Source of the DNA: Treponema sp.
GTDB lineage: Bacteria > Spirochaetota > Spirochaetia > Treponematales > Breznakiellaceae
Direction: 5' to 3'
NCBI GenBank assembly: GCA_009781915.1
Contig: WQUW01000001.1
Coordinates: 225 to 64,224, forward strand
DNA length: 64,000 nucleotides
Shown: in pieces, positions 1 to 64,000 of the stretch
How the letters are laid out: every line of letters begins with the position of its first letter
Numbering within the stretch: the stretch's first letter is position 1
The notes under the pieces: generated by a model
The model's input: the letters and a program-made list of their open reading frames with translations, nothing else
Told to the model about the DNA's origin: nothing
Databases searched by the model: none
Translations under genes and position numbers: made by a program

Positions 1-1
1 C

Positions 2-499
2 CGGAGCGGCTTGGGGGCGGCGATAGCTACGGCGCAAGCAATGCTTGCCGATACAGATGTGTCGGCAACCACTATCGAGGTGCATCAGGGCAGATACTGG
101 ACTACTGCCGCAGTGCGCGCGATATTCCAGTCCGAGATTGCCCGTGCGCAGAGTACTTACGCCAACGCCGAGGCAACACAGGGGATGGTGAGCACCGCCG
201 CTACACTCATGCGCGACGCAACAAGTGCTTTTGACGATGCGAGGGAACTGGGTACGCTGGCGCTGCATCTTGTTAGCCCGGCTGGCCTTAATGCCGCCAT
301 CTCCGATGCCGAGGCGCTGATTGCCAACACTGTGGCAGCAGCAAATGGCGCAAGCCTGCAATCCACCGCATTTTGGGCAACGCAAGCTGTGCATACCACC
401 TTTCAGGCGGCTATCACTGCGGCTGCCACCGTGCGGGACAACGCTGCCAGCACACAAGCGCAGGTAAACACAGCGCGCGACACGCTTATTGCCGCGTAG
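2..499 (+). CDS. C-terminal fragment of an Ala/Thr-rich protein with FIVAR-like helical repeats (probable surface protein); gene starts upstream of the window
   Basis: The frame is open from the window edge. Two internally similar segments (RYWTTAAVRAIFQSEIARAQSTYANAEATQGMVSTAATL and TAFWATQAVHTTFQAAITAAATVRDNAASTQAQVNTARDTL) follow the W..A....F...A....ATQ..V..A pattern I associate with FIVAR repeats. Confidence 0.4.
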   Translation, partial: RSGLGAAIATAQAMLADTDVSATTIEVHQGRYWTTAAVRAIFQSEIARAQSTYANAEATQGMVSTAATLMRDATSAFDDARELGTLALHLVSPAGLNAAISDAEALIANTVAAANGASLQSTAFWATQAVHTTFQAAITAAATVRDNAASTQAQVNTARDTLIAA

Positions 500-662
500 G
501 GAGTGTTTAACACTGCGCGAAGCCCCGGCACGCTAGACCCGCACAGCGGCTTCCTTGGACTGTCGCCTGTACGCCTAAGCGGGCAAGTGTACACCATTAA
601 GTATTGTTCAACTAAAACTGACGGGATAGACAAAGAGAAGAAAATGATGTTATAACAAACCT

Positions 663-1025
663 GTGAAACCCAAATGTTTACATTGCGGCAGCCAAAGCTA
701 CCAACTGAACGGAACAAAGGGCGGTGTACAAAGATACCGCTGTAAGGACTGCAAAAGATACTTCAGCGACAAGCCCAGAAAATTTACTTTTGACGACAAA
801 GAAAGAGCGGTGGAAATGTATCTGAACAATTGCGGGGTCAGAAAAACAGCAAGGTTTATGAACTGCTCTCCGTACATGATTTTGCTATGGGTCAAAGAGT
901 TTGCGAAATACGCGAAAACCGCTGATCACTCACAGAACGGCGATGTGATTGAGATGGACGAGATATTCACAAAAGTAAAAAAAAGAAAACAGGATCATAG
1001 TTTGGACAGCGTATTCCAGACTTAA
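663..1025 (+). CDS. IS1-family transposase, InsA-like N-terminal frame (zinc finger plus HTH)
   Basis: CLHCGS...RYRCKDCKRYF zinc-finger pattern followed by an HTH-like segment (VRKTARFMNCSPYMILLWVKEF), as in IS1 InsA. The frame runs through an A8 tract (977-984) and then terminates. Confidence 0.8.
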   Translation: MKPKCLHCGSQSYQLNGTKGGVQRYRCKDCKRYFSDKPRKFTFDDKERAVEMYLNNCGVRKTARFMNCSPYMILLWVKEFAKYAKTADHSQNGDVIEMDEIFTKVKKRKQDHSLDSVFQT

Positions 1026-1365
1026 CGGAAAAATTGTGGCCTATGTAATAGGCGCGATGAACCAGAGCTACGCTTTTGAGCTATATCAAAAAGTGAAGCG
1101 GGAGGTGGGCGACATCAAACGGATATACACCGACGGTAATTACTGCTATCGTCAAGCGTTTCATGAAACCCAAAAGATCCCCGAAACACACATTGTCGCG
1201 GAGGGCAAAAGCCAGACACACATGATTGAAGCGAGCAACAATTCAATCCGTGACAACCTCGCCCGTTTCAACCGCCGAAGCAAGCGGTATTCCAAATCAA
1301 ATGAAATGTTGGATTGCACCTTAAAACTTTTCTTTCAACGCAAGTCTTTTCGTAACCCAGCTTGA
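979..1365 (+). CDS. IS1-family transposase, InsB-like catalytic frame, +1 relative to the InsA frame
   Basis: The frame is open from 979; the listed ORF begins at GTG 1036. The translation KKENRIIVWTAYSRLNGKIVAYVIGAMN...IYTDGNYCYRQAF...RRSKRYSKSNEML follows the IS1 InsB pattern. Confidence 0.8.
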   Translation, partial: KKENRIIVWTAYSRLNGKIVAYVIGAMNQSYAFELYQKVKREVGDIKRIYTDGNYCYRQAFHETQKIPETHIVAEGKSQTHMIEASNNSIRDNLARFNRRSKRYSKSNEMLDCTLKLFFQRKSFRNPA

Positions 1366-1592
1366 CTTGAACAATGCCATATACGGGGGGGGGTAACTTG
1401 CCCCGCAACAGCCGCCTCTGGCGGCAGTTTTACGGGCGGGGAAAAGATGTTACGAGCGACAACAGATACCATCAGAAGAGAGTATATCCCGCTATTGGCG
1501 AAACGTCAATGTATTTGCGAATTTTTTTCAAAAATTTTTATGCGTTTCTGGAAATGCCGGAGACTAATGCCTCTGCGGAGCCCCCCGCAATG

Positions 1593-1780
1593 CCCCCGCC
1601 GCGCGTGAGCATTCCCGCCGAAAGCCCCGGCAGGGGAGGATATACGGTTTAAGAAGCCATTTCCATGGCCTCTCCGCGAAGGAGACCGTGGCTCCTTCGC
1701 GGGTTCCCCATGCGGGATTCTTAAACTGTATATCCTCCCCTGCCGGGGCTTTCGGCGGGAATGCTCACGCGCGGCGGGGG
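1593..1780. repeat. Long palindromic repeat element, copy 1 (63-bp arms, 62-nt centre); related tail module at about 1552-1592
   Basis: Arm 1593-1655 equals the reverse complement of arm 1718-1780 at 62 of 63 positions. There is an inner hairpin: CCGCGAAGGAG (1674-1684), loop, CTCCTTCGCGG (1692-1702). Homologous copies lie at 35139-35326 and 39562-39757. Confidence 0.9.
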
Positions 1781-2658
1781 GGCGTAGCGAACGCGCCGTA
1801 ATACACGGCTTTCCCGTCCTCCTCCGTCTCGTGAATCAGCGGGGTAAGGGCGGAAAACCGCTTGCCGTCAAGAAGCCCGCTTTCAAGCAGCGCCGCTATA
1901 ATGGGGCCGCCGCAAGCGCTGACGCGGCCCTCGCTAAGGCGGGCAAGAAAGGCCCCGGTGTCCATGCCTGACAGCATCGAGCGGAATTCATCCGCCATAG
2001 AAAAGGCAATGGCCGGAATGTGGCTTAGAGAAACATTGCTGCTTACCACAATAAGGCTTTCTTCCATGTAGTTTTCAAGGATTACCCGCAGCGCCCTTGC
2101 GAGAGCGGAAATAAGGGCGGGCCTTGCGCCTTGGGCGATGATGGGGACAATCTTCGCGCCGGGAAAGCAGTATTTTATCATGGGAAGAAGTATCTCCAGG
2201 GAATGTTCCGAAAAATGAAGAATGTCGTTTTCCCGGATCATCGTGGAACAGGACTCCAGTTTCCGGTTTACTTCCCGGTCTACCGGCAAGTCTCCCAGGG
2301 GGGTTTGAAAAAAGGCCGATTCCGAAAGGTATATGCCCTGCTCGCCAGAGCCGTGGCAGGGGCCAAGAAGAATAACCCGCTTGATACCCCCAGGCAGGGA
2401 CTGACTAGCGTCCGGTTCGCCGGTCTGCGCGGCGGCAAAGGCTGCGGCGGCTATCTTTCCCGACACATCCCATGCCCCATGAGGCGCGATTATGACCTGC
2501 CCCCCGCGGGAAGGGCCGCTAGAGCCCTGAGTTACCCCCCACGAGGCAAGCTGGGCCGCCAAGGTTTCCCGGTTGTCGGAGTAAAAAATGCCGTTAAAAA
2601 CTGGAACCCGCCGCCGGTGCCCATTGGGGATGGCCTTTCCCCTTAGAAAATGTTCCAT
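1765..2658 (-). CDS. AmmeMemoRadiSam system protein B (MEMO1-family protein)
   Basis: 297 aa with Memo-like motifs (IIAPHGAW, LLGPCH, HSLEILLPMIKY, ACGGPIIAAL). The last residues (TPPRRA) are encoded inside the palindromic repeat. Confidence 0.75.
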   Translation of the reverse strand: MEHFLRGKAIPNGHRRRVPVFNGIFYSDNRETLAAQLASWGVTQGSSGPSRGGQVIIAPHGAWDVSGKIAAAAFAAAQTGEPDASQSLPGGIKRVILLGPCHGSGEQGIYLSESAFFQTPLGDLPVDREVNRKLESCSTMIRENDILHFSEHSLEILLPMIKYCFPGAKIVPIIAQGARPALISALARALRVILENYMEESLIVVSSNVSLSHIPAIAFSMADEFRSMLSGMDTGAFLARLSEGRVSACGGPIIAALLESGLLDGKRFSALTPLIHETEEDGKAVYYGAFATPPRRA

Positions 2659-2751
2659 CGCTTCCTAGTGTCTCCTTTTCTCTTTCATATCTTAAGTGTA
2701 AACTCCCGCCTAACGCTCCGCAAGACCTTTCGGGAAGAAAACCGGCCCCGC

Positions 2752-4215
2752 TTATTTCTGGACACGGCACGCTTCCAGTTCCCTAAGCCGCCCCGCTTCG
2801 ATCTTAATGTGAAGGTTTTTTTCCTGCGTGGGAATAACGAGCCCCTTGGGGCCGTCTTTGGCGCGGCGCAGATATTTGACCTGCGTGTAAAAAAGATCGC
2901 CTGAGCCGTTGTTCCTACCCTTAGAGTAAAAAATGGCCAAGTTCCCCGCATCAAGAAGTATGTCCAGCGGGACAGACTTGCCGGGTTTCTGCTTGACAAA
3001 CACATAAGAGCCCGGATAATCCCTCGCGTGAAGCCACAGATCGCCGCCTTTAACGTGCTTTCTAAGGAGCGCGTCATTTTCGCTGGCGTTCCGGCCCACG
3101 ATAATAAGCCAGTCCTTGCGGCGGAAGGAAAGACCGGGCCGCTTGGCGTCTTCCCGCCGCCTTGACGGGCTTTCCCCGGCGGGCGCGCCCTCAAGCTTCG
3201 CGCCGCTTTTAAGGAGCTTATGCAGCACGAGCGGGTTCGTTTGCGAAAGCAGGTGCGCAAGGGCCTGTTCCAGACGAAGCAGTTCCCCCTCCCCTTCCTC
3301 TATCCGGGCCCGTATCTCCCCGTGTCCGCTTTTAGCCTTCCGGTACTGCTCGTAATACTCCTCCGCCGAAGCCGCCGGGCCTTTGCGGGGATCAAGCTTT
3401 ATCCGCACGATACTTGCGGTATCCCCCGCGTAAAAATTTTCGGCTTCAAGCCATTCGGCCCCGCTTTCGATGCTGCCCAGGTTCGAAAGAATGATGTCGC
3501 CGTATTCACGGAGCCTATCGGCCCTGGCGAAACCCGCTTCTTTCTCTTTAAGCCGCTCCATGGAAGATCGCACACGGGCAATGCTTCCCTCGAATTTCCG
3601 CACGGCCTGTTCCCGCAAGGCATCAAGCGAAAGGACCCCGGCCTGTGTGCGGTAAAAGGCATCTACTTTCTGGTTAAACGAAGCGTCCGGCGGGGAGGCG
3701 GAAAACTCCCGGACGGCGTAATCCCTGCCCGTCGTTCCCGTGCCGGCGCTCCCGCCCGCGTCTGGCGCGTAATGCCCGCCTGAAACCTCCCCCTTCCGGG
3801 GAAGCCGCCGCATAGCGTCTAACACCTTCCCCTGCTGGTCGGTAACGATAACGTTAGCCGCGTTTGACCAGAGCCTTAGGTATATGTAGCAGCGCTCACT
3901 GTCCCGGCGCACGGTGAGGCGGACAATTCTGTCGCTTCCTAGTTGAAGGGCCTGTTCGATCCGGGCGTTGACAATCCGGGAATTAAGAAATTCGGCGAAC
4001 CGCAGCGGCCTGTCGCCTTTGGGGGCCGAGTCAAAGGTCTGGTGAACCCTGCACGCGCCGGGGCTTAGCGAAACAAGCAGGTTTTTCGCGCCGCCGTGCC
4101 CGTAGAGTTTCAGGACAAGCACGTCAAAGGCGCTCTGCACGGCCTTCTGAATCTGCATACCGGGCAGGTTAAGTTCTTCCAGAACAAGGTTAATTTCTTT
4201 CCAGTTCAGGGACAT
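2752..4215 (-). CDS. rqcH: NFACT-family ribosome quality-control protein (RqcH / FbpA-like, with DUF814-type C-terminal region)
   Basis: The N-terminus (MSLNWKEINLVLEELNLPGMQIQKAVQ) is typical of the FbpA/NFACT-N domain. The C-terminal segment (IIVGRNASENDALLRKHVKGGDLWLHARDYPGSYVFV) matches the NFACT-R/DUF814 pattern. Confidence 0.75.
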   Translation of the reverse strand: MSLNWKEINLVLEELNLPGMQIQKAVQSAFDVLVLKLYGHGGAKNLLVSLSPGACRVHQTFDSAPKGDRPLRFAEFLNSRIVNARIEQALQLGSDRIVRLTVRRDSERCYIYLRLWSNAANVIVTDQQGKVLDAMRRLPRKGEVSGGHYAPDAGGSAGTGTTGRDYAVREFSASPPDASFNQKVDAFYRTQAGVLSLDALREQAVRKFEGSIARVRSSMERLKEKEAGFARADRLREYGDIILSNLGSIESGAEWLEAENFYAGDTASIVRIKLDPRKGPAASAEEYYEQYRKAKSGHGEIRARIEEGEGELLRLEQALAHLLSQTNPLVLHKLLKSGAKLEGAPAGESPSRRREDAKRPGLSFRRKDWLIIVGRNASENDALLRKHVKGGDLWLHARDYPGSYVFVKQKPGKSVPLDILLDAGNLAIFYSKGRNNGSGDLFYTQVKYLRRAKDGPKGLVIPTQEKNLHIKIEAGRLRELEACRVQK

Positions 4216-4249
4216 ACGGACAGTATACCGGGCTTAGGGCGGCTCGTCT

Positions 4250-5215
4250 CTAGGAGCGTGGGCAAAACGCCTGAACTTCCCGCTCCACTTCGGCGGCGGC
4301 ATCGTCCTCATTGCCGCAGTCGATCCACTTGACGCCGGGAAGCGGGGCGAAAAACGTGATCTGCCGCTTGGCGAAGCGGCGGCTGTTCTGGGCGACAAGG
4401 GCCTGTACCCCGGCAATGTCCCGCGAAAGACGCCAGCGCGGGCCTTCTTCGACAAAGAATTCCCGGTAGCCAATGGCCCGTAACGCCGGATCGTTGGGGG
4501 TATAGCCAGCATCGTAAAGGCCTTGGACTTCGGCCGGAAGCCCGGCGGCGAACATGGCGGCGGCGCGGTCGTTTACGCGGCGGTACAAATCCTCCCGGCT
4601 TCTTCGTAGGCCAACAAGCAGAAAGCGGAAAGGTGCGCCGGCCAGCCTTTCGGGGGCTGTGTTCCACGCGCAGGCATAGGAACTTAAAGGACGGCCCGTG
4701 CCCCGGTACACTTCCAGCGCCCGTAGCAGGCGGTATTCGTCGTTGATGTGGATGCGGCCCGCACTTACAGGATCGGCCTTGGCAAGCTCTTCCATAAGGG
4801 AAGCCGCGCCCCGGGCTGAAAGCTCTTCCTTTAGGATGGCTCGTATCTGGAGGTCCGCCTCCGGCGCTTCGCCAAGGCCCAGCGCGAGGGTTTTAAGGTA
4901 AAACCCCGCCCCCCCGCAAACCACCGGCAGCGCCCCCCGCTCAGAGGCGCAAGCGCAGGCTTGTAGCGCGAGGCGCACGAATTCCCCAACGTTAAACGGC
5001 TCATCGGGGTTTTTAATGTCTATCAGGTGATGGGGAACCATTGCCCGTTCTTCGGGCGAAGGCTTGGCGGTTCCTATGTCCATGCCCCGGTACACCTGCA
5101 TGGAATCGGCGGAGATTATTTCCACCCGCCTTTGCCCGCCGCCAAAAAGCCGCCGTAAAAGGCCGGTTTTCCCCGAAGCGGTGGGGCCAAAAAGGACGAG
5201 TACCGGCGTTTTCAA
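4250..5215 (-). CDS. miaA: tRNA dimethylallyltransferase
   Basis: P-loop GPTASGKT followed by ISADSMQVYRGMDIGTAKPS, the canonical MiaA N-terminus; 321 aa. Confidence 0.92.
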   Translation of the reverse strand: MKTPVLVLFGPTASGKTGLLRRLFGGGQRRVEIISADSMQVYRGMDIGTAKPSPEERAMVPHHLIDIKNPDEPFNVGEFVRLALQACACASERGALPVVCGGAGFYLKTLALGLGEAPEADLQIRAILKEELSARGAASLMEELAKADPVSAGRIHINDEYRLLRALEVYRGTGRPLSSYACAWNTAPERLAGAPFRFLLVGLRRSREDLYRRVNDRAAAMFAAGLPAEVQGLYDAGYTPNDPALRAIGYREFFVEEGPRWRLSRDIAGVQALVAQNSRRFAKRQITFFAPLPGVKWIDCGNEDDAAAEVEREVQAFCPRS

Positions 5216-5431
5216 CTATTCAGTGTCCAGTTGGAACTCTACCTGCTTGTAAAAAACCTGACGGGCGGCAAGGGACACCACTTTGCCGTCAGTGTCGTCA
5301 ACCCAGTACATGGCATCGTCATCTCCGGCGGCGTACAGCATGGAAAGCTGGTACGACCGGCGGGAAGACGCCGCGGTTATCTCGTACATATTTTTGTCAT
5401 ACTCGATCAGTTCCTTTAATGGAAATATCAT
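5216..5431 (-). CDS. rpoZ: Probable RNA polymerase omega subunit-like protein
   Basis: 71 aa. IFPLKELIEYDKNMYEITAASSRRSYQL resembles the N.YEL..AA.RRA.QL core of RpoZ. Its stop codon abuts the miaA start. Confidence 0.55.
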   Translation of the reverse strand: MIFPLKELIEYDKNMYEITAASSRRSYQLSMLYAAGDDDAMYWVDDTDGKVVSLAARQVFYKQVEFQLDTE

Positions 5432-5440
5432 GTCATTCTC

Positions 5441-6520
5441 CTACGTGTATTGCTCGGCTATTCTGCGAAACTCATCCTGAATCGAGACAAGCGCGTCAAC
5501 GATAACAGGATCAAACTGGGTTCCCCTGCCTTCTTCAATTACCTTTACCGACTCGGCATAAGGCATGGCCGACTTGTAGACCCGCGCGCACACCAAAGCG
5601 TCGTACACATCCGCCAAGGACGCGAGGCGGGCCACAAGCGGTATCTGTTCCCCTTCAAGACCCTGAGGATACCCCTTTCCGTCCCAGCGCTCATGATGAC
5701 TATAGCAGATATCCTCGCTGTGTTTCAAGTACAGGGAATTACGCACATCCCCCAGTTCCCCGATAATGCTCTTGCCCTTGGTTGTATGGGTCTTGATCAC
5801 TTCATACTCTTCGGGGGTAAGCCGCTCCGGTTTAAGGAGGATTTTGTCGGGGATAGAGATTTTCCCCACATCGTGAAGGGCCATGGATTTCACGATTACC
5901 TCTGGCTGTAGTTCCAGAAGCTTGTCGGCGTATTTTGACCGGGAAAGAATCAGGCGCTTGGCAAGCGCGCCGACATAATACTGGGTGCGCTTGACGTGCT
6001 CGCCGGATTCCAGATTCCGGTACTCAATCACGCTCGCCAGGCCCTGCAGGGCGCCGTCCAGCGTGCGGTTGGCCTCTTCGGTCTTTTTGATGACTTCTTC
6101 GGTTTTCCGCGCCACCATGTCTTCAAGGCTGTCGCTGTAATCTTTAAGTTTTATCTGGTTTTTTACCCTGAGCCTGACAACTTCCGGCGTAAAGGGCTTG
6201 TTGATAAAATCAGCGGCCCCGGCTCCCAATAGTTCGCTTTCGCTGTCGTTTTCGGCGGTAATAAAAATAACGGGGATGCGCTTGAAAGCGTCATTGGTTT
6301 TAAGGATTTCGAACATTTCCCGGCCTGTCATTTCGGGCATTTGCACGTCAAGCAGGATAAGCCTGGGTTGTACCCCGGTGGTGCTGAGTATGTCCAGCGC
6401 CTGTTTCCCGTTGCTCGCGGTCAGTATCCGGTATTCTTCCTTCAGGATTTCTTCAAGGATCATGACGTTTACATCAACATCATCGACCACAAGGACTACC
6501 GGGGGCGTGGGGCTAGGCAT
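5441..6520 (-). CDS. Response regulator with HD-GYP domain (RpfG-type predicted c-di-GMP phosphodiesterase)
   Basis: Receiver domain (VLVVDDVDVNVMILEE...LILLDVQMPEMTG) followed by HDVGKISIP and HHERWDGKGYPQGL motifs. Confidence 0.9.
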   Translation of the reverse strand: MPSPTPPVVLVVDDVDVNVMILEEILKEEYRILTASNGKQALDILSTTGVQPRLILLDVQMPEMTGREMFEILKTNDAFKRIPVIFITAENDSESELLGAGAADFINKPFTPEVVRLRVKNQIKLKDYSDSLEDMVARKTEEVIKKTEEANRTLDGALQGLASVIEYRNLESGEHVKRTQYYVGALAKRLILSRSKYADKLLELQPEVIVKSMALHDVGKISIPDKILLKPERLTPEEYEVIKTHTTKGKSIIGELGDVRNSLYLKHSEDICYSHHERWDGKGYPQGLEGEQIPLVARLASLADVYDALVCARVYKSAMPYAESVKVIEEGRGTQFDPVIVDALVSIQDEFRRIAEQYT

Positions 6521-6854
6521 ATTTGGCTATCACCTTCTCCGCCTGGGTAAGCGTTTCGGCAAAGCAGGCTTTCAGGTTTTCAAGGGAGGCGGGTTCCAGC
6601 GCTCCCCCTTTAAGTTGGGTTTCCACGTCCAGGGACTGGTTGTAGAGTTCCGTCAGGGACAGGTTCGCCGCGATGCCTTTTACGGCGTGGGCGGCGGCGG
6701 CGGCCTTTTCCCAGTCCCGCCCGGCGCAGAAGGCCAGAATGTCGTCAAGATTCGTGCCGGCGGCAAACTTGGCGAGTATTTTGGCGTAGAGCCTGGAGTT
6801 GTCCATGAGTCGTTTTTTGCCTTCTTCTTCGTTTATGTAGACAATTCCGGCCAC
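6513..6854 (-). CDS. Hpt (histidine phosphotransfer) domain protein
   Basis: 113 aa with an AHAVKGIAANLSL phosphoacceptor-His motif. It overlaps the downstream response regulator start by 8 nt. Confidence 0.75.
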   Translation of the reverse strand: MAGIVYINEEEGKKRLMDNSRLYAKILAKFAAGTNLDDILAFCAGRDWEKAAAAAHAVKGIAANLSLTELYNQSLDVETQLKGGALEPASLENLKACFAETLTQAEKVIAKYA

Positions 6855-6898
6855 GCCGCGCCCCCGTTACTATAGATGATAGACGAAAACGGTGTGGT

Positions 6899-7417
6899 TT
6901 GCAAGGATTGGGCGGGCGGGGCTTAGACAGCGACAACGGCGGCGAGTTTATTAACCATCAGGATCTTGATTGGCGCGTCCAGAACAATGTTAGGTTTACA
7001 AGGGCGCACCCCTATCGCAAAAATGATAATTGTTTTGTTGAACAGAAAAACGGCGATGTTGCGCGGAAAACTGTCGGATATGCGCGCTTTGAAGGCCAAG
7101 ACGCGTTAACTGCGCTTGCGCAGGTGTACCACTTTTTGAATCCTTTTTTGAATTATTGGTACCCTACATTGCGCCTAATCGCAAAGGAAAAACTCCCGTC
7201 CGGCAGGTACAAAAAAATCTATGAAAAGGAGGCGAAAACACCTTATCAACGGCTTCTTGAATCTGGCGATACAAGTGATGAATGTAAAGTTGAACTTCGC
7301 CTGAGGGCTGCTCTCCTTAAGCCGGCTGAATTAAAACGTAATATGGACGCGGCGCGGGATCGGCTCTTGAAACTTTCCGTGATACAGGCCACCATTCCTT
7401 CCGGCAAGGTTTCTTAA
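6899..7417 (+). pseudogene. 5'-truncated rve-type (DDE integrase core) transposase fragment
   Basis: The translation starts mid-domain at GLDSDNGGEFINH...FTRAHPYRKNDNCFVEQKNGDVARKTVGY, the C-terminal third of a retroviral-integrase-type catalytic core. No N-terminal DNA-binding or DD part is present upstream. Confidence 0.7.
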
Positions 7418-7516
7418 GAAACCTTCGGCTAGGTTTTCTTTTGAGGCAATACGGCAGGCGCTATAGCCACGCCTATCCTCGCACACACGCCCCTTTTCTG
7501 CTATAATGACCGCACT

Positions 7517-10486
7517 ATGTCCAAAGAACCCCTGTACCTGATTGACGCCTACGGGCTTATCTACCGTTCATATTTCGCGTTTTTAAGCCATCCCCTGCGT
7601 AACTCCGCCGGGAAAAACGTGTCGGCCCTGTTCGGGTTTGCCCGCACGCTGGTAAGCCTTCTTAACTCAGGCGCGCCGGCTGCCGGCCCGCAGGGCAATG
7701 TTCTTCCGCAGCCGCGAAAACCGCTTAGGCTTGCGGCGGTGTTCGATTCCCGCACCCCCACCTTCCGGCACAAGATGTATAGCGAATACAAGGCAAACCG
7801 CCAAAAAACGCCCGACGATCTTCACGAGCAGGTTCCCTTGGTGGAAGAGGTTCTTTCAGCCCTGAACATTCCCAGCCTCAGAGTTGACGGCTACGAGGCG
7901 GACGACATTATCGCAACCCTAGCGTTGAAATGTCAGGGGGAAGGCCGGCAATGCTACATTCTTTCCTCGGACAAAGACCTGCTTCAACTTGTGGGAAACG
8001 GAACATGGGAACTCAGGCCGCTTAAGGGAAAAGCCGAGGGGGGAGAAGCGGGCCTCCCTTACGAACTTGTCGGCCCCAAAGAAGTTAAGGCCGAGTGGGG
8101 GGTAAGCCCGGACAAGGTGCTGGATCTTCTTTCCCTTACCGGGGACAGCTCCGACAACGTACCGGGCGTCAAGGGCGTGGGAGAAAAAACCGCCGTGAAG
8201 CTCATGACCCGCTACGGCAGTCTGGACGGGATATACAAAAACATCGCGGGCATTGAAGGGGCCATCGGAAAAAAAATCGCCGAAGGAAGGGAAAGCGCCT
8301 ACTTCTCCAAATCCCTTATCAAGCTTGACACCTCGGTTCCCCTTCCCATACATGATATTGACGATCTTTCGATAGAAAAGATTGACCGGTCTGCGGGCGC
8401 GCGGACGCTGCTTAGGGAAGGAATACGGCAAAGCGCGAAAGAGCTTGATCCTGGCGCGGGTAGCGCGAAAGGGGAAACCGGGGCGTTTTCGAGCGGCGGC
8501 TCTGCGCCTGAGCGTACCGCCCCCCCGCCGGCAAGCGGCCCGGAAGAACACGGGGAACGCAAGGAATTTGAAACAGGGCTGGCGCTTGCCGCCGATCCTT
8601 CCCTCTTTGGTGAGGGCGTTTACAAAGCCGTTCTGGATATAGGGGAGCTAGAAGCCCTTTTAGCACGGGCCAAACAGCAAAAACTGCTGGCGCTGGACTT
8701 TGAAACCGATTCCCTTGACGCATGGAACGCAAAGCCCATCGGCATTTCCTTCGCGCTAAAGCCAAAGGAGGCTTTTTACGTGCCCGTTGCCCCCCATCGT
8801 GGAACCGCCCCCGGCGGCGAAATGCCCGCAAAGGACGGAACGCCCGCAAGAGATGAAAGCCCGGCCCCCTTTCTCGATCCCGAAAAGATCAAAAGTATTC
8901 TTCTGCCCTTCTTCTCTGACCCCTCCATGACCATCGTGGCGCATAACGCAAAATACGACTACAAGGTTTCACGGGGCTGGGGCATACCCCGCTGGCAGTG
9001 CAAAATTTGGGACACTATGGTTGCCGCTTGGCTGATTGACCCGGAGCGGAGCAGCTATTCGCTGGATTCGCTTGCGGCATACTTTTTCGGGCTAAGTCCC
9101 ATAACGTATAACAGCATAGTGCCCAAAGGCAGCACCTTCGACACCGTTCCCTTGGAAACCGCCTGCAGCTATGCCTGCGAAGACGCGGATTTCTGCCTTA
9201 GGGTAAAGCAGCATTTGGAGGGAAACCTTGATCCGGCTTCCCAATCCGCATCGGGCGAGGCGGGAACCCTTTTCAGAAACCTAGAGATGCCCCTTTTGCC
9301 CGTCCTTGCGGAGATGGAAGGAGAGGGCATCAAGATAGAAAGCAGGGTTCTTCAGGAATTTGGGGTAGAATTGGGGAAGGAACTTGAGGGCATTCAGGAA
9401 AAGACCTACAAAATTGTGGGGCACGAGTTTAACCTTTCGTCAACCCAGCAACTTCAGAAGGTGCTTTTTGAGGAACGCGGCCTTAAGCCCGGCAAAAAGA
9501 CCAAGACCGGCTATTCAACCGATGTGGCGGTGCTGGAAGAGCTGGCGCGGGAGGACGAAGTTCCGGCCCTCATACTCCGGCACAGGAGCCTGTCGAAACT
9601 CAAGTCAACGTATGTGGACGCGCTGGCAGGACTTGCCGACAAGGAAGGCCGGGTTCACACAAATTTTGTTCAAACCGGCACTGCCACGGGCCGCCTTTCC
9701 AGCCGGGAACCTAACCTACAGAACATCCCCATACGGGACGAGGAAGGCCGCCGCATCCGGGAAGCTTTTATTGCCAGGCCCGGCTGGGCGCTGGTTTCTG
9801 CCGATTACAGCCAGATCGAGCTTGTAATCCTTGCCCACCTGTCGGAAGACAAGAACCTTATCGAAGCCTTTACGGAGGGAAAGGACGTCCACGCCCGTAC
9901 TGCGGCGCTCATTTTCGGCATTGACGAAAATGATGAAAAAAACATCCCCGCAGAGCAGCGGCGCATCGCCAAGACCATCAATTTCGGGGTCATGTACGGC
10001 ATGAGTTCTTTTAGGCTAGCCAACGAACTGAGGATAAGCCGCACCGAGGCCGCCGCCTTTATCGAGGCATACTTTAGAACCTACGCGGGGGTGCGGAATT
10101 ACATTGACGGCCTTATCAGAAAAACCGAGGAAACGGGCTACGCCTCCACCATTCTGGGCAGGCGGCGCTATATCCCCGCCATCAATTCCCGGAACAAGAC
10201 CGAAAAAGCCGCCGCAGAGCGTGTGGCTGTGAATACCCCCATTCAGGGTTCAGCCGCAGACATTGTAAAGACCGCCATGCTTAGGCTGGACAGCGCCCTT
10301 GCCGCCGCATCGAGCCCCGCAAGACTCCTTTTGCAAGTCCACGACGAGCTTATCCTTGAATGCCCGGAAGACGCGGCAAGGGAAACCTGCGATCTTGTCA
10401 AAAGGGAAATGGAAAACGCCGTAAAGTTGAAGGTTCCCCTTAGGGTGAATGTAGAAACCGGGAAAAGGTGGGGGGATTTTCATTAG
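7517..10486 (+). CDS. polA: DNA polymerase I
   Basis: 5'-nuclease N-terminus (LYLIDAYGLIYRSYFAF); exonuclease motifs (LALDFETDSLD, HNAKYDYKV, YACEDAD); polymerase motifs A (SADYSQIELVILAHLS), B (RRIAKTINFGVMYGMS) and C (LQVHDELILE). Confidence 0.95.
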   Translation: MSKEPLYLIDAYGLIYRSYFAFLSHPLRNSAGKNVSALFGFARTLVSLLNSGAPAAGPQGNVLPQPRKPLRLAAVFDSRTPTFRHKMYSEYKANRQKTPDDLHEQVPLVEEVLSALNIPSLRVDGYEADDIIATLALKCQGEGRQCYILSSDKDLLQLVGNGTWELRPLKGKAEGGEAGLPYELVGPKEVKAEWGVSPDKVLDLLSLTGDSSDNVPGVKGVGEKTAVKLMTRYGSLDGIYKNIAGIEGAIGKKIAEGRESAYFSKSLIKLDTSVPLPIHDIDDLSIEKIDRSAGARTLLREGIRQSAKELDPGAGSAKGETGAFSSGGSAPERTAPPPASGPEEHGERKEFETGLALAADPSLFGEGVYKAVLDIGELEALLARAKQQKLLALDFETDSLDAWNAKPIGISFALKPKEAFYVPVAPHRGTAPGGEMPAKDGTPARDESPAPFLDPEKIKSILLPFFSDPSMTIVAHNAKYDYKVSRGWGIPRWQCKIWDTMVAAWLIDPERSSYSLDSLAAYFFGLSPITYNSIVPKGSTFDTVPLETACSYACEDADFCLRVKQHLEGNLDPASQSASGEAGTLFRNLEMPLLPVLAEMEGEGIKIESRVLQEFGVELGKELEGIQEKTYKIVGHEFNLSSTQQLQKVLFEERGLKPGKKTKTGYSTDVAVLEELAREDEVPALILRHRSLSKLKSTYVDALAGLADKEGRVHTNFVQTGTATGRLSSREPNLQNIPIRDEEGRRIREAFIARPGWALVSADYSQIELVILAHLSEDKNLIEAFTEGKDVHARTAALIFGIDENDEKNIPAEQRRIAKTINFGVMYGMSSFRLANELRISRTEAAAFIEAYFRTYAGVRNYIDGLIRKTEETGYASTILGRRRYIPAINSRNKTEKAAAERVAVNTPIQGSAADIVKTAMLRLDSALAAASSPARLLLQVHDELILECPEDAARETCDLVKREMENAVKLKVPLRVNVETGKRWGDFH

Positions 10487-10494
10487 GATATAGC

Positions 10495-10572
10495 TTTTGC
10501 CAAGGAAAAAACACAAAACACTTGTCTTTTGCCAAGGAAAAAACACAAAACACTTGTCTTTTGCCAAGGAAA
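10495..10572. repeat. 32-bp tandem direct repeat, 2.4 copies (TTTTGCCAAGGAAAAAACACAAAACACTTGTC)
   Basis: Identical units lie at 10495-10526 and 10527-10558, with a partial third unit at 10559-10572. The array sits between the polA stop and the ATPase gene start. Confidence 0.95.
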
Positions 10573-10588
10573 CTGATATGATGTAACA

Positions 10589-11899
10589 ATGAGCATGAGA
10601 AGGTTTGCCCTTGAAATCTTAGCGGACTGGAAAGCAAAGCCGGGCCATAAGCCCGTGATTATCAACGGTATACGTCAGGTTGGTAAAACGTGGCTTATGA
10701 AGGAATTTGGCCGTAATCATTATAAAAACACCGCTTATATCCTGTTTGAAAAAAACCCCAGATTGCAGGAATTGTTTTCCGTTGATCTGGATGTCCGCCG
10801 GATTTTAACAGGGCTTGAACTGGAGGCAGGCAAAAAAATAGAGCCGCGCGACACTTTGATAATTTTTGACGAAATTCAGGAATGCCCGAACGCGCTGACT
10901 TCCCTTAAATACTTTAACGAAAACGCCCCGGAATATGATATTGTCGCCGCAGGCAGCCTCCTTGGCGTATTTCTGCACAGCGGCGTATCTTTTCCGGTCG
11001 GTAAGGTTGAGTTTATGAACCTGTACCCGCTTTCCTTTTCCGAATTTTTGCCGGCAATAGGCGAGGAAAAACTGTACGAGTTAATAAAAAGCCACGACTG
11101 GGAATTGATAAAGGTGTTTAGGGACAAGCTTATAATTTGTCTTAAAACGTATTTTTACACTGGCGGTATGCCGGAAGTCGTATTGAATTTTTCCAGAGGG
11201 CGTGACTTTAACGCAGCCAGAGAAACGCAGAATTATATTCTGGATTCTTATCAATTGGATTTTTCAAAACATATACCTGTCAATGATCTGCAGAAGGCCC
11301 GCCAATTGTGGGATTCCATCCCTGTACAGCTTTCAAAGGACAATAAAAAGTTTGTATACAAGGATGTCAAAAAAAACGCCACAGCTTCTACGTTTGAAAC
11401 AGCGCTTGGCTGGCTGGAAAGCTGCGGCCTTGTGCACAAGGTTCCCCGTGTCTCAAAACCTGCGCTGCCGTTGAAAGGTTATGCCAATACGGGCGCGTTT
11501 AAGCTATACCTTTGCGATATTGGCTTATTGTCCGCAATGTCGGTATTGGACGCGAGAACCTTATTGCAGGGAGACGCTCTTTTTACCGAATTCAAGGGTG
11601 CGTTAACCGAGCAATATGCCTGTCAGGAAATGAAGTGCGTAAAGGGCCTTGAAATTGCGTATTGGACAAACGACAGCGCAACCGCCGAAATTGATTTTGT
11701 TGTACAGCATGAAAGTCAGATTATTCCGGTGGAAGTAAAATCGTCCGTAAACCTGAAAGCGAAAAGCATGGCAGTGTACCGCAAAAAGTTTGAGCCAAAA
11801 AATGAAATCAGAACATCGCTTGTAAACTTTAACAAATCTTCAAGACTGTTCGACATTCCGCTTTACGCGCTGGCTGAGTTTAAGGGTATTGTGGAATAA
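10589..11899 (+). CDS. AAA-superfamily ATPase of the DUF4143-containing family
   Basis: Walker A-like INGIRQVGKTWL and Walker B-like LIIFDEIQECP. The 436-aa length and C-terminal AEIDFVV...IPVEVKS restriction-endonuclease-like segment are typical of this common family. GC is low (21 of 60 in one counted line). Confidence 0.75.
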   Translation: MSMRRFALEILADWKAKPGHKPVIINGIRQVGKTWLMKEFGRNHYKNTAYILFEKNPRLQELFSVDLDVRRILTGLELEAGKKIEPRDTLIIFDEIQECPNALTSLKYFNENAPEYDIVAAGSLLGVFLHSGVSFPVGKVEFMNLYPLSFSEFLPAIGEEKLYELIKSHDWELIKVFRDKLIICLKTYFYTGGMPEVVLNFSRGRDFNAARETQNYILDSYQLDFSKHIPVNDLQKARQLWDSIPVQLSKDNKKFVYKDVKKNATASTFETALGWLESCGLVHKVPRVSKPALPLKGYANTGAFKLYLCDIGLLSAMSVLDARTLLQGDALFTEFKGALTEQYACQEMKCVKGLEIAYWTNDSATAEIDFVVQHESQIIPVEVKSSVNLKAKSMAVYRKKFEPKNEIRTSLVNFNKSSRLFDIPLYALAEFKGIVE

Positions 11900-11953
11900 A
11901 GCCATTAGCGCCCATTGATTTTAAGGAAGGCATCGTGTATTTTTTAGTAAGGT

Positions 11954-12202
11954 ATGTTTAGCGTGGAAGTAAGAGAAATGCTTGCCCAAGTAATCACTTC
12001 GTGGCAGGTTCTGGCGGTAACCGTGGTTCTCGTTCTTTACATTTCCCTTGTCAATTATGTGGCGAAGGTTCGCCATCGCTCCGGCGATTCTTTTTCGGCA
12101 CGGCGCAAAAGGAAGAAAGCGTCAAAGGTTCAGTTTCCCTCGGCCCCTGCGGTTGTCCCCGGCGATGATGATTTGGGCTTGGAGGAAATCCCGAAGGGGT
12201 AG
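11954..12202 (+). CDS. Hypothetical small membrane protein
   Basis: 82 aa with a single predicted TM helix (WQVLAVTVVLVLYISLVNYV) followed by a basic stretch. No family was recognised. Confidence 0.3.
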   Translation: MFSVEVREMLAQVITSWQVLAVTVVLVLYISLVNYVAKVRHRSGDSFSARRKRKKASKVQFPSAPAVVPGDDDLGLEEIPKG

Positions 12203-12314
12203 GCTGCGTTTAGTTGCTAGGCATAAACTGTATTTTATTTTATACTACCATTGTTGAAGCGGTTTTCCCCCTCAAAATACCGGCGCTCAGGGTGGGAAGG
12301 AGTAACTAACGCCC

Positions 12315-14528
12315 ATGCGAAAACAGCGTGATACTATTGTGCCCGCCTTTACTGTAAGCGTGGCTGTCCTTGCGGCGCTCTCTGTCTTTTCCGGCGTTGC
12401 GTTGTTTGTCCGCCTCTCCAATGACTCAGTCCGGATGCTGCACCTGCTGGGCATAGCCGCCACGGTTTTGCTTGCTGCAGTAAGCCTGTTTGGGCTGCGC
12501 TATGCGCTGCGCAGGGCCAAAACCGCCCCGGAAAAAGAGCGTGAATTGCATGAGGTAAACGAAATCTTCATTAACGCCGCTCCCTTTGTCATGAATGTGT
12601 GGGACGATGCCTATAACCTTGTGTCTACCAGCAGCCAAGCGGTGGAGATATTCGGGCTTTCCGGCAAAGAGCAGTACATCGAGCGGTTTTTTGAGTTTTC
12701 GCCTGAGTATCAGCCCTGCGGCACAAAGTCCCGGGAAAAAGCCATGAACTACGTGAAGGAGGCCTTTCGTGAAGGCCGCCGTGTTCAGTTTGAATGGATG
12801 CACCAAACCCTAAGCGGCGAGCCGCTGCCTACGGAAATTAACCTTGTGCGCTTTATGCGTGACGGCAAATACAGGGTTGCGGCATACACCATTGATTTGC
12901 GTCCGGTTAAAGCCGCCGAAGCGTTTACCCGCAAATTGCTGGACAACTCGCCGCTGCTTATGGAGTTCTGGGACAAAAACGGTACGCTGCTGGACTGCAA
13001 TGTAAAAATGCTCGACACCTTCAAGGTAAGCGGCATAAGCGAGTTCAGGGAGCGGTACTATGAGTTCACGCCGAAATACCAGCCCTGCGGCACATCGTCA
13101 AAGAAAAAGAATATGGATATGATACAACGTGCCGTGGAAAAAGGCAGTTCCAGCTCTGATTGGATGTTTACTCTGCCCAATGGCGATGAACTGCCTGTGG
13201 GGTCAACATGGGTACACGTTATGCGCCAGAGCGAGCCCGTAATTATCGTTTATAGCCACGATTTACGCCCGGTCAAGCAGGAAGCCCAAAGAGCTATCGC
13301 CGAAATACAGCGCCGGGAAACTGCGGAAGACGAAAGCAAGGCGAAAACCCGGTTTCTGGCGCGCATGAGCCACGAAATGCGCACGCCCATGAACGCTGTT
13401 TTAGGCATTGCCCAAATCCAGCTTCAAAAAGAAGGACACCCCCCCGAAACAGAGGAAGCGTTTTCACGCATTCACAACTCGGCGAGCCTGTTGCTTAACA
13501 TCATAAACGACATTCTTGACCTTTCCAAAGTTGAAGCGGGCAAGATGGAAATAATAAGCGCCGCCTATGAACTGACAAGCCTGATTATAGATACCGCACA
13601 GCTCAACTGTATGTACATTGGCAGCAAGGGGATTGAATTTAAGCTCAACGTGGACAAAAGCCTGCCGGTATATCTTATAGGAGACGCGCTTCGCATCAAA
13701 CAAATCCTGAACAACCTGTTGTCCAATGCGTTTAAGTACACGCAGAAAGGCACGGTAACGCTGTCCTTTGGAGTGGAAGCTGCTCCCGAACCCGGATATA
13801 CAACGCTTGTCCTTACTGTTAGCGACACCGGGCAGGGTATGGGAAAAGAAGATATTGAATTTTTGTTTGACGAGTTTGCCCGGTTTAATATGCACACCAA
13901 TCGCGCCACCGAAGGCAGCGGGCTGGGGATGCCTATCATACATTCACTGGTTACCATGATGCAGGGCGATATTAACGTGGAGAGCGAGCCGGGAAAGGGC
14001 AGTGTTTTTACCGTGCGCCTGCCCCAGAAGCTTTGCATTGACGATACCTTGGGTGAAGAAGCGGCGGCAAATCTGCAGAGCTGGGAGTTTGTTAGCCAGC
14101 AGCCTTTGAAGAAGATGGCTAAATTTGAGCACGAGCGTATGCCGTACGGGCGGGTGCTGGTTGTAGATGATGTAGAAGTCAACATATTCGTTGTTGAAGG
14201 GATTTTAGACGCATATGGCATCACTGTGGAAACCGCCAAAAGCGGGCTGGAGGCTGTCGAGAAAGTAAAAAGCGGGCAGGTGTACGACATCATATTCATG
14301 GATCACATGATGCCCGAAATGGACGGCATGGAAGCGGCAAAACACATACGGGCTATGGGGTATACGCATCCCATTGTTGCGCTGACCGCCAACGCCCTTA
14401 AAGACGCGGCAAAAATGTTTATGAACAACGGCTTTTCGGGCTTTATTTCCAAACCTATCGACATCGCGCAAATTGACGCATACCTTGTGCGCTTTATCCG
14501 CAACAAGCATTTGCCGCAGAGCCGTTGA
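12315..14528 (+). CDS. Hybrid sensor histidine kinase / response regulator with two PAS-like modules
   Basis: Two N-terminal TM helices; duplicated modules containing YQPCGT; H-box SHEMRTPMNAVLGIAQ; an HATPase region with G-box DTGQGMG and GSGLGMPI; C-terminal receiver VLVVDDVEVN...IIFMDHMMPEMDG. Confidence 0.9.
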   Translation: MRKQRDTIVPAFTVSVAVLAALSVFSGVALFVRLSNDSVRMLHLLGIAATVLLAAVSLFGLRYALRRAKTAPEKERELHEVNEIFINAAPFVMNVWDDAYNLVSTSSQAVEIFGLSGKEQYIERFFEFSPEYQPCGTKSREKAMNYVKEAFREGRRVQFEWMHQTLSGEPLPTEINLVRFMRDGKYRVAAYTIDLRPVKAAEAFTRKLLDNSPLLMEFWDKNGTLLDCNVKMLDTFKVSGISEFRERYYEFTPKYQPCGTSSKKKNMDMIQRAVEKGSSSSDWMFTLPNGDELPVGSTWVHVMRQSEPVIIVYSHDLRPVKQEAQRAIAEIQRRETAEDESKAKTRFLARMSHEMRTPMNAVLGIAQIQLQKEGHPPETEEAFSRIHNSASLLLNIINDILDLSKVEAGKMEIISAAYELTSLIIDTAQLNCMYIGSKGIEFKLNVDKSLPVYLIGDALRIKQILNNLLSNAFKYTQKGTVTLSFGVEAAPEPGYTTLVLTVSDTGQGMGKEDIEFLFDEFARFNMHTNRATEGSGLGMPIIHSLVTMMQGDINVESEPGKGSVFTVRLPQKLCIDDTLGEEAAANLQSWEFVSQQPLKKMAKFEHERMPYGRVLVVDDVEVNIFVVEGILDAYGITVETAKSGLEAVEKVKSGQVYDIIFMDHMMPEMDGMEAAKHIRAMGYTHPIVALTANALKDAAKMFMNNGFSGFISKPIDIAQIDAYLVRFIRNKHLPQSR

Positions 14529-14583
14529 CCACGAACCAGCGCGCCCGGCTTGATCTCCGGGCAAATACGCTTTACAACAAAGT

Positions 14584-15510
14584 ATGACGTGGACAAAACT
14601 TCAATTCGTATTTGCCGGATGTGTGGCGCTCCTGTGCTTACTCCCATCCTGTTCGCCCGGACAGGCCCGGCAATCCCCGCAACCCACACGGGCAAACGAG
14701 GAAGCGTTTATCGATGCGCTCGGACGGCGTTATGTGCCAGCCACCCTTCCCCGCCGCATTGTAAGCCTTAGCCCGGCGGTAACGGAGATACTTTTTGCCA
14801 TTGGCGCAGGGGAGACGGTAGTGGGGGTTACCCAGCACTGCGACTATCCCCTTGCCGCCCGTGAACTGGTGTCTGTGGGCGGCTTTGCCGGGGCGACCGT
14901 AAGCGTGGAACAAATCCGGGCGCTTAGCCCCGACCTTGTTATTCTTTCCGCCGATATGCACGCTAGAATTGTCGCTCTTCTTGACAACCTAGGTATTCCT
15001 TCCTTCGCCGTGGAACCCGGAAATTTTTCCCAAGTGTACCAGACTATCGCCCTTATAGGAAAACTGTCCGGCTTTGTCTCAGGCGCTGGAAACGTGATTG
15101 CGGAAATGAAAGAAACCATCGCCCGTGTTCAGGACAGCGTACAGGGCAGGGAACCCCCCGCCGTCTTCTGGGTTTTGTCGGAAGACCCCCTCATGACCGC
15201 AGGCGGCGAAACCTTCATTTCCGAGGTCATAACCCTGGCGGGGGGAACAAACATTTTCGCCGAGCTCCGGGAACAGTGGCCGCTGGTAAGCCCCGAACAA
15301 TTGCTGGTGCGAAGGCCCGACTGGGTGCTTTCCGGAAGCGGCATGGGCGCGGCAGAAAACCACCCCGGTGTAAGAAACCCCATTTTGCAGAACCTCCCCG
15401 CAGTCAGGGAAGGCCGTGTGGCCTTTGTGGACGGGGATATCCTGTACCGCTTTGGCCCCCGCTTGGCCCGTGCCGTAGCCCTGGTAGCGGAGATTATTCA
15501 CCATGAATAA
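14584..15510 (+). CDS. BtuF/FhuD-type (class III) substrate-binding lipoprotein, probable cobalamin/corrinoid binding
   Basis: Lipobox LLPSC. RIVSLSPAVTEILFAIGAGETVVGVTQHCDYP and LSPDLVI are typical of vitamin B12 ABC binding proteins. No permease or ATPase genes are adjacent. Confidence 0.75.
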   Translation: MTWTKLQFVFAGCVALLCLLPSCSPGQARQSPQPTRANEEAFIDALGRRYVPATLPRRIVSLSPAVTEILFAIGAGETVVGVTQHCDYPLAARELVSVGGFAGATVSVEQIRALSPDLVILSADMHARIVALLDNLGIPSFAVEPGNFSQVYQTIALIGKLSGFVSGAGNVIAEMKETIARVQDSVQGREPPAVFWVLSEDPLMTAGGETFISEVITLAGGTNIFAELREQWPLVSPEQLLVRRPDWVLSGSGMGAAENHPGVRNPILQNLPAVREGRVAFVDGDILYRFGPRLARAVALVAEIIHHE

Positions 15511-15526
15511 CCGCCCAAGCCGCGCG

Positions 15527-17209
15527 CTAACCAAGCTTGGAGATTTCAAAGCAGTGGTCGCCGAGCTTTTCGATACGGCGAACCATCTCGATAAAAATCA
15601 GTTCAGTTCTGACATTCCCGCCCGCCTCGATGCGCTTTCTGCCATGCTTGTGCAGTTTTTTGCGGGTCTTGTCGATACTGTCCTCAAGCTCGGCGGCGCG
15701 GGCCTTTTCTTCCCCGGTCGGAGTATGCCCCAGCCGCCCTTCCAGAAGCTCCAGGAACTCCCCGACAAGATCAACGTAGGGAATGAGCTTGTCCGTTTCC
15801 TTGCGCTTGAACATACAGTTTTTGCGGACGCTCTTTTCCAAAAGACGGCTAATGCTGTAACACTCATCGCTCATCGCCTCGATGCTGCTTATGACACGCA
15901 AGAGCCGGGCAATGCGGGCCTCGGATCGGGGACTTAGCTTCATGCGGGAACATTCGGCAAAAAACCCGGTAAGCGCGTCCAGCATCTCGTCAATGTACTG
16001 CTCCTTTTGCAGCAATTCTTCGCAAAGGACGGTGGCGGCTTTTTCCCTGTCCTTTTCTTCGGCTTCGTGAAGGCCGTGCAGCTCGTCCCGGAAGCGGGAA
16101 TACATGGAAGAGATTATACCCGCCATGTCGCTGATTTCCTTTTCCGCGCGGAGTATGTTAAGCTCAGGCGAATTGGCCCTGCCCGCGTAAATGTACGTGA
16201 ATTTGTAGGGCCCGCTTTTCCCGTCCGTTTTTTTATCGGGAAGGATAAAACAGATAAGCCGCGCGTACTGGTTTACAAAGGGCAGGAAAAGGGCCGTGTT
16301 GATAATGTTAAACGTGGTATGAAGCCCCGCTAGGTGAAGCGGTATCGCCTCGTTGTAGGCCGCCGCCGCCCAAGGGTCTCCCGGCAGAATCATGTTGACA
16401 AGGCTAAGCAGCGGGAACAGCACTGGAAGCGCCCACGCAACCCCGATAATGTTAAACAGAACATGCACAAGCGCCGCGCGTTTAGCGTTTACGTTGCCGG
16501 CAATAGCGGCAAGCGGAGCGTTAAGCGTCGTGCCGATCTGCGCGCCCATGATCATGCCGGCAGCCATCTCGTACGTGATAACGCCCTGAAACGTTATCGC
16601 CATGATCAGCGCGACAGAGCCTGTGGAAGAATTGATGATAACCGTAACCACCACACCCGCCGCCGCCCCAATCAGTATGGCAAGGAGCCTTCTGTCCCCG
16701 AATGCGCCTATCGCGTCAAAGTTGAAATGCTCGCTTAGGCTGGCTGTTCCTGTGGTAAGAAAGTGAAGACCCAGAAACAAAAACCCAAAACCCAGCATAA
16801 AATCGCCAATGCTCCGGTAATTCCACTTTATCATGCTGATGATAAACCCGATGCCAATGGCTGGCAGGGCAAGGCTGGAAATGCTTATCCTGAACCCGAC
16901 AATGGAAATAATCCATGCCGTAAGCGTCGTGCCGATATTCGTCCCGAACAGCACGCCTATGGACTGCGTAAGCGAAAGAAGCCCGACATTCACGAAAGAG
17001 ACGATCATGACGGACGTTACCGTAGAAGATTGCGTGATGGAAGTAACCATAAAGCCCGTAAACACCCCGGCAAGGCGGTTGCCGGTCATAAAGTTCAGGG
17101 TTTTTCTCATCCGCTCGCCGGCGCTTTTCTGCAGTCCTTCGCTCATTATCTTCATCCCGAAGAGGAGCATGCAAAGGCCGCCAGCCATGTTTAATAGCAG
17201 GGATACCAT
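15527..17209 (-). CDS. Na/Pi cotransporter family protein with C-terminal PhoU-like region
   Basis: The N-terminus (LLFGMKIMSEGLQKSAGERMRKTLNFMTGNRLAGVFTGFMVTSITQSSTVTSVMIVSFVN) matches the NptA-type Na/Pi cotransporter repeat; 560 aa. Confidence 0.85.
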   Translation of the reverse strand: MVSLLLNMAGGLCMLLFGMKIMSEGLQKSAGERMRKTLNFMTGNRLAGVFTGFMVTSITQSSTVTSVMIVSFVNVGLLSLTQSIGVLFGTNIGTTLTAWIISIVGFRISISSLALPAIGIGFIISMIKWNYRSIGDFMLGFGFLFLGLHFLTTGTASLSEHFNFDAIGAFGDRRLLAILIGAAAGVVVTVIINSSTGSVALIMAITFQGVITYEMAAGMIMGAQIGTTLNAPLAAIAGNVNAKRAALVHVLFNIIGVAWALPVLFPLLSLVNMILPGDPWAAAAYNEAIPLHLAGLHTTFNIINTALFLPFVNQYARLICFILPDKKTDGKSGPYKFTYIYAGRANSPELNILRAEKEISDMAGIISSMYSRFRDELHGLHEAEEKDREKAATVLCEELLQKEQYIDEMLDALTGFFAECSRMKLSPRSEARIARLLRVISSIEAMSDECYSISRLLEKSVRKNCMFKRKETDKLIPYVDLVGEFLELLEGRLGHTPTGEEKARAAELEDSIDKTRKKLHKHGRKRIEAGGNVRTELIFIEMVRRIEKLGDHCFEISKLG

Positions 17210-17307
17210 ACAACTCTAATATAGTAAAAACCGGAAAAAAAAACAATTCGCCTCGTGTGAGTTGCCGCCCATATAGCACAAACCCCGCAAAAACAGTATC
17301 ATTCCCT

Positions 17308-17844
17308 ATGAATAAGGAAGCAGGCAAAGAAGCCTTCGCGCGGGCGCTACAGGGGCGCGCCTTTGAGTATGCGGTTATCCCGGCCGGGGACATAGTCTTT
17401 TCCCCCGAATTGCTGAAAGCCTGCGAGTCAAACGTGTGCGGGAACTACGGCAAATCATGGAGCTGCCCGCCTGCCATCCAGCCGTTGGAAAAACAAAAAG
17501 AGAACATCACCGCCTTCTCCTTCGCCCTTGTTTTTACCACAAAATTCGACCTTGAAGACTCCTTCGATTATGAGGGGATGGTGGAGGCAAAGAAACGCCA
17601 CAGCCGGCTTACCAGCGAAATGCACGAGCGGTTTGGCAAAACCAACCCTGTCTACGGAGCGGGGGCGTGCGCAATCTGTACCCCCTGCGCCTATCCCCAG
17701 CCCTGCAATTTCCCTGAGAAAACATACCTGCCCGTCGAGGCCGCCGGAATTAACGTAACGGAACTCAGCCGGGCCGCGGGAATACGCTACAACAATGGCC
17801 CCAATACCGTTACCTATTTTTCCATAATCCTTTTCAACCAATAA
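17308..17844 (+). CDS. DUF2284-type predicted metal-binding protein
   Basis: CESNVCGNYGKSWSCPP motif and C-terminal CAICTPCAYPQPC. I chose the ATG at 17308 over the upstream alternative start at 17257. Confidence 0.65.
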   Translation: MNKEAGKEAFARALQGRAFEYAVIPAGDIVFSPELLKACESNVCGNYGKSWSCPPAIQPLEKQKENITAFSFALVFTTKFDLEDSFDYEGMVEAKKRHSRLTSEMHERFGKTNPVYGAGACAICTPCAYPQPCNFPEKTYLPVEAAGINVTELSRAAGIRYNNGPNTVTYFSIILFNQ

Positions 17845-17947
17845 CAAAATATTGCTGTTTTTAAGCAAAAGAGATTGTGTCGAAAATCGCGCGGCGGTGG
17901 TACAGTATCATCCATAGACTTCATATCAGGATTAGGAGGTTCGGTGT

Positions 17948-18592
17948 ATGGGCAATTTTGCGAATTCCTTTAACGAAATTTCGGAACTTCTGCAAAAGGG
18001 AAAGGCGAAGGACATTGTTGTTGCTGTCGAAAACGCCTTAAAAGAGGGCGCTGCCCCGGCGGATATTCTTGAAAAAGGTTTGATTTCCGGGATGAGCGTA
18101 ATCGGCGGGAAATTCAAAAATGGCGATGTTTTTGTTCCGGAAGTGCTGATAGCGGCGCGGGCAATGAACCACGCTTCCGCCACCCTTAAACCGGCCCTGA
18201 TGGAAGCCGGGGTAAAGCCTGTGGGCAAGGCCATCATCTGCACTGTGAAAGGCGACCTGCACGACATCGGAAAAAACCTTGTCAGGATGATGATAGAGGG
18301 CAAGGGTGTTGAAGTGCTCGACTTGGGAGTTGATTGCCCCAACGATAAAATTGTTGAGGCCGTGCGGGTGTCGGAAGCCAAGGTTGTGTGCCTGTCCGCC
18401 CTGCTTACCACTACCATGTTAAGCCAAAAGGAAGCGATTGACGCTCTGAAAACGGCGGGCCTTAGGGATAAGGTAAAGATAATGGTTGGCGGCGCGCCGA
18501 TAACCCAGAGCTTTGCCGATGAAATCGGCGCCGACGCCTATACTCCGGACGCTGCCTCGGCGGCGGAAGTGTGCCGGGCGTTTTACAACTAG
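17948..18592 (+). CDS. Corrinoid (cobalamin-binding) methyl-carrier protein, MtaC/MtbC-like
   Basis: N-terminal helical cap plus a Rossmann B12-binding domain with DxHxxG (GDLHDIG), SALLTTT and MVGGAP motifs; 214 aa. Confidence 0.9.
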   Translation: MGNFANSFNEISELLQKGKAKDIVVAVENALKEGAAPADILEKGLISGMSVIGGKFKNGDVFVPEVLIAARAMNHASATLKPALMEAGVKPVGKAIICTVKGDLHDIGKNLVRMMIEGKGVEVLDLGVDCPNDKIVEAVRVSEAKVVCLSALLTTTMLSQKEAIDALKTAGLRDKVKIMVGGAPITQSFADEIGADAYTPDAASAAEVCRAFYN

Positions 18593-20145
18593 GGTTTGTT
18601 CTGAACATACGCCTGCACAACAGTTCCGTTGTCTTACATACTGGCGCGGGGGAAACCATTTTGCTGGCCTGCGCGCGGGCCGGTGTTGTTCTGTCCGCGC
18701 CCTGCGGCGGGCGCCGCCGCTGCGGGAAATGCAGGGTGCGGCTTCTTGAAGGCCAGGTCAAAGGCGACACGCCGGACAGCGAAGGCTGGGTGCGGGCCTG
18801 CGTGGCGGTTGCGGTTTCGGACATCACTATCGCCATCCCCGCGAGCGAAGGAATAACCACAAGCGAAGTTACCGCCTGCGGGCGCTGTCCGGGTGTGCCT
18901 GCGGAAGGCCCTGATTCCCCGGCTGCCGTCCGCGCCGCATCAGTGGCTATTGACATCGGCACTACCACAGTCTCGGCCAGGCTTATTGATACCGCGTCTT
19001 CGCTGGTTTTGGATACAATCTCGGAATTAAATGACCAGCGGGCTTTCGGCGCTGATGTGATGAGCCGCATAGGGGCCGCGAAAAACGGCATGCTGCTTGA
19101 TCTTTTTACCGCCATTAACCGCCAGACAGAGCGGATTCTAACATCTTTTCTAACACGCTGGAATATTCCTCTGATCGAAAGGCTTGCCGTAAGCGGCAAT
19201 ACGGTAATGCTGCATCTTTTCCTTAACGTTGATCCGCGGGGCATGGGAGAATTGCCGTTTACCCCGGTATTCCTTGAAGAAAAAGAATTGCAGGGCCGCG
19301 ATCTTTCGCTTTCTGTGGAAACGGTAGTTGTGCTCCCCTCCATCGCGGCCTTTGTCGGGGGCGACATTACCGCAGGGCTTGCGGCGCTTGATATTCTTAA
19401 CAGCCCCGGCCCGTCCCTGCTAATCGACATAGGCACAAACGGCGAAATGGCCCTTTGCGATAACGGGACAATTCTTTGCTGCGCCACTGCCGCGGGCCCG
19501 GCTTTTGAGGGAGCGGAGATTTCCTGCGGGATGGGCGGAGTCAAAGGGGCAATCAGCGCCGTTGAGCTTGCGCCTTTAGGAGAGAGCGCTGTGTCGTTTA
19601 CCACTATCGGAAATGTCCCGCCTTTAGGCGTTTGCGGATCGGGACTTATTGACGCTGTGGCTGCCATGCTTAAACTTGGAATAATAGACGAAACAGGGCA
19701 TATGATGGACAGCGCCGGTTCGCGGGGCGGGTTTTACCTTGCGCCGGGTGTTTCAATCAGCGCGGGTGACATACGGCAATTCCAGCTTGCCAAAAGCGCC
19801 ATTCTTTCCGGCATCAAGATACTTTGCAAGAACGCAGGGGTTTTGCTTACGGAAATAAAAAATGTGTTTATTGCCGGGGGCTTTGGGTTTTTTATCAACA
19901 AGCAAAACGCGATAGATGCCGGAATCTTTCCGCCTGAGTTTGGCGCCGCGATTACCATTTGCGGAAATTTAAGCCTTCAAGGGGCCGAAGAATGTCTGGG
20001 CGCGAAGGAGTTCATGGACAAGTGCAAACAAGTAATTGACGTGTGCCGGGTTATCGATCTTGCCGCCGATCCGTCCTTTATGGACGAGTTCGCGGAGAAT
20101 ATGCTGTTTGATATCAGTCAGGAAGCAAAACACCATGCCGGTTAA
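18571..20145 (+). CDS. Reductive activator of corrinoid proteins (RACo/AcsV-like: 2Fe-2S ferredoxin plus ASKHA ATPase)
   Basis: N-terminal plant-type ferredoxin cysteines (APCGGRRRCGKCRV); ASKHA phosphate motifs (AIDIGTTTV, LLIDIGTNGEM). The GTG start at 18571 is uncertain and overlaps the corrinoid protein gene. Confidence 0.8.
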   Translation: MPGVLQLGFVLNIRLHNSSVVLHTGAGETILLACARAGVVLSAPCGGRRRCGKCRVRLLEGQVKGDTPDSEGWVRACVAVAVSDITIAIPASEGITTSEVTACGRCPGVPAEGPDSPAAVRAASVAIDIGTTTVSARLIDTASSLVLDTISELNDQRAFGADVMSRIGAAKNGMLLDLFTAINRQTERILTSFLTRWNIPLIERLAVSGNTVMLHLFLNVDPRGMGELPFTPVFLEEKELQGRDLSLSVETVVVLPSIAAFVGGDITAGLAALDILNSPGPSLLIDIGTNGEMALCDNGTILCCATAAGPAFEGAEISCGMGGVKGAISAVELAPLGESAVSFTTIGNVPPLGVCGSGLIDAVAAMLKLGIIDETGHMMDSAGSRGGFYLAPGVSISAGDIRQFQLAKSAILSGIKILCKNAGVLLTEIKNVFIAGGFGFFINKQNAIDAGIFPPEFGAAITICGNLSLQGAEECLGAKEFMDKCKQVIDVCRVIDLAADPSFMDEFAENMLFDISQEAKHHAG

Positions 20146-21427
20146 ACATGACCGCTGGTACTTGAAAGAGGTTCTCGATCTTGAACAGCTAAAAAAACTA
20201 TTCAAGCATTTTTCAATAATCACAAACATAGATGTAGCGCTCTTTGATTTTGCGGGCCGTGAAATCCTCGCTGTCAGAAAAGAAAATTCCGTTTGCCAGT
20301 TCGCGAAAAACGGGCCCAAATGCCGGGAGCATATTTCATCAGGAAGTTTGCGCGCCTCGGAGCTTGGCGAACCCTACATTTCCGCCTGCGGCTGCGGTCT
20401 TATTATGTGCTTTTCCCCCATTATGTACAAAGAACGGCTTATTGGTTCCATTGCCTGCGGGCCGACGGTGCTTTGGGATGCTGATGAAGTGGCGATGAAG
20501 GAATTCATGGAAAAAACCAAAGATATGGGCATTCATGTTGACATTGGCGAACTGTTTCATTCAATTACTTCGTGTACGTGTACAAACATGACCAGTTCCG
20601 CGCAGATTTTATTTATAATTGTTAACAGCCTGACCAAAGAGCACAGCGTATACCTCAATCAGAGGGCGCGCATTACCGAACAGCAGGCCAAGATCGCCGA
20701 ATTGATCATCGGCCAAAAGAACGCCGCCGGAACAAAACTAAAAAAGGAAATCCGTTCTACCGGCCCTGGTTATCCCATTGAAAGGGAAAAGGAACTTATT
20801 GTTTGCGTACAAAACGGAAATATAGAGCAATCGAAGAAAATATTAAATATTCTTTTAGGAGAGATTTTTTCTTTTGCCGACGGCAACCTTGACGCAATCA
20901 GAGTGCGCCTTTTTGAACTAAACGCCTTTTTCTCCCGTGCCGCGGTGGAAACAGGCGCGCCCATGTCCGACATAAATGAAATCGCCGTTAACTCGTTTAA
21001 TATTATCCATGATGATTTGGATTTTGGGCAGATTTGTTTCCTTGCCAGCCAGACGATGGAAGAATTTGTCCGCCTTATAGGCCGCAACCGCACCCAAAAA
21101 AAGATAAGCGAATATCTTTCCCGGGCTGTCGATTACATGGCGCTTAACTACACGGAAGAATTGACCCTTAGAAAGGTGGCTGACGCTGTTTTTATTAGCT
21201 CTTTTTATTTGAGCCACTTATTCCGCAAGGAGATGAACACCACTTTCTCGGATCATCTTTGTAAAATCCGCATAGATAATGCCAAGGCTTTTTTGAAAAA
21301 TGAAAGGAACCCAAGGATTCAGGAGATTGCGGAGAAAACCGGATTTAACGATCCCAATTATTTCGCTAAATCTTTTAAGAAGATGGTTGGTATAGCGCCC
21401 CGGGAGTACAAGAATTTTTTCAGGTGA
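20135..21427 (+). CDS. PocR sensory domain / AraC-family transcriptional regulator
   Basis: N-terminal PocR-like region (ITNIDVALFDFAGREI...CQFAKNGPKCREH...YISACGCGLIMCFSPI); C-terminal AraC HTH (FISSFYLSHLFRKEMNTTFSDHL...GFNDPNYFAKSFKKMVGIAPREY). The ATG at 20135 overlaps the RACo stop. Confidence 0.85.
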   Translation: MPVKHDRWYLKEVLDLEQLKKLFKHFSIITNIDVALFDFAGREILAVRKENSVCQFAKNGPKCREHISSGSLRASELGEPYISACGCGLIMCFSPIMYKERLIGSIACGPTVLWDADEVAMKEFMEKTKDMGIHVDIGELFHSITSCTCTNMTSSAQILFIIVNSLTKEHSVYLNQRARITEQQAKIAELIIGQKNAAGTKLKKEIRSTGPGYPIEREKELIVCVQNGNIEQSKKILNILLGEIFSFADGNLDAIRVRLFELNAFFSRAAVETGAPMSDINEIAVNSFNIIHDDLDFGQICFLASQTMEEFVRLIGRNRTQKKISEYLSRAVDYMALNYTEELTLRKVADAVFISSFYLSHLFRKEMNTTFSDHLCKIRIDNAKAFLKNERNPRIQEIAEKTGFNDPNYFAKSFKKMVGIAPREYKNFFR

Positions 21428-21450
21428 TTATTCAAACAAGATAGTACAGA

Positions 21451-21471
21451 TTTTGAGCAATATGATTAATG
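21451..21471 (+). promoter_or_regulatory. Conserved 21-nt motif TTTTGAGCAATATGATTAATG upstream of TRAP operon 1 (candidate operator or promoter element)
   Basis: A 20-of-21 identical copy (TTTTGAGCAATATAATTAATG) lies at 28507-28527, in the same orientation, upstream of TRAP operon 2. Confidence 0.5.
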
Positions 21472-21577
21472 ATTTCTTGATATTCTGTGTGACAAAGACC
21501 TGAATCGATGTTACTATAGAGGTACAAAAAATAATCGTAGCGGTTATTACATTTTTTCTTGTTATGGAGGGAAGACT

Positions 21578-22582
21578 ATGTTGGCAAGGTCAAAAATTGC
21601 AGGTAGCATTCTTGTAGTGCTGATTGCTAGTTTCATCACATCTTGCGCGAGGGACGACAGGATCATTATGAGGGTAGGTGATGTTTGGAGCGCAAGCCAC
21701 CCCAATTCCTACAGCATTATTAATGTTTTCAAACCTATGATTGAAGAAGGGACAAACGGTGCGATTTATGTAGAAATTTATGGTGCGGGAGCCCTTGGCA
21801 GCGAACAGACCTTATGGGACAGCGTACGCAGTGGCGCGTTAGAGGTTGGTATTTTGGGTACCTTGATAAGCAGCGAATACAGGCCCATGGTCATCGCTGA
21901 GTGGCCATTTTTGTACAGAGATGTGGAACACGCTAAAAGCGTATGGACTGGCAGCTTTGCCGAAGAGTTCATGAGTGATTTCAATTCCGCATTTTCTACT
22001 CAGATGAATCTTCTGGCAGTGGGCCCCAATAGCGCGCGTACATTTACTTCAAATGTTCCGCTCAGAAGTATACATGACTTCAGTGGGCAAAGGTTTCGTG
22101 TACCTGCGACGCAAGTACATGTGGGAATCGTTAACGACCTTGGCGCCAGTTCCCATATCATACCGCTTACAGACCTGTTTAGTTCAATGCAGACAGGAGT
22201 TGTTGATGGTCAGGATAATGGAATGGTTACCGTGTTAAGCGAGAGGTTTCACGAAGTGCAGAGGTATCTGCTTGAAACAAACCATCTTGTGGCAATAATG
22301 ACGACCGTTATAAATGCACCATTCTTAAACAGTCTGCGCCCGGAATATCAACAAGTTGTGCGGGATGCCGCAAGGGCAGCGGCAGTTTCTGCGTGGGAAG
22401 CCTATATCGTGTCCCTTGACAATGACCGTCAAACTCTCAGAAACTTGGGCGTTACCGTTACGCAGGTCTCTGATAGCGAAAGACTCCAATTCATTGAGGC
22501 CATTCAGCCGACCCTTTCTCATCTTCATGCAGAAAACCCCTGGGCACAGGAGGTTCTGACCAGAATAGGAAACGTGAGGTAA
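21578..22582 (+). CDS. TRAP transporter substrate-binding lipoprotein (DctP family), paralog 1
   Basis: Lipobox ITSC. DctP-type motifs (LGSEQTLWDSVRSGALE, GPNSARTFTS, RFRVPA, GVVDGQDNG). Confidence 0.88.
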   Translation: MLARSKIAGSILVVLIASFITSCARDDRIIMRVGDVWSASHPNSYSIINVFKPMIEEGTNGAIYVEIYGAGALGSEQTLWDSVRSGALEVGILGTLISSEYRPMVIAEWPFLYRDVEHAKSVWTGSFAEEFMSDFNSAFSTQMNLLAVGPNSARTFTSNVPLRSIHDFSGQRFRVPATQVHVGIVNDLGASSHIIPLTDLFSSMQTGVVDGQDNGMVTVLSERFHEVQRYLLETNHLVAIMTTVINAPFLNSLRPEYQQVVRDAARAAAVSAWEAYIVSLDNDRQTLRNLGVTVTQVSDSERLQFIEAIQPTLSHLHAENPWAQEVLTRIGNVR

Positions 22583-22653
22583 TGATACACTAGAGATACA
22601 AAAAATAACCGGTAGCGGTTGTTATATTTTTTCGTGTTTTATGGAGGAAGACT

Positions 22654-23655
22654 ATGTTGGCAAGATCAAAAATCGTAGGTAGCATTCTTGTAATGCTGAT
22701 TGCTGGTTTCGTCACGTCTTGCACGAGGGACGATAGAATCATCATAAGAGTGGGCGATGTTTGGAGCATAAGCCACCCAAATTCTTACAGTATTGCTAGT
22801 GTTTTCAAGTCCATGGTTGAAGACGGGACAAACGGCGCTATTTACGTTGAGGTTTATCACTCGGGCGCCCTTGGCAGTGAGCAGACCCTTTGGGACAGCG
22901 TACGCAGCGGTGTTGTGGAAATGGTTCTTGTAGGCAGTGTCCTGGCAACTGAATATCCGCCCCTTTTGATATCCGACTGGCCGTTTCTGTACAGGGATGT
23001 CGAACACGCCATGAAAGTGTGGACAGGCGAGTTTGCCGATGAGTTTAAAACGAACTTCAACGCTCATTTCCCCACAATGACTCTTTTGGCATTGGGCCCC
23101 AACAGCGCGCGTACGTTTACATCTCGTCTTCCACTCAGAAGTATGGATGATTTCGTCGGGCAAAGAATTCGTATGCCTGCAAATCCCATACACAATGGCA
23201 TAGTCAACGATCTTGGCGCCAGCTCTCAGGTAATACCGCTTACGGATCTGTTTACCTCCCTACAGACCGGAGTTGCTGACGGTCAAGACAATGGAATGGT
23301 TACCGTGCTGAGCGAAAGGTTTAATGAAGTGCAAAGCTATTTATTTGAAACAAATCATATGATAGCGATAATGCCGACTGTTATAAATACGCAATTTCTA
23401 AACAGTTTAAGTCAGGAGCATCAGCAAATTATCCGGAATGCGGCAAGGGCGGCATCTATATCAGCATGGGAAAATTATCTTCTTTCTCTCGATTCTGATC
23501 GTGAGAGGCTTAGAGAACTTGGCGTTACTGTAACCCAGCTCGATGAAGCTGAAAGAGAAAGAATAATTCAGGCGATTCAGCCGACTCTTGCCATGCTCCA
23601 CGAGCAAAATCCTTGGGCACAGGAAGCCATTGAGAGAGTGGGAAATATAAGATGA
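22654..23655 (+). CDS. TRAP transporter substrate-binding lipoprotein (DctP family), paralog 2 (tandem duplicate)
   Basis: About 80% identical to paralog 1 over the first 60 aa (hand count). The duplicated 5' leader includes the RBS. Confidence 0.88.
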   Translation: MLARSKIVGSILVMLIAGFVTSCTRDDRIIIRVGDVWSISHPNSYSIASVFKSMVEDGTNGAIYVEVYHSGALGSEQTLWDSVRSGVVEMVLVGSVLATEYPPLLISDWPFLYRDVEHAMKVWTGEFADEFKTNFNAHFPTMTLLALGPNSARTFTSRLPLRSMDDFVGQRIRMPANPIHNGIVNDLGASSQVIPLTDLFTSLQTGVADGQDNGMVTVLSERFNEVQSYLFETNHMIAIMPTVINTQFLNSLSQEHQQIIRNAARAASISAWENYLLSLDSDRERLRELGVTVTQLDEAERERIIQAIQPTLAMLHEQNPWAQEAIERVGNIR

Positions 23656-24164
23656 TGAATACACTCATTGCCCGGCTGTTCCGAGTAATTGAGATAATGA
23701 TAGCCGTGTTCCTCGGACTGATGATTCTGCTTGTGTTTATGAACGTGGTAGCGCGTTACGTGTTCAATATCGGCTTTGTGTGGTCTGAGGAAATAGCGCG
23801 GCTTTGTTTTATATTTCTTGTATATTTGGGCTCTATAGAAGCCATGCGGGATAATCGCCACCTTATGGTTGATACAGTACTGCTCAAACTTCCCAAGGTG
23901 TTGCGGGTCGGTGTCTATGCTCTTACTCAGGTGGGCATTATATGGGTGATGTCTGTGCTTCTCCGCGGTGCATGGAGGGTTGTGCTTATGACTAGGCACA
24001 ATGTATGGGTTGCCACCGGTTTCCCTGCGCATTTCGTACATTTCTTTGGCTGCATACTTGCCGCTTCCATCATGCTTATAGGGGTGATGAATCTTGTCCG
24101 CCTTTTTGTATTCAAAATGCCGGTGGAAGAATTAATTCGGATGCGGGGCGGCTCTGGCTCGTAA
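23652..24164 (+). CDS. TRAP transporter small permease (DctQ family)
   Basis: 170 aa with four predicted TM helices and the N.V.RY.F.....W.EE..R pattern (NVVARYVFNIGFVWSEEIARL). The start overlaps the upstream stop. Confidence 0.85.
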   Translation: MMNTLIARLFRVIEIMIAVFLGLMILLVFMNVVARYVFNIGFVWSEEIARLCFIFLVYLGSIEAMRDNRHLMVDTVLLKLPKVLRVGVYALTQVGIIWVMSVLLRGAWRVVLMTRHNVWVATGFPAHFVHFFGCILAASIMLIGVMNLVRLFVFKMPVEELIRMRGGSGS

Positions 24165-24203
24165 TGGCGGCGGTGAGAAAGCGCTGCTGGAAAGGGAACG
24201 TTA

Positions 24204-25550
24204 ATGATAGAGATTTTAGCGACCATTTATTTGGGCTCGATGATCGTTGCGATAATTCTGGGTATGCCCATTGCGTTTGCGATCCTTATTTCCGCTGTCT
24301 TTACCGGGCTTTTCATGGGTGGTGGACCGGCGAACCCTCAGGTAATAGCCCTTCAGCTTATGCAGGGCTCTGACAGCGTTGTGCTTATGGCAGTGCCGTT
24401 TTTTGTGCTTGCTGGCGAATTTATGAATCGTGGCGGCCTTACCAAACGCATCATCGCCTTTAGTGAAATTTTCGTAGGGAACATTAGAGGCGGGCATGGC
24501 TACATTGTAATTTTGGCCTGTCTGTTTTTTTCGAGCCTTGTTGGTTCGGCAGTGGCGAGTACGGCGGCGTTGGGGGGAATACTTATCCCAATGATGGCTA
24601 AAGCGGGGTATAGCCGCGCAAAGGCCGCAGGGCTCGTGGCCGGTTCGAATTTGGTATCGCCTATCATGCCGCCTTCCGTACCCATGATTATTTACGCAGT
24701 TGTAGCTGGTCAATCTATTCATTATCTTTTTTTAGGCGGAATAGCTCCGGCCCTTTACCTTACACTCTTTATGGGTATTGCATGGTTTTTTGTTTCCCGC
24801 AATGATGCTATACGCACAAACAGAAAACGTCCTACGGCAAAAGAGGCATTCAAGAGTTTTTTGGGCGGATTTTGGGCCCTGCTTTTGCCGGTTATTATTC
24901 TTGTTGGTTTGCGGGGAGGTATTTTTACTGCTACCGAAGCGGGTGTAATAGCCGTAGTATACGCAATAATCGTAGGGGCTGTTGTTTACCGGGAACTTAA
25001 ACCCGCTGATTTCTTTAAAGCATTTATTTCCGGCGCAAAGATGTCGGCGGTAGTTATGTTCCTTACTGCGACTGCGCTGGTTTCAGCATTTTACCTTACT
25101 ATTTCGCGTATTCCTATTGGAATTATAGACGCTCTCGCTCCGCTGGTTGACAATCCAATGTTGCTGCATCTGCTTCTGCAAATAATCATTATTGTTTTGG
25201 GGCTTGTTATGGATGTCGTGCCGACAATATTGATCATGACTCCTATCATGCTGCCTTTAGTAGTTGCTGCCGGTATTGATCTTGTGTATTTCGGCATTGT
25301 TTTTACGCTTGCTAACGTAACTGGCCTAATTACACCGCCAGTTGGGCCGGTGCTGAACGTGGCGTGCGCGACTGGAAATGTAAAGATGGAAGATGTTATT
25401 CCAACAGCCTTACCCTATTTCTTTTTCCAGTGTGTTTTGGTGATTGTTTTTGTTCTGTTCCCCGAAACCATCACGGCACCGCTTAGATTGATAGCAGGCT
25501 ACAATGCGTTACCCATGCAGAACATTATTCAAGTGCTATTCAGTAACTAA
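24204..25550 (+). CDS. TRAP transporter large permease (DctM family)
   Basis: 448-aa polytopic membrane protein. Motifs such as AVPFFVLAGEFMNRGGLTKR and VGSAVASTAALGGILIPMM are typical of DctM. Confidence 0.9.
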   Translation: MIEILATIYLGSMIVAIILGMPIAFAILISAVFTGLFMGGGPANPQVIALQLMQGSDSVVLMAVPFFVLAGEFMNRGGLTKRIIAFSEIFVGNIRGGHGYIVILACLFFSSLVGSAVASTAALGGILIPMMAKAGYSRAKAAGLVAGSNLVSPIMPPSVPMIIYAVVAGQSIHYLFLGGIAPALYLTLFMGIAWFFVSRNDAIRTNRKRPTAKEAFKSFLGGFWALLLPVIILVGLRGGIFTATEAGVIAVVYAIIVGAVVYRELKPADFFKAFISGAKMSAVVMFLTATALVSAFYLTISRIPIGIIDALAPLVDNPMLLHLLLQIIIIVLGLVMDVVPTILIMTPIMLPLVVAAGIDLVYFGIVFTLANVTGLITPPVGPVLNVACATGNVKMEDVIPTALPYFFFQCVLVIVFVLFPETITAPLRLIAGYNALPMQNIIQVLFSN

Positions 25551-25551
25551 A

Positions 25552-25596
25552 ACCGCCCTACCGGCATTTCTGCTGGCAGGGCGGTCTGTTTTTTTA
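25552..25596 (+). terminator. Intrinsic terminator after TRAP operon 1 (also at the 3' end of the convergent URO-D-like gene)
   Basis: Hairpin 25552-25564 / 25573-25585 (8 bp, one mismatch, then 4 bp including a GU pair; 8-nt loop), followed by a T7 run at 25589-25595. Confidence 0.7.
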
Positions 25597-26865
25597 TGCT
25601 CCAGCTCTGCTGTTAAATTCCTTAACAGCATTCACCATAGCAATAAAATTTTCCAGTGGTGTTTTTGCCTGCGCATTGTGGATCGTGTTGAAGACGAAAC
25701 CGCCAGCGGGGGAGAAAATGCGGCAACGTTCTAGAACTTCCTGGCGGACTTCTTCCGGCGTACCGAAAGGCAGGGTTTTCTGCGTGTCGACACCGCCGCC
25801 CCAAAAGGCAAGGCGGCTACCGTAAGTCTTTTTAAGATGTGCAGGATCCATATTTGCGGCGGAACACTGTACAGGGTTCAGGATATCAATTCCAGCATCT
25901 GCCATGGGGCCGATAAGAGGTTCAATTGAACCGCAACAATGTTTGAACACTTTCCACGGCGTGTTGTTGTGAATCCAGTCGCACATGCGGTTGTGGTATG
26001 GGTAGAAAACTTCTTTGTATGTGTCTACGGAAAAGAACGTGTTCAACTGGGTTCCATAATCGCCGGTACACAGCATAATAAGATCAATATCACCGCCTGC
26101 TACTTTGTAAACTTTCTCCAGGTTTTTTACCGCAATAATTGACTGTATGTCAAACACACTTTGAACAAATTCCGGATACGCTACAAATGCCATGTACCAG
26201 TCAGCCAGGCGACGCATACCCAGAGGTTTCTTGTGACCAATGCCATAGAAGCCGGAAGGTGAACTCAGAGAGCCGCCGGGAAGGGTAAACATTACAGCTC
26301 TGCCCGTAGCCCTTGCGGCTTTCGCGTTTTCGGCAATTTTCTTTACTGTTTCGTCTGACAATTCGGAAAAATCCGCCGCATTATCTTTTGGGTCTGGATT
26401 ATCTTCGTCGTATGGCTGCTGACGCTCAATGACATCGAAGAAATAGCCGTTGGAAGGCATTTTTGCGCTTGGTGGAACGGCCCTGTCACCTTGGGGGTAG
26501 GCAACATAACCGCCATCTTCCACTTGATCCAATTCCATCGTTTTTGGGATAAGAATCTTCTGGCCCCAATGTGTCTGCCATTCTTTCCATTCATCAAGGC
26601 GGTTCCCGAAGATGGAGGAAACCGGCATGACCATTGCGGTATCAATATCCATTGCGTCCATAAGATCTTCTTCTATCCATCCAAGCATCTGGAAAGGGTC
26701 AAAAGCTTTTACGGGACGCTTTTCAAGTCCGTAATAGTCTCGAAGCTGTTCCACAACACTGCAATGAATGCCGGTACACTGTGCGCTACCAAAGTCAAGG
26801 GGAATGCGATCGGGCTGCCGGTGATTCACCGCATCCAGAACTCTTTTTCTTCTTTCATCTGCCAT
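25594..26865 (-). CDS. Uroporphyrinogen decarboxylase (URO-D) family protein, MtaA/methyltransferase-like, long form (paralog 1)
   Basis: 423 aa from ATG 26865, with an AGGAG RBS. The URO-D-like C-terminal half has FKHCCGSIEPLI, DILNPVQ and FWGGGVDTQ. It is paralogous to the 31465-32679 protein. Confidence 0.75.
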   Translation of the reverse strand: MADERRKRVLDAVNHRQPDRIPLDFGSAQCTGIHCSVVEQLRDYYGLEKRPVKAFDPFQMLGWIEEDLMDAMDIDTAMVMPVSSIFGNRLDEWKEWQTHWGQKILIPKTMELDQVEDGGYVAYPQGDRAVPPSAKMPSNGYFFDVIERQQPYDEDNPDPKDNAADFSELSDETVKKIAENAKAARATGRAVMFTLPGGSLSSPSGFYGIGHKKPLGMRRLADWYMAFVAYPEFVQSVFDIQSIIAVKNLEKVYKVAGGDIDLIMLCTGDYGTQLNTFFSVDTYKEVFYPYHNRMCDWIHNNTPWKVFKHCCGSIEPLIGPMADAGIDILNPVQCSAANMDPAHLKKTYGSRLAFWGGGVDTQKTLPFGTPEEVRQEVLERCRIFSPAGGFVFNTIHNAQAKTPLENFIAMVNAVKEFNSRAGA

Positions 26866-26974
26866 GTTAATCTCCTGAATACTATTTTTTCGCCGAAGCG
26901 CCTTCTTCTGCAAATTATACAGCATATCCAATAAAAACGATGGTCATGGAAAATGGTATTTACAATTCCAAATT

Positions 26975-28354
26975 CTACATATCGTATTTTTTGGGATCCA
27001 GTTTATCACACTCGCCGATAATATTTTCGGTAAACTCGCCTACATCGGCGGGCAATTCTTCCACAGTGTTGGCAATATTTTCAAGCCACATTAACTCTTT
27101 ATCGTCCAGCGCAAGGCTTCCCTGATCATGCGCTTTCTGGATATGAGACAACGCAAGCGCCGCCGCTTTTTTTGCCCTGGGGTAATACCCGTCAATCTTT
27201 ACAAGCTCTTTTGAAATATCAAGTGCGATATCGGGACGCAAAACATACGCCTGCGGGTCAAGTTTTGAGTCGCTGTCTGCGTGTAAATCACGAAGCAGTA
27301 GAGCAGTTTGCTGTCCCCTTGCGGACGCTTCATTCATTAGGCGGCAGTCATACACGAGCTGTTCAAATGACACGGTAGGAGCCATGCCGCCCAGCAGCTT
27401 AATGTTCTGGATGGATTCGTTGCTCCAAATATCGGCCACGCACGCGGCGATATTTCCGACCGGAGAAAGATGGGCGCACGCGGCTGTCCCGCCTTCCATA
27501 GAGATGGGCGTACCTGTAATGGCTTTTATGTAGACCCCCTCGTAGCCGCAATCCTTGTGCGGGCCTTTCGCGCCGCACTCAATAGCCACAAGGCTTCTGA
27601 CAGCCGTAACCACCCTGACCGCCGCCGCGAACACACGTGGAATGTAGTTCCTGTCAGCAAGCACCATTGCGGTATTGCCAAAACCGCAAGCGGTATCTCC
27701 CGCGGCGATTGTTCCCGTCCTTGCGGCGATGGCGGCAATTTCAGTCCAAAGTTTATTCATGTCGGCACATCCAAGAACCGACAGGGCGAATATAGATTTG
27801 GCAATGTCGCAATACATTATGGCATCATCGTGGACTTCCTTGCCGCCCACTGACTCCACCGCGAGAAAATCGGCCCCGGCTTTGGCGCAGCCTTCGAAAG
27901 TTTTTAGCATGGCATCCCAATGCCAGCCGCGCCACATGTGCTCAAGGCCGCTGCCTTCGCGTATGTCGTTAGGCGTAATCCTGACAGCTCCCTTTATGCC
28001 GTGCTTTACTTCATATTCTTTGACTATGCCCACAACTGTTTTGCATACTTCAATGCCCCATTCGGGATTTTCGGTCATTGGCGGCAGGGTTTCAATTTCC
28101 GCCACAAAGCCCGGAACATACAGTTCCTTCGCCCTCTCGCAAATGCCGGTAATAATTTCCGTATAATTGCGGATTACATCCGGCATGGTGTCCTTTGTAA
28201 TCTGCATGGTTGGAAGCGTAAAGTTTACCTCAGGGTAAACCGTACCGCCGCCGATAACCATTCCGTTGGTCAGAGCCACAGGGTACTTGGCCCTGCCAAA
28301 AACAAAGGCGTTAATGTCTGTATAAACCGTTTCGTTAAATTGTTTTTTTTGCAT
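26975..28354 (-). CDS. mtaB: MtaB-family methyltransferase (homolog of methanol:corrinoid methyltransferase)
   Basis: 460 aa from ATG 28354, with an AAGGAAG RBS. Long collinear similarity to Methanosarcina MtaB as I recall it: ESVGGKE, GTIAAGDTACGFGNTAM, GPHKDCGYEGVYIKAITGTPISMEGGTAACAH, DPQAYVLRPD. Confidence 0.8.
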   Translation of the reverse strand: MQKKQFNETVYTDINAFVFGRAKYPVALTNGMVIGGGTVYPEVNFTLPTMQITKDTMPDVIRNYTEIITGICERAKELYVPGFVAEIETLPPMTENPEWGIEVCKTVVGIVKEYEVKHGIKGAVRITPNDIREGSGLEHMWRGWHWDAMLKTFEGCAKAGADFLAVESVGGKEVHDDAIMYCDIAKSIFALSVLGCADMNKLWTEIAAIAARTGTIAAGDTACGFGNTAMVLADRNYIPRVFAAAVRVVTAVRSLVAIECGAKGPHKDCGYEGVYIKAITGTPISMEGGTAACAHLSPVGNIAACVADIWSNESIQNIKLLGGMAPTVSFEQLVYDCRLMNEASARGQQTALLLRDLHADSDSKLDPQAYVLRPDIALDISKELVKIDGYYPRAKKAAALALSHIQKAHDQGSLALDDKELMWLENIANTVEELPADVGEFTENIIGECDKLDPKKYDM

Positions 28355-28506
28355 GGCGGCTTCCTTTTCTGATGTAAATATATAGATATGGTAGTCACAG
28401 CGCGACGGAAGTTTCATTAATGAATTTGCTGATTTAAGGTAATCTTTTGCTATTTCGTTTGCCTTGACTAATTGGCTTTTGGTGGTATATCGCAAAGCAT
28501 TACTTG

Positions 28507-28527
28507 TTTTGAGCAATATAATTAATG
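28507..28527 (+). promoter_or_regulatory. Second copy of the conserved 21-nt motif, in the divergent mtaB-like / TRAP operon 2 intergenic region
   Basis: TTTTGAGCAATATAATTAATG is 20-of-21 identical to 21451-21471. It lies about 74 nt upstream of the dctP-like ATG at 28601. Confidence 0.5.
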
Positions 28528-28600
28528 TTTTTCCTTATTAACCTGTCAAAATGGGGAAGATGCGCAAAGAGCATGATATTTAATTTCAAGGAGATGACGA

Positions 28601-29599
28601 ATGAAGATTACATGGAAAAACATAGCGATTATACTTATTGTCTTTAGTGCTTTTCTGTTTGGTTCGTGCAGAAGATCGGCTTCTGATGGGCCTATTGTTT
28701 TAAGAGTTGCCAGCGCCGCGCAAATCGGAGACAGCCTGGATCAAGCTTTGAATTTTTTTGTACAGGAACTTAGCGCTAGAACTGATGGCGCGATTACCGG
28801 AGAGGTTTTTTCCGCGTCGCAGCTCGGGCATCACAGCGACTACATTGCCGGATTGCAGATGGGCAGTATCCACGTAGCGGAAATTACAGCCGCGGTGCTT
28901 TCGACAGTAGCGCCCAGGTTTGCCATTTTTGACCTGCCGTATATTTCCGAATCGCCCCAGGCTCTTTTTGACATCCTTGACGGAGAAGCAGGCGATATTC
29001 TTACCCGGCACATTATGGACGTGGCTCAAATTCGCCCAATCGGCTGGATGGTACGTACTCCCCGGCACGTGTACAGCAGCGCAGGCCCCATTCGCACCGT
29101 GGAAGATTTTCGCAACCTGAGGATTCGCACCATGCAAAGTGCCCCCATGATCAGGGGCATGGAACTCCTTGGAGCATTTCCAAGCGCCATCCCTACCGCT
29201 GAACGTTATACGGCTTTGCAAACCGGCGTGGTGGATGCTGCCGAAAATAATGTTGCCGAGATATGGAATACCAATGAATGGGAGGTAACCAGGTATCTTT
29301 CCAAAACAGCCCACTTGGTAGCGCCTAATGTAATATCAATCGGAACAAGATTTTTGGAAAGCCTTTCGGAAGAACACCAAAGGATCATAATTGAGGTTGG
29401 CAGAGAAGCAGGTATGCTTGCGACCCGGTTGGAGATAGAGGGAGAGCGGCCATTCGAAGAATTGCTTGCCACCCAGGGGGAAATGATTATCAACGAAATT
29501 GAAGATATGAGTAGCTTTGTAACAGCTCTCGCTCCGCTTCACCATGAATGGGCACCTGTTATCGGCGCTGATCTTATCGCTCTGTTCAGGGGTGAGTGA
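28601..29599 (+). CDS. TRAP transporter substrate-binding lipoprotein (DctP family), system 2
   Basis: Lipobox LFGSC. DctP-type motifs (RIRTMQSAP, TGVVDAAENN). Confidence 0.85.
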   Translation: MKITWKNIAIILIVFSAFLFGSCRRSASDGPIVLRVASAAQIGDSLDQALNFFVQELSARTDGAITGEVFSASQLGHHSDYIAGLQMGSIHVAEITAAVLSTVAPRFAIFDLPYISESPQALFDILDGEAGDILTRHIMDVAQIRPIGWMVRTPRHVYSSAGPIRTVEDFRNLRIRTMQSAPMIRGMELLGAFPSAIPTAERYTALQTGVVDAAENNVAEIWNTNEWEVTRYLSKTAHLVAPNVISIGTRFLESLSEEHQRIIIEVGREAGMLATRLEIEGERPFEELLATQGEMIINEIEDMSSFVTALAPLHHEWAPVIGADLIALFRGE

Positions 29600-29609
29600 A
29601 AATTCTGTC

Positions 29610-30131
29610 ATGGAAAAGTTTACTCATATTGTTTTTGATGTGATACTTGGCCTGTTTATAAAAATAATCGGCATAGCCATGGTTCTTTCGGTTTTGTTGC
29701 AAATCGCTTCCCGGAACCTGAACATTGCTGGCATACTCTGGACTGAGGAGATGGGGCGATTGACCTTCATTTGGTTTTGCTTCCTTGCCACGGCGGCCGC
29801 CTTTGAAAAGGGAAAACATGTCTCGATCGATTATTTTTACATGAAAATGAATAAACTTTTCCGGACAATCTGCGATTATCTTGGCCTTGCCTTGATCCTT
29901 ATGTTTACGATGATAATAGTTGTCGAAGGGATACGAATACTGGAGTTTGTTTCCATTCAACATTCCCCGGTTATGCGGCTTTCGTTTTTCTGGTTTTATC
30001 TGTCGGTACCTGTCGGAATGGGGTTTATTTTGCTTTTCGCGATACTGTCTTTTGTAAAGTTGATATTAACGACCAAAAACGGCGGCTCAATACCTGCAAG
30101 TGGGGATAATCCTTCTTCGGTGGACGGGTAG
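29610..30131 (+). CDS. TRAP transporter small permease (DctQ family), system 2
   Basis: I chose the ATG at 29610 (MEKFTHIVFDVILG...). Four TM helices; WTEEMGRLTFIWFCFL motif. Confidence 0.8.
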   Translation: MEKFTHIVFDVILGLFIKIIGIAMVLSVLLQIASRNLNIAGILWTEEMGRLTFIWFCFLATAAAFEKGKHVSIDYFYMKMNKLFRTICDYLGLALILMFTMIIVVEGIRILEFVSIQHSPVMRLSFFWFYLSVPVGMGFILLFAILSFVKLILTTKNGGSIPASGDNPSSVDG

Positions 30132-30140
30132 GGGAACACT

Positions 30141-31439
30141 ATGACTGAAAATATACTGCTTCTTGTCGGTGTTGTTTTTCTTTTGCTTGTTGCGCTAATG
30201 CTTATTAAAGTACCAATCTCTTTTGCTTTGGGAATTGCCACTTTGGGAGGGGTTTGGCTCGTGGGGGATTTGCCCATTATGGTGCTGGCCCAACGGATGT
30301 TTGTCGGGCTTGATTCGTATACCCTGCTGGCGATACCGCTTTTTATGCTTACCGGGCAGATCATGGCTATGGGCGGCGTAACCAGGGACTTACTAAATCT
30401 TTCCATGGTGTTTGTAGGATGGTTGCGCGGCGGACTTGCCTACGTGAATATTGTGTCAAGCATGATATTCGCCGCGTGTAATGGCGTGGCCTCAGCTGAT
30501 ACAGCGTCACTTGGCTCTGTGCTTATTCCGGCAATGGTCAAGAAAGGATACGAGAAGGACTTTACTGTAGCGGTTACCGCAACGTCATCCCCCCTTGGCA
30601 TAATATTCCCCCCAAGTGTTCCCATGGTACTTTACGCAGTCGCTTCAGGTACATCAATAGGAAGGCTTTTTCTTGGTGGAATTATTCCCGGTTTCTTGTC
30701 AGGTTTCGCGTTACTTGCAGTAGCTGGGGCAATTGCCAGAAAGCGTAATTATCCGGCAGAAGAGCGCATCACGTTCAAAGAAAGCGTCAGGATAGCGGTT
30801 CGCTGTATTCCCGCCCTTTTTACCGTGGTAATTATTGTTGGCGGTATATTTTCGGGATTTTTTACGCCTACTGAAGCTGCCGGTGTGGCATGTCTTTGGG
30901 CTACGTTATTGGGATTTTTCTATTACAAAGAACTTAAAATAAAGAAAATGCCAGAACTGATACACCGGACTGCTTTGACTGTAGGGCTCGTGGCGCTTAT
31001 GATTTCCGCCGCAAGCGCTTTGGGCTGGTTTCTTACGAGCCAGGGCGTTGCCCGGGCCATTGCTGATGGATTATTGGCGGTTACTGACAACAAGATAATT
31101 ATCTTGTTGCTCATCAACTTGGTGCTGTTATTTGTTGGCCTCTGGATGGATCTTGCCCCGGCAATGACCCTTTTTACGCCCATATTGTTGCCAATTGCAA
31201 TTGCGTTTGGCGTGGATCCGGTTCATTTTGGAATTATTATGGTTGTAAACATGGCCATCGGGCTTTTTACGCCGCCGGTGGGAGTATGCCTTGTTATTGC
31301 TTGTGGTATCGCTGGAGCGCCCATAACCAGCGTCCTTAAGGCTTTTGTTCCGTTCTTCCTTGTAATGATTGTAATTCTTCTTTTTATCACGTTTGTTCCG
31401 CAAATAAGCCTTTTTTTGCCGAACTTGCTGATGAACTAA
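30141..31439 (+). CDS. TRAP transporter large permease (DctM family), system 2
   Basis: 432-aa polytopic protein with AIPLFMLTGQIMAMGGVTRD and GVASADTASLGSVLIPAM motifs. Confidence 0.9.
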   Translation: MTENILLLVGVVFLLLVALMLIKVPISFALGIATLGGVWLVGDLPIMVLAQRMFVGLDSYTLLAIPLFMLTGQIMAMGGVTRDLLNLSMVFVGWLRGGLAYVNIVSSMIFAACNGVASADTASLGSVLIPAMVKKGYEKDFTVAVTATSSPLGIIFPPSVPMVLYAVASGTSIGRLFLGGIIPGFLSGFALLAVAGAIARKRNYPAEERITFKESVRIAVRCIPALFTVVIIVGGIFSGFFTPTEAAGVACLWATLLGFFYYKELKIKKMPELIHRTALTVGLVALMISAASALGWFLTSQGVARAIADGLLAVTDNKIIILLLINLVLLFVGLWMDLAPAMTLFTPILLPIAIAFGVDPVHFGIIMVVNMAIGLFTPPVGVCLVIACGIAGAPITSVLKAFVPFFLVMIVILLFITFVPQISLFLPNLLMN

Positions 31440-31464
31440 TGTACGCAAAGGAGCAGGTTCTTAT

Positions 31465-32679
31465 ATGGCTGAAACACCACGCGAGCGGGTACTAAAGACA
31501 ATAAACCACGTAGAGCCGGAGGTTCCCGCTATTGATTTCGGCTCTACTACTTCCAGCGGAATAAGTATTTTTGAATACATTGATCTGAAGGAATATCTTG
31601 GCATAAACCAGACTGAGCTTCCTGTTTTGTTTGATATATTTTTAATGCTCGCCGACCCATGCGCGTCGATGATTGAGCGTTTTGGTGGAGATATTATCCA
31701 GTTAAAACGACTTGCCCCAAACTTCGGGATTAAACTTTGCGATTGGAAACAATGGACTTTGCATAATGGTAAAACCGTGCTGGTTCCCGGCGGCTTTAAC
31801 CCCAAGCCTGATGCCGAAGGCGGCCTTGTTATTGAAAACGCGCAAGGCATTGCCGTAGCGCGTATGCCCAGTAAGGGATATTATTTTGATTTGATTCATT
31901 TTCCCTATAAAAACATTGAAGAAGCCGATGAAATTGATAAACTTGAGTTATGTGGTGTTTTGGATGAGGAAATCAACTATCTGTCCAAAGAAGGTAAACG
32001 GCTTTTTGAGGAAACCGATAAAGCGGTAGTGTTTTCATTCGGCGGGCGGCTTGTCGAAGCCGGGTTATTTGGATGGGGCTTTGAGGAATTTCTTGTTAAC
32101 TTGCTTGCAAATCCTGATATGATACACCGGTATTTTGAAAGACTTACGGATATATACATCAATGACATTGATCGTATATTACAGCAATGCAACAATTATA
32201 TTGATATATTCCGGTTTGTTGATGATCTTGGAACTCAAAATTCCCTGTTAATGTCTCCCGCTGTTTACCGGGAAATGGTTAAACCCTATCATAAAAAAAT
32301 GTTTCAGTTTATCAAGAAAAAATATCCAAAGCAGAAAATAGCGACCCATTGCTGCGGCGCTATATACCCGGTGATTCCCGATCTTATTGATGCCGGGATA
32401 GACATTATTAACCCTGTGCAGATTTCTGCCAGCGGTATGGATCCGCTGCAGCTTAAAAAGGAATTTGGGAAAGATATTGTGTTTTGGGGCGGGGCGGCAA
32501 ACATGCAAGCTACCGTGCCTTACGGAACACTTGACGAGATCAAAAAAGAAACCGGAACCCTTACAGAAATATTTATGAAAGATGGAGGGTTCATATTTAA
32601 TCCTGTCCATAATATCCAGGCAAACATCGCCCCGGAGAAAATAGCCGCGATTTATGACGTAGCGCTGAGGTATCGCTAG
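31465..32679 (+). CDS. URO-D family protein, MtaA/methyltransferase-like, long form (paralog 2)
   Basis: 404 aa with an AAAGGAG RBS. The N-terminus RERVLKTINHVEPEVPAIDFGS parallels RKRVLDAVNHRQPDRIPLDFGS of paralog 1. It also has ATHCCGAIYPVI, DIINPVQ and FWGGAANMQ. Confidence 0.75.
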   Translation: MAETPRERVLKTINHVEPEVPAIDFGSTTSSGISIFEYIDLKEYLGINQTELPVLFDIFLMLADPCASMIERFGGDIIQLKRLAPNFGIKLCDWKQWTLHNGKTVLVPGGFNPKPDAEGGLVIENAQGIAVARMPSKGYYFDLIHFPYKNIEEADEIDKLELCGVLDEEINYLSKEGKRLFEETDKAVVFSFGGRLVEAGLFGWGFEEFLVNLLANPDMIHRYFERLTDIYINDIDRILQQCNNYIDIFRFVDDLGTQNSLLMSPAVYREMVKPYHKKMFQFIKKKYPKQKIATHCCGAIYPVIPDLIDAGIDIINPVQISASGMDPLQLKKEFGKDIVFWGGAANMQATVPYGTLDEIKKETGTLTEIFMKDGGFIFNPVHNIQANIAPEKIAAIYDVALRYR

Positions 32680-32740
32680 TGATGAGCGTCTTACAGAAAC
32701 AAAAAATCTGACAGGTAATCTTTTTTGTGTAAACGGTTCA

Positions 32741-32893
32741 TCATAGAGGAACTCGCTCTTCCCCATAAATGACAGCAAATTGATTGAGGGCAGTACCCCA
32801 ATCCCGTATCGGCATTGTCCATTTTCTGGATATGTTTTTCAAGCCCATGAAAATCAGCTTCATAGCGGCATCGTCATTGGGAAATGACTGGCG
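32741..32893 (-). pseudogene. IS256-family (mutator-type) transposase, C-terminal remnant only
   Basis: The minus-strand translation RQSFPNDDAAMKLIFMGLKNISRKWTMPIRDWGTALNQFAVIYGEERVPL-stop matches the conserved C-terminus of IS256 transposases. Nothing upstream of it is preserved. Confidence 0.6.
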
Positions 32894-32902
32894 GTGTTTT
32901 AT

Positions 32903-33127
32903 ATGAAAAACCCATTTAAATTATTCGGGATTGTTGCGTTGACCGCAATAATCGGATTTTCCATGACGGCCTGCGGCGGCGGGGACGGAGGCCCGACCAT
33001 TCCGCCCATTGTGAACCTTACGCCCGCCGCACGTGAGCCATGCATCCCCACCAAAAGCCCCCGCGGGGGGCTTACCCGTTCTGCTCGGCCTCTCCCGGCG
33101 GGAATAGATACAGGTCGGGCAATTTGA
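32903..33127 (+). pseudogene. Probable remnant of a lipoprotein gene (signal peptide plus lipobox, then repeat-derived sequence)
   Basis: MKNPFKLFGIVALTAIIGFSMTACGG is a lipoprotein leader similar to those of the 37605-39293 and 39695-40756 proteins. The remainder runs into a partial palindromic-repeat arm (33023-33070) and overlaps the convergent ComFB gene. Confidence 0.35.
33023..33070. repeat. Partial arm of the palindromic repeat family
   Basis: CCCGCCGCACGTGAGCCATGCATCCCC... matches the reverse complement of the outer arm of copy 3 (CCCGCCGCGCGTGAGCCATGCATTCCC). Confidence 0.7.
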
Positions 33128-33800
33128 ATGTTTTTTTCAGGGAAGAGGAATTTTCCTCCCGTGATTCGCTTGTTACAAAGACCTTAAAAAGATGAACCAG
33201 CGTTTCGGATTCCGGGGCGGCGACCCGCAGCGTGTACTCAAAGACCCCCGGCTCGTGAACCGCCGAAGCGGGAACAGGAACAGGCCGGAAGGAAAATGTT
33301 CCTTCGGTCTGGGGAACTATGGAATAGGGGTTTTGCCAGTTCTTGTCCTTCATGGGGGCGAGTTCCCCCTTCGATAAAAGCTCAACCTCAACGCCCGATA
33401 TGGGGGCGAAATTATTGCCGTCAAAAAGGCGGCCCATAATAACGGGAATATCAAACACCGCCGTATCCTGATCCCAGTTCGCCCCGCTCCCGCCGGGGGC
33501 ATGGGCAAAATCGGGCCGCCTGTTGTGATCGACCTTTCTAAAGCCTTCGTGAATCAGGGCGGTAATGTCGGCGTTCTGCTGCTGCTGCTCGATGCTTTTT
33601 CCCTGTGTCCGGGAAGCCCCCCGGCTGGACACTATGTAATGGGGCCGCACACGGTTTAGCGCGTAGCAGACTATATCTATCCGGCACTGGCTGCACGTGC
33701 AGTATTTTTGCGAGCCATCCCCTTTGTCAATAGCCTCGAAGCTTTCGTTTACTCTGGCTACCACTACGTCTTCCATCGTGTTGTGCAATTTCATATCCAA
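33072..33800 (-). CDS. ComFB-domain protein fused to a carboxypeptidase-regulatory-like beta-sandwich domain
   Basis: The N-terminus (NTMEDVVVARVNESF...CTCSQCRIDIVCYALNRVRPHYIVS) fits the ComFB pattern. The C-terminal half (GRLFDGNNFAPISGVEVELL...) resembles CarboxypepD_reg-type domains. Confidence 0.6.
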   Translation of the reverse strand: MDMKLHNTMEDVVVARVNESFEAIDKGDGSQKYCTCSQCRIDIVCYALNRVRPHYIVSSRGASRTQGKSIEQQQQNADITALIHEGFRKVDHNRRPDFAHAPGGSGANWDQDTAVFDIPVIMGRLFDGNNFAPISGVEVELLSKGELAPMKDKNWQNPYSIVPQTEGTFSFRPVPVPASAVHEPGVFEYTLRVAAPESETLVHLFKVFVTSESREENSSSLKKTFKLPDLYLFPPGEAEQNG

Positions 33801-33814
33801 CTCCTAGTGTATAG

Positions 33815-35131
33815 TTATAGTGTCAACCATTTTTGAGTAGTGCGCAAGATGCTTTCGTGGTGAATTCTTAAGTTTTCTTCATGGCGGGGATCGACAAAAA
33901 CCCGGATGATCCGCAATGACTTGACAAAGGCGTCCAGAGCGCTGCCCCCGAACACGCTTGATCCGGCGGAGAACTCACGAGCCTCGTCAGTAACAAAAAG
34001 GCCGCTTTCAAAAGAAACAGGTTCCGGCAAATCGATGATAAGCCCGTTTCCTTCAAGGCTCCTGCCCAGAATGGGGGAAAGCTCCGCCGCAAGTTCTTCT
34101 TCAAGCTGCGATCTCTTGTCAAATTCAAGCAGTTTCCCGTGGGCGGTCTGTTCAAAGGGGATTTCCACGGCGGCGGCGAAGAGTTTGCCGCTTTCGACAG
34201 ACTCTGCCAAGCCAAAAAGGGGGCAATCCCTCTGCCGTACAAGGGCGAAAAGGCCCTGATCGTCCAGGCCGTAAAGCTCCTGTGCCGCGATAGCCCGTGA
34301 CTGAAGCCCCCCCGCCAGCGCCTTTTTTATCATCGCGGTGGCGGAACGCACGGACTTGTGCCAGTACACGGCCCGGTACATAAGGTACTTTGAAAACAAC
34401 AGGGATTCCACGGCGGGGATGCCCCTGGAATCAATGTCTACCCCCCGCTTCTGGTGCGGATGCAGCCGGGAAAGGATAAAATCGACATCCTGAGCGCCGT
34501 AAGGAACGCCGCAGCAGCGCCCGTCCCGGCTTAGGTAATCGAGCTTGTCCGGGTCAAGGGCCCCGGAAAGCAGGCGCCGGTAAAACGCGAGTTCCCCGTC
34601 CGCCTCGCCTGAGCCGTGGCCTGCGGTATTCACAATGGCGGCGGCGAGGCAGGGGTCTGCTCCGGCGGCGGCGACAAGGCTCTTTACCGGCTCGCTAGAG
34701 ATAAGGTTTCCGGTAAGGGCTTCGTGTTCCGCGAGGGGCAATTCTTTAAGGGAATGGGCGTAGGGGAAATGCCCTAGGTCGTGAAGCAGGGCGGCGCAAA
34801 GAAAAGAATGTACCCCCCCGGCGGTAAGCCACGAGTCCGCCCCCTCCCCGGCAAGATGGATAAGAAGCCGCCTGGCAAGGTGGTATACCCCGATGGAGTG
34901 GCTGGCCCGTGTGTGGGAGGCTCCGGGGTATACCCTGAACGCCGGCCCAAGCTGCATGATCCGGTGAAGCCGCATAAAAGGGGGGGATTCGGTAAGGGCG
35001 GCGAGGGCGGGCGTAAGGTAAATGTGCCCCCAAAGCATATCCCGTATGGGTTCTGTGTAGCCTTCAAAGAGGGCGGATTGGACATCTTCCTTCATGCTGG
35101 TTATGATACCGGGAAACGGGCGGAACGCCAA
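33815..35131 (-). CDS. HD-domain phosphohydrolase of the SAMHD1/dGTPase-like (dNTP triphosphohydrolase) type
   Basis: RLHRIMQLG...ASHTRASHSIGVYHLARRL, LLHDLGHFPYAH and DKLDYLSRDGRCCGVPYG motifs. The start is uncertain: TTG 35131 or ATG 35095. Confidence 0.75.
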   Translation of the reverse strand: MAFRPFPGIITSMKEDVQSALFEGYTEPIRDMLWGHIYLTPALAALTESPPFMRLHRIMQLGPAFRVYPGASHTRASHSIGVYHLARRLLIHLAGEGADSWLTAGGVHSFLCAALLHDLGHFPYAHSLKELPLAEHEALTGNLISSEPVKSLVAAAGADPCLAAAIVNTAGHGSGEADGELAFYRRLLSGALDPDKLDYLSRDGRCCGVPYGAQDVDFILSRLHPHQKRGVDIDSRGIPAVESLLFSKYLMYRAVYWHKSVRSATAMIKKALAGGLQSRAIAAQELYGLDDQGLFALVRQRDCPLFGLAESVESGKLFAAAVEIPFEQTAHGKLLEFDKRSQLEEELAAELSPILGRSLEGNGLIIDLPEPVSFESGLFVTDEAREFSAGSSVFGGSALDAFVKSLRIIRVFVDPRHEENLRIHHESILRTTQKWLTL

Positions 35132-35138
35132 GCTTCCG

Positions 35139-35440
35139 CCCCCCGCCGTGAGTGAGCATTTCCGCCAAAAGCCCCGGCAGGGGAGGATATACGGTTTAAG
35201 AATCCCGCCCAGGGAACACGGCTAAGGAGCCACGGTCTCCTTCGCGGAGAATCCATGCAAATGGCTTCTTAAACCGTATGTCCTCCCCTGCCGGGCATTG
35301 TACCGCTGGCTCACGCGCGGCGGGGGCATTACTGGGGGGCTCCGCAGACGCATTTCCCCAAAAGCGCCCTCGCCATGCCGCCAAACCCACGGCGTTTAAC
35401 TCCGGCATTTCCTCCAAAGACCCCACGCCTCATTAGGCCT
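35139..35440. repeat. Long palindromic repeat element, copy 2 (core 35139-35326) plus an about 110-bp tail module
   Basis: The arms (...GCCCCGGCAGGGGAGGATATACGGTTTAAGAA / TTCTTAAACCGTATGTCCTCCCCTGCCGGGC...) and centre are homologous to copy 1 in the opposite orientation. The tail (GGGGGCATTACTGGGGGGCTCCGCAGACGCATTTCCCCAAAAGCGCC...) recurs at 1552-1592 (reverse complement) and 36416-36460. Confidence 0.9.
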
Positions 35441-35610
35441 TCGTTGAAGGTATCCCAACTTCAAATCCAAAGGAGGAAAAAGCAACTTAATTTCGGTTTC
35501 ATTCGTGGGCGACTGTCAGCTAATAACTATGTTTGTACAGTTAGCCCTCACAAACGTCATATACCTTAAACGTTAGACGAAGTACCAATACTTTATCTAA
35601 AAAGCTCTTC

Positions 35611-36047
35611 CTAATCCAAACATTTCTTAATATTATTTTCAGAATAAATATTTACTATTGTTAACTTTTTATCAATAACTTGTCCATCCGCCATATCTTC
35701 TGTAATTAGATATTCACAATTTGAATTTAAAGCCATGGTAATTATTAGACAATCATAATAATTATATCCATACTGTTTGTGTATTCTGAGAGCTTGTTTT
35801 TTATTATCATTGTCAATTAATGAAACAATACTATTTTCAATTATTTCATTTAGCGCTAATTCTACTTCTTCTGGAGATTTATTGAATTTTTTTAAACAAA
35901 TATTACTAAATTCATTTAATACTTGCGTACTAATTATACAATCATATTTTTTAACCGTTTTCTGTGAAATTATTTTCTTCTGTAGTTCATCATATTTGAA
36001 TATAAATAGATAAATATATTGGTATCAATAAACGCTTTAGCGCTCAT
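35611..36047 (-). pseudogene. PIN-domain (VapC-like) toxin gene disrupted by a frameshift
   Basis: ATG 36047 gives MSAKAFIDTNIFIYLYSN, then a stop at 35970-35972. The rest of the PIN domain (YDELQKKIISQKTVKKYDCIISTQVLNEFSNICLKKF...YYDCLIITMALNSNCEYLITEDMADGQVI...) continues in the -1 frame to the stop at 35611-35613. The 437-nt length is not a multiple of 3. Confidence 0.75.
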
Positions 36048-36243
36048 TTGCTTCATCTCTATTGAATTTAAACCCTTTTGTTTCCAAACTTATTGCGGAA
36101 AAATGTTTATTTTTATTGTTTGGGACTTTTTCATTTGTAAGAATGATTACTTTCACAGGTGAAGAAATATTTGTCAAATACTGTTGAGGAATATGTATTA
36201 TTCCTTCGTTTCCAACAACAGAATTAAATTCATACGCTTGCAT
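36037..36243 (-). CDS. Putative VapB-type antitoxin (AbrB/SpoVT-like)
   Basis: 68 aa from ATG 36243 (RBS AGGGGT). The GIIHIPQQYL...VKVIIL pattern and C-terminal KGFKFNRDEANER are typical of small antitoxins. It overlaps the vapC-like ATG by 11 nt. Confidence 0.55.
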   Translation of the reverse strand: MQAYEFNSVVGNEGIIHIPQQYLTNISSPVKVIILTNEKVPNNKNKHFSAISLETKGFKFNRDEANER

Positions 36244-36375
36244 TCTAAAACCCCTATAGTTATCATACATTACTTTTTAATACCTTGCAATTCAATTTTA
36301 TCAATTATTATGTATACTTTTTCATACGCTTTTTCAAAATTCATTGGTATATCGTCTACCTTGTCTACGGTCTCG

Positions 36376-36478
36376 CCCCCCCGCCGCGCGTGAGCCAGCG
36401 GTACAATGCTCGGCAGGGGGCATTGCTGGGGGCTCCGCAGACGCATTTCTCCAAAAGCCCCCACGGCATTTAGCCCCA
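36376..36478. repeat. Rearranged module of the palindromic repeat family (outer-arm segment plus tail segment)
   Basis: Bases 36376-36414 are the reverse complement of 35291-35326 (...GCATTGTACCGCTGGCTCACGCGCGGCGGGGG). Bases 36416-36460 repeat 35322-35369 in direct orientation. Confidence 0.85.
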
Positions 36479-36518
36479 TGTGTTTGTTATTCCCGGCAAG
36501 GCGGCTTATACTTGTATC

Positions 36519-37409
36519 ATGTCAAAAACCGCAAGGCCGGAAAAACCGGACACATCCCCGAAAGAAGGACATATCGCGTGGCATCCGGCCTTCTTCGAAG
36601 CGATCCAGATGGAGTTCAATGAATACCGCAACACCCTCCAGTTCTTATCAGAACACCAGCTTACCAAGGAGCCACTGCGGATTGACGTTGTAGTCATAAA
36701 AAAGGCCGCGGATGTCGAAATCAAGAAAAGTATTGGCGCGATTTTCCGGGGAGTGAACATACTGGAGTACAAAAGCCCCGACGACTATGTCTCTGTCGAG
36801 GACTTCTACCTTGTTTACAGCTACGCCTGCCTGTACGTGTCGCTGTACAAAACGGACATAGACGACCTGACGCTGACCTTTGTGGAAAGCCGCCGCCCTG
36901 AAAAGCTCATTGAGCATTTGACGAAAAAACGGAATTTCACGGTTGAAAAAAACGGGCACGGAATATATATTGTAAAGGGCGATGTACTACCCATCCAGAT
37001 AATCAACAACCGGGAGCTTTCCACGGAGGAAAGCGTCTGGCTGAAAGACTTGGACAACCAGCTTGATGCCCGGCGGGTACGGCGGATTACGGACAAGATA
37101 GCGGGGCTGGGCAAGGATGCTCAGATATGGGCGTATCTTGACGTGATAGCGCGGGCGAACGAAGAAGCGTTACAGGAGGCATACGAGATGAGCGATACGG
37201 CGATAGCGTCATTGCAACGAACATTTGAAAGAATCGGCTTTTCGACAGAATGGGAAGTCAGGGGCGAAGCCAGAGGCATGGCCCGTGGCGGGGAAGAAAA
37301 AGCCCTCGAAATTGCCGGAAATATGCTTAAAAGCGGCTTCTCCGTGGAGCAGACCGCCGCCCTGTCCGGGCTGGACGTGGAAAAAGTAACAGCCCTGTCC
37401 AGCATTTAG
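36519..37409 (+). CDS. Rpn-family recombination-promoting nuclease / putative transposase (PD-(D/E)XK, YhgA-like)
   Basis: HPAFFEAIQMEF...LRIDVVVIKK...NILEYKSPDD...LVYSYACLY matches the Rpn/Transposase_31 N-terminal nuclease core. The C-terminal helical region is typical of the family. Confidence 0.8.
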   Translation: MSKTARPEKPDTSPKEGHIAWHPAFFEAIQMEFNEYRNTLQFLSEHQLTKEPLRIDVVVIKKAADVEIKKSIGAIFRGVNILEYKSPDDYVSVEDFYLVYSYACLYVSLYKTDIDDLTLTFVESRRPEKLIEHLTKKRNFTVEKNGHGIYIVKGDVLPIQIINNRELSTEESVWLKDLDNQLDARRVRRITDKIAGLGKDAQIWAYLDVIARANEEALQEAYEMSDTAIASLQRTFERIGFSTEWEVRGEARGMARGGEEKALEIAGNMLKSGFSVEQTAALSGLDVEKVTALSSI

Positions 37410-37475
37410 CCCCCGGCATTCGACCACGAGCATTTAACTACGGCATTTCCCCCAAAGCGCCATCGCCGTTACGGC

Positions 37476-37511
37476 AAAAAAAACCTTGCAAGGCGGCAAA
37501 ACCTTGCAAGG
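37476..37511 (-). terminator. Intrinsic terminator for the minus-strand lipoprotein gene
   Basis: On the minus strand CCTTGCAAGG (37502-37511) pairs with CCTTGCAAGG (37484-37493) across an 8-nt loop, followed by a U8 run (A8 at 37476-37483 on the plus strand). Confidence 0.65.
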
Positions 37512-37604
37512 GTACGATGGTTAGCCCATCCGCCGGATTAGAAAATACCCCAGTTCAGAGCGTTTTCCCCAACACCGGGCTTGCCGTGAAGGGACTGCCG
37601 CCTG

Positions 37605-39293
37605 TTAAGGGGCAGGGGCGACAGTAGTAATTGTAAAAACAAACGGCCCCCATTCTTGCTGTGTTACTGGGTTTACAACGATTGCCCGTACTCCGAAACT
37701 GGTAAAATCTGCAATACCCTGTTCCAAAATAAAAGTACCGTCCGGTACTGGAACCCACACAGCGCTACCGCCCTCTTGAAATCTAACCTGGCGTTCCCAA
37801 TGTATAACCGCGCCTGCCCCACCGGAGCCGACAGGATGTGGAGTATGGGCGTTAAGATTAATCAGAGCAGCGCGATCAGGCATGTTGGTGCCGGGGCCGG
37901 GCTGACCAGCTGCGGTTCCGTCCGGAACAGGAACAGTTATACCGCCACCAGCTTGCCAATTAATATTGGTAACGTTAGTAATAGGCGTCACAGCAACCGG
38001 AATAATATTACCGTTTCGGAGCACAATAAAGTCGGTCCATTCCGGAGGAGCAGGAGCGGGGGTATGGTGGCCGTAAATGGTTGTGTCAAAGGTTACCCCT
38101 TCTGCCCACCACAAAGCGTTTCTGATAATTCCCCTAACCTGGAACGCAGTAGCGGGAGGAGGCGGGACAGCCCAACCAGCGGGAGGAGCGGGCAAAAACG
38201 CTCCGGCACCGCTGCCAACTAGGCTGCGGAAAGACCACTCTATGGCTTGGTTGGACGCTTGCGCCGGAACAACAGTAGTGCCTGGCGTTATTACAGTGCC
38301 GACGGCTTGCGCAACTGCCGGCACCCCAATCTGTTGACCAGCGACAGCTCCGGTAAAGGAGGTAACTTGCACAAACGGGGTTCCAAGGTTTACATTGATA
38401 AACATACTAGCAAGTCGTGTATCACCCGGACCATCGGCATGGGGGATAACCGCGCGGACATAGTACTGTCCCATAAAACTTGGCATAAATACCCCGTTTA
38501 CAGACGGAATTACAACATAAGGGGGCGCGATTTCGGGAAAGGCGGCGCCGCCAAAAGGAAGAAACGCGCGGACTTCCCAGCGTATGGCCTGAAGGGTCGC
38601 GTCATCATCATGAAAAGATGTAGTGGCAAAGGTATTCAGGTTAATCGCGGTTCCCGCGGTGCCAACGGCAGGGCTTGCTGCGATCGTAAAAACGCCGCCA
38701 TGAGGCGTAAAAGGCCTGAATGTCATATTTCCAGACGCCCATACAACCGGGGAGTGAGTGTACTCCACAAGACCTTGGTCAAAAACGCCTACTGTCCTGA
38801 CTCCAATGTTAAAATTCGCCTGGGGTCTGACATCGTTATCATAAAAAAGAGGAACAACAGCAGAAACCCTGTCTCTGTTCGGAGCGGGCGTCTGGACAAG
38901 GCTGGAATCAGCGTTCCAGCCTGTCAACAATATTGTGTGGGCCATGGGCGGCGCTCCGCCAGGCCCGTCAAGGAACCTAGGCTGATCCAGCGGGTTAAAG
39001 AAAGGCATTATATGAACAGGCTGGAGCGGCTCCATTGTCTGTGTTCCGGCCTGCCTTTTGAAAATCTCGTGCTCATCCCTGTGGTTCGCCCCAACAGTCC
39101 ACGACACTATTGCCCAGTTCTGACAGGGCGATACTATTGACGTTACATTCCCCGGCGCTCCCGGCCTTTGGACGCGGTTGCCAAAGTCGTCAGGGAAGTC
39201 AAAATCGCCACCACAAGCGACGAACGCGAAGCCAACTACGGCCACAATCGCCAAGATTTTTACATAGGTACTTTTTCGATTCGTAGAAACCAT
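37605..39293 (-). CDS. Large hypothetical surface lipoprotein (possible Ig/FN3-like repeats)
   Basis: I chose ATG 39293 (RBS GGGAGA). Leader MVSTNRKSTYVKILAIVAVVGFAFVACGG with a lipobox. The Pro/Gly/Thr/Val-rich beta-type sequence matches no family I recognise. Confidence 0.6.
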   Translation of the reverse strand: MVSTNRKSTYVKILAIVAVVGFAFVACGGDFDFPDDFGNRVQRPGAPGNVTSIVSPCQNWAIVSWTVGANHRDEHEIFKRQAGTQTMEPLQPVHIMPFFNPLDQPRFLDGPGGAPPMAHTILLTGWNADSSLVQTPAPNRDRVSAVVPLFYDNDVRPQANFNIGVRTVGVFDQGLVEYTHSPVVWASGNMTFRPFTPHGGVFTIAASPAVGTAGTAINLNTFATTSFHDDDATLQAIRWEVRAFLPFGGAAFPEIAPPYVVIPSVNGVFMPSFMGQYYVRAVIPHADGPGDTRLASMFINVNLGTPFVQVTSFTGAVAGQQIGVPAVAQAVGTVITPGTTVVPAQASNQAIEWSFRSLVGSGAGAFLPAPPAGWAVPPPPATAFQVRGIIRNALWWAEGVTFDTTIYGHHTPAPAPPEWTDFIVLRNGNIIPVAVTPITNVTNINWQAGGGITVPVPDGTAAGQPGPGTNMPDRAALINLNAHTPHPVGSGGAGAVIHWERQVRFQEGGSAVWVPVPDGTFILEQGIADFTSFGVRAIVVNPVTQQEWGPFVFTITTVAPAP

Positions 39294-39561
39294 ACAAAAT
39301 CTCCCTCTAGAAAAAAGCGAGGCCCTATCGTTGAAACGCAACAAGCAACGCTTGCTGATCGTATATCCGGCTTTTCGCCCTAAATTCCGATCTGGCTCCA
39401 ATCCTGTAACCTTTACACTTCTGCGCGAGTATAGCACATCTTGACCTGCAAGATCAAGTACCATTAGCCTTTTTGTTCAAGTTTTTTGTCTTTTTTTATC
39501 TTTTTTCCCCCCAAATTACAGGGCTTGCAAGTCAAAATTCCGCATAAACTTGCGTGATCCG

Positions 39562-39757
39562 CCCCGCCGCGCGTGAGCGTGAGTATTCCCGCCAAAAGCT
39601 CCGGCATGGGAGGATATACGGTTTAAGAAGCCGCCTAGGGAACCCGCTCCGGAGCCACGGTCTCCTACGCTAAAGAGCCTAGGCAAATGGCTTCTTAAAC
39701 CGTATATCCTCCCCTGCCGGGGCGTAGCGGGAATGCATGGCTCACGCGCGGCGGGGG
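39562..39757. repeat. Long palindromic repeat element, copy 3
   Basis: CCCCGCCGCGCGTGAGC...GGAGGATATACGGTTTAAGAA, centre, TTCTTAAACCGTATATCCTCCCCTGCCGGGG...GCTCACGCGCGGCGGGG. The centre has the same orientation as copy 2. Confidence 0.9.
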
Positions 39758-40756
39758 GCGGGCAACACGGAAGCCGAGGTCGCCGTAGCGGCCAGCCGGA
39801 TCGCCGCCGCCCCGGACGACGGAACGGACGCCGTAAACCGAATTGCCCCAGCCCCCGCCGCGCCTTATGCGGAGAGACCCCGATGGCGCGCCGGAGGGAT
39901 CCGTCTTACCCGCGGCGGTATACGGCCCGTGCCAGTCCCACACCCATTCCCATACATTCCCGCTGAAGTCATGTATCCCAAGCTGGTTAGCCTGTAAACC
40001 GCCAACTTCTCGTGTCCGGTCCCCGCTATTACCAAGATGCCACGCTACAGCGTTAATATCATTGCTTCCGGAAAACGTGTACGCACCGCTAAGCGGCCCG
40101 CCCTTTGCGGCAAACTCCCATTGCGCTTCCGTAGGCAAGCGGTATCCGGTAGAGCCGGAAACTGTCCGTACAGCGTTCCATCTAGCTTGCTGGGGAGTTC
40201 CCAAATTAGGCACAACGCCCCACGTATCCGGGTTAGTAGACCACGACGTGGGGTTAGGCCACTGATTGGGCAATTTATACGCCGGGGTTAAACCCTTAAG
40301 GATGCTCAAACGGTTACTGAACACGATTGCCTCGTACCAGTTTACACCCTCGACAGGCAGGTTGTTCCGGTTAAGAGACGGCGTAACGGTAGTACCGCCG
40401 GAATTGTTCGTCCCCGTGAATAAACTCGGCCACGTGCCCATTACCGCGTACCACTGCCCCTGCGTTACAGGGAAGCGACCAATGTAAAATCCGCTCATCG
40501 TTACATGGGATATGGGGGTTACGTTGCCAAAGCCCGCAGTCCCCTCCTCCCGGCCAAGGCAAAAAACGCCGCTACCTACCCGCACCATTTCAACGGGGGG
40601 CGGGGACAGATCGCGCCAGTTGCTACCGCCATTGCCGCTTGTGGGGCCGCCCGTGTCACAGCCCGGCAGGGAAAACCCGGTTATCGCGGCAAGGGCAATA
40701 ACGCTTAAAATTCTGACACCATTCTTTATATCTATCGAGAAGCTCGCTGTAGCCAT
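39695..40756 (-). CDS. Formylglycine-generating-enzyme (SUMF1/FGE-sulfatase) domain lipoprotein
   Basis: Lipobox LPGC. GVNWYEAIVFSNRLS, GYRLPTEAQWEFAAKGG, NVWEWVWDW, RGGGW and GFRVARP motifs. The last about 22 aa are encoded by repeat copy 3. Confidence 0.85.
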   Translation of the reverse strand: MATASFSIDIKNGVRILSVIALAAITGFSLPGCDTGGPTSGNGGSNWRDLSPPPVEMVRVGSGVFCLGREEGTAGFGNVTPISHVTMSGFYIGRFPVTQGQWYAVMGTWPSLFTGTNNSGGTTVTPSLNRNNLPVEGVNWYEAIVFSNRLSILKGLTPAYKLPNQWPNPTSWSTNPDTWGVVPNLGTPQQARWNAVRTVSGSTGYRLPTEAQWEFAAKGGPLSGAYTFSGSNDINAVAWHLGNSGDRTREVGGLQANQLGIHDFSGNVWEWVWDWHGPYTAAGKTDPSGAPSGSLRIRRGGGWGNSVYGVRSVVRGGGDPAGRYGDLGFRVARPPPRVSHAFPLRPGRGGYTV

Positions 40757-40943
40757 TGGTTGTATCTTGGCGCTGTTGCCAATAGCATGTCAAGGCCCTG
40801 CGGGGGTTGGCTCTTTCAAGGGCGGACGGACAAACCACCGTAACGGAGCATTGACAAGATAGCGCAATATGTGAGTTGATACTAGGTGAGTGTCCGGCTT
40901 CGCGATAGGCCCGGCAAGCAATCTTGATAGTTTGGAGCATTGT

Positions 40944-42617
40944 ATGAACATGGAAGTCAATTTGGCCGCGACCGCTTGGACGCTGATACCCATCGTAATG
41001 ACCATTGCGTGCGTGTTTTTAACAAGGCGTATTTTGTTGTCAATGACTGTGGGCATTGTATCCGCCGCCTTTATGGTGGCGAATTTCAACCTGTTTCAAA
41101 CGGTAAGAACCATCGAAAGAACGATATTTTCGATATTCTTTACCGGCCCGGCTTCGGTTCAGGGGCTTGACGACGCGATTGTCGAGGTAATGATTCACCC
41201 CAACGCCCACGCTTCGGCCCTTTTTGGGTTCGCCAGCCGGTGGTATTTTTCTATTATAATCTTTCTGCTTGGGCTGGGAATTATCACGGCGTTCGTGGTA
41301 ATAACAGGCGGCTCGCGGGCCTTTGTCCAGAGCGTCTCGAAAAGGGTCAAAACCCGCAAGGGGGTGCAGTTTATCACCGTTATCGTCGGCATCGTTCTAA
41401 TGATAGACGACTACTTTAACGCGATGGTAAACGGGAATATCGGCAAAACGCTGGCGAAAAAGCACAATCTTTCCCGTGCCAGGGTTACCTATAACGTGGA
41501 CTCCATCGCCGCCCCGATTTGTATTGTAGCCCCTGTTTCAAGCTGGGCCGTGGCGATAATGGGCAACATGGGCCGTGTTTTTGACGATATCGGGTATCAG
41601 GGCAATATCTTTCTGGACTTTATCCGCATGATTCCCTATCACTTTTACGTGTTCGCGGCAATTGGCATGGTTATTGTAACTATCGTATTCGATTTTAATA
41701 TGTTCACCATGAAAAAGTACGAAAACAACCTGAAAGCCGGCGGCGCGGACACATCAGCGGACGATACTTCCGTGGGGCTCGCGCTGGCCGATGTCGAATC
41801 CGGAAAGGGTACGGTGTGGGATTTCTGGGTTCCCATCTTTTGCCTTGTGGGAGCCACGGTGGGAACCATGATTATTACGGGCGTACAGGCTTCAACGCCC
41901 CAGCAAATGGCGAGCGACGGCATTGTCTATTCGATAATGGACAATATGTCGCTGTCCATGTCGTTGTTGCTTGGGGGCATTGCCGGAGGTGTTTCCGCCC
42001 TGTACATTGGCCTTAGGCACGTGCGGGCGGGCGAGGTAACCACGGAACAGTACTGGAAGGCGGTATGGGCCGGCATGCGCTCCATGAGAACGGCGATAGG
42101 GATTCTGTGCCTTTCGTGGGTGCTTTCTTCCTTAATAGGAAGGCTTGAAGTAGGCCGCTTCTTTGCCGGAGTAATCGAAGGCGCGGGGATTTATAGCGGG
42201 TTTATTCCTTTTATCATGTTCGTCACAGCCGCGGTTATGGCGTTCTGCATCGGGACATCATGGGGCACGTTTGCCATTGTTCTGCCGATAGCCGGGGCGG
42301 TTTCCTACGCGATTGACATAAACCTGCTGTTGCCGGCAATGTCGGCGGTGCTGTCGGGGGCCGTTTTCGGCGACCACGCCTCGCCCATATCCGACACGAC
42401 CGTTCTGTCCTCTGCCGGGGCCGGCTGTAAGGTTATACCGCACTTCGAGTCCCAATTGCCCTATGCCATAACCGCGGCGGCGCTGGCTGGCGTGGGCTAC
42501 CTCGCGTTCGGGCTTTCGGGCAATCTTTTTGCCGGATACATTGCCCTTGCCGCCTCCATAGCGCTGGTTGTGGCGCTGGTGTGGTCTTCGGGCCGGAAGA
42601 AGGGGGCGGCGGCGTAA
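40944..42617 (+). CDS. NhaC-family Na+/H+ antiporter-type membrane transporter
   Basis: Polytopic 557-aa protein from ATG 40944. Segments such as DDYFNAMVNGNIGKTLAKKHNLSRARVTYNVDSIAAPICIVAPVSSWA and GDHASPISDTTVLSS are typical of NhaC-family proteins. Confidence 0.7.
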   Translation: MNMEVNLAATAWTLIPIVMTIACVFLTRRILLSMTVGIVSAAFMVANFNLFQTVRTIERTIFSIFFTGPASVQGLDDAIVEVMIHPNAHASALFGFASRWYFSIIIFLLGLGIITAFVVITGGSRAFVQSVSKRVKTRKGVQFITVIVGIVLMIDDYFNAMVNGNIGKTLAKKHNLSRARVTYNVDSIAAPICIVAPVSSWAVAIMGNMGRVFDDIGYQGNIFLDFIRMIPYHFYVFAAIGMVIVTIVFDFNMFTMKKYENNLKAGGADTSADDTSVGLALADVESGKGTVWDFWVPIFCLVGATVGTMIITGVQASTPQQMASDGIVYSIMDNMSLSMSLLLGGIAGGVSALYIGLRHVRAGEVTTEQYWKAVWAGMRSMRTAIGILCLSWVLSSLIGRLEVGRFFAGVIEGAGIYSGFIPFIMFVTAAVMAFCIGTSWGTFAIVLPIAGAVSYAIDINLLLPAMSAVLSGAVFGDHASPISDTTVLSSAGAGCKVIPHFESQLPYAITAAALAGVGYLAFGLSGNLFAGYIALAASIALVVALVWSSGRKKGAAA

Positions 42618-42696
42618 CATCGGGGCTTAAAAAACACGGCCTCCCCCTCTTGAATTTATGCCCGCGTTGCATTATATTCAGAAGGGGTATACAGCA

Positions 42697-43095
42697 GTGC
42701 GAATCTTCAAGAATACGTGGTTTAGCCGCTTTGCGGGTAAAGAGGGTATCACGGATGGTGAGCTACAGGCCATTGTGGGTCTGCTTGAATCTGGTAAGGT
42801 CGGCGCGGATTTGGGCGGCGGGGTTTACAAGGTACGCCTTGCCCGCCGGGGCGGGGGGAAGTCCGGCGGTTACCGGGTAATTGTATTTTTTAGAAGCGAA
42901 GAACTGACGTTTTATCACTACGCGTACCCAAAGGCGAACCGTGATAACATTAACACTAGGGAACTGCGGGTTTTCAAAGAGCTGGCGAAAAGATTTCTTG
43001 CTATGACGGACACGCAGTTGACAGAAGCGGTAAGGACAAGAGATTTTGTCGAAATATGTGAGGCAGACTATGAATATGGATACGAATGTGAATAA
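42697..43095 (+). CDS. RelE/HigB-like type II toxin (toxin-first module)
   Basis: GTG 42697 with RBS GAAGGGG. VRIFKNTWFSRFA...GGGVYKVRLARRGGGKSGGYRVIVFF...YAYPKANRDNI is the pattern of RelE/ParE-superfamily addiction-module toxins. Confidence 0.65.
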   Translation: MRIFKNTWFSRFAGKEGITDGELQAIVGLLESGKVGADLGGGVYKVRLARRGGGKSGGYRVIVFFRSEELTFYHYAYPKANRDNINTRELRVFKELAKRFLAMTDTQLTEAVRTRDFVEICEADYEYGYECE

Positions 43096-43282
43096 GAGAT
43101 ACGGGAGCGAGGCCTTAATGGTCAGCCACCAGTCAGCGGGGGCGTTGTTCCGGCTGGGCGTTATCGGCGCGGACGAGATGCGGGAATTCGACGACCTGTG
43201 CTTCGCTAGCGAAATCGAAACGGAAAGGACAAGGGGCTTCATGGTAGCGGAGGACGCCCCCGAAGGCTACGGCGGCCTGTAA
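43070..43282 (+). CDS. Putative cognate antitoxin
   Basis: 70-aa ORF overlapping the toxin 3' end, with RBS GAGGCAG. The family was not firmly recognised. Confidence 0.4.
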   Translation: MNMDTNVNKRYGSEALMVSHQSAGALFRLGVIGADEMREFDDLCFASEIETERTRGFMVAEDAPEGYGGL

Positions 43283-43318
43283 AAACGTCCCTTTTACTTT
43301 TACCGTTAAACAGGCCCG

Positions 43319-44926
43319 CTACACTCCCAAGAGTTCGCCGTAAGCGTCCAGCACGGGGTCGCCGGATGTCCCGCCTGCCTTTGCGGCAAGGATTTTCCCG
43401 GCGAGAACCTTGCCGAGCTGGACTCCTTCCTGGTCAAAACTGTTCAAGTTCCAGATAAAGCCCTGAAACATGACCTTATTCTCGTAGTGGGCAAGAAGAG
43501 CGCCAAGAGCGGCGGGGGTGAGCCTTTCGCCGTAAATAAGGCTGGAAGGCCGCCCTCCGGGGAAATCCCTGTTGCCGTTCCCGTCCGTTTTGCCAAGGGC
43601 GAAAGCGGTAATCTGCGCGGCGAGGTTCGCGTTCAGCTTGGCTTGGCTTGTACTGCCGTCGATTACCCCGTCGTCCTTGCGCTGGCTTTCCCTAAAGCCG
43701 ATGAACTGAAGGGGAACAATGTCCGTGCCCTGATGCAAAAGCTGGTAAAACGAGTGTTGGCCGTTTGTGCCCGGCTCGCCAAAGACCACAGGGCCGGTCG
43801 GGTACGCAAGGGGCGTTCCGTCACGGTTTACCCGCTTGCCGTTGGATTCCATGTCCAACTGCTGCAGGTGGGCGGGGAAGCGGGAAAGGGCCTGACTGTA
43901 GGGAAGCACCGCCGTACAGGGATACAAAAGAAAGTTCCGCTCCCACACGCCAATAAGCGCGTCAAGAAGCACGGCGTTTTGCAGGATGTCCCCTTCCAGA
44001 GCGGCCCTGTCCGCGGCGGCGGCCCCGGCAAGGACATCCCGGAACACATCGTTTCCGTAGGCCAGCGAAAGAATTAGCCCGCCAACGGCAGAACAGGACG
44101 AATACCTTCCGCCGATAAAGTCATCAAAATAGAAGGAATCAAGGTAGCCGGGGTTACGCGCGAGGGGGCTGGTCTCGCTTGTAACAGCCGCCATGTGTTT
44201 GGCGGGGTCAAGGCCCGCCTTGCGGAGCTTGTCTTTTATAAAAAGCTCGTTTGTCAAAGTTTCCTGCGTTGTGCCGCTTTTGGAGACCAGTATAAAAAGC
44301 GTTTCATCCAGAGGAAGGGAAGAAGCGGCTTTGGAAGCGTCGTCCGGGTCAACGTTGGAAATAAATTCCGCGCGCAGGGCTTTTTTCCCTTCCCCGGCGG
44401 CCCAGTTTTCCAGGGCCAAGGACAAGGCCCGCGGCCCCAAATCAGAGCCGCCAATGCCTATCTGGGCAAAGGCCGTGTACCGCTTGCCCGGCGCGGGGCA
44501 CAGTTCCCCGCTGCGCACCTTTTCGGCAAAGGCGGCAAGGCGTTCCAGTTCACCGTGGTAAAAAGCCCCCACGTCCCTGCCCTGAAAGTTCACCTCCTTG
44601 CCCGTAGCGGCCTTCCCGTCAGGGCTCCGCAACAGGTGATGCAGGACTTTGCGGCCCTCGCCCGGATTCATAACCTCCCCTTCCAGAAGACAGCGGTACT
44701 TGGCGGTAAGTTCCTGCTCCCGCGCAAGGGCCGCGAGAGCGTCCAGCGTATGCTCGTCCACCGCTTTGGCGGCCCAGTTAAAAACGAGCCCCGCCGCGAG
44801 GGGGACATCGCACCGCTTTACCCGCTGCGGGGTAAGGGCCGCCCTAATATCGAAAGCCCTTCCCCCGGCGGCGTGTTCCGCAAGCCGTTTGCTGGCGGCG
44901 GTCTTGTCCAAATCGGTATACTTCAT
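43319..44926 (-). CDS. pgi: Glucose-6-phosphate isomerase
   Basis: IGIGGSDLGPRA, SKSGTTQETL and GTNGQHSFYQLLHQGT motifs; 535 aa. Confidence 0.92.
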   Translation of the reverse strand: MKYTDLDKTAASKRLAEHAAGGRAFDIRAALTPQRVKRCDVPLAAGLVFNWAAKAVDEHTLDALAALAREQELTAKYRCLLEGEVMNPGEGRKVLHHLLRSPDGKAATGKEVNFQGRDVGAFYHGELERLAAFAEKVRSGELCPAPGKRYTAFAQIGIGGSDLGPRALSLALENWAAGEGKKALRAEFISNVDPDDASKAASSLPLDETLFILVSKSGTTQETLTNELFIKDKLRKAGLDPAKHMAAVTSETSPLARNPGYLDSFYFDDFIGGRYSSCSAVGGLILSLAYGNDVFRDVLAGAAAADRAALEGDILQNAVLLDALIGVWERNFLLYPCTAVLPYSQALSRFPAHLQQLDMESNGKRVNRDGTPLAYPTGPVVFGEPGTNGQHSFYQLLHQGTDIVPLQFIGFRESQRKDDGVIDGSTSQAKLNANLAAQITAFALGKTDGNGNRDFPGGRPSSLIYGERLTPAALGALLAHYENKVMFQGFIWNLNSFDQEGVQLGKVLAGKILAAKAGGTSGDPVLDAYGELLGV

Positions 44927-44928
44927 GG

Positions 44929-45399
44929 TTATTCCTCCAGTTCCGGCATGATTTCTTTCATGCGCTTCATAAAATCCTGTCCGCTCGTCCCTTCCCTAAG
45001 GAACACCGCCACCGTATTGTCCCTGCCGGCGACAGTGCCCAGCACCTCCCCTTCCATGTTGAAACTGTCCAGCGCCACGGAAACAGGGTCGCAGTGGCCC
45101 GAATGGGTCTTGATGATCACAATATTACCCGACCAGTCGATGGAAATATAGCCCTTCAAAAAGTCGTCGGCATAGGCGCGCTCCCGCTCCCGGCCCTCCA
45201 TGGGCAGAAAGTAAACATACCCGCCAAGGCTGTCGGAGGCTTTTCCCACTTTAAGCGTTTTTAAGTCTCTGGAAAGGGTGGCCTGGGTTACCGCGAACCC
45301 TTCAGCCTGAAGACAGCTTAACAGGGTGTCCTGCGACTCAATTTTTCTGGTTTTTACCAGTCTGCGAACCGCCGCGAGGCGGGCCAAGCGTCCTTTCAC
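44929..45399 (-). CDS. argR: Arginine repressor
   Basis: N-terminal winged helix (QDTLLSCLQAEGFAVTQATLSRDLKTL) and C-terminal oligomerisation motif (GTVAGRDNTVAVFL). Confidence 0.85.
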   Translation of the reverse strand: MKGRLARLAAVRRLVKTRKIESQDTLLSCLQAEGFAVTQATLSRDLKTLKVGKASDSLGGYVYFLPMEGRERERAYADDFLKGYISIDWSGNIVIIKTHSGHCDPVSVALDSFNMEGEVLGTVAGRDNTVAVFLREGTSGQDFMKRMKEIMPELEE

Positions 45400-45502
45400 G
45401 CGCTGCTCCGGTGGAAAAAATGAATATTCCCCGTATAAATATACAATAGAGGGCCGTGTTTTTCAAGGCGATCTGTACCATGTACAAGGCCCGGCGTAAC
45501 AA

Positions 45503-45531
45503 TTGCGCAATCCCTTGCCTTCCTGTATAAT
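45503..45531 (+). promoter_or_regulatory. Sigma-70-type promoter of the lysC operon; probable leaderless or near-leaderless transcript
   Basis: TTGCGC (45503-45508), a 17-nt spacer, then TATAAT (45526-45531). The ATG is at 45538, only 6 nt after the -10 hexamer, and there is no SD. Confidence 0.5.
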
Positions 45532-45537
45532 ACGCCT

Positions 45538-46890
45538 ATGATAGTCATGAAGTTCGGCGGAAGCTCGGTGGCGGACGCTAGCCGTGTTCGCCACATGGCG
45601 GAAATTGTAAAGGCCCGCTTAAGCCGCCGCCCCGTTGTGGTGCTGTCCGCGATGGGAGACACAACCGATCACCTTCTTGAAGCCGGGGACGCCGCCCTGA
45701 ACCACGGGACAGTCTCGCTGGAACGCGTAGAGGACTTGCATCTAAAAACTATCGCTGACCTTGGTTTGGGCGAAGCGGCGCTGGAAAGCGTCCGTCCCCT
45801 TCTCGCGGAACTCAGGGCCCTTCTTACGGGCGTTTCCCTTATCCGGGAGCTTACCGGAAAAACCAGGGATTACCTTGTGTCCTTCGGGGAGCGCCTTTCG
45901 GTGCGGATAGCCGCGGCCTACTTCGCATCTCTGGGAATCGGCGCCGTGGCGGTTGACGCTTGGGATGCCGGTTTCCTTTCGGACTCCAATTTCACGATGG
46001 CGGAACTGGCCCCCGAAAGCTGGAACCTTATCCCGGCTAGGATTCGCCCTGTGGCTGAAAAAGGCGTCTTACAGTTGGTAACCGGCTTTATCGCCAAGGA
46101 CGAAAAGGGCAACATTACCACGCTGGGCCGCGGCGGCTCTGACCTTTCGGCCACCATGATTGCCGCTTCCTGCGGCGCTGAGGAAGCGCAGGTCTGGAAG
46201 GACGTTGACGGAATCCTTACCGCCGACCCCCGCCTTGTGCGGAACTCGCGGCCCGTGGAAACCGTGAGCTACGAGGCCGCTTCCGAGCTGGCCTACTTCG
46301 GGGCGCAGGTGCTGCACCCACGAGCCATGCAGCCGTGCATGAAAACCGGCACTCATGTGCTGGTAAAAAACTCCTACAACCCCGAAGCCGCGGGAACCCG
46401 TATCGTTTCGTGCGTTCACGAAAAAGACGGGCACGTTTTGGCCCTTACCTCCCGCAAAAAAATAACGCTTGTAGACATTGTTTCTTCCCGCATGGTGGGC
46501 CAGTACGGGTTTTTGGCGGAGGTTTTTTCGTGGTTCGCCAAACACGCCCTGTCCGTAGACATGGTCGCCACAAGCGAAGTGTCGGTCTCCCTGACACTGG
46601 ACACATCAAGCGATCTTTCCGGGCTTGAAAAAGACCTGTCCCGGATCGCCAATGTTGAAATAAAAACCGGCAAGGCCATTGTTACCATTATTGGGAACGT
46701 GCGCCGCTCTTCCAAAATCCTTGCCCACGCGTTCAGCGTTTGCGAGGCTTTGGGCGTGCAGGTGCAGATGATTTCTCAGGGAGCGAGCAAGGTAAACATC
46801 AGCTTTATCGTGGACGACCACGAAGCCGACACTGTAATCACGGCTCTTCACGAAGATTTTTTCGAGAAAGAGTACGGAAATAGAGCTTAA
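45538..46890 (+). CDS. lysC: Aspartate kinase
   Basis: MKFGGSSVA N-terminus, GRGGSDLSA motif and C-terminal ACT-type region; 450 aa. Confidence 0.92.
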   Translation: MIVMKFGGSSVADASRVRHMAEIVKARLSRRPVVVLSAMGDTTDHLLEAGDAALNHGTVSLERVEDLHLKTIADLGLGEAALESVRPLLAELRALLTGVSLIRELTGKTRDYLVSFGERLSVRIAAAYFASLGIGAVAVDAWDAGFLSDSNFTMAELAPESWNLIPARIRPVAEKGVLQLVTGFIAKDEKGNITTLGRGGSDLSATMIAASCGAEEAQVWKDVDGILTADPRLVRNSRPVETVSYEAASELAYFGAQVLHPRAMQPCMKTGTHVLVKNSYNPEAAGTRIVSCVHEKDGHVLALTSRKKITLVDIVSSRMVGQYGFLAEVFSWFAKHALSVDMVATSEVSVSLTLDTSSDLSGLEKDLSRIANVEIKTGKAIVTIIGNVRRSSKILAHAFSVCEALGVQVQMISQGASKVNISFIVDDHEADTVITALHEDFFEKEYGNRA

Positions 46891-46909
46891 AGAATACCGG
46901 GGAGCCGCG

Positions 46910-47707
46910 ATGAAGGTTATTTTGGTTGGATACGGAAAGATGGGCCGCCTTTTGGAAGCGCAGTTCGGGGCGAAAGGACATCAGGTGCTGGCTGTTGTCG
47001 AACCTAGCCCCCCCCCGGCGAAAACTACGCCGGGGGGCGCGCTTGTGTACGCTTCTCTTGGGGACGCTCTTGGCGGCCCGGCGGGAAAATCCTTAAAGGA
47101 CGCTGACGCGGCTATCGAGTTTACCGGGCCGGACTGCGCCCCCGGAAACCTGCTTTTTCTCGCCAAAGAAAATATCCCCGCCGTAACCGGAACCACAGGC
47201 TGGTATGACAGGCTGCCGGAGGTTAGCCGGGCGGTAAGGGATGCTGGCGCTGCTCTACTCTGGTCGTCTAACTTTTCCCTTGGGGTAAATCTCTTTTTCC
47301 GCATTGCCGCACACGCCGCTAAGCTTATCGACCCCTTTGCCGAGTACGATGTGGCGGGGTTTGAAAGCCACCACAACAAAAAAGCCGACAGCCCTTCGGG
47401 AACGGCGAAAACGCTTGCCGGGCATGTGCTTGCCGGCATGACCCGGAAAAAAAAGGCCGTGTACGAAATGCTTGACCGCCCGCCTGGGGCGGACGAACTC
47501 CACTATGCCAGCGTCCGGGTGGGGGCCGTGCCGGGGACGCACAGCCTGTTTTTCGACTCCCCCGCCGACACCATCGAACTTACCCACACAGCCCGCAGCC
47601 GGGAAGGGTTCGCCGCCGGAGCCGTTGTCGCCGCTCTTTGGCTTACCGCCAAAAAGCGGGCGGGGGTCTTTACGATGGACGACGCTCTACAGGAGATACT
47701 GCCGTAA
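46910..47707 (+). CDS. dapB: 4-hydroxy-tetrahydrodipicolinate reductase
   Basis: GYGKMGR dinucleotide-binding N-terminus and the ESHHNKKADSPSGTA signature. Confidence 0.9.
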   Translation: MKVILVGYGKMGRLLEAQFGAKGHQVLAVVEPSPPPAKTTPGGALVYASLGDALGGPAGKSLKDADAAIEFTGPDCAPGNLLFLAKENIPAVTGTTGWYDRLPEVSRAVRDAGAALLWSSNFSLGVNLFFRIAAHAAKLIDPFAEYDVAGFESHHNKKADSPSGTAKTLAGHVLAGMTRKKKAVYEMLDRPPGADELHYASVRVGAVPGTHSLFFDSPADTIELTHTARSREGFAAGAVVAALWLTAKKRAGVFTMDDALQEILP

Positions 47708-47757
47708 CGCCGGTTACACCGTCCTGGAACGGGACATTACAATACAAGGAGCATTTT

Positions 47758-48660
47758 ATGAAAGGACTTAAAGGCGCTATCACCGCCCTCATTACCCCCA
47801 TGAAGGAAAACGGGGACGTAGACTTCGACGGCTTCAAGCGGCTTGTTAATTTCCAGCTTGAAGGGGGCATCGACGGCATTGTTCCGTTGGGAACCACCGG
47901 CGAAGCCCCCACGCTGGAAGAAGGCGAGCAAGAAAAACTCATCACCATCGCCGTGGATCAGGCGAAGGGCAAGGTTCCGGTTATCATCGGGACGGGATCA
48001 AACAGCACCGCGCGCACGGTTTCTTACACCAAGCGGGCCAAGGACATGGGCGGCGACATCGCTATGGTTGTAACTCCGTATTACAACAAACCCAACGACG
48101 ACGGCCTTGTCCGCCATTTCCAGGCGGCGGCGGCGGTGGGCATTCCCATTCTGGTCTACAACATCGCCTCCAGAACCGGGCGGAACATCCCGACCCCGCT
48201 CATGGAGAAAATAGCGGCGATCCCCGGCGTTGTTGCCGTTAAAGAAGCGTCAGGCGACATTACGCAGATGACCGAGGTGCTTGGGGCGATAGCGTTTCCC
48301 CGCCGGGCCGGGGACAACCCCTTTTCGGTGTTGTCCGGGGACGATGGCTTTACGTTTCCCCTAATGGCGTTTGGCGGAGACGGCGTTATTTCGGTTATTT
48401 CCAATCTGGTTCCGGCAAAGGTAAAGGCCCTGACCAAAGCGTGCCTGGCGGGAGATTTTGAGGAAGGCCGGCGGATTCACTTTGAGCTTCTGCCCTTTAT
48501 GAAGGCGGCGTTTATCGAAACGAACCCCGTTCCCATAAAGCAGGCCATGAGCTGGGCTGGCCTTCCCGGCGGCCCCACCCGGCTTCCTCTGGGGCGGCTG
48601 GATCCCAAAAGCGAAGCCCCCCTGAAAGCGGCAATGGAAAAAATCGGCGTCAAGGCATAG
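47758..48660 (+). CDS. dapA: 4-hydroxy-tetrahydrodipicolinate synthase
   Basis: I chose ATG 47758. GTTGEAPTL, GTGSNST and VTPYYNKP motifs. Confidence 0.92.
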   Translation: MKGLKGAITALITPMKENGDVDFDGFKRLVNFQLEGGIDGIVPLGTTGEAPTLEEGEQEKLITIAVDQAKGKVPVIIGTGSNSTARTVSYTKRAKDMGGDIAMVVTPYYNKPNDDGLVRHFQAAAAVGIPILVYNIASRTGRNIPTPLMEKIAAIPGVVAVKEASGDITQMTEVLGAIAFPRRAGDNPFSVLSGDDGFTFPLMAFGGDGVISVISNLVPAKVKALTKACLAGDFEEGRRIHFELLPFMKAAFIETNPVPIKQAMSWAGLPGGPTRLPLGRLDPKSEAPLKAAMEKIGVKA

Positions 48661-48670
48661 GAGGCAAAGC

Positions 48671-49771
48671 ATGGCAAAGATACCCATAGGCGTGTTAGGC
48701 GCTACCGGCATGGTAGGCCAGCAGTATATATCCCTGTTAAAAAATCACCCTTGGTTCGAGGTTCGCTACGTGGCGGCCTCGGCCCGGAGCGCCGGGAAAT
48801 CTTACAAAGACGCCACGGCGGGGCGTGTCCATTTTCCGGGCATTGCCGAGTCCGCCGTGGGGGAACTTATCGTAGCCGACGCCAACGACGTTTCCGCCGC
48901 CTCTAGCGCCGCGAAAGCCGGCGGCTGCGCCTTTGTGTTTTCGGCGCTGGAAATGGGCAAGGACGAAATACGCTCCCTGGAAGACGCCTACGCCGCCGCC
49001 GGAATACCGGTGGTTTCCAACGCCTCCGCCCACCGCTGGACAAGCGATGTGCCGGTACTTATCGCCGAGGTGAACCACCATCACGCGGACATCATTCCCG
49101 CCCAGCGCGCGGCCCGCGGCTGGGACAAGGGCTTTATCGTGGTTAAGCCGAACTGCTCCATTCAGAGTTACACCACGCCCCTTTACGCCCTTATGCAGAA
49201 GGGCTACGAAGTACGGCGGCTTATCGTTACAACCCTTCAGGCGGTGTCTGGTGCTGGCTACCCCGGCGTTCCAAGCCTTGACATGATCGACAACATCGTC
49301 CCCTACATTGGCGGGGAGGAAGAAAAGTCGGAGCAGGAGCCGCTTAAAATCCTTGGCTCCATCGAGGGCGGCGCTTTCAAGAACGCCGCTGTGCCGAAGA
49401 TAGCGGCCCACTGTAACCGTGTTCCCGTGTGCGACGGCCACACCGCCTGCGTCAGCGTTGAGTTTGGCGGGAAAAAGCCGTCTGTCGAAGAGGTCAAAAA
49501 AATCTGGGCAGATTTCAAAAGCCTTCCGCAAGAGTTGGGGCTGCCCTTCGCGCCCCTGCGGCCCATCATCGTGCGGGAAGAGAACGACCGGCCCCAGCCC
49601 CGGAAAGACCGGGACGCGGACAAGGCAATGGCGGTAACCGTGGGCCGCGTCCGGCCCTGCGCGGTTTTCGACCTGCGCTTTGTGGGGCTTACGCACAACA
49701 CCGTCCGGGGGGCGGCGGGCGGCGGCATCCTGAACGCCGAGCTGTTGAAGCATAAGGGGTATTTGGGCTAG
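48671..49771 (+). CDS. asd: Aspartate-semialdehyde dehydrogenase
   Basis: GATGMVGQ N-terminus and active-site KPNCSIQ; 366 aa. The stop overlaps the convergent recX stop by 4 nt. Confidence 0.88.
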   Translation: MAKIPIGVLGATGMVGQQYISLLKNHPWFEVRYVAASARSAGKSYKDATAGRVHFPGIAESAVGELIVADANDVSAASSAAKAGGCAFVFSALEMGKDEIRSLEDAYAAAGIPVVSNASAHRWTSDVPVLIAEVNHHHADIIPAQRAARGWDKGFIVVKPNCSIQSYTTPLYALMQKGYEVRRLIVTTLQAVSGAGYPGVPSLDMIDNIVPYIGGEEEKSEQEPLKILGSIEGGAFKNAAVPKIAAHCNRVPVCDGHTACVSVEFGGKKPSVEEVKKIWADFKSLPQELGLPFAPLRPIIVREENDRPQPRKDRDADKAMAVTVGRVRPCAVFDLRFVGLTHNTVRGAAGGGILNAELLKHKGYLG

Positions 49772-50241
49772 CCGGAAGCTTCGTCAAAGTACCTGTCAAG
49801 AGCCTGCGAAGAAAACCCTTGATGCCTTAGCCACGCCCTATGGGGTAGCGCCGCTTTTCCTTGGGAGAGGCAGGCTTCTTGGGCGTACCTTACAAGCAGT
49901 TCGTACTCGGTTTGGGGGTCAAGCGCCTTATCCAAGGCTTTGCGGGAGGGTTCCCTGTCGATTCCCCGCTTCCTTAAAGCTGTAAGCAGCCACCACGGGC
50001 TTGGGGCTTTCCTTAAGGCAAGGCGGGAGCGTATCCAGCGCTCGGCGTACCGGGCGTCATTCAGCAAATCCCGATCCACAAGGCCGGAAACCACCGCCTG
50101 TATCACGGCGGCGTCGAACGAGCGGCGCTCCAGTTTCGCCGCAAGCCCGGCAGTATTCTGCTCGGCCCGGGCGATAAGCCGCAGGGCGGCATCCTCCGCC
50201 CGGCGGCAAGCGGCGGCAAAGCCAGACGTATCTTCTTCCAC
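49768..50241 (-). CDS. recX: RecX-family regulatory protein
   Basis: 157 aa of helical repeats with LLNDARYAERWIRSRL and LRKRGI motifs typical of RecX. Confidence 0.65.
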   Translation of the reverse strand: MEEDTSGFAAACRRAEDAALRLIARAEQNTAGLAAKLERRSFDAAVIQAVVSGLVDRDLLNDARYAERWIRSRLALRKAPSPWWLLTALRKRGIDREPSRKALDKALDPQTEYELLVRYAQEACLSQGKAALPHRAWLRHQGFSSQALDRYFDEASG

Positions 50242-50293
50242 TTAGGGCAATCCCGAAGGAACATCAGCGCCGCACGGGGCGGAAATAACGGTA

Positions 50294-50683
50294 CTAGCGC
50301 TTGGAGAACTGGAAACGCCTGCGGGCGCCGGCCTTGCCGTATTTTTTCCGTTCTACCATTCTGGGGTCACGGGTAAGATACCCGTTGCTCCGCAGGCTGG
50401 TGTAATTTTCCTGATCCACCTGACAAAGCGCCCGGGCAAGTCCGTGCCGGCAGGCCCCGGCCTGACCATTGATCCCGCCGCCGTGAACATTGATAAGTAT
50501 GTCGAATTTGTTTTCGCTGGCGGTAACCATTAGGGGCTGCCGCAGCATAAGAACATGCTCGCCTTGGGGAAAATACTGAAGCACGTCCTTGCCGTTTACT
50601 GATATTTTCCCGCTTCCGTCCCGTACATACACCCGCGCCACGGAAGTCTTTCTGCGGCCGGTTCCTATACCAAGATTCTTCAT
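50294..50683 (-). CDS. rpsI: 30S ribosomal protein S9
   Basis: GTGRRKTSVARV N-terminus and C-terminal GKAGARRRFQFSKR. Confidence 0.95.
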   Translation of the reverse strand: MKNLGIGTGRRKTSVARVYVRDGSGKISVNGKDVLQYFPQGEHVLMLRQPLMVTASENKFDILINVHGGGINGQAGACRHGLARALCQVDQENYTSLRSNGYLTRDPRMVERKKYGKAGARRRFQFSKR

Positions 50684-50699
50684 TTACCGTAACCTCGTC

Positions 50700-51128
50700 C
50701 TATAATTCAAGCTTTTGGAGTTTTTGGGCCGCGTGGGGATGTTCCGCCCCCGAATACACTTTGGCGTTTTTCAGGAGCTTGCGCCCCAAGGGGCCCTTGG
50801 GAAGCATACCCTTAATCGCCAGTTCCAGGGGAGAACAAGGATGCCTTCCTATTAGTTTTTCAAACGTAACGGTTTTCAGGCCCCCGGCGTACCCCGAATG
50901 GCGGTGATACTCCTTCTGCTTCGACTTGCGGCCCGTAACCACTATCTTTTCCGCGTTAACAATCACTACATAATCCCCCACTTCCTGATGGGGCACAAAA
51001 ACCGCCTTTTCCTTTCCCCTAAGGATAGAAGCGACCCGGGCGGCAACCCTGCCCAAAACCTTCCCCTCAGCATCGATGAGAAACCAATTCCGCTCCACTT
51101 TCGCGGGCTTAACAAACACTGTATTCAT
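50700..51128 (-). CDS. rplM: 50S ribosomal protein L13
   Basis: ERNWFLIDAEGKVLGRVA...YHRHSGYAGGLK...MLPKGPLGR motifs. Confidence 0.95.
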   Translation of the reverse strand: MNTVFVKPAKVERNWFLIDAEGKVLGRVAARVASILRGKEKAVFVPHQEVGDYVVIVNAEKIVVTGRKSKQKEYHRHSGYAGGLKTVTFEKLIGRHPCSPLELAIKGMLPKGPLGRKLLKNAKVYSGAEHPHAAQKLQKLEL

Positions 51129-51373
51129 ATCATAACCTTTTCACGCAGTAAGAATGAATTCCCATACTGGCACAAAAATGGCAAACGTGTCAAGCGGTTT
51201 GAATCGTATCAAAATCCAGACCTCCCCGCTCCGGCTCCAACCCCATGTAACTTAACCGCTTGCCTAGGTGTACTATAACTAGTACAATCCAACCACGCGG
51301 CGCGGCGTGCCGGAACGTAACCGGCTTTACCACGGCCTTGCGCGGTCAAGCGATAATCAAGGAGAACTAAGCA

Positions 51374-52339
51374 ATGGAAGCAAAAAAACTGATACGGAAA
51401 AAGCGCTTTATACTCGCGGCGGTTTTGATGGCAACGTTCGCCATACACGCTATTTTCCACGTGGCAACCGGAAGACCCGGCAGGTTCCTCGGCGGCGCGG
51501 ATGAAGCGCAGGCTGCAGCAGTCCCGGTGTTCACCGTCCGTACCGAGGACGCCCAAATACGCACGCTGCAAGCGCATCTTGAAGTAAACGCGAACATCGT
51601 TAGCGGGCATCAGGTGGCGGTAATGCCCTTCGCAAGCGGCAGAATAGCCTCCATGCAGGTCGGCTTGGGCTCCACCGTGCAGATCGGCGCGGTTATCGCC
51701 CACGTTGACCCCTCCGTGCCCGGAGCCCAGTTCGCCCTGAGCCCCGTGCAGGCCCCGGTGTCCGGCATGGTCGTGTCAACGCCGCTTCCGGTGGGCTCTA
51801 CCGTCAGCACCGGGATTTCCCTTATGACAATAGCGGTCGGCGGCGAAGTGGAACTACAGGCCCTTATCCCGGAGCGGGAAGTCGGCCAGCTTCGCACCGG
51901 CCTTACGGCGACAATACGCCTGGAAGCGTTCCCCGGCGAAACATTTGCCGCCACGCTCACGCAGGTGTCCCCGGTGTTAGACCCCGTATCCCGGACTCAG
52001 AAAATAACCATGCGCTTTGACCAGGACGATCCCCGCGTAAGCCCCGGAATGTTCGCGAGGGTAACGCTTAACACCCGCACCCACGAAGATGTAATAACCA
52101 TCCCCCGCGAAGCCTTGGTCGATCACCGGGGAAGGACGGTGGTTTTTGTCCTAAACGATAACGGCTACGATGCCGCCGCCTTGCCCCATGTCGAAATGAG
52201 GGAAGTAAGCGCCGGGGTAAACGTAGGCGGCGAACTGGAAATCACCGGCGGCCTTGAGCCGGGCGAGGAAGTTGTGGTGCAAGGCCAGCAGTTCCTCGCT
52301 GACGGCGCGCGCGTGCGGGTGATTGGGGGACGGACATGA
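51374..52339 (+). CDS. RND efflux periplasmic adaptor (membrane fusion protein)
   Basis: N-terminal TM helix, a lipoyl/beta-barrel pattern (GRIASMQVGLGSTVQIGAVIAHVDP, VSGMVVS) and a C-terminal VQGQQFLADGARVRV segment. It overlaps the pump gene by 4 nt. Confidence 0.85.
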   Translation: MEAKKLIRKKRFILAAVLMATFAIHAIFHVATGRPGRFLGGADEAQAAAVPVFTVRTEDAQIRTLQAHLEVNANIVSGHQVAVMPFASGRIASMQVGLGSTVQIGAVIAHVDPSVPGAQFALSPVQAPVSGMVVSTPLPVGSTVSTGISLMTIAVGGEVELQALIPEREVGQLRTGLTATIRLEAFPGETFAATLTQVSPVLDPVSRTQKITMRFDQDDPRVSPGMFARVTLNTRTHEDVITIPREALVDHRGRTVVFVLNDNGYDAAALPHVEMREVSAGVNVGGELEITGGLEPGEEVVVQGQQFLADGARVRVIGGRT

Positions 52340-55300
52340 GCGTTGCCGCGGGCATCGTAAAGCGCCCCGTCCTTGGGGTCGTCGTTTTCGCCCTTATCGC
52401 CATTCTGGGGCTGGTCGTCGCGTTTGGCATTCCCATCGAAATGCTGCCCGACCTTGACCCTCCCTTCATTCTGGTGGTTACCCCGTACCGGGGAGCCGGG
52501 CCTGAAACCGTAGAAAACGCCGTAACAAGTGTTTTGGAAGCACAGCTTGCCACGATTGCGGGCCTACAGGGAATGCGTTCTATCTCTAGCGAGAGCCTTT
52601 CGCTCATTGTACTGGAGTTCGAATTCGGCGCGAACCTTGACGCCAGAACCAATGACGCGCGGGACAGGATTGACCGGGTGCGAATTATGCTGCCGGACGG
52701 CGTGGACGCGCCCATGATCCAGCAGGTGGATGTCAACGCCGAACCCCTTATCCGCGTCGCCGTGCAGGGAGACCGGACGGTAAACGAGCTTCAGGAAATA
52801 GCCGAGGCGCTTATCATTGACCGTCTTGATCAGGTTGATGGAGTAGCCACCACCGCCGTAATCGGAGGCTCGACACGGCAGGTACGTGTGGAAATCTCCC
52901 AGAACCGCCTTGAAGCCTACGGGCTTACCATAACCGGCATTGCCGGAATCCTTGCCGCCCAGAATCTGGAACTTGGGGCCGGAACCATCGTGGACGGAGC
53001 CAGAAACTACGGCATTAGAACCACCGGGGAGTTCCGGTCGATTCAGGACATCGCCGAAACCGTCATTGCCCGCCGGGGCGGGGCGGACATACGCCTGTTG
53101 GACATCGGCGAAGTGCGGCTGGCCTACCCCCGCGAAACCTCCTCGGCGTACATTAACGGGGAGCCGGGCATCTTTATCGCCGTAACAAACCAGAGCGGCA
53201 CGAACTCGGTGGAGGTCGCCGACCGCGTCTACGAGCGGCTTGAAGAAATCGCCCGCCTTTTGCCTCAGGACATACGCATGGAGATCGTGCAGGACGGCAG
53301 CACTCAGGTACGCAACATGATGGACGAGCTGGTAAACTCGGCGCTTTTGGGCGGCATACTGGCAATGGCGATACTTCTGTTGTTTCTGCGGAACATCAAA
53401 AGCACGATTATCATCGGCATATCCATTCCCTTTTCCGTGCTGGTAACGCTTTTGGTCATGAATCTTGCCGGGCTTACCCTGAATATGCTTACGATGGCGG
53501 GCCTTATTCTGGGCATCGGCCTTGTCGTGGACTGTTCCATTGTTATTCTTGAAAACATCTTTAAGTACCGTGAGCGGGGGGCCCGGCCCGATGTCGCGGC
53601 GATTCTGGGAAGTCAGGAAGTGCTGACTTCAATTGTCGCCGCCACTGTTACTACGCTGTGCGTGTTTGTCCCCGTCCTGCTTTTTCAAAACGAGCTGGGC
53701 TTTATCGGGATGATACTGCGAGACCTTATCGTTACCGTGGCGATTTCCCTCGCGTCGAGCCTTCTGATTGCCGTGTTCCTTGTGCCGATTCTGGCAAGCA
53801 AGTACCTTGTCCTGAAAACAAGGGAAGAAAAGCCCCTGCGGAACAGGGCGCTTATTAAAATTGACGGGGCGCTAGAGTACGCTATCCGCCGGCTGACTGG
53901 GGCCTACACCCGCGCCCTTGCTGTGGCGATGCAAAAACGCCTTGCGACATCGGTTATTGTCATCGCCGTTTTTGTCCTTTCCATTCTTGCCATGACGCAG
54001 ATGCGGTTCGTCATGGCCCCGCCGATGAACGAGGACTCCTTTACCCTGAACGTGGAACTGCCGCTTGGCACGATATACGAGGATACCAAGGCGACGCTGC
54101 TGCAGGTTCAGGAAATCGCCATGAGCGAGATTGTGGGGATCAAAAATATCGTTACCGAGATTTGGCAGAGCGAGGGTTCGATAAACATAACGATGGACAT
54201 GGGGCTTGCGGGAGCGGACACTTCCGAGCAGGCGCAGAACCGCCTTCGCGCCCGTTTCGGCGATTTTCCAAACGCCGTTATGAGTTTTTCCGAAGGCATG
54301 GCCGGCGGAATGTTCGGGGGCGCTGATATTGATATTGCCCTTCGCGTAAACGACATCGCCGAGGGGTTTAGAACCGCCGTGGAAATACGGGATATTATTG
54401 AAGCCGCCGTGCCGGAATTCGTGGAGCTTTCGGTGGACATGAACGAGGGGCTGCCGCAGGTGGAGGTTGTCATAGACCGCAACCGGGCGTACAGCATGGG
54501 GCTTTCGGTCGCCGCTATCGCGCGGGAAATCGCCGCCGCCATGAACGGCGTTACCGCCACTACCTTCCGTTACGGGGGGCGGGAATACGCGGTGGTTCTT
54601 GACCTGCAAGAAGAAGACCGCCAGCGGCTTTCCGACATGGAGCGGATATTTATCGCTTCCAACATTGGACACCTTGTCCCGCTGTCCAATTTCGCCACGC
54701 TGGAAAGGGGTCTTGGCCCGGTAGAGATACGCAGGCAGGATCAGGCCAGGATTATACGCGTCACGGGAACGCTTACCGACAGCGGCATGGCTGCGGCGGT
54801 GGAAGACCGGATACGGAATATTCTGGACGCTGAGTTTATCATGCCCGACGGGGTTATCCTGGCCTTCGAGGGACAGGCGGGGCAGGTAAACGAAACCATG
54901 CTGACCTTTCTTCTTGTCATTGCTCTGGCGATTCTTCTGGTGTTCGGCACAATGGCCGGCGTGTACGAATCGTTCAAAACGCCGTTCATAAATCTTTTCA
55001 CGATCCCGTTCATGCTGATAGGCGTAATCCTGATTCACATTGTCATGGGGCAGGATATGAGCATGTTTACAATGATTGGGCTTGTCATGCTTACCGGGAT
55101 TGTCATAAACAACGGCATTATCCTTGTGGACTACACAAACCTTCTGATAGGCCGTGGCGTTCCGGTTACGCAAGCCTGCCTTGAAGCCGGAGAAGCCCGC
55201 CTGCGCCCGGTGCTGATGACGGTTCTTACCACCATCCTTGGCCTTGTTCCTATGGCCTTTTTTCCGGGAAGCTCGGCCGGCTTTATTCAGCCCATAGGTC

Positions 55301-55461
55301 TTACGGTAATCGGGGGGCTTTTGTCATCGACCTTTATCACGCTCTTTTTTGTCCCGATCCTGTACTCCGTGGTTAATGGAAACCGGGGCAAAGTGGAAAA
55401 GAAACTGAAGGCCGCCGGGCAAATCGCGGCGGAACCTGAAATCGCGGAGGCGCTGTCATGA
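52336..55461 (+). CDS. RND efflux transporter permease (AcrB/HAE1-like)
   Basis: 1041 aa with a duplicated 6-TM plus large-loop architecture. It starts IVKRPVLGVVVFALIAILG and has the GLVVDCSIVILENI motif. Confidence 0.92.
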   Translation: MSVAAGIVKRPVLGVVVFALIAILGLVVAFGIPIEMLPDLDPPFILVVTPYRGAGPETVENAVTSVLEAQLATIAGLQGMRSISSESLSLIVLEFEFGANLDARTNDARDRIDRVRIMLPDGVDAPMIQQVDVNAEPLIRVAVQGDRTVNELQEIAEALIIDRLDQVDGVATTAVIGGSTRQVRVEISQNRLEAYGLTITGIAGILAAQNLELGAGTIVDGARNYGIRTTGEFRSIQDIAETVIARRGGADIRLLDIGEVRLAYPRETSSAYINGEPGIFIAVTNQSGTNSVEVADRVYERLEEIARLLPQDIRMEIVQDGSTQVRNMMDELVNSALLGGILAMAILLLFLRNIKSTIIIGISIPFSVLVTLLVMNLAGLTLNMLTMAGLILGIGLVVDCSIVILENIFKYRERGARPDVAAILGSQEVLTSIVAATVTTLCVFVPVLLFQNELGFIGMILRDLIVTVAISLASSLLIAVFLVPILASKYLVLKTREEKPLRNRALIKIDGALEYAIRRLTGAYTRALAVAMQKRLATSVIVIAVFVLSILAMTQMRFVMAPPMNEDSFTLNVELPLGTIYEDTKATLLQVQEIAMSEIVGIKNIVTEIWQSEGSINITMDMGLAGADTSEQAQNRLRARFGDFPNAVMSFSEGMAGGMFGGADIDIALRVNDIAEGFRTAVEIRDIIEAAVPEFVELSVDMNEGLPQVEVVIDRNRAYSMGLSVAAIAREIAAAMNGVTATTFRYGGREYAVVLDLQEEDRQRLSDMERIFIASNIGHLVPLSNFATLERGLGPVEIRRQDQARIIRVTGTLTDSGMAAAVEDRIRNILDAEFIMPDGVILAFEGQAGQVNETMLTFLLVIALAILLVFGTMAGVYESFKTPFINLFTIPFMLIGVILIHIVMGQDMSMFTMIGLVMLTGIVINNGIILVDYTNLLIGRGVPVTQACLEAGEARLRPVLMTVLTTILGLVPMAFFPGSSAGFIQPIGLTVIGGLLSSTFITLFFVPILYSVVNGNRGKVEKKLKAAGQIAAEPEIAEALS

Positions 55462-55742
55462 AACGCATGGAGCTTATCGCCAACCGTTCCGTGGAAAGCG
55501 AAATCCTGGACGCTCTGGAAGAAACGATTGAGGACTTTTATTACATTCTGCTTCCGCAAGTGCATGGCAAGGGAAAAACCAAGTACCGGCTGGGAACCTC
55601 TGTCTGGCCGGAGATGAATTTTCTGCTTATCAGTTACCTTGATGACCCTAGCGCGGCCAAAGCGCAGGAGGCGATCCGGGAGGTGAAGGCCCGCTTTCCG
55701 AAAGAGGGCATTAAGGTTTTTGTGATGGACGTTACGGTGTAG
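55458..55742 (+). CDS. Small PII-like transporter-associated protein (DUF3240 / PG0541-type, from memory)
   Basis: 94 aa, translationally coupled to the RND pump (ATGA overlap). It has a beta-alpha-beta pattern (MELIANRSVESEILDALEE...VHGKGKT...) like GlnB-fold proteins found next to RND pumps. Confidence 0.45.
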   Translation: MKRMELIANRSVESEILDALEETIEDFYYILLPQVHGKGKTKYRLGTSVWPEMNFLLISYLDDPSAAKAQEAIREVKARFPKEGIKVFVMDVTV

Positions 55743-55779
55743 GCTCTGGCGGGGGAAGCGGACAGCGCTTGTTTGGCAA

Positions 55780-56982
55780 TTACCGCCCTCGAAGGCCGCC
55801 CCGCCAGTCCGCCACAGCCTCCACAAAGGCCCCCCGTGACGCTTCGATAACGCTTTCGTCAACGCAGTAGGCGAAGCGTATCCAGCCGGGCATGGCGAAC
55901 AGCGAGCCTGGAACGCCCAGAATACGGCGCTTGCCAAGGTGTCCGGCGAACTCGTAGTCATCGCCGCCACAGGGAACCTCGCAGAACAGGAAAAACGTCC
56001 CTTGCGGCGTGGCGTAGGAAATCCCCGCTTCGTCAAGAACCCCGGTAAAGGCGGCCCGGCGGCGGGCGTAAACATCTATGTCCACCGTGGTCGAAGTAAG
56101 GGCGGCTACGACCCGCTGCATCAGAGCCGGGGCGTTCATAAAGCCCAGAACCCGGGTGGCGTAGGCCAGCGCCCCGGTTAACTCCTGTTTGCCGCCAATG
56201 CCGGGGCCGACGGCAATGTAGCCCGCGCGTTCCCCCGGCAAGGAAAGGCTTTTGGAGTAGGAACTGACAACGATTGATTCAGAGTACGCCGAAAGAATGG
56301 GCGGAACCTCGATGCCGTCAAATGCTATTTCCCGGTAGGGCTCGTCGCACACAAGGTAGGGCATACGCCCGCAGCGCCTGCCGTGCCGTGCCATGACTTC
56401 GGCAAGGGCGGCGATGCTTTGGCGGGAATAGACGCGGCCTGTCGGGTTATGCGGGGAATTGATAAGCACCGCCGCCGTTTGGGGCGAAAGCTTTTCTTCT
56501 ATGGCGGCAATGTCAAGGCCAAAGTCCTGAAGCGAGGCCGCTTCCACTATCCGCCCGCCGTGGTTCGCGGCATAGGGGCGGTACTCCATGAAGTACGGCT
56601 TTGAGACGACCACTTCATCGCCGGGGTTAAGGATCGATTTAAACACCACGTTAAGCCCCCCCGCGGCTCCGCAGGCCATGACAACGTGGGAGCCGTCAAT
56701 ACTCACCCCCTGCTCCGCCGATATTTTGCCAGCCAGCGCCTCCCGCGCCTCAGGAAAGCCCGCGTTGGGCATATACCCGTGAACGCCGCTTTCGGCCCGC
56801 TCGGCCATGCCGCGAAGAACCCGGTAAAACGCCTGTGGTGGCGGGACATCGGGATTCCCAAGGGAAAAATCGAACACGCTTTCGGCCCCGTACCGCTTTT
56901 TCAACAGGGCCCCTTCCTCGAACATCGCGCGCACAAAGGACTGGGACGCGAGAGCCTCCCGAATAACATCAGCAACCGGCAT
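55780..56982 (-). CDS. Class I/II pyridoxal-phosphate-dependent aminotransferase (AspC-like)
   Basis: NSPHNPTGRVY and the SYSKSLSLPGERAGY PLP-lysine motif; 400 aa. Confidence 0.85.
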   Translation of the reverse strand: MPVADVIREALASQSFVRAMFEEGALLKKRYGAESVFDFSLGNPDVPPPQAFYRVLRGMAERAESGVHGYMPNAGFPEAREALAGKISAEQGVSIDGSHVVMACGAAGGLNVVFKSILNPGDEVVVSKPYFMEYRPYAANHGGRIVEAASLQDFGLDIAAIEEKLSPQTAAVLINSPHNPTGRVYSRQSIAALAEVMARHGRRCGRMPYLVCDEPYREIAFDGIEVPPILSAYSESIVVSSYSKSLSLPGERAGYIAVGPGIGGKQELTGALAYATRVLGFMNAPALMQRVVAALTSTTVDIDVYARRRAAFTGVLDEAGISYATPQGTFFLFCEVPCGGDDYEFAGHLGKRRILGVPGSLFAMPGWIRFAYCVDESVIEASRGAFVEAVADWRGGLRGR

Positions 56983-57004
56983 GAAATACCCCCCGCTTCA
57001 AGCC

Positions 57005-57580
57005 TTACATTTTAACCATAGGGCCTTTGCGGAAAAACCCGAACAGGCTGCCGATAAATCCCCCCACGATATGGGCGAACTGCGAAATATCGCCGGGCCC
57101 GTCCCCGAAGGAATCGAAAATCTCCCTTCCCAAATAGAGTACCAGCACAAGGATAAAGGTAAGGGGAATTTCCCCCCGCGAAAAATTGGTAAAGGAAGCC
57201 AGGAGTATCATCATGAACACCACGCCACTGGCCCCCAGAAGGCCGGAGGGGAAGAAGATCACGTTAAGCAGTCCCGTAACAAGGGCGGTTATGGCGATCA
57301 TGATAAAGAGCGAAAACGAGCCGTAGACCTCTTCCAGAATGGGGCCGATAAGAAGGATGAAGGCGAAATTGGAAACTAGATGCGGCCAGTTGGCGTGGCC
57401 CAGTGTGTGGGTAAAAAGGGTCAGCCAGCCCCTCAAGCCCGTGGGAGAAAACCCTTCCCGTCCGGGAACCAAAAACCATTGCTCTGTCAGCGAGGGCGCA
57501 ACCGTCTGGGAAAGGACGAGGACAATGGCGCTTGCAAAGGCGAATGTCAGAACTGTGGGGGCGTTGTACTTAATCTTCAT
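57005..57580 (-). CDS. Rhomboid-family intramembrane serine protease
   Basis: I chose ATG 57580. Six TM helices, the GASGVVF catalytic serine motif and HIVGGFIGSLFG histidine motif. Confidence 0.7.
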   Translation of the reverse strand: MKIKYNAPTVLTFAFASAIVLVLSQTVAPSLTEQWFLVPGREGFSPTGLRGWLTLFTHTLGHANWPHLVSNFAFILLIGPILEEVYGSFSLFIMIAITALVTGLLNVIFFPSGLLGASGVVFMMILLASFTNFSRGEIPLTFILVLVLYLGREIFDSFGDGPGDISQFAHIVGGFIGSLFGFFRKGPMVKM

Positions 57581-57594
57581 ATGCGTTCCTTGTG

Positions 57595-58374
57595 TTATAG
57601 GTTGAGGATGATTTCCACCGGGCAGTGATCGGAGCCCGGAACTTCCGGCCGTATGGACGAGGAGACAACCGCCGGAAGAAACTCCGGGGGTACGCAGTGG
57701 TAGTCGATTCTCCAGCCCACGTTCCGCTCGCGGGAGAGGGCGCGGGGAGACCACCACGTGTAATGCCCTTCCTCGCCGGGGCGGAAATGCCGGAACGTGT
57801 CCACAAAGCCCTCCCCGGTAAAGCTGTCCATCCATGCCCGCTCTTCGGGCAAAAAACCGGCGCTTTTCGTGTTCTCCTTGGGCCGGGCAAGGTCTATGGG
57901 CGTGTGGGCGATGTTGTAGTCACCGGAAAGGACAAAGCGCCGCCCGCCGCCGCGGTACTGCCGGCAGAGTTGCATGATGGCGTCGCAGAACTCCAGTTTG
58001 TAGCCCAGCCGCTTCCCTTCGTCCTGAGAATTGGGGAAATAGGCGCAGATAAGGGTAAAATCCTTAAACTCGGCCTGAAGCGCCCTGCCTTCGTCGTCAA
58101 ACTCGCGTATGCCCAGCGTCCGTACCTCCAGGGGCTCTATTTTTGTGTAGATAGCCACCCCGGAATAGCCGGGTTTTTTGGCGCTTGCCCAGTACACGTG
58201 GTAGGGGTTCCCGTCGTTGCCGTTTATGGAAAGGAGCGCGGGCGAAAGCTGCTGGGGCCGGGCCTTGGTTTCCTGAAGACACACTATGTCGGCCCCCTCC
58301 CCTTCCATCCACGGGACAAAATTCTTTCTTTCCGCCGACCGTATTCCGTTGACGTTCCAGCTCAGTATCCTCAT
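57595..58374 (-). CDS. xth: Exodeoxyribonuclease III
   Basis: I chose ATG 58374. MRILSWNVNGIRS, CLQETK and the GSDHCPV C-terminus. Confidence 0.9.
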   Translation of the reverse strand: MRILSWNVNGIRSAERKNFVPWMEGEGADIVCLQETKARPQQLSPALLSINGNDGNPYHVYWASAKKPGYSGVAIYTKIEPLEVRTLGIREFDDEGRALQAEFKDFTLICAYFPNSQDEGKRLGYKLEFCDAIMQLCRQYRGGGRRFVLSGDYNIAHTPIDLARPKENTKSAGFLPEERAWMDSFTGEGFVDTFRHFRPGEEGHYTWWSPRALSRERNVGWRIDYHCVPPEFLPAVVSSSIRPEVPGSDHCPVEIILNL

Positions 58375-58425
58375 ACGGGAAGTATACCGCAAAACGGGGG
58401 GATAGGAACAGGGTGGCCCCGCCGT

Positions 58426-58476
58426 CCCCCTGCCGGGGCTTTTGGCGGAACTGCTCACGCGCGGCGGCGGGGGGCA
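58426..58476. repeat. Partial arm of the palindromic repeat family
   Basis: CCCCTGCCGGGGCTTTTGGCGGAACTGCTCACGCGCGGCGG matches the right arm of copy 1. Confidence 0.75.
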
Positions 58477-58512
58477 ATTGACTATTTGCCGCTTTATTTG
58501 CGATGCTTAGTT

Positions 58513-59094
58513 ATGTTTAATAGTCCACTTTGTGTCAGTAAACTTCTCCCAAAAGAGTACAGGGCTATCCCGGAAAAGCTGTTTCCCTCCGGCGGGTTTT
58601 CCAAAGGAAAGGGCCCCTCGGTAGAAGCCGCCGAAGCGTTCGCGGGTATCTTGGGCATAGGCGAAGATTATAAGCGGCTTTTGGGCGTTCACACTCAGGG
58701 CCAGCCTGCCGGGGATTTTCTGGAACGCTTTCAGAACAATCTTGACCTCCTCATTCAAAAGACGTGGGTAGAAAAGGCGGAAGAAGCCCGCAAAGAGCGG
58801 CTTTTGGATACCGTTCCGCCCTTTATCGCCGTTATCGAGAAGGGGGACTATTCCCGCGCGCTGGAAGAGTTTGGCCCCATTCTGGAAGAGCTGGCCTACC
58901 TCTTTTTCGGCCCCCAGAGCCAGAAGGACGATTTTGCCGAATATGCCCTACGGGTCGATGTCGAAATGGGGCTTTTCTGGTGGTACGGCGGGCAGATCAA
59001 CGCCGCCCGTAGCGCCTTGTGGGTGAAAAACGCCGAAAAGGGCGTACTTCGGGCAGTACTGCTTCTGGGAATCTGTTATCTGACGAATTTTTAG
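58513..59094 (+). CDS. Hypothetical protein
   Basis: This is the C-terminal 193 codons of listed ORF 57625-59094. Only this part lies outside the xth antisense region and has ordinary composition. The ATG is at 58513. No family was recognised. Confidence 0.45.
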   Translation: MFNSPLCVSKLLPKEYRAIPEKLFPSGGFSKGKGPSVEAAEAFAGILGIGEDYKRLLGVHTQGQPAGDFLERFQNNLDLLIQKTWVEKAEEARKERLLDTVPPFIAVIEKGDYSRALEEFGPILEELAYLFFGPQSQKDDFAEYALRVDVEMGLFWWYGGQINAARSALWVKNAEKGVLRAVLLLGICYLTNF

Positions 59095-59127
59095 CGTCGC
59101 GCGCTTAAATTGCAAGGAGTATGTAGT

Positions 59128-60876
59128 ATGGAAAACACCTTTGTGCCGCAGCCCTCCGCCGATCAGACGGATGGGGGCGAAGCCTCCGATTTTATCAGTG
59201 AATTTATCAGGGAAGACCTGAAAAGCGGGCGCTTTACCCGTGTGCATACCCGCTTTCCCCCGGAGCCCAACGGCTGGCTCCACATCGGCCACTGCAAAGC
59301 CTTCTATATCTCCTTTACGATGGCCGAGCGCTTCGGCGGCAAGTGCAACCTCCGCCTTGACGACACCAACCCCGAAAAGGAAAACTACTCGTATGTCGAG
59401 GCGATTAAGCGTGATGTGCGGTGGATGGGCTACGACTGGGAAGACCGGGAGTACTTCGCCTCCGATTACTTTGAATACCTGTACGGCATCGCCGTCAAAA
59501 TCATCAAGAAGGGAAAAGCCTACGTTGACGACCTGACCGAGACGGAAATGCGGGAATACCGGGGTACGGCGGCTGTGGACAAGACCGCTGGCAGGGCCGC
59601 GATTACCGACACGCCGCCCGGCAGGAACAGCCCGTGGCGGGAGCGCGGCGTGGAAGAAAACCTTGACCTTTTCGCCCGAATGCGGGCGGGCGAGTTCGCC
59701 GATGGGGCGAAAACCCTGCGCGCGAAGATCGACATGGCGCATCCCAATCTTGTTATGCGCGACCCGGTGATGTACCGCATCCGCCGTGAAACCCATTACC
59801 GCACTAGCGACTCGTGGTGTATCTACCCCATGTACGACTTCCAGCACCCTCTGTCGGACGCCAAGGAGCGCATCACCCATTCGCTGTGCTCGCTTGAGTT
59901 CGAGATTCACCGGCCCCTGTACGACTGGTTTATCCGGGAGGCCGAAGAGTTCCCCTCCCGCCAGATTGAGTTCGCCCGCCTTAACATGACCCGCACGGTT
60001 ATGAGTAAGCGCTGGCTGCTTAAACTTGTTGAAGATAACCACGTCTCAGGCTGGGACGACCCCCGGATGCCCACTATCGCCGGGCTTCGCCGCCGGGGTT
60101 ATACGCCGCGGGCAATCAGAAACTTTGTTTCGCAGGTGGGAATCTCCAAGACTGATTCGATGGTAGACATCGCCTTCCTTGAATACTGCCTAAGGGAAGA
60201 CCTGAACAAAACAAGCCGCCGGGTAATGGCGGTGCTGCGCCCGCTGAAACTTATCATCGACAACTGGCCCGCCGGCACGGTCGAGGAAGTACAGGCGGTG
60301 AACAACCCGGAAGACGAGTCTGCCGGAAAACGGATGATTCCCTTCTCTGGCGAACTGTGGATTGAGCGGGATGATTTTGAGGAAGTTCCGCCGCCTAAGT
60401 ATTTCCGCTTGTATCCGGGTAACAGCGTGCGTCTGCGCTACGGCTACATCGTTACCTGCACCGGCTTCGACAAGGCCCCGGACGGAAGCGTAACCGCCGT
60501 GCGCTGTACCTACGATCCTGAAACGAAGGGCGGGAACGCTCAGGACAACAAAAAGGTAAAAAGCACGATTCACTGGGTGTCCGCCCCTCACGCCGTCCAA
60601 ATCGAGGCGAGGATGTACGACTATCTTTTCGCCGTGGAAAAGCCTATGGACGTTGAGCCGGGAAAGGCGTTCACCGATAACCTTAACTCAGGATCGCTGG
60701 AGGTAATCCGCCACGCTTGGGCCGAACCATGCCTGGGGCAAGCGGTGGCGGAAGAGCGCTTTCAGTTTGAGCGGCTGGGCTACTTTGTCAGGGATTCCGG
60801 CGAGGGCGGTTCAGTCCCGGTGTTCAACAAGACGGTGGGCCTGCGGGATACGTGGGCGAAGATAGCGAAGAAGTAA
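59128..60876 (+). CDS. glnS: Glutamine--tRNA ligase
   Basis: [14 protein letters not shown] (HIGH motif) and VMSKR (KMSKS-type motif); AAGGAG RBS before ATG 59128. Confidence 0.92.
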
Positions 60877-61016
60877 TGAGCGCTTTCTAGTGTAATTTCG
60901 CAAGGGCGGGGGCTGTAGGGAATTGCCGTCGTCTACGGCGTTAGGCGGAATTGGAGCGTTTTTACAATTACTTTCCCTACAATATTTTCTTAATTCACAC
61001 TATTCCACTCCAAAAT

Positions 61017-61844
61017 TCATAAAACAATAAGCCTAAGTTCATACAAGGTTTGGCTTACTTTCGTTTTACTGAGAAATGACTCTTCCGTTTCAACTATCAT
61101 AAAAGTATTTTTTCCCTTAAGCTGTTTTTTAAAAATTTCACTTGAGTTTTCTATTTCACTTCTTTCACTTTGTCTGAAATAATAAGTACCGGCAGGAATA
61201 GTTATGATATTTTTACGGGCAAAGTGTTTTGGCATTTCGACAAAACCATAATAACATGGTTTTTCATTAAACTGGTGTTCGCTTAAAAACCCGACATCCG
61301 GTAACGGGATAAGATCGTCCATGTTTGTAATTTCACTGGTTTTCCTGATTTTTCTGCCATACAGCTCATCGGTTATTTCATAAAGCACAGTTATCAGGTT
61401 TTTGCCTTTTAATGTCTGTCCATAAGATTTTGCGTAGTAATTTTTTTCTTCAAATTCTCTTGCGTATATCTTCCCTGTTTCATACTGGTTTCCAAGTTCC
61501 ATTTTTGACAGCGCCTTTTTAATGGCTCTGGAAGCCATTTTTAAAAGATTTGCTTTCTTTTCCAGAACATCATTACTGTTTTCAAGAAATTTTTTTAAAA
61601 CAGACACATCATCTGTATCAATTACACTTGTTATATTTTTTAACGGGATGTTAAATTCCACGCAATTCATTATCAAAAATATGAAATTCAATTGACTAAG
61701 AGAATAATAGCGATACCCTGTAATCGGGTCAACGTAAGCCGGTTTAAGGATATTTTTACGCTCATAATAGTGTAATGCCCTTATTCCGGCGCCGGAGAGT
61801 TTGGCCATTTCTCCGATTGACAACAGTTCATCTTTTCTGCCCAT
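61017..61844 (-). CDS. MerR-family transcriptional regulator with GyrI-like effector-binding domain
   Basis: LSIGEMAKLSGAGIRALHYYERKNILKPAYVDPITGYRYY HTH. I chose ATG 61844. GC is low (16 of 60 in one counted line). Confidence 0.85.
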   Translation of the reverse strand: MGRKDELLSIGEMAKLSGAGIRALHYYERKNILKPAYVDPITGYRYYSLSQLNFIFLIMNCVEFNIPLKNITSVIDTDDVSVLKKFLENSNDVLEKKANLLKMASRAIKKALSKMELGNQYETGKIYAREFEEKNYYAKSYGQTLKGKNLITVLYEITDELYGRKIRKTSEITNMDDLIPLPDVGFLSEHQFNEKPCYYGFVEMPKHFARKNIITIPAGTYYFRQSERSEIENSSEIFKKQLKGKNTFMIVETEESFLSKTKVSQTLYELRLIVL

Positions 61845-61876
61845 AAAATATTTTCCTAATTTTAAAAAAATTCCTC

Positions 61877-61907
61877 TTGACTCTACACTTAGTGTAGACA
61901 TTATCAT
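61877..61907 (+). promoter_or_regulatory. MerR-type promoter with 19-nt spacer and 17-bp palindromic operator, driving the MFS gene
   Basis: TTGACT (61877-61882), a 19-nt spacer, then TATCAT (61902-61907). The perfect palindrome TCTACACT-T-AGTGTAGA (61882-61898) lies within the spacer. Confidence 0.65.
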
Positions 61908-61948
61908 AAAAAATATCAATATATCACTCTAAGGAGATCGGATTAATT

Positions 61949-63211
61949 ATGGAGACTATGAAAAAGAAACTTTGGAACAAAAATTTTACTCTGTTAGTTA
62001 TTGGACAGAGTATGTCTTTATTCGGCAACATGGTAGTTACTGCCGTTCTGCCGTTTCACATACTGAATATAAGCGAATCCGCTTTTTTGTACGGATTGGC
62101 AATGGGATTACCTGTCATTTCGCTTATTATAATGACGCCCATTGGCGGCATTTTGGCAGATCGTTTCAAAAAACACAGGCTCATGTTTTGGCTTGATGTT
62201 TCTATAACGGTTGTTATTGTAGGATACATACTGACAAGCGGCTTATTTGCCGAAGTAGTGTATTTTGTAATTGTAAAACTACTGGCTTTCAATGCTATTC
62301 AAGCCATATACATGGCAACGACTGCCGCAAGTATTTCATTAATTGTCCCATCCGACAAGCTAACTTCCGGTAATGCCGTTATCATGGTGGTGAATTCACT
62401 TTCAATAACGGGCGGCGCGGCTATCGCGGGTGTTCTTTATGATAGGTTTGGGTTGTACCCCATTCTTATTGGATGCGCTGTTTGTTTTGTAATTACCGCG
62501 ATTGTAGATTTATTCATTCGTATTCCTTATAAAAAGCAAAAAACATCCGGGAATATCGCGCAAATTATTAGAGGCGACTTGTCAGCATCTTTCCGGTTTA
62601 TGTTAAAGGAAAACCGCACTATCGCAAAATGTGTAGTTCCTATATTCTTTATTGAATTTTTGTTTGGCTCAATGATTACGATAGGCTTGCCCGTTTTAAT
62701 TACTATCTACCTGGGTTTTGGCATGACACAGGTGGGGATAGCCTTATCAATTATTATGTTTGGAGGTGTACTGGGAGGTTTTGTTGCTGGTATATTGGGG
62801 AAACGGCTAAATATAAGCAGAGGTTTCTTGTTTCTCGCCATTGCAGGTTTGTTTTCAATACCAATGGGATTTGTGTTTTTATTTGATCTTCCAATTTTTA
62901 CGGCATATATTGTTTTAACAGTTGCCGGAACTATATTTGTCTTTTCCGCAAAAATATTAACCATCGCGATGATAACTTTTGTCCAGAAAGAAACGCCAAT
63001 AGAACTTATTGGAAAAGTTTTGTCTATTGCTATGATAGTTCCTTTTATCGGACAATCAATAGGGTATCCGCTTCAAGGAATGCTTTTTCACCGGTTTTCT
63101 GCTTCGCCTTGGGCTGTTATTTTCAGTGTTGTATTCGTGATGATTATTGTATCCGTGTATATGTTTCACCAATTCAAGAATATTGAGAGGTCAAAAAACG
63201 CCGCAGAATAA
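61949..63211 (+). CDS. MFS transporter (drug/enterobactin-exporter-like subfamily)
   Basis: 420 aa with about 12 TM helices, a GGILADRFKKHRLM loop motif and an AAGGAG RBS. Confidence 0.8.
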   Translation: METMKKKLWNKNFTLLVIGQSMSLFGNMVVTAVLPFHILNISESAFLYGLAMGLPVISLIIMTPIGGILADRFKKHRLMFWLDVSITVVIVGYILTSGLFAEVVYFVIVKLLAFNAIQAIYMATTAASISLIVPSDKLTSGNAVIMVVNSLSITGGAAIAGVLYDRFGLYPILIGCAVCFVITAIVDLFIRIPYKKQKTSGNIAQIIRGDLSASFRFMLKENRTIAKCVVPIFFIEFLFGSMITIGLPVLITIYLGFGMTQVGIALSIIMFGGVLGGFVAGILGKRLNISRGFLFLAIAGLFSIPMGFVFLFDLPIFTAYIVLTVAGTIFVFSAKILTIAMITFVQKETPIELIGKVLSIAMIVPFIGQSIGYPLQGMLFHRFSASPWAVIFSVVFVMIIVSVYMFHQFKNIERSKNAAE

Positions 63212-63370
63212 ATATCCGGTAAAAACCGTATCCACAATGTATTATTATACAGTATGTAGACACAATGCCCACCTCGCGGTTAATATATACCCAATGACAA
63301 AGAAACCGCCATGCTTGGGCAGAATTTTGACACTTCGGCAATTATATCAGGGCAAACAAAGGAGACAAAT

Positions 63371-64000
63371 ATGAAAAAATTGGTTTTTGGCATCACCTTG
63401 CTGGCTATTCTGGTGATTGCGTTTTCCGCCTGCGCAACAGAACAGCAAGCCAGCCCTGAAAGGCATTTTAGAGTGGAACCAGTCGACGGCGGTGCCTCGA
63501 TGCGAATTGTTGAATATCTGGGGGGCAGTAGGACGGTCAGAATTCCGTCTCTAATAAACAGTTTGCCTGTTACCCATATCGGAGACTGGGCATTTTTAGA
63601 CAATCGCCTGACCAGCATAACTATTCCTGATGGCGTTACGAGTATCGGAACTGCGGCATTTGCACGGAACCAACTTTCAAGCGTAACCATCCCTGATAGT
63701 GTGACTTCGCTTGGGCCGGGGGCGTTTGCGGATAATCGCTTGACCAGCGTAACGATTCCCAACAGCGTTATTTCCATTGGGGAAGGAACATTCACCCTCA
63801 ACCAACTTACAAGCGTAACCATTCCCGACAGTGTTACGAGTATTGGGACAGGGGCATTTCAGGATAACCAGCTTGCCAGCGTAATCATTCCCAACAACGT
63901 TACGTCCATCGGTAGTTATGCATTTATGCGTAATCGGCTTACCAGCCTGACGATTTCCAACAGCGTAACTTCCATCGGAGATTGGGCGTTTGAAGGTAGC
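63371..64000 (+). CDS. BspA-type leucine-rich-repeat lipoprotein, N-terminal part (runs off the window)
   Basis: Leader MKKLVFGITLLAILVIAFSAC, then at least 7 units of the 23-aa repeat LTSVTIPDSVTSIGxxAFxxNxL. The frame is open to the window end. Confidence 0.8.
   Translation, partial: MKKLVFGITLLAILVIAFSACATEQQASPERHFRVEPVDGGASMRIVEYLGGSRTVRIPSLINSLPVTHIGDWAFLDNRLTSITIPDGVTSIGTAAFARNQLSSVTIPDSVTSLGPGAFADNRLTSVTIPNSVISIGEGTFTLNQLTSVTIPDSVTSIGTGAFQDNQLASVIIPNNVTSIGSYAFMRNRLTSLTISNSVTSIGDWAFEGS

Follow-up and report, generated by a model that had tools for sequence, protein, structure and literature searches.

A Treponema island joining TRAP transporters, a corrinoid module and two long UroD-superfamily proteins, with a possible role in sugar-acid demethylation

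Introduction

Genes for corrinoid-dependent methyl transfer lie interleaved with two TRAP transporters in a 64-kb stretch of DNA from an uncultured Treponema (hereafter the window; all gene coordinates are positions in it). Do transport and methyl transfer belong together here and, if so, what is imported and which enzyme would take its methyl group? The original prediction, made from the sequence, had proposed uptake of a methylated or methoxylated organic acid followed by corrinoid-dependent demethylation. Our analysis supports it in part: the genes and the link between TRAP transport and corrinoid chemistry stand, while the place given to MtaB as a TRAP-linked novelty does not. The island suggests an undescribed oxygen-free route for stripping methyl groups from plant-derived sugar acids, and we found no paper describing a combination of sugar-acid TRAP transporter, long UroD-type protein (UROD) and corrinoid protein.

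Results

Corrinoid module

Pfam matches back every gene of the predicted set at its position. The module opens on the plus strand with a DUF2284 protein (17308–17844; Pfam DUF2284, 144 bits), a predicted metal-binding accessory whose family adjoins RACo and PocR in three MtaB loci (L092, L096 and L141). It is followed by the only corrinoid (B12) carrier protein of the window (17948–18592, plus strand; Pfam B12-binding_2 and B12-binding), in whose translation the predicted DxHxxG motif, GDLHDIG, can be read directly. In a Treponema MAG locus (L001), its identity is 76% to the corrinoid protein encoded upstream of RACo and 65% to the one encoded downstream of MtaB. The RACo-type ATP-dependent reductive activator of the corrinoid protein (18571–20145, plus strand) matches Fer2, RACo_middle and RACo_C_ter in Pfam and an AcsV-like NCBIfam model with 333 bits, and its translation contains the cysteine-rich motif typical of 2Fe-2S ferredoxins. 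Overlapping its 3' end is the gene of a PocR-sensor/AraC-type regulator (20135–21427, plus strand; PocR with 93 bits, HTH_18 and HTH_AraC), an overlapping order that is also found in locus L168.

Regarding the lipoprotein upstream of the module (14584–15510, plus strand), which had been called BtuF-like, it is a Peripla_BP_2 protein (Pfam, 110 bits), and the NCBIfam BtuF model gives 114 bits against a cut-off of 234. Its B12 role is putative because no permease or ATPase gene lies alongside, and no cobalamin riboswitch was found at this gene; its membership in the system is doubtful.

MtaB and its relatives

The MtaB-family methanol:corrinoid methyltransferase (26975–28354, minus strand) matches the Pfam MtaB model over its full length with 563 bits. 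Compared with MtaB of M. barkeri (2i2x), it scores 305 bits and conserves Glu164, Cys220 and Cys269, that is, all three zinc ligands of the known methanol enzyme, so that methanol stays the simplest substrate. Judged by its sequence, this MtaB is an ordinary methanol methyltransferase and not the unusual part of the island. Its homologues number more than 6000, with identities of 74–87% among the best, and we inspected the neighbourhoods of 80 relatives with 73–87% identity. Their company consists of MtaC, PocR/AraC and CobW: a corrinoid protein gene follows mtaB in 29 of the 80, and PocR/AraC is near it in 18 to 23. A DctP gene adjoins mtaB only once (L141), which speaks against MtaB as the TRAP-linked novelty, and a long UROD is nearby in one to five loci. 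Relatives of the MtaB clade also lie repeatedly near Rrf2, Cys/Met PLP enzymes and cysteine-synthase-like genes.

TRAP transporters and their likely cargo

As predicted, the island encodes two TRAP transporters with three DctP-type binding proteins, each component being matched by Pfam DctP, DctQ or DctM. The first system, on the plus strand, comprises the lipoprotein DctP1 (21578–22582; 204 bits), the solute-binding protein DctP2 (22654–23655; 205 bits), the small membrane subunit DctQ1 (23652–24164; 72 bits) and the large membrane subunit DctM1 (24204–25550; 342 bits). DctP1 and DctP2 are tandem paralogues with 70% identity, and the best solved relatives of DctP1 are 4pbq, 4nn3, 4p47, 4mmp and 4xfe. 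DNA repeat families D1 and D2 span the dctP1/dctP2 pair. The second system, also on the plus strand, contains the lipoprotein DctP3 (28601–29599; 185 bits), DctQ2 (29544–30131; 91 bits) and DctM2 (30141–31439; 390 bits). The DctQ match begins at residue 46 of the DctQ2 ORF, whose real start is probably nearer 29610.

DctP3 is of the uronate-binding type. Its best solved relatives are 4x8r, 4pf8, 4ovq, 4p1l and 4n8y. Its similarity to uronate binders (126–136 bits) is modest enough to leave the ligand prediction weak. The ligands of 4X8R and 4N8Y are glucuronate and galacturonate, respectively (PMC11668362). Since the closest solved relatives of DctP3 bind these uronates and acid-sugar catabolic genes surround the orthologous operons, sequence comparison points to sugar acids, more than to aromatic acids, as the imported solutes. 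The proposed import of an organic acid is thus retained and refined to sugar acids, with aromatic acids becoming less likely.

A motif common to the island promoters

A 25-nt operator-like motif, TTTTGAGCAATATGATTAATGATTT, lies at 21451–21475 (plus strand), 103 nt upstream of dctP1. Its second copy (28507–28531, plus strand) falls in the divergent mtaB/dctP3 intergenic region, upstream of both genes at a distance of 70 nt from dctP3 and 153 nt from mtaB. The copies at the two dctP promoters are identical and are the only matches in the 64 kb, with 0 expected by chance (100 shuffles). Upstream of mtaB, the closest relative (L087) has kept a copy that differs at one position. The motif was also recovered as repeat family D13. 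Because parts of the island recur in unrelated genomes and this motif occurs only in its promoter regions, the island is more than a chance arrangement. Its block from 20135 to 32679 has a GC content of 0.463 versus 0.54, which suggests an acquisition separate from that of the corrinoid protein and RACo genes.

Two long UROD proteins

The novelty of the island lies in its two long UROD proteins of approximately 400–420 aa, members of a large and uncharacterised UroD-superfamily branch. UROD1 (25594–26865, minus strand; 423 aa; Pfam URO-D, 64 bits) is encoded downstream of mtaB and convergent with dctM1. UROD2 (31465–32679, plus strand; 404 aa; URO-D, 73 bits, partial) closes the dctP3Q2M2 operon following a gap of 25 nt, and this operon diverges from the mtaB-UROD1 pair. 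In both proteins the match to the URO-D profile is confined to the C-terminal half. The N-terminal half, where HemE has its catalytic arginines and aspartate, gives no match, and the hemE model reaches 21 bits against a cut-off of 303.

UROD1 and UROD2 are 32% identical and have the HCC and H motifs of a zinc-type site in common. Residues H309, C311 and H396 (UROD1 numbering) are invariant and align with the zinc ligands of MtaA, with the difference that the long proteins have H-x-C...H where MtaA has H-x-C...C, the third ligand being His and not Cys. The AlphaFold model of UROD1 (pLDDT 92) has UroD and MtaA as its nearest folds, followed by MetE. The zinc motif resembles that of MtaA and MetE, which act on the acceptor side by methylating thiols, whereas the known UroD-type O-demethylases have another zinc motif or none. 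CdmB, one such O-demethylase, does not need zinc (PMC13222342).

Conservation of the TRAP and UROD genes

Synteny had been chosen beforehand as the check on the proposed link, and it is conserved for the TRAP and URO-D-like genes. The order DctPQM-(AP_endonuc_2)-UROD2 is kept in four unrelated contigs (L167, L168, L172 and L173), with UROD2 being 57–66% identical across them; in the two checked for the transporter (L167 and L168), DctP3 and DctM2 orthologues are 54–61% and 61–65% identical, respectively. In L168, a RACo-PocR/AraC-corrinoid protein-long URO-D cluster lies around 4 kb from the TRAP-UROD2 operon. Relatives of UROD1, with 83% and 70% identity, are likewise found beside TRAP or TAXI-TRAP genes (L170/L171, L007 and L006). 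The orthologous operons are flanked by genes for KDG kinase, KDPG aldolase, a GarR-type reductase, a split transketolase, rpe, deoC and a DHDPS-family protein. These comparisons suggest a functional link between TRAP transport and methyl transfer of the corrinoid type.

We also examined 80 loci anchored on UROD1-like genes. A corrinoid protein is encoded within 10 kb of the long UROD in 26 of them, and in 15 its gene abuts the UROD gene in the same orientation; the association extends across phyla. Other genes nearby are RACo (14 loci), homocysteine methyltransferase (15), DUF1638 (16), MtaA-like URO-D (16), Sugar_tr (12) and MtaB (5); L047 is an example operon. Elsewhere the family is accompanied by LacI, ROK and GntR regulators, glycosidase-like genes and sugar transporters, and it is diverse and multi-copy, with up to five matches in one locus.

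The prediction had tied the question of the methyl acceptor to the lack of a pterin-binding methyltransferase. Pfam scans of most ORFs of at least 150 aa (a few overlapping accepted genes left out) confirmed this absence and detected no other acceptor-side enzyme in the window. By itself this is no obstacle, since the likely partner on the acceptor side in related clusters of other phyla is a homocysteine methyltransferase (S-methyl_trans) or an MtaA-like enzyme encoded there.

Proposed model and alternative explanations

Our main reading, to which we give a probability of around 45%, is that the island forms one regulon for importing O-methylated sugar acids and passing their methyl groups to a corrinoid protein shared with MtaB. 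The PocR/AraC protein would be its probable controller. The two TRAP systems would import O-methyl acid sugars, the best single guess being 4-O-methyl-glucuronate from xylan, and each would be paired with UROD1 or UROD2 as a substrate-specific methyltransferase (MT I). The His-x-Cys...His zinc site would hold the ether oxygen while the methyl group moves, by Co(I) attack, to the shared corrinoid protein; the products would be methyl-Co(III) and a free sugar acid that enters ordinary catabolism. MtaB would load the same carrier from methanol, and RACo, possibly with DUF2284, would re-reduce the oxidised cofactor. The methyl group would leave through an MT II encoded elsewhere in the genome, towards tetrahydrofolate or homocysteine. 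We infer both the MT I role of the long UROD proteins, with their use of the window's corrinoid protein, and the identities of substrate and acceptor. Several points weigh against this reading: aliphatic methyl ethers are more difficult to demethylate than aryl ethers, the zinc motif resembles that of the acceptor-side enzymes MtaA and MetE, several TRAP-UROD loci have no corrinoid protein nearby, the ligand prediction for DctP3 is weak, and Pfam scans of the window found no acceptor-side enzyme, no uronate catabolic genes and no alpha-glucuronidase. Modular corrinoid systems in which one carrier serves substrate demethylation and methionine synthesis are known, aerobes included (PMC12478193).

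One could argue that the long UROD proteins occupy instead the MtaA position, as acceptor-side MT II enzymes passing methyl groups from MtaB and methanol to tetrahydrofolate, a thiol or a TRAP-imported compound. The mtaB-UROD1 pair does mimic an mtaB...mtaA arrangement, the zinc site is homologous to the one with which MtaA and MetE activate thiols, and MtaB, corrinoid protein and long UROD occur together in four loci (L013, L032, L046 and L073, where MtaB is 45–51% identical to that of the window). However, most corrinoid-linked loci of the family are devoid of MtaB, and MtaB relatives typically lack a neighbouring long UROD. Those corrinoid-linked loci already encode S-methyl_trans and a 336-aa MtaA-like URO-D as acceptor-side candidates, which leaves the long UROD as the only donor-side candidate; besides, the family is multi-copy, diverse and associated with different transporters and sugar regulators, as is typical where enzymes are substrate-specific. 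We therefore consider an MT II role unlikely. Somewhat less likely again is that the long UROD proteins are corrinoid-independent acid-sugar enzymes, such as decarboxylases or methanol-releasing enzymes, that serve the TRAP systems, with the corrinoid protein, RACo, DUF2284, PocR and MtaB forming a separate, ordinary methanol module that is merely adjacent or consumes the released methanol. The parent fold is that of a decarboxylase, the GC difference fits two modules, and in L167, L172, L173 (three of the four TRAP-UROD2 loci), L170 and L006 the TRAP and UROD genes are found with AP_endonuc_2, transketolase, GarR-like reductase, rpe, deoC and DHDPS, and no corrinoid protein is encoded within 8–10 kb. 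Against this stand the corrinoid genes abutting or close to long UROD in the 80-locus sample, the co-location repeated in L168 and the 25-nt motif that the TRAP promoters share with the promoter region of mtaB. The lack of fit to HemE, with an N-terminal half that misses the URO-D profile, and the invariant H-x-C...H, a zinc signature of the methyltransferase branch, also argue against it.

The least probable of the explanations weighed here is that the substrates are S-methyl carboxylates, such as methylmercaptopropionate and related methylthio acids, demethylated by long UROD at its zinc-thiolate site. MtsA and MtpA, UroD-family enzymes of Methanosarcina, carry out S-methyl demethylation at such a site. 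The zinc motif is of the thiol-binding type, carboxylates are TRAP cargo, homocysteine methyltransferase is common in the family clusters, and the Rrf2 and cysteine-related neighbours of the MtaB clade would fit. Nevertheless, genes for sugars and acid sugars, not for sulfur metabolism, prevail in the neighbourhoods, the third zinc ligand is His in place of Cys, and DctP3 resembles uronate binders.

Gene content and layout of the island

Pfam scans recovered every gene listed in the original prediction of a TRAP-linked corrinoid methyl-transfer island, essentially at the coordinates assigned to it. On the plus strand, a DUF2284 gene (17308-17844) is followed by the genes of a corrinoid protein (17948-18592), with the GDLHDIG cobalamin-binding motif in its translation, of a Fer2/RACo reductive activator (18571-20145) and of a PocR/AraC regulator (20135-21427), which overlaps the end of the RACo gene. 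The same strand carries dctP1, dctP2, dctQ1 and dctM1 (21578-25550). On the minus strand, mtaB (28354-26975) is followed by UROD1 (26865-25594), the first of two long URO-D-like genes. Finally, dctP3, dctQ2, dctM2 and the second long gene, UROD2, occupy 28601-32679 on the plus strand, divergent from mtaB, with a gap of 25 nt between dctM2 and UROD2. The window holds two complete DctP/DctQ/DctM sets, one of them with two DctP genes, and a sole corrinoid protein gene, located 8.4 kb from mtaB and 7-13 kb from the UROD genes.

The corrinoid protein has the PF02607 cap, the PF02310 Rossmann domain and the DxHxxG motif, and scored 201.5 bits against TIGR02370, slightly under the cut-off of 215.3. 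The 2Fe-2S ferredoxin, middle and ASKHA ATPase domains of RACo were all found with Pfam. UROD1 and UROD2 are 32% identical to each other, and DctP1 and DctP2 are tandem paralogues with 70% identity. At the DNA level, this dctP duplication (21570-23376) appears as repeat families D1 and D2, 77-83% identical; it takes in the ribosome-binding region, with a short hairpin separating the copies, and results in two binding proteins per single QM pair. In the public record, where the island proteins are MCL2379979-84 of a Treponema sp. MAG, MtaB (26975-28354) is labelled 'hypothetical protein' (MCL2379980.1) and both UROD proteins just 'methyltransferase'. The JGI gene call of MtaB has a 54-codon N-terminal extension, giving 513 aa versus 459 aa.

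Regarding missing functions, the reported absence of a pterin-binding methyltransferase from the window was confirmed, and we found in it neither a recognisable MtaA or pterin-type acceptor-side methyltransferase (MT II) nor any uronate pathway gene. An Rfam scan of the whole window gave zero matches and, therefore, no cobalamin riboswitch. The BtuF-like lipoprotein that had been proposed is only partly sustained: a Peripla_BP_2 protein is present, but it scores under the BtuF cut-off and is without transporter partners, so we left it outside the core system.

A motif common to both TRAP promoters

The 25-nt sequence TTTTGAGCAATATRATTAATGWTTT is found in exactly two copies in the 64 kb, where none is expected by chance. 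The first (21451-21475) lies 103 nt upstream of dctP1, and the second (28507-28531) precedes dctP3 by 70 nt, within the stretch common to the divergent mtaB promoter. Since the motif is at both dctP promoters and its second copy is shared with the mtaB region, there is direct sequence evidence for one regulator of both TRAP operons, which would probably include mtaB-UROD1; the adjacent PocR/AraC protein would be the obvious candidate. The exact core of the motif was absent from all 173 loci searched. With mismatches allowed, we found one convincing copy and one weak one. The former, with a single mismatch, lies upstream of mtaB, in the same relative orientation, in the locus of the closest mtaB relative (L087). 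The latter, in a TRAP-UROD2 locus (L168:16283), is AT-rich, has four mismatches to the 19-nt core and lies between the PocR/AraC and corrinoid protein genes; it could be an equivalent operator or a chance match, with 15 four-mismatch matches to the core in 2.4 Mb. Promoter and terminator consensus scans over 14-33.5 kb gave no more terminators than chance and modestly more promoters, so we did not use these predictions.

MtaB and its relatives

MtaB gave an end-to-end match to PF12176 (563 bits, profile positions 2-459 of 460) and 305 bits in phmmer against the MtaB of M. barkeri (2I2X). Glu164, Cys220 and Cys269 of the latter, the zinc ligands in the 2I2X structure, are all conserved in the phmmer alignment to 2i2x_A, within the segments VES, DTxC and KDCGYE. 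The score against the NCBIfam model MtaB_Meth (408 bits) is under the equivalog cut-off of 720; as this model was built on methanogen sequences, such a value assigns the protein to a bacterial clade and is compatible with the function. Among more than 6000 homologues, the best (74-87% identical) are from Oscillospiraceae, Defluviitaleaceae, Christensenella and Treponema, so that the named relatives belong to Clostridia as well as Treponema. Many close relatives derive from a small group of JGI metagenomes, probably termite-gut samples.

We then looked at 80 metagenomic loci anchored on MtaB relatives with 73-87% identity (L087-L166). A corrinoid protein gene was present in 32 of them, 29 times directly downstream as the classic mtaB-mtaC pair, together with PocR/AraC regulators (18-23 of 80), CobW GTPases (15/80) and RACo (6/80). 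Long UROD genes appeared in at most five of the 80, and a TRAP gene in a single one, L141, where a corrinoid protein-MtaB-DctP run (L141:4606-7486) is accompanied by divergent DUF2284-RACo-PocR/AraC genes. With its full profile match, intact zinc ligands and classic neighbourhoods, MtaB is not the unusual part of the island, and methanol would be its simplest substrate. The idea of MtaB as a TRAP-linked enzyme was not supported: action on a TRAP-imported substrate is unlikely, given the synteny and the intact methanol site.

L141 is the only other contig found with a DctP lipoprotein gene straight after a corrinoid protein-MtaB pair; its gene content matches that of the window, in a different order. 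Another MtaB relative is part of a PocR-corrinoid protein-RACo-MtaB-corrinoid protein-short URO-D operon, and yet another stands alone, with Rrf2 and a Cys/Met PLP enzyme as neighbours. Over the 80 loci, Rrf2 was found in nine, Cys/Met PLP enzymes in seven and cysteine-synthase-like PALP genes in five, and the CobW, Rrf2, PLP and PALP flanks give hints of a link of this clade to zinc delivery and sulfur amino-acid metabolism. Besides, more divergent MtaB homologues (45-51% identical to that of the window) are clustered with both a corrinoid protein and a long UROD in L013, L032, L046 and L073, which belong to Opitutales, Verrucomicrobia and Acidobacteriota MAGs, hosts in which MtaB was unexpected.

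The long UROD proteins form a large family

The URO-D profile matched only the C-terminal halves of the two long proteins (positions 161-346 of UROD1 and 101-343 of UROD2). Against the hemE model TIGR01464, UROD2 scored 21 bits versus a cut-off of 303, and UROD1 gave no match. Matches to the MtaA-family model were weak and partial (E about 1e-12), with 47.7 and 47.1 bits for the two proteins against TIGR01463 (MtaA/CmuA; cut-off 235.4). A sequence search of solved structures with both proteins returned only marginal matches (best E = 0.16). An AlphaFold model of UROD1 built with 37 homologues reached a pLDDT of 92, and its nearest folds in Foldseek were UroD, the methylcobalamin:coenzyme M methyltransferase MtaA (4ay7/4ay8) and then MetE, with E values of 1e-10 to 1e-11 and target-normalised TM-scores of ~0.65-0.66 for the 4ay7/4ay8 and UroD structures. 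The predicted model hence has a UroD-type (beta/alpha)8 fold. Its N-terminal half, unmatched by the URO-D profile, has a beta-rich stretch at about residues 76-136, which may explain part of the extra length.

H309, C311 and H396 are invariant across the family alignment, UROD2 included. In the HMMER alignment, H309 and C311 fall on the H-I-C zinc ligands of 4ay7, and H396 takes the place of the third ligand, the Cys of PGCG. As judged from the alignment, this predicted His-x-Cys...His metal site is of the kind that marks the methyltransferases of the superfamily rather than the decarboxylases. A profile search against representatives of 50%-identity clusters matched 1796 of them at E <= 1e-30 and 7220 at E <= 1e-10, and a genome scan gave at least 596 relatives. 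The hosts are Acidobacteriota, Planctomycetota, Verrucomicrobiota, Sphaerochaeta and other spirochaetes, Bacteroidales, Cytophagales and Clostridia, and the current annotation is 'uroporphyrinogen decarboxylase family protein' or 'methyltransferase'.

Long UROD genes are kept beside transporters and sugar genes

A DctP-DctQ-DctM-(AP_endonuc_2)-UROD2 operon was found in four independent contigs (L167, L168, L172 and L173), with UROD2 identities of 57-66%. Where compared (L167 and L168), the transporter subunits are orthologous as well (DctP 54-61%, DctM 61-65%). UROD1 relatives also stand beside TRAP genes: one at 83% identity (L170/L171) converges on DctPQM in precisely the arrangement of the window and adjoins rpe, deoC, an aldo-keto reductase and a DHDPS-family gene, and others at 70-71% in Planctomycetota are next to DctP/DctM or a TAXI-type TRAP. 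The predicted co-occurrence of TRAP and URO-D-like genes thus holds in relatives. On the 3' side of the TRAP-UROD2 operon, we detected a split transketolase in three of the four loci and a dehydrogenase in two, the L168 copy scoring as a GarR-type 2-hydroxy-3-oxopropionate reductase, while a GntR regulator accompanies the operon in three. In L168, KDPG aldolase and KDG kinase precede the operon, and ~4 kb downstream a RACo-PocR/AraC-corrinoid protein-long URO-D cluster reproduces the module of the window, with the same RACo/PocR overlap. In Mahella australiensis, a UROD2 relative with 49% identity has a ROK regulator on one side and, on the other, a sugar ABC system that includes a glycosidase-like gene. 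Several of the TRAP-UROD loci had no corrinoid protein gene within 8-10 kb.

To place these loci in the UROD1-like family, we took the census of its best 80 genome loci. A corrinoid protein gene was within 10 kb of the long UROD in 26 of the 80, and directly adjacent on the same strand (gap <= 64 nt or overlap) in 15. The other neighbours were DUF1638 and short MtaA-like URO-D proteins (16 loci each), S-methyl_trans homocysteine methyltransferases (15), RACo (14), MFS sugar transporters of the Sugar_tr family (12), LacI regulators (8-11) and MtaB proteins 45-51% identical to that of the window (5). A Solibacteraceae operon (L047:9950-17366) has, in this order, a GHL6 glycosidase-like gene, MFS, long UROD, corrinoid protein, Sugar_tr, S-methyl_trans, DUF1638, a URO-D of 336 aa and RACo. 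An unbiased Pfam census, taken on 127 neighbouring ORFs of 21 corrinoid-containing loci (the number, out of 26, that size limits allowed), gave the same picture and added GalT, melibiase and Met_synt_B12; the pterin-binding family was absent from its 25 commonest families.

Operons like that of L047 were also seen in L026, L030, L071, L083 and others, from Acidobacteriota and other phyla, and many of their hosts are not strict anaerobes. In gene content, these operons look like a split methionine synthase supplied by a possibly sugar-borne methyl donor.

The transported solutes are most likely sugar acids

The best solved relatives of DctP3 were 4X8R, 4PF8, 4OVQ, 4P1L and 4N8Y (120-136 bits). 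The structures 4X8R and 4N8Y contain glucuronate and galacturonate, respectively (PMC11668362). In DctP3's favour as a uronate binder, 4PF8, 4OVQ and 4P1L are uronate-bound as well. An Arg of DctP3 (RIRTMQS) and its AENN segment align with the uronate binders. This Arg is presumably the carboxylate-binding residue of TRAP binding proteins. For DctP1 and DctP2, the nearest solved relatives are a mixed set of acid-sugar binders, and the ligand prediction is weak. Both the DctP relatives and the acid-sugar genes around orthologous operons point to sugar acids as the most likely imports. Methoxylated aromatic acids were also considered and are less likely, as neighbourhoods and binding-protein similarity favour sugars. 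Hardwood and grass xylan bears 4-O-methyl-glucuronate. We infer this compound to be the most attractive single candidate, as a methyl-etherified uronate with a negative charge, abundant in xylan.

A possible role in the demethylation of sugar acids

The long UROD proteins could be donor-side methyltransferases (MT I) for O-methylated sugar acids supplied by their partner TRAP systems. The zinc bound by His/Cys/His would polarise the ether oxygen, the methyl group would pass to the Co(I) corrinoid protein, and the demethylated acid sugar would enter normal catabolism. MtaB would load methanol-derived methyl groups on the same carrier, RACo would repair the oxidised cofactor, and an acceptor-side enzyme encoded elsewhere would transfer the methyl group to tetrahydrofolate or homocysteine; for the latter, the family clusters in other phyla are suggestive and MtgBCDE (PMC12478193) is a precedent. 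We give this whole mechanism, with its shared carrier, a probability of roughly 45%.

One could argue that the zinc motif resembles that of thiol-methylating enzymes on the acceptor side, which is a weakness of the MT I assignment and would suit MtaA-like acceptor-side proteins acting as partners of MtaB. The scarcity of long UROD genes around MtaB relatives and their conserved place in TRAP operons speak for the donor side, and we consider the MtaA-like role unlikely. Aliphatic ethers are, besides, poor leaving groups, and the window is without an acceptor-side enzyme and without uronate pathway genes. Several TRAP-UROD loci are also without a corrinoid protein nearby, which would suit corrinoid-independent acid-sugar enzymes, such as decarboxylases or methanol-releasing ones, placed beside an ordinary methanol module. 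Set against these enzymes are the methyltransferase-type metal signature and the corrinoid protein genes that directly adjoin long UROD genes in other genomes, and such enzymes seem to us somewhat less probable still. Methylthio-carboxylates, as for MtsA and MtpA, would be substrates in keeping with a thiol-type zinc site, and sit poorly with the sugar genes and uronate-type binding proteins; we give them little weight.

Extending the MT I reading to the whole family is a bolder step. The long (~400-425 aa) His-x-Cys...His UroD-like proteins would then be the first cobalamin-dependent carbohydrate O-demethylase family, working without oxygen and with a corrinoid protein, on substrates such as 4-O-methyl-glucuronate from xylan or methylated galactose or fucose, with the methyl groups going to tetrahydrofolate or homocysteine. 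Polysaccharide degraders of many groups have such proteins (Spirochaetes, Clostridia, Acidobacteriota, Planctomycetota, Verrucomicrobiota and Bacteroidota). We regard this generalisation as doubtful. If true, the window would be a compact case, with TRAP uptake, two demethylases and MtaB methanol capture on one carrier.

When plant and algal sugars carry methyl ethers, their normal catabolism is blocked. Demethylases of this kind would partly explain the full use of methylated sugars, for instance those of xylan, by gut and sediment anaerobes, and would, in guts or soils for example, supply acetogenesis or methionine synthesis with extra methyl groups. They would also give a function to a large family annotated only as URO-D family protein or methyltransferase, and imply a wider cobalamin demand in polysaccharide-degrading phyla, including Acidobacteriota.

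Comparison with known systems

MtaB, the corrinoid protein, RACo, PocR/AraC and TRAP are of known kinds, and their logic is that of three-component corrinoid methyltransferase systems. The original prediction had presented the combination as unknown, and we found no description of it in the literature searched: neither the long UroD-like subfamily and its systematic pairing with TRAP or sugar transporters, nor the long UROD-corrinoid protein pairing across phyla, nor cobalamin-dependent demethylation of carbohydrates, including 4-O-methylglucuronate, is described there, and searches for MtaB with TRAP and for DUF1638 with homocysteine methyltransferase gave no account of the system of the window.

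As in the MtaB/MtaC/MtaA systems of methanogens and acetogens (2I2X), the window combines an MtaB of full length, its Glu/Cys/Cys zinc site intact, with a DxHxxG corrinoid protein and an ATP-dependent activator, and close relatives of its MtaB show the classic mtaB-mtaC pair. Unlike in those systems, the place of mtaC after mtaB is taken by a long UROD gene, there is no recognisable MtaA, and mtaB is flanked by TRAP operons and has a motif in common with them. The UroD-type TIM barrel is shared by the long UROD proteins with the UroD-superfamily MT I O-demethylases OdmB, VdmB, MtvB and MtoB and with the haloalkane enzyme CdmB, and so would be the scheme of an MT I that selects the substrate and is served by a separate corrinoid protein and an activator. 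The substrates of those enzymes are aryl methyl ethers or haloalkanes (PMC13222342, PMC10418091), for which no TRAP or sugar context is needed, and the superfamily has many uncharacterised clades (PMC13222342). The long UROD proteins differ from these enzymes in the MtaA-type H-x-C...H motif and the beta-rich region, a comparison made for OdmB, MtvB and CdmB by description only; no solved structure of that clade was among the sequence or fold matches.

Relative to MtaA, MtbA, MtsA and CmuA (TIGR01463; 4AY7), the C-terminal half aligns, the H-x-C zinc motif is kept and the TM-score is ~0.66, but the third ligand is His instead of Cys, the long UROD proteins are ~60-90 residues longer and their scores are far below the cut-off. 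The mlp clusters (PMC10418091) also have a corrinoid protein and a RACE-type activator without a tetrahydrofolate methyltransferase. Their Mlp proteins are ~30% identical to coenzyme M methyltransferases and linked to sulfur and selenium metabolism (Kountz and Balskus, PMC10418091), whereas the long UROD proteins are linked to TRAP and sugar genes. In type 1 mlp clusters, Mlp2 and Mlp3 go with a corrinoid protein and RACE; the URO-D-like proteins of the window, with their weak and partial matches to MtaA-family models, do not correspond to these Mlp proteins, and the mlp clusters are probably a different branch of the superfamily.

Similarly to MtgBCDE of marine bacteria (PMC12478193), the long UROD clusters of Acidobacteriota and other phyla join a putative donor-side enzyme, a corrinoid protein, S-methyl_trans, DUF1638 or Met_synt_B12, and a RACo/RamA-type activator. 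In MtgBCDE, a donor-side enzyme of the MttB/MtgB type (pfam06253) takes the methyl group from glycine betaine (PMC12478193), whereas here the donor side would be a long UroD-type protein in a sugar context, and the window has no homocysteine module. The only sugar demethylase found in the literature searched is the P450 for 6-O-methyl-D-galactose, an oxygen-dependent oxidation that releases formaldehyde (PMC6292453). It answers the same physiological need, removal of a methyl ether that blocks sugar catabolism, with an unrelated fold and cofactor and, being oxygen-dependent, would be unworkable in an anoxic gut.

Base composition and other features of the window

The block from PocR/AraC to UROD2 (20135-32679) has a GC content of 0.463, compared with 0.54 in the flanks and the rest of the window and with 0.53-0.55 in the adjoining DUF2284, corrinoid protein and RACo genes. 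This difference suggests a horizontal acquisition of the TRAP/MtaB/UROD block, which would have been set beside a pre-existing corrinoid module. The remainder of the window is made up of housekeeping genes (PolA, MiaA, PGI, lysine biosynthesis, AcrB and GlnS-type genes). On the 3' side of UROD2, a short ORF (<100 aa; ~32925-33100, plus strand) starts with MKNPFKLFGIVALTAIIGFSMTACGGG, has a lipoprotein-type signal peptide and heads towards a ComFB gene on the opposite strand. Further on (36480-40756), two ORFs of 309 aa (+) and 619 aa (-) without a Pfam match adjoin an FGE-sulfatase-like gene of the formylglycine-generating enzyme family.

Follow-up and report, generated by a model that had tools for sequence, protein, structure and literature searches.

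Results

Gene content of the mtaB island

The window, a 64,000-nt stretch of Treponema DNA, carries an mtaB gene (26975..28354, minus strand) predicted to encode a zinc methanol:corrinoid methyltransferase of 459 aa. The gene is intact and begins with an ATG that has the ribosome site GAAAAGGAAG in front of it. As the preliminary description of this DNA reported, it is followed on its 3′ side by a gene for a 423-aa URO-D-like protein (UROD1; 25594..26865, minus strand), a long URO-D/MtaA-like putative zinc corrinoid methyltransferase. The two genes were also said to be co-transcribed. Their adjacency stands, and co-transcription across the gap of ~110 nt is plausible because no minus-strand site resembling a terminator turned up within it in a consensus scan.

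Two TRAP systems flank this pair, both complete in that they encode PF03480, PF04290, and PF06808. TRAP system 2 (28601..31439, plus strand), comprising dctP3, dctQ2, and dctM2 by Pfam DctP, DctQ, and DctM, diverges from mtaB across a shared 246-nt intergenic region (28355..28600), confirming the divergent promoter proposed earlier for mtaB and the dctP gene at 28601. Its operon ends in a second long URO-D/MtaA-like gene, UROD2 (31465..32679, plus strand; 404 aa). TRAP system 1 (21578..25550, plus strand), assigned from Pfam families, is convergent with UROD1 and consists of dctQ1, dctM1, and a tandem pair, dctP1 and dctP2, whose products are 70% identical to each other.

The remaining island genes also lie on the plus strand. 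They encode a DUF2284 predicted metal-binding protein (17257..17844; PF10050, 143.8 bits), an MtaC/MtgC-like corrinoid protein (17948..18592; Pfam B12-binding_2 and B12-binding), a RACo-type reductive activator of the corrinoid protein (18571..20145; Pfam Fer2, Raco_middle, and RACo_C_ter), and a PocR-sensor/AraC-type regulator (20036..21427; Pfam PocR and HTH_18/AraC) whose start is uncertain, 20036 or 20135. In agreement with the earlier account, no MtaC gene adjoins mtaB: the corrinoid-protein gene, the single PF02607 (B12-binding_2) match in the 2.8-Mb genome, is 8.4 kb away on the opposite strand. Corrinoid proteins from Treponema MtaB loci share 73-78% identity with its product, and the regulator is 53-61% identical to regulators beside mtaB in other termite treponemes. 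The DUF2284 protein recurs beside the corrinoid protein and RACo in L045, L047, L023, L057, L061, and L069. Genes from 20135 to 32679 have 43-51% GC, compared to 53-58% in flanking genes.

mtaB and both TRAP operons share an upstream operator-like element

A 17-nt element, [G/C]AGCAA-N5-TTAATG, is located 60 nt before mtaB, 73 nt before TRAP system 2, and 106 nt before TRAP system 1, and the window contains 4 matches compared to 0.4 expected. Two copies occupy the divergent promoter region, one facing mtaB (28431-28415) and the other facing dctP3 (28511-28527). The copy before TRAP operon 1 (21451..21475, plus strand) equals 28507-28531 at 23 of 25 positions, and its core, GAGCAATATGATTAATG, is an exact match to the pattern. 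Elsewhere in 1.6 Mb of related loci, matches were found only upstream of mtaB or corrinoid-protein genes; related copies precede both of these genes in L045 and L047. The presence of the element before mtaB and both TRAP operons makes the island resemble one regulon, and we infer that mtaB-UROD1, TRAP-1, and TRAP-2-UROD2 may be jointly controlled by the neighboring PocR/AraC regulator. This arrangement supports a functional tie between MtaB and the TRAP operons.

MtaB keeps its zinc site and the positions conserved across the family

Window MtaB matches Pfam MtaB PF12176 with 563.8 bits (cut-off 25) over residues 4-457 of 459 and M. barkeri MtaB (PDB 2i2x_A) with an E-value of 8.6e-90 (phmmer). 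The protein is indeed collinear with methanogen MtaB, as had been recognized, although the length of 460 aa then given counted the stop codon. Its score against the methanogen-type equivalog model NF040651 (408.5 bits) is under the cut-off of 720, and its lineage is bacterial. A profile search of the genome detected no other MtaB.

The zinc ligands of MtaB are one Glu and two Cys (PMC6257451). All three motifs earlier proposed to carry them, VESVGGKE, GDTACGFGNTAM, and GPHKDCGYEG, are kept, and alignment to 2i2x confirms the assignment: E167, C223, and C269 correspond to the E, C, and C of VES, GDTDC, and KDCGYE in 2i2x_A (E164, C220, and C269, as counted off the alignment). These columns are at least 95% conserved among 97 MtaBs, an alignment that takes in Methanobrevibacter, Methanosphaera, and Methanomethylophilus sequences. 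Window MtaB shows no deviation at the 73 columns conserved to this degree, and compared to the conserved columns of its own clade it has one conservative change, I166V. Its predicted activity is methanol:cob(I)amide methyl transfer.

In the tree, window MtaB nests among MtaBs of uncultured Firmicutes and Treponema, most of them encoded in simple mtaB-mtaC pairs, within a clade of 79 rows that is sister to Eubacterium MtaB. Its own sister is an Oscillospiraceae MtaB from a canonical mtaB-mtaC pair, and its relatives at ≥60% identity form a clade of uncultured, unassayed members throughout. The preliminary description had set tight clustering with acetogen MtaB against its own reading; the nearest named acetogen sequence, that of Eubacterium maltosivorans, is 50% identical, a value close to the 56-57% among acetogen MtaBs (PMC13391211).

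An adjacent mtaB-mtaC pair is present in about half of the related loci (39/80). TRAP genes occur near MtaB in three of the 80, scattered over the tree and not monophyletic. In the same genus, L032 has the gene order mtaB, corrinoid protein, URO-D-like. Genomes of the MtaB clade seldom encode ACS (4/50), and a classical S-methyl_trans domain is found in 48 of 50 other genomes of the clade. The two closest relatives of window MtaB, in L062 and L006, adjoin an O-acetylhomoserine sulfhydrylase gene, accompanied in L062 by cysteine synthase; this gene and the metA-metY operon kept in our genome point in the direction of the rival methionine route discussed below.

MtaB thus appears to be an orthodox enzyme from an uncultured Firmicutes lineage. 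The suggestions that it acts on something other than free methanol and belongs to a separate TRAP-associated bacterial clade are not supported by the conserved columns, the retained zinc site, the mtaB-mtaC pairs of its kin, or the sporadic TRAP neighbors. The unusual context and the MtaB-TRAP tie that motivated them hold.

UROD1 and UROD2 belong to a long URO-D family found in TRAP and sugar settings

PF01208 covers only the C-terminal half of UROD1 (64 bits) and UROD2 (73 bits), which are 32-33% identical to each other. When the AF2 model of UROD1 (pLDDT 90) was submitted to Foldseek, the best PDB match was MtaA 4ay7 (E 3.6e-11, TM 0.67 by target length), followed by UroD structures; the model also resembles the MetE fold, more distantly. 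UROD1 alone had no sequence match among solved chains at E up to 0.01, and a profile of the long URO-D family gave weak matches to UroD (E 0.069) and MtaA (E 0.14). H309, C311, and H396 are invariant in the family. The first two align with LHICG of MtaA, and H396 aligns with the Cys of PGCG, a His for Cys exchange at residues that we take to be the zinc ligands of MtaA. Both proteins fall under the cut-off of 235 for TIGR01463, the MtaA/CmuA subfamily (47.8 and 47.1 bits), and, judged by sequence, they form a separate long-form clade outside it. Taken with the gene neighborhoods described below, the fold match of UROD1 makes both proteins look like corrinoid methyltransferases.

UROD1 orthologs with 69-83% identity abut TRAP genes in L086-L088, where no MtaB match was found within the short contigs available (272 nt upstream in L086). 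The dctPQM-UROD2 operon is conserved in G381 (L140) with a UROD2 ortholog of 80% identity, inside a sugar-catabolic operon; its neighbors encode a GntR regulator, a protein resembling sugar isomerases, a split transketolase, and a dehydrogenase. From these neighborhoods, the TRAP link belongs to UROD1 and UROD2, not to MtaB.

A corrinoid protein and/or RACo is encoded beside URO-D-like genes in L032, L090 (RACo and corrinoid protein), and L091 (corrinoid protein), and no corrinoid-protein gene is adjacent in the URO-D-long loci of another spirochaete family. Spirochaete genomes with up to 81 first-look URO-D-long candidates encode 12-19 corrinoid proteins, and their URO-D-long paralogs adjoin sugar ABC transporters and sugar kinases. 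ACS is encoded by 19 of 29 URO-D-long-positive genomes compared to roughly 60/401 in the phylum sample; MtaB is encoded by none of the 29. The family is very widespread (at least 7,967 relatives among 8,000 candidates scored), and a literature search turned up no study of it. Relatives at >50% identity occur in Acidobacteriota and Planctomycetota, so URO-D-long proteins may have a function other than methyl transfer.

The TRAP binding proteins point to sugar acids. The nearest solved structure to the TRAP-1 proteins is 4pbq, which binds L-gulonate (PMC5788505), and those nearest to the TRAP-2 protein are 4x8r and 4n8y, which bind glucuronate and galacturonate, respectively (PMC11668362); the island proteins are only distantly akin to these solved sugar-acid binders (E about 1e-35). 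UxaC is encoded in the genome. We predict that both systems import methylated sugar acids.

No known methyl acceptor was detected in the genome

The genome is 97.1% complete, with 3% unassembled. Its methyl-transfer parts are one MtaB, two URO-D-like genes, and one corrinoid protein. Searches of this 97%-complete assembly found no folate methyltransferase, MTHFR, ACS, MetH, MetE, S-methyl_trans, MtrH, or MttB, and no match to PF02219, PF03598, or PF02007; the sole Pterin_bind (PF00809) protein is DHPS (TIGR01496, 284.8 bits). A metA (HTS)-metY (sulfhydrylase) operon is located on C61, in a genome without a known methionine synthase. In the absence of a known acceptor, one of the three island enzymes must unload the corrinoid protein.

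Discussion

We consider it quite likely that the island joins a genuine, substrate-unchanged MtaB of the Firmicutes type to TRAP importers by way of UROD1 and UROD2, as one regulon with a shared corrinoid protein and RACo. Extended to include the mechanism of sugar-acid demethylation, this is our best explanation overall, at slightly less than an even chance. Because the genome has no known methyl sink, the island probably demethylates imported sugar acids and delivers the methyl group to methanol or methionine.

We tentatively favor methanol. That the URO-D-like enzymes demethylate imported methylated sugar acids and MtaB releases methanol is a reading we hold with less than even confidence. 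On the more likely core reading, MtaB is a zinc-dependent catalyst of methyl exchange, in both directions, between methanol and the methyl-Co(III) form of a corrinoid protein, and its gene was transferred from an uncultured gut and digester Firmicutes lineage into a termite-gut Treponema, where MtaB, UROD1, and UROD2 must all work with the single corrinoid protein and the single RACo activase of the genome. Under the favored mechanism, the TRAP systems would bring in methylated sugar acids, most obviously 4-O-methylglucuronate from wood xylan; UROD1 and UROD2 would move the methyl group onto Co(I) of the corrinoid protein, and the demethylated sugar acid would then be fermented. As no folate, coenzyme M, ACS, or MetH/MetE acceptor is in evidence, MtaB would pass the methyl group of methyl-Co(III) to water, yielding methanol, and RACo would re-reduce oxidized corrinoid. 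The net reaction would be methyl ether hydrolysis via a corrinoid shuttle. Which way MtaB runs, and what the URO-D-like enzymes and the TRAP systems accept, we infer from sequence.

MtaB as a methyl outlet fits its distribution, as ACS is found in 4/50 MtaB-clade genomes and MtaB in 0/29 URO-D-long spirochaetes, most of which have ACS. Net methanol formation by an MtaB is not known to us as a physiological reaction. According to published thermodynamics, such release should be feasible, the reaction being near-thermoneutral and pulled by low methanol. We rate as unlikely the most far-reaching reading, a corrinoid-shuttle methyl-ether hydrolase in non-acetogenic termite-gut treponemes, in which long URO-D-like enzymes load the O-methyl group of imported sugar acids and MtaB, reversed, releases it as methanol.

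A close rival, which we rate as rather unlikely, is methanol-dependent methionine formation. Here, MtaB would load the corrinoid protein and a URO-D-like enzyme, acting like MtaA or core-MetE, would methylate homocysteine or sulfide; in the sulfide variant, MetY would condense the resulting methanethiol with O-acylhomoserine. The route would replace the missing MetE/MetH, with the TRAP and URO-D modules as extra methyl donors. The metA-metY operon on C61, in a genome where MetE, S-methyl_trans, and MTHFR were not found, agrees with it, as do the sulfhydrylase genes beside the closest MtaB kin (L062/L006, with cysteine synthase in L062), but 48/50 other MtaB-clade genomes have the classical S-methyl_trans that was not found here, and two high-capacity importers, served by three binding proteins, would be costly for the few methyl groups that methionine requires. 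In L032, the URO-D-like gene after mtaB and the corrinoid protein occupies the place expected of MT2, whereas close UROD1 orthologs are TRAP-linked, and the available L086-L088 contigs gave no match to MtaB. The fold of UROD1, like MtaA and more distantly MetE with H-x-C kept, would suit a thiol methylase, and two reports describe core-MetE using methylcobalamin (PMC7005905) and a Ruegeria corrinoid hub common to demethylation and methionine synthesis (PMC12478193). However, dozens of URO-D-long paralogs near sugar transporters in ACS-positive spirochaetes are better explained as donor-side enzymes.

We regard as improbable an uncoupled mosaic. In it, the URO-D-like proteins would be zinc enzymes of sugar-acid breakdown that work without corrinoids, and gene transfer would have placed next to them the remains of a methanol module, or an incomplete one, made up of MtaB, the corrinoid protein, and RACo. 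The lower GC of the block, the Firmicutes origin of MtaB, and the failure to find an MT2 in the genome would be expected of such a remnant, but every island gene is intact and the operator-like element links mtaB with both TRAP operons. URO-D-long genes of other spirochaetes also stand without an adjacent corrinoid-protein gene and the family extends to aerobes; against this, L032, L090, and L091 have a URO-D-long gene next to one for a corrinoid protein and/or RACo, and genomes with the family tend to encode numerous corrinoid proteins and ACS. Very improbable is an MtaB retuned from free methanol to a TRAP-imported methoxy acid: the promoter region between mtaB and a TRAP operon is divergent and carries the operator-like element, no MtaC gene adjoins mtaB, and the clade consists of unassayed members, but this MtaB has no deviation at family-conserved positions and one conservative change relative to clade kin in plain mtaB-mtaC pairs, TRAP adjacency is sporadic and not monophyletic, and the island already has two dedicated candidate substrate methyltransferases.

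Comparison with known methyl-transfer systems

Methanosarcina MtaABC (2I2X; 4AY7) follows the three-part scheme proposed for the island: a zinc MtaB, with the same Glu/Cys/Cys ligands, a corrinoid protein, and MtaA, a zinc methyltransferase of the URO-D fold that is the best fold match of UROD1. The island differs in that its URO-D-like proteins are ~80 residues longer, 14-15% identical to MtaA in the fold alignment, and have His for the second Cys; moreover, its corrinoid-protein gene is non-adjacent and TRAP importers are part of the regulon. The host is a bacterium, in which coenzyme M use would presumably be unexpected. The acetogens Acetobacterium woodii, Eubacterium callanderi, E. limosum, and Moorella thermoacetica likewise encode a bacterial MtaB together with a corrinoid protein and an activase of the RACo type, but their 30-kDa folate methyltransferase (MtaA) feeds the Wood-Ljungdahl pathway, and neither such an enzyme nor MTHFR or ACS was found in the genome of the island.

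The role proposed for UROD1 and UROD2 resembles that of the UroD-superfamily MT-I enzymes OdmB, VdmB, MtvB, MtoB, and CdmB, which are substrate-specific and load a corrinoid protein. These have a URO-D fold, and an ATP-dependent activase keeps their corrinoid protein active (PMC10418091, PMC13222342). The substrates of known members are aromatic methyl ethers or haloalkanes, and the methyl group goes on to folate. In contrast, UROD1 and UROD2 occur in sugar and sugar-acid settings without a folate step. Type 1 mlp clusters of non-methanogenic anaerobes, as described by Kountz and Balskus in the part of their report available (PMC10418091), also unite MtaA-like URO-D proteins, a corrinoid protein, and an activase. 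They contain no folate methyltransferase, and the methyl acceptor is suspected to be of the thiol type; they have several MtaA-like proteins, and that part mentions no MtaB or TRAP genes. The glycine betaine hub MtgBCD of Ruegeria pomeroyi, in which one corrinoid protein serves a demethylase and methionine formation, is a precedent for the methionine rival, although it involves other methyltransferase families in an aerobic host and no MtaB is reported in the available text (PMC12478193).

Implications

The presence of MtaB is usually taken to indicate a methanogen or acetogen that consumes methanol. The MtaB clade described here, which is large and uncultured, resides almost wholly in genomes without ACS (46/50), placing MtaB outside methylotrophs. 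As most of this clade lacks ACS and no known acceptor was found in our genome, the island makes the role of MtaB in fermenters a testable question, one addressable with five or six island proteins.

Our literature search for carbohydrate demethylases found a sole example, an oxygen-dependent P450 (PMC6292453). Should UROD1 and UROD2 prove to demethylate sugar acids, they would account for the fate of 4-O-methylglucuronate, a missing step in the anaerobic breakdown of hemicellulose. If methyl-ether hydrolysis with methanol release proves true, the island would encode the first anaerobic carbohydrate O-demethylase, give MtaB a new physiological role, and be a methanol source for the methyl-reducing methanogens of the gut. 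If the methyl group instead goes to methionine, the island would represent a new type of methionine synthase.

Gene organization of the island

The layout of the mtaB, URO-D-like and TRAP genes is as the preliminary description had it, right in every detail checked. The mtaB gene (28354 to 26975, minus strand; 459 codons) begins with an ATG behind a GAAAAGGAAG ribosome site, and its product matches the Pfam MtaB family over its whole length (563.8 bits). It is followed after ~110 nt by UROD1 (26865 to 25594, minus strand; 423 codons), whose Pfam URO-D match is confined to the C-terminal half (64 bits); a consensus scan of the minus strand found no terminator-like site in the gap between the two genes. 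Divergent from mtaB, across a 246-nt region, run the dctP-dctQ-dctM genes of TRAP-2 (28601-31439), an operon that ends with a second URO-D-like gene, UROD2 (31465-32679). TRAP-1 (21578-25550), which has two tandem dctP genes, is convergent with UROD1, and to its left lies the corrinoid-protein gene (17948-18592) with genes for a PocR/AraC regulator, a RACo activase (reductive activator of corrinoid protein) and a DUF2284 protein. GC content is 43-51% in the genes between 20135 and 32679, compared to 53-58% in the flanking genes. No cobalamin riboswitch was found within the window. The proteins of the tandem dctP pair (21578-23655) are 70% identical, their leaders are duplicated, and the pair serves one dctQM unit.

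The host genome (G000) comprises 2.82 Mb in 180 contigs and is 97.1% complete, with the window on contig 1. From coinciding MtaB coordinates we infer that two congeneric genomes are the termite-gut MAGs "Treponema sp." WRMC01 and WRKT01, which makes the window host a termite-gut treponeme.

A 25-nt repeat reported in the preliminary description is real, with 23 of 25 positions matching. With at most one mismatch, the core [G/C]AGCAA-N5-TTAATG occurs four times in the window, a count not reached in any of 100 shuffles; the expectation is 0.4. Three of the matches precede TRAP-1 (21455-21471), TRAP-2 (28511-28527) and, on the minus strand and 60 nt ahead of its start, mtaB (28431-28415); the fourth is inside dctP2. 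In 1.6 Mb of related loci fetched for comparison, the element matched three times, always in treponemes and always upstream of mtaB or corrinoid-protein genes (L045:5324, L045:9901 and L047:13606). The regulators of these two loci are 53-57% identical to the PocR/AraC regulator of the window, for which the element is a candidate operator that the regulator would be predicted to bind; mtaB and the two TRAP operons would then make up one regulon.

Identity and descent of MtaB

The window MtaB matches the solved M. barkeri MtaB (2i2x_A) with an E value of 8.6e-90, and the Glu of VES and the Cys of GDTDC and of KDCGYE each align with the identical residue in it. One Glu and two Cys are the zinc ligands of MtaB (PMC6257451). 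Of 8,000 candidates scored in a protein search, 6,009 were relatives; the top 120, at 74-86% identity, belong to MAGs of Oscillospiraceae, Defluviitaleaceae, Christensenellales and Treponema, and at 60% identity or more the clade consists of MAGs only.

We compared the window protein with the 96 others in an alignment of 97 MtaBs, made up of the window protein, 78 sequences from related loci and 18 sequences that stand for clusters at 50% identity (among them Eubacterium maltosivorans, Methanobrevibacter, Methanosphaera, Methanomethylophilus and Hodarchaeota). The MtaB of locus L023 was left out of the conservation analysis because its ORF had been called in a wrong frame, which gave a branch of 9.25 in the tree. 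None of the 73 columns with 95% or higher conservation shows a deviation in the window MtaB, and among columns with at least 90% conservation within its own clade, only I166V sets it apart. There is no sign of the proposed action on something other than free methanol. Judged by its sequence, the window MtaB appears to be an ordinary member of its family in a setting that is unusual and informative.

In the maximum-likelihood tree, the window MtaB is sister (SH-aLRT 96) to an Oscillospiraceae MtaB that is part of a canonical mtaB-mtaC pair (L034). It falls within a termite Firmicutes subclade. Other Treponema MtaBs sit in three other places, and the 79-row clade as a whole is sister to the Eubacterium MtaB. 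This position and the drop in GC content together indicate a probable transfer of mtaB from gut Firmicutes. The 50% identity of the window MtaB to that of Eubacterium is unremarkable, since acetogen MtaBs share 56-57% identity among themselves (PMC13391211).

Some related proteins carry MtaB sequence joined to other sequence: P0273 (1238 aa) has an MtaB domain at residues 796-1215, and two Treponema sp. proteins of 422-431 aa annotated as "cobalamin-dependent protein" (P0241 and P0391) join the C-terminal two-thirds of MtaB to ~110 additional residues. Either true fusions or errors of gene calling could explain these. In several Firmicutes relatives, mtaB is directly followed by a gene for a CobW/COG0523-type GTPase, a putative zinc chaperone (L046:11429-12358, L062:11504-12439 and L079:5894-6841), of which no homolog was found in the genome of the window.

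Neighborhoods of related MtaB genes

We surveyed 80 related loci with flanks of up to 10 kb. A corrinoid-protein gene directly follows mtaB in 39 of them, and PocR/AraC regulator, RACo and DUF2284 genes lie nearby in many. TRAP genes were near mtaB in only three (L044, L075 and L085), where they are weakly similar and scattered over the tree; the idea of a separate MtaB clade consistently associated with TRAP transporters is therefore rejected. Four treponeme loci (L045 and L047-L049) have the order DUF2284, corrinoid protein, RACo, PocR and mtaB, and the window looks like this layout with TRAP and URO-D modules inserted and with mtaB of Firmicutes type. In Treponema sp. WRKT01, of the same genus, a co-directional row (L032:4934-13429) holds, in this order, mtaB and genes for a corrinoid protein, a URO-D-like protein, a GH94-like phosphorylase, an MFS_2 transporter and another URO-D-like protein, the first long URO-D-like protein being 44% identical to UROD1. 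This is another treponeme with MtaB wired to sugar uptake, here through an MFS_2 glycoside transporter.

The long URO-D-like proteins

The long URO-D family, to which UROD1 and UROD2 belong, is very large, with 7,967 relatives among 8,000 scored candidates, and members more than 50% identical occur in Planctomycetota, Acidobacteriota and Bacillota. Searches of PDB sequences with UROD1, UROD2 and the family profile gave nothing significant. In a fold search with the confident UROD1 model (pLDDT 90), MtaA (4ay7) ranked first, ahead of UroD and then MetE; the Foldseek copy of the PDB ran through April 2026 and so may lack CdmB, published in May 2026. A set of 25 diverse members shows no variation at H309, C311 or H396. 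In a profile alignment, the H-x-C matches LHICG of MtaA and H396 matches the Cys of PGCG, residues that we take to be the zinc ligands of MtaA. The O-demethylase and dehalogenase enzymes OdmB, VdmB, MtvB, MtoB and CdmB, which are substrate-specific donor methyltransferases (MT-I), have been placed in the same superfamily (PMC10418091 and PMC13222342).

Genomic associations point to corrinoid chemistry. Besides the L032 row, one locus (L090) brings together RACo, a corrinoid protein, a URO-D-like protein 47% identical to UROD1 and a sodium:solute symporter, and in another (L091) the URO-D-like gene adjoins a corrinoid-protein gene. L090 also encodes, on the minus strand (1-2315), a 771-aa protein for which no sequence relative was found in the PDB; its borderline match to GH67_N, an alpha-glucuronidase family (24.8 bits), is a hint only.

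Among 401 Spirochaetota genomes, 30 carry the long URO-D family. It is present in all 17 genomes of family f21 (G047-G211), with as many as 81 first-look candidates in one genome, and in the neighborhoods retrieved (L131-L139, L143-L144 and L149) its genes adjoin those for sugar ABC transporters, PfkB kinases, a DegT aminotransferase, an Fe-ADH and a sulfatase. Three f21 genomes checked have 12-19 corrinoid proteins each. Acetyl-CoA synthase (ACS) was found in 14 of the 17 genomes and MtaB in none. Across the URO-D-long-positive genomes, ACS occurs in 19/29, compared to ~60 strong matches in all 401, although these genomes are related and the figures are not an independent statistic. Because many paralogs adjoin different sugar transporters in methyl-consuming organisms, a role as MT-I donors fits better than one as acceptor enzymes. 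In one f21 genome (G211; contigs C13, C162 and C40), several corrinoid-protein matches contain a single in-frame TAG, which could reflect pseudogenes, sequencing errors or read-through.

Transporters and their likely cargo

The link to TRAP transporters appears to be a property of the URO-D-like genes and not of MtaB. A metagenome scan for UROD1 gave 14 loci, and UROD1 orthologs (69-83% identity) on termite metagenome contigs adjoin other TRAP systems. These short contigs gave no match to MtaB, and one of them (L086) has just 272 nt upstream; the genes around it there encode a ribulose-phosphate epimerase, an aldolase and an aldo-keto reductase. In G381, a complete and ACS-containing genome of 4.06 Mb from the family of the window host, one operon has orthologs of dctP (64%), dctQ, dctM (75%) and UROD2 (80%), together with genes for a sugar isomerase-like protein, a split transketolase and a dehydrogenase, and adjoined by a divergently oriented GntR regulator gene.

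Among solved structures, DctP3 is closest to binders of glucuronate (4x8r) and galacturonate (4n8y), and both DctP1 and DctP2 to a binder of L-gulonate (4pbq; ligand assignments from PMC11668362 and PMC5788505). The host genome is rich in organic-acid importers, with at least eight DctM paralogs, and a further dctP-dctM pair lies beside UxaC, a glucuronate isomerase (C19:8265-12607; L152). Given the uronate and aldonate binders, the sugar-catabolic operons and UxaC, the imported compounds are most likely sugar acids. Aromatic methoxy acids such as vanillate and syringate, as used by acetogen O-demethylases, rank lower, as the closest solved structures are those of uronate or aldonate binders and the conserved TRAP-UROD operons lie among sugar-catabolic genes. 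Our literature search found no paper joining corrinoid enzymes with methylated sugars and none connecting MtaB to methanol use by treponemes; a P450 is the known demethylase of carbohydrates (PMC6292453).

Methyl-group balance and the direction of MtaB

The host genome encodes one MtaB, one corrinoid protein and two URO-D family proteins, both within the island. FTHFS is present; ACS, MetE, S-methyl_trans, MTHFR, MtrH and MttB were not found in this 97.1% complete genome. Its only Pterin_bind protein, on contig C55, was considered as an unloading methyltransferase (MT2) and rejected, being DHPS. Because a corrinoid protein cycles between loading and unloading, the unloading would have to fall to one of the three enzymes of the island, which leaves two options: either MtaB unloads or a URO-D-like enzyme does.

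In the first option, the URO-D-like enzymes would load the corrinoid protein and MtaB would unload it onto water, releasing methanol. We favor this tentatively, at somewhat less than an even chance, on the donor-type evidence for the long URO-D enzymes and the presence of high-capacity importers in the regulon. The second option, in which MtaB loads from methanol and a URO-D-like enzyme unloads to a nucleophile, we rate slightly lower, as a close rival. Its support comes from methionine synthesis: the genome keeps an operon for homocysteine (C61:6644-8954; L151) with metA (homoserine O-acyltransferase, 424 bits) and metY (O-acylhomoserine sulfhydrylase, 459 bits), while no known methionine synthase was found, the search of the 97% complete genome for the last step covering MetE, the MetH homocysteine-binding domain and MTHFR. 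A metY-type gene also lies beside two of the four closest MtaB relatives, and the modeled UROD1 resembles both MtaA and MetE. The 50 genomes of the window MtaB clade (behind loci L006-L085) include 48 with the homocysteine-binding S-methyl_trans domain, 42 with URO-D-family methyltransferases and 33 with MTHFR, leaving 17 without it.

Because the reaction of MtaB is reversible and lies near thermoneutrality, methanol at micromolar levels would pull it backward. Also counted for methanol release is the distribution of ACS and MtaB. ACS is found in just 4 of the 50 clade genomes, and this uncultured clade lives almost entirely outside the acetogens; conversely, MtaB was found in none of the 29 URO-D-long-positive spirochetes, most of which have ACS. 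On these counts, MtaB appears to occur where another outlet for methyl groups is absent, and in this termite-gut treponeme it may serve as that outlet, releasing as methanol the methyl groups that the URO-D-like enzymes would deliver.
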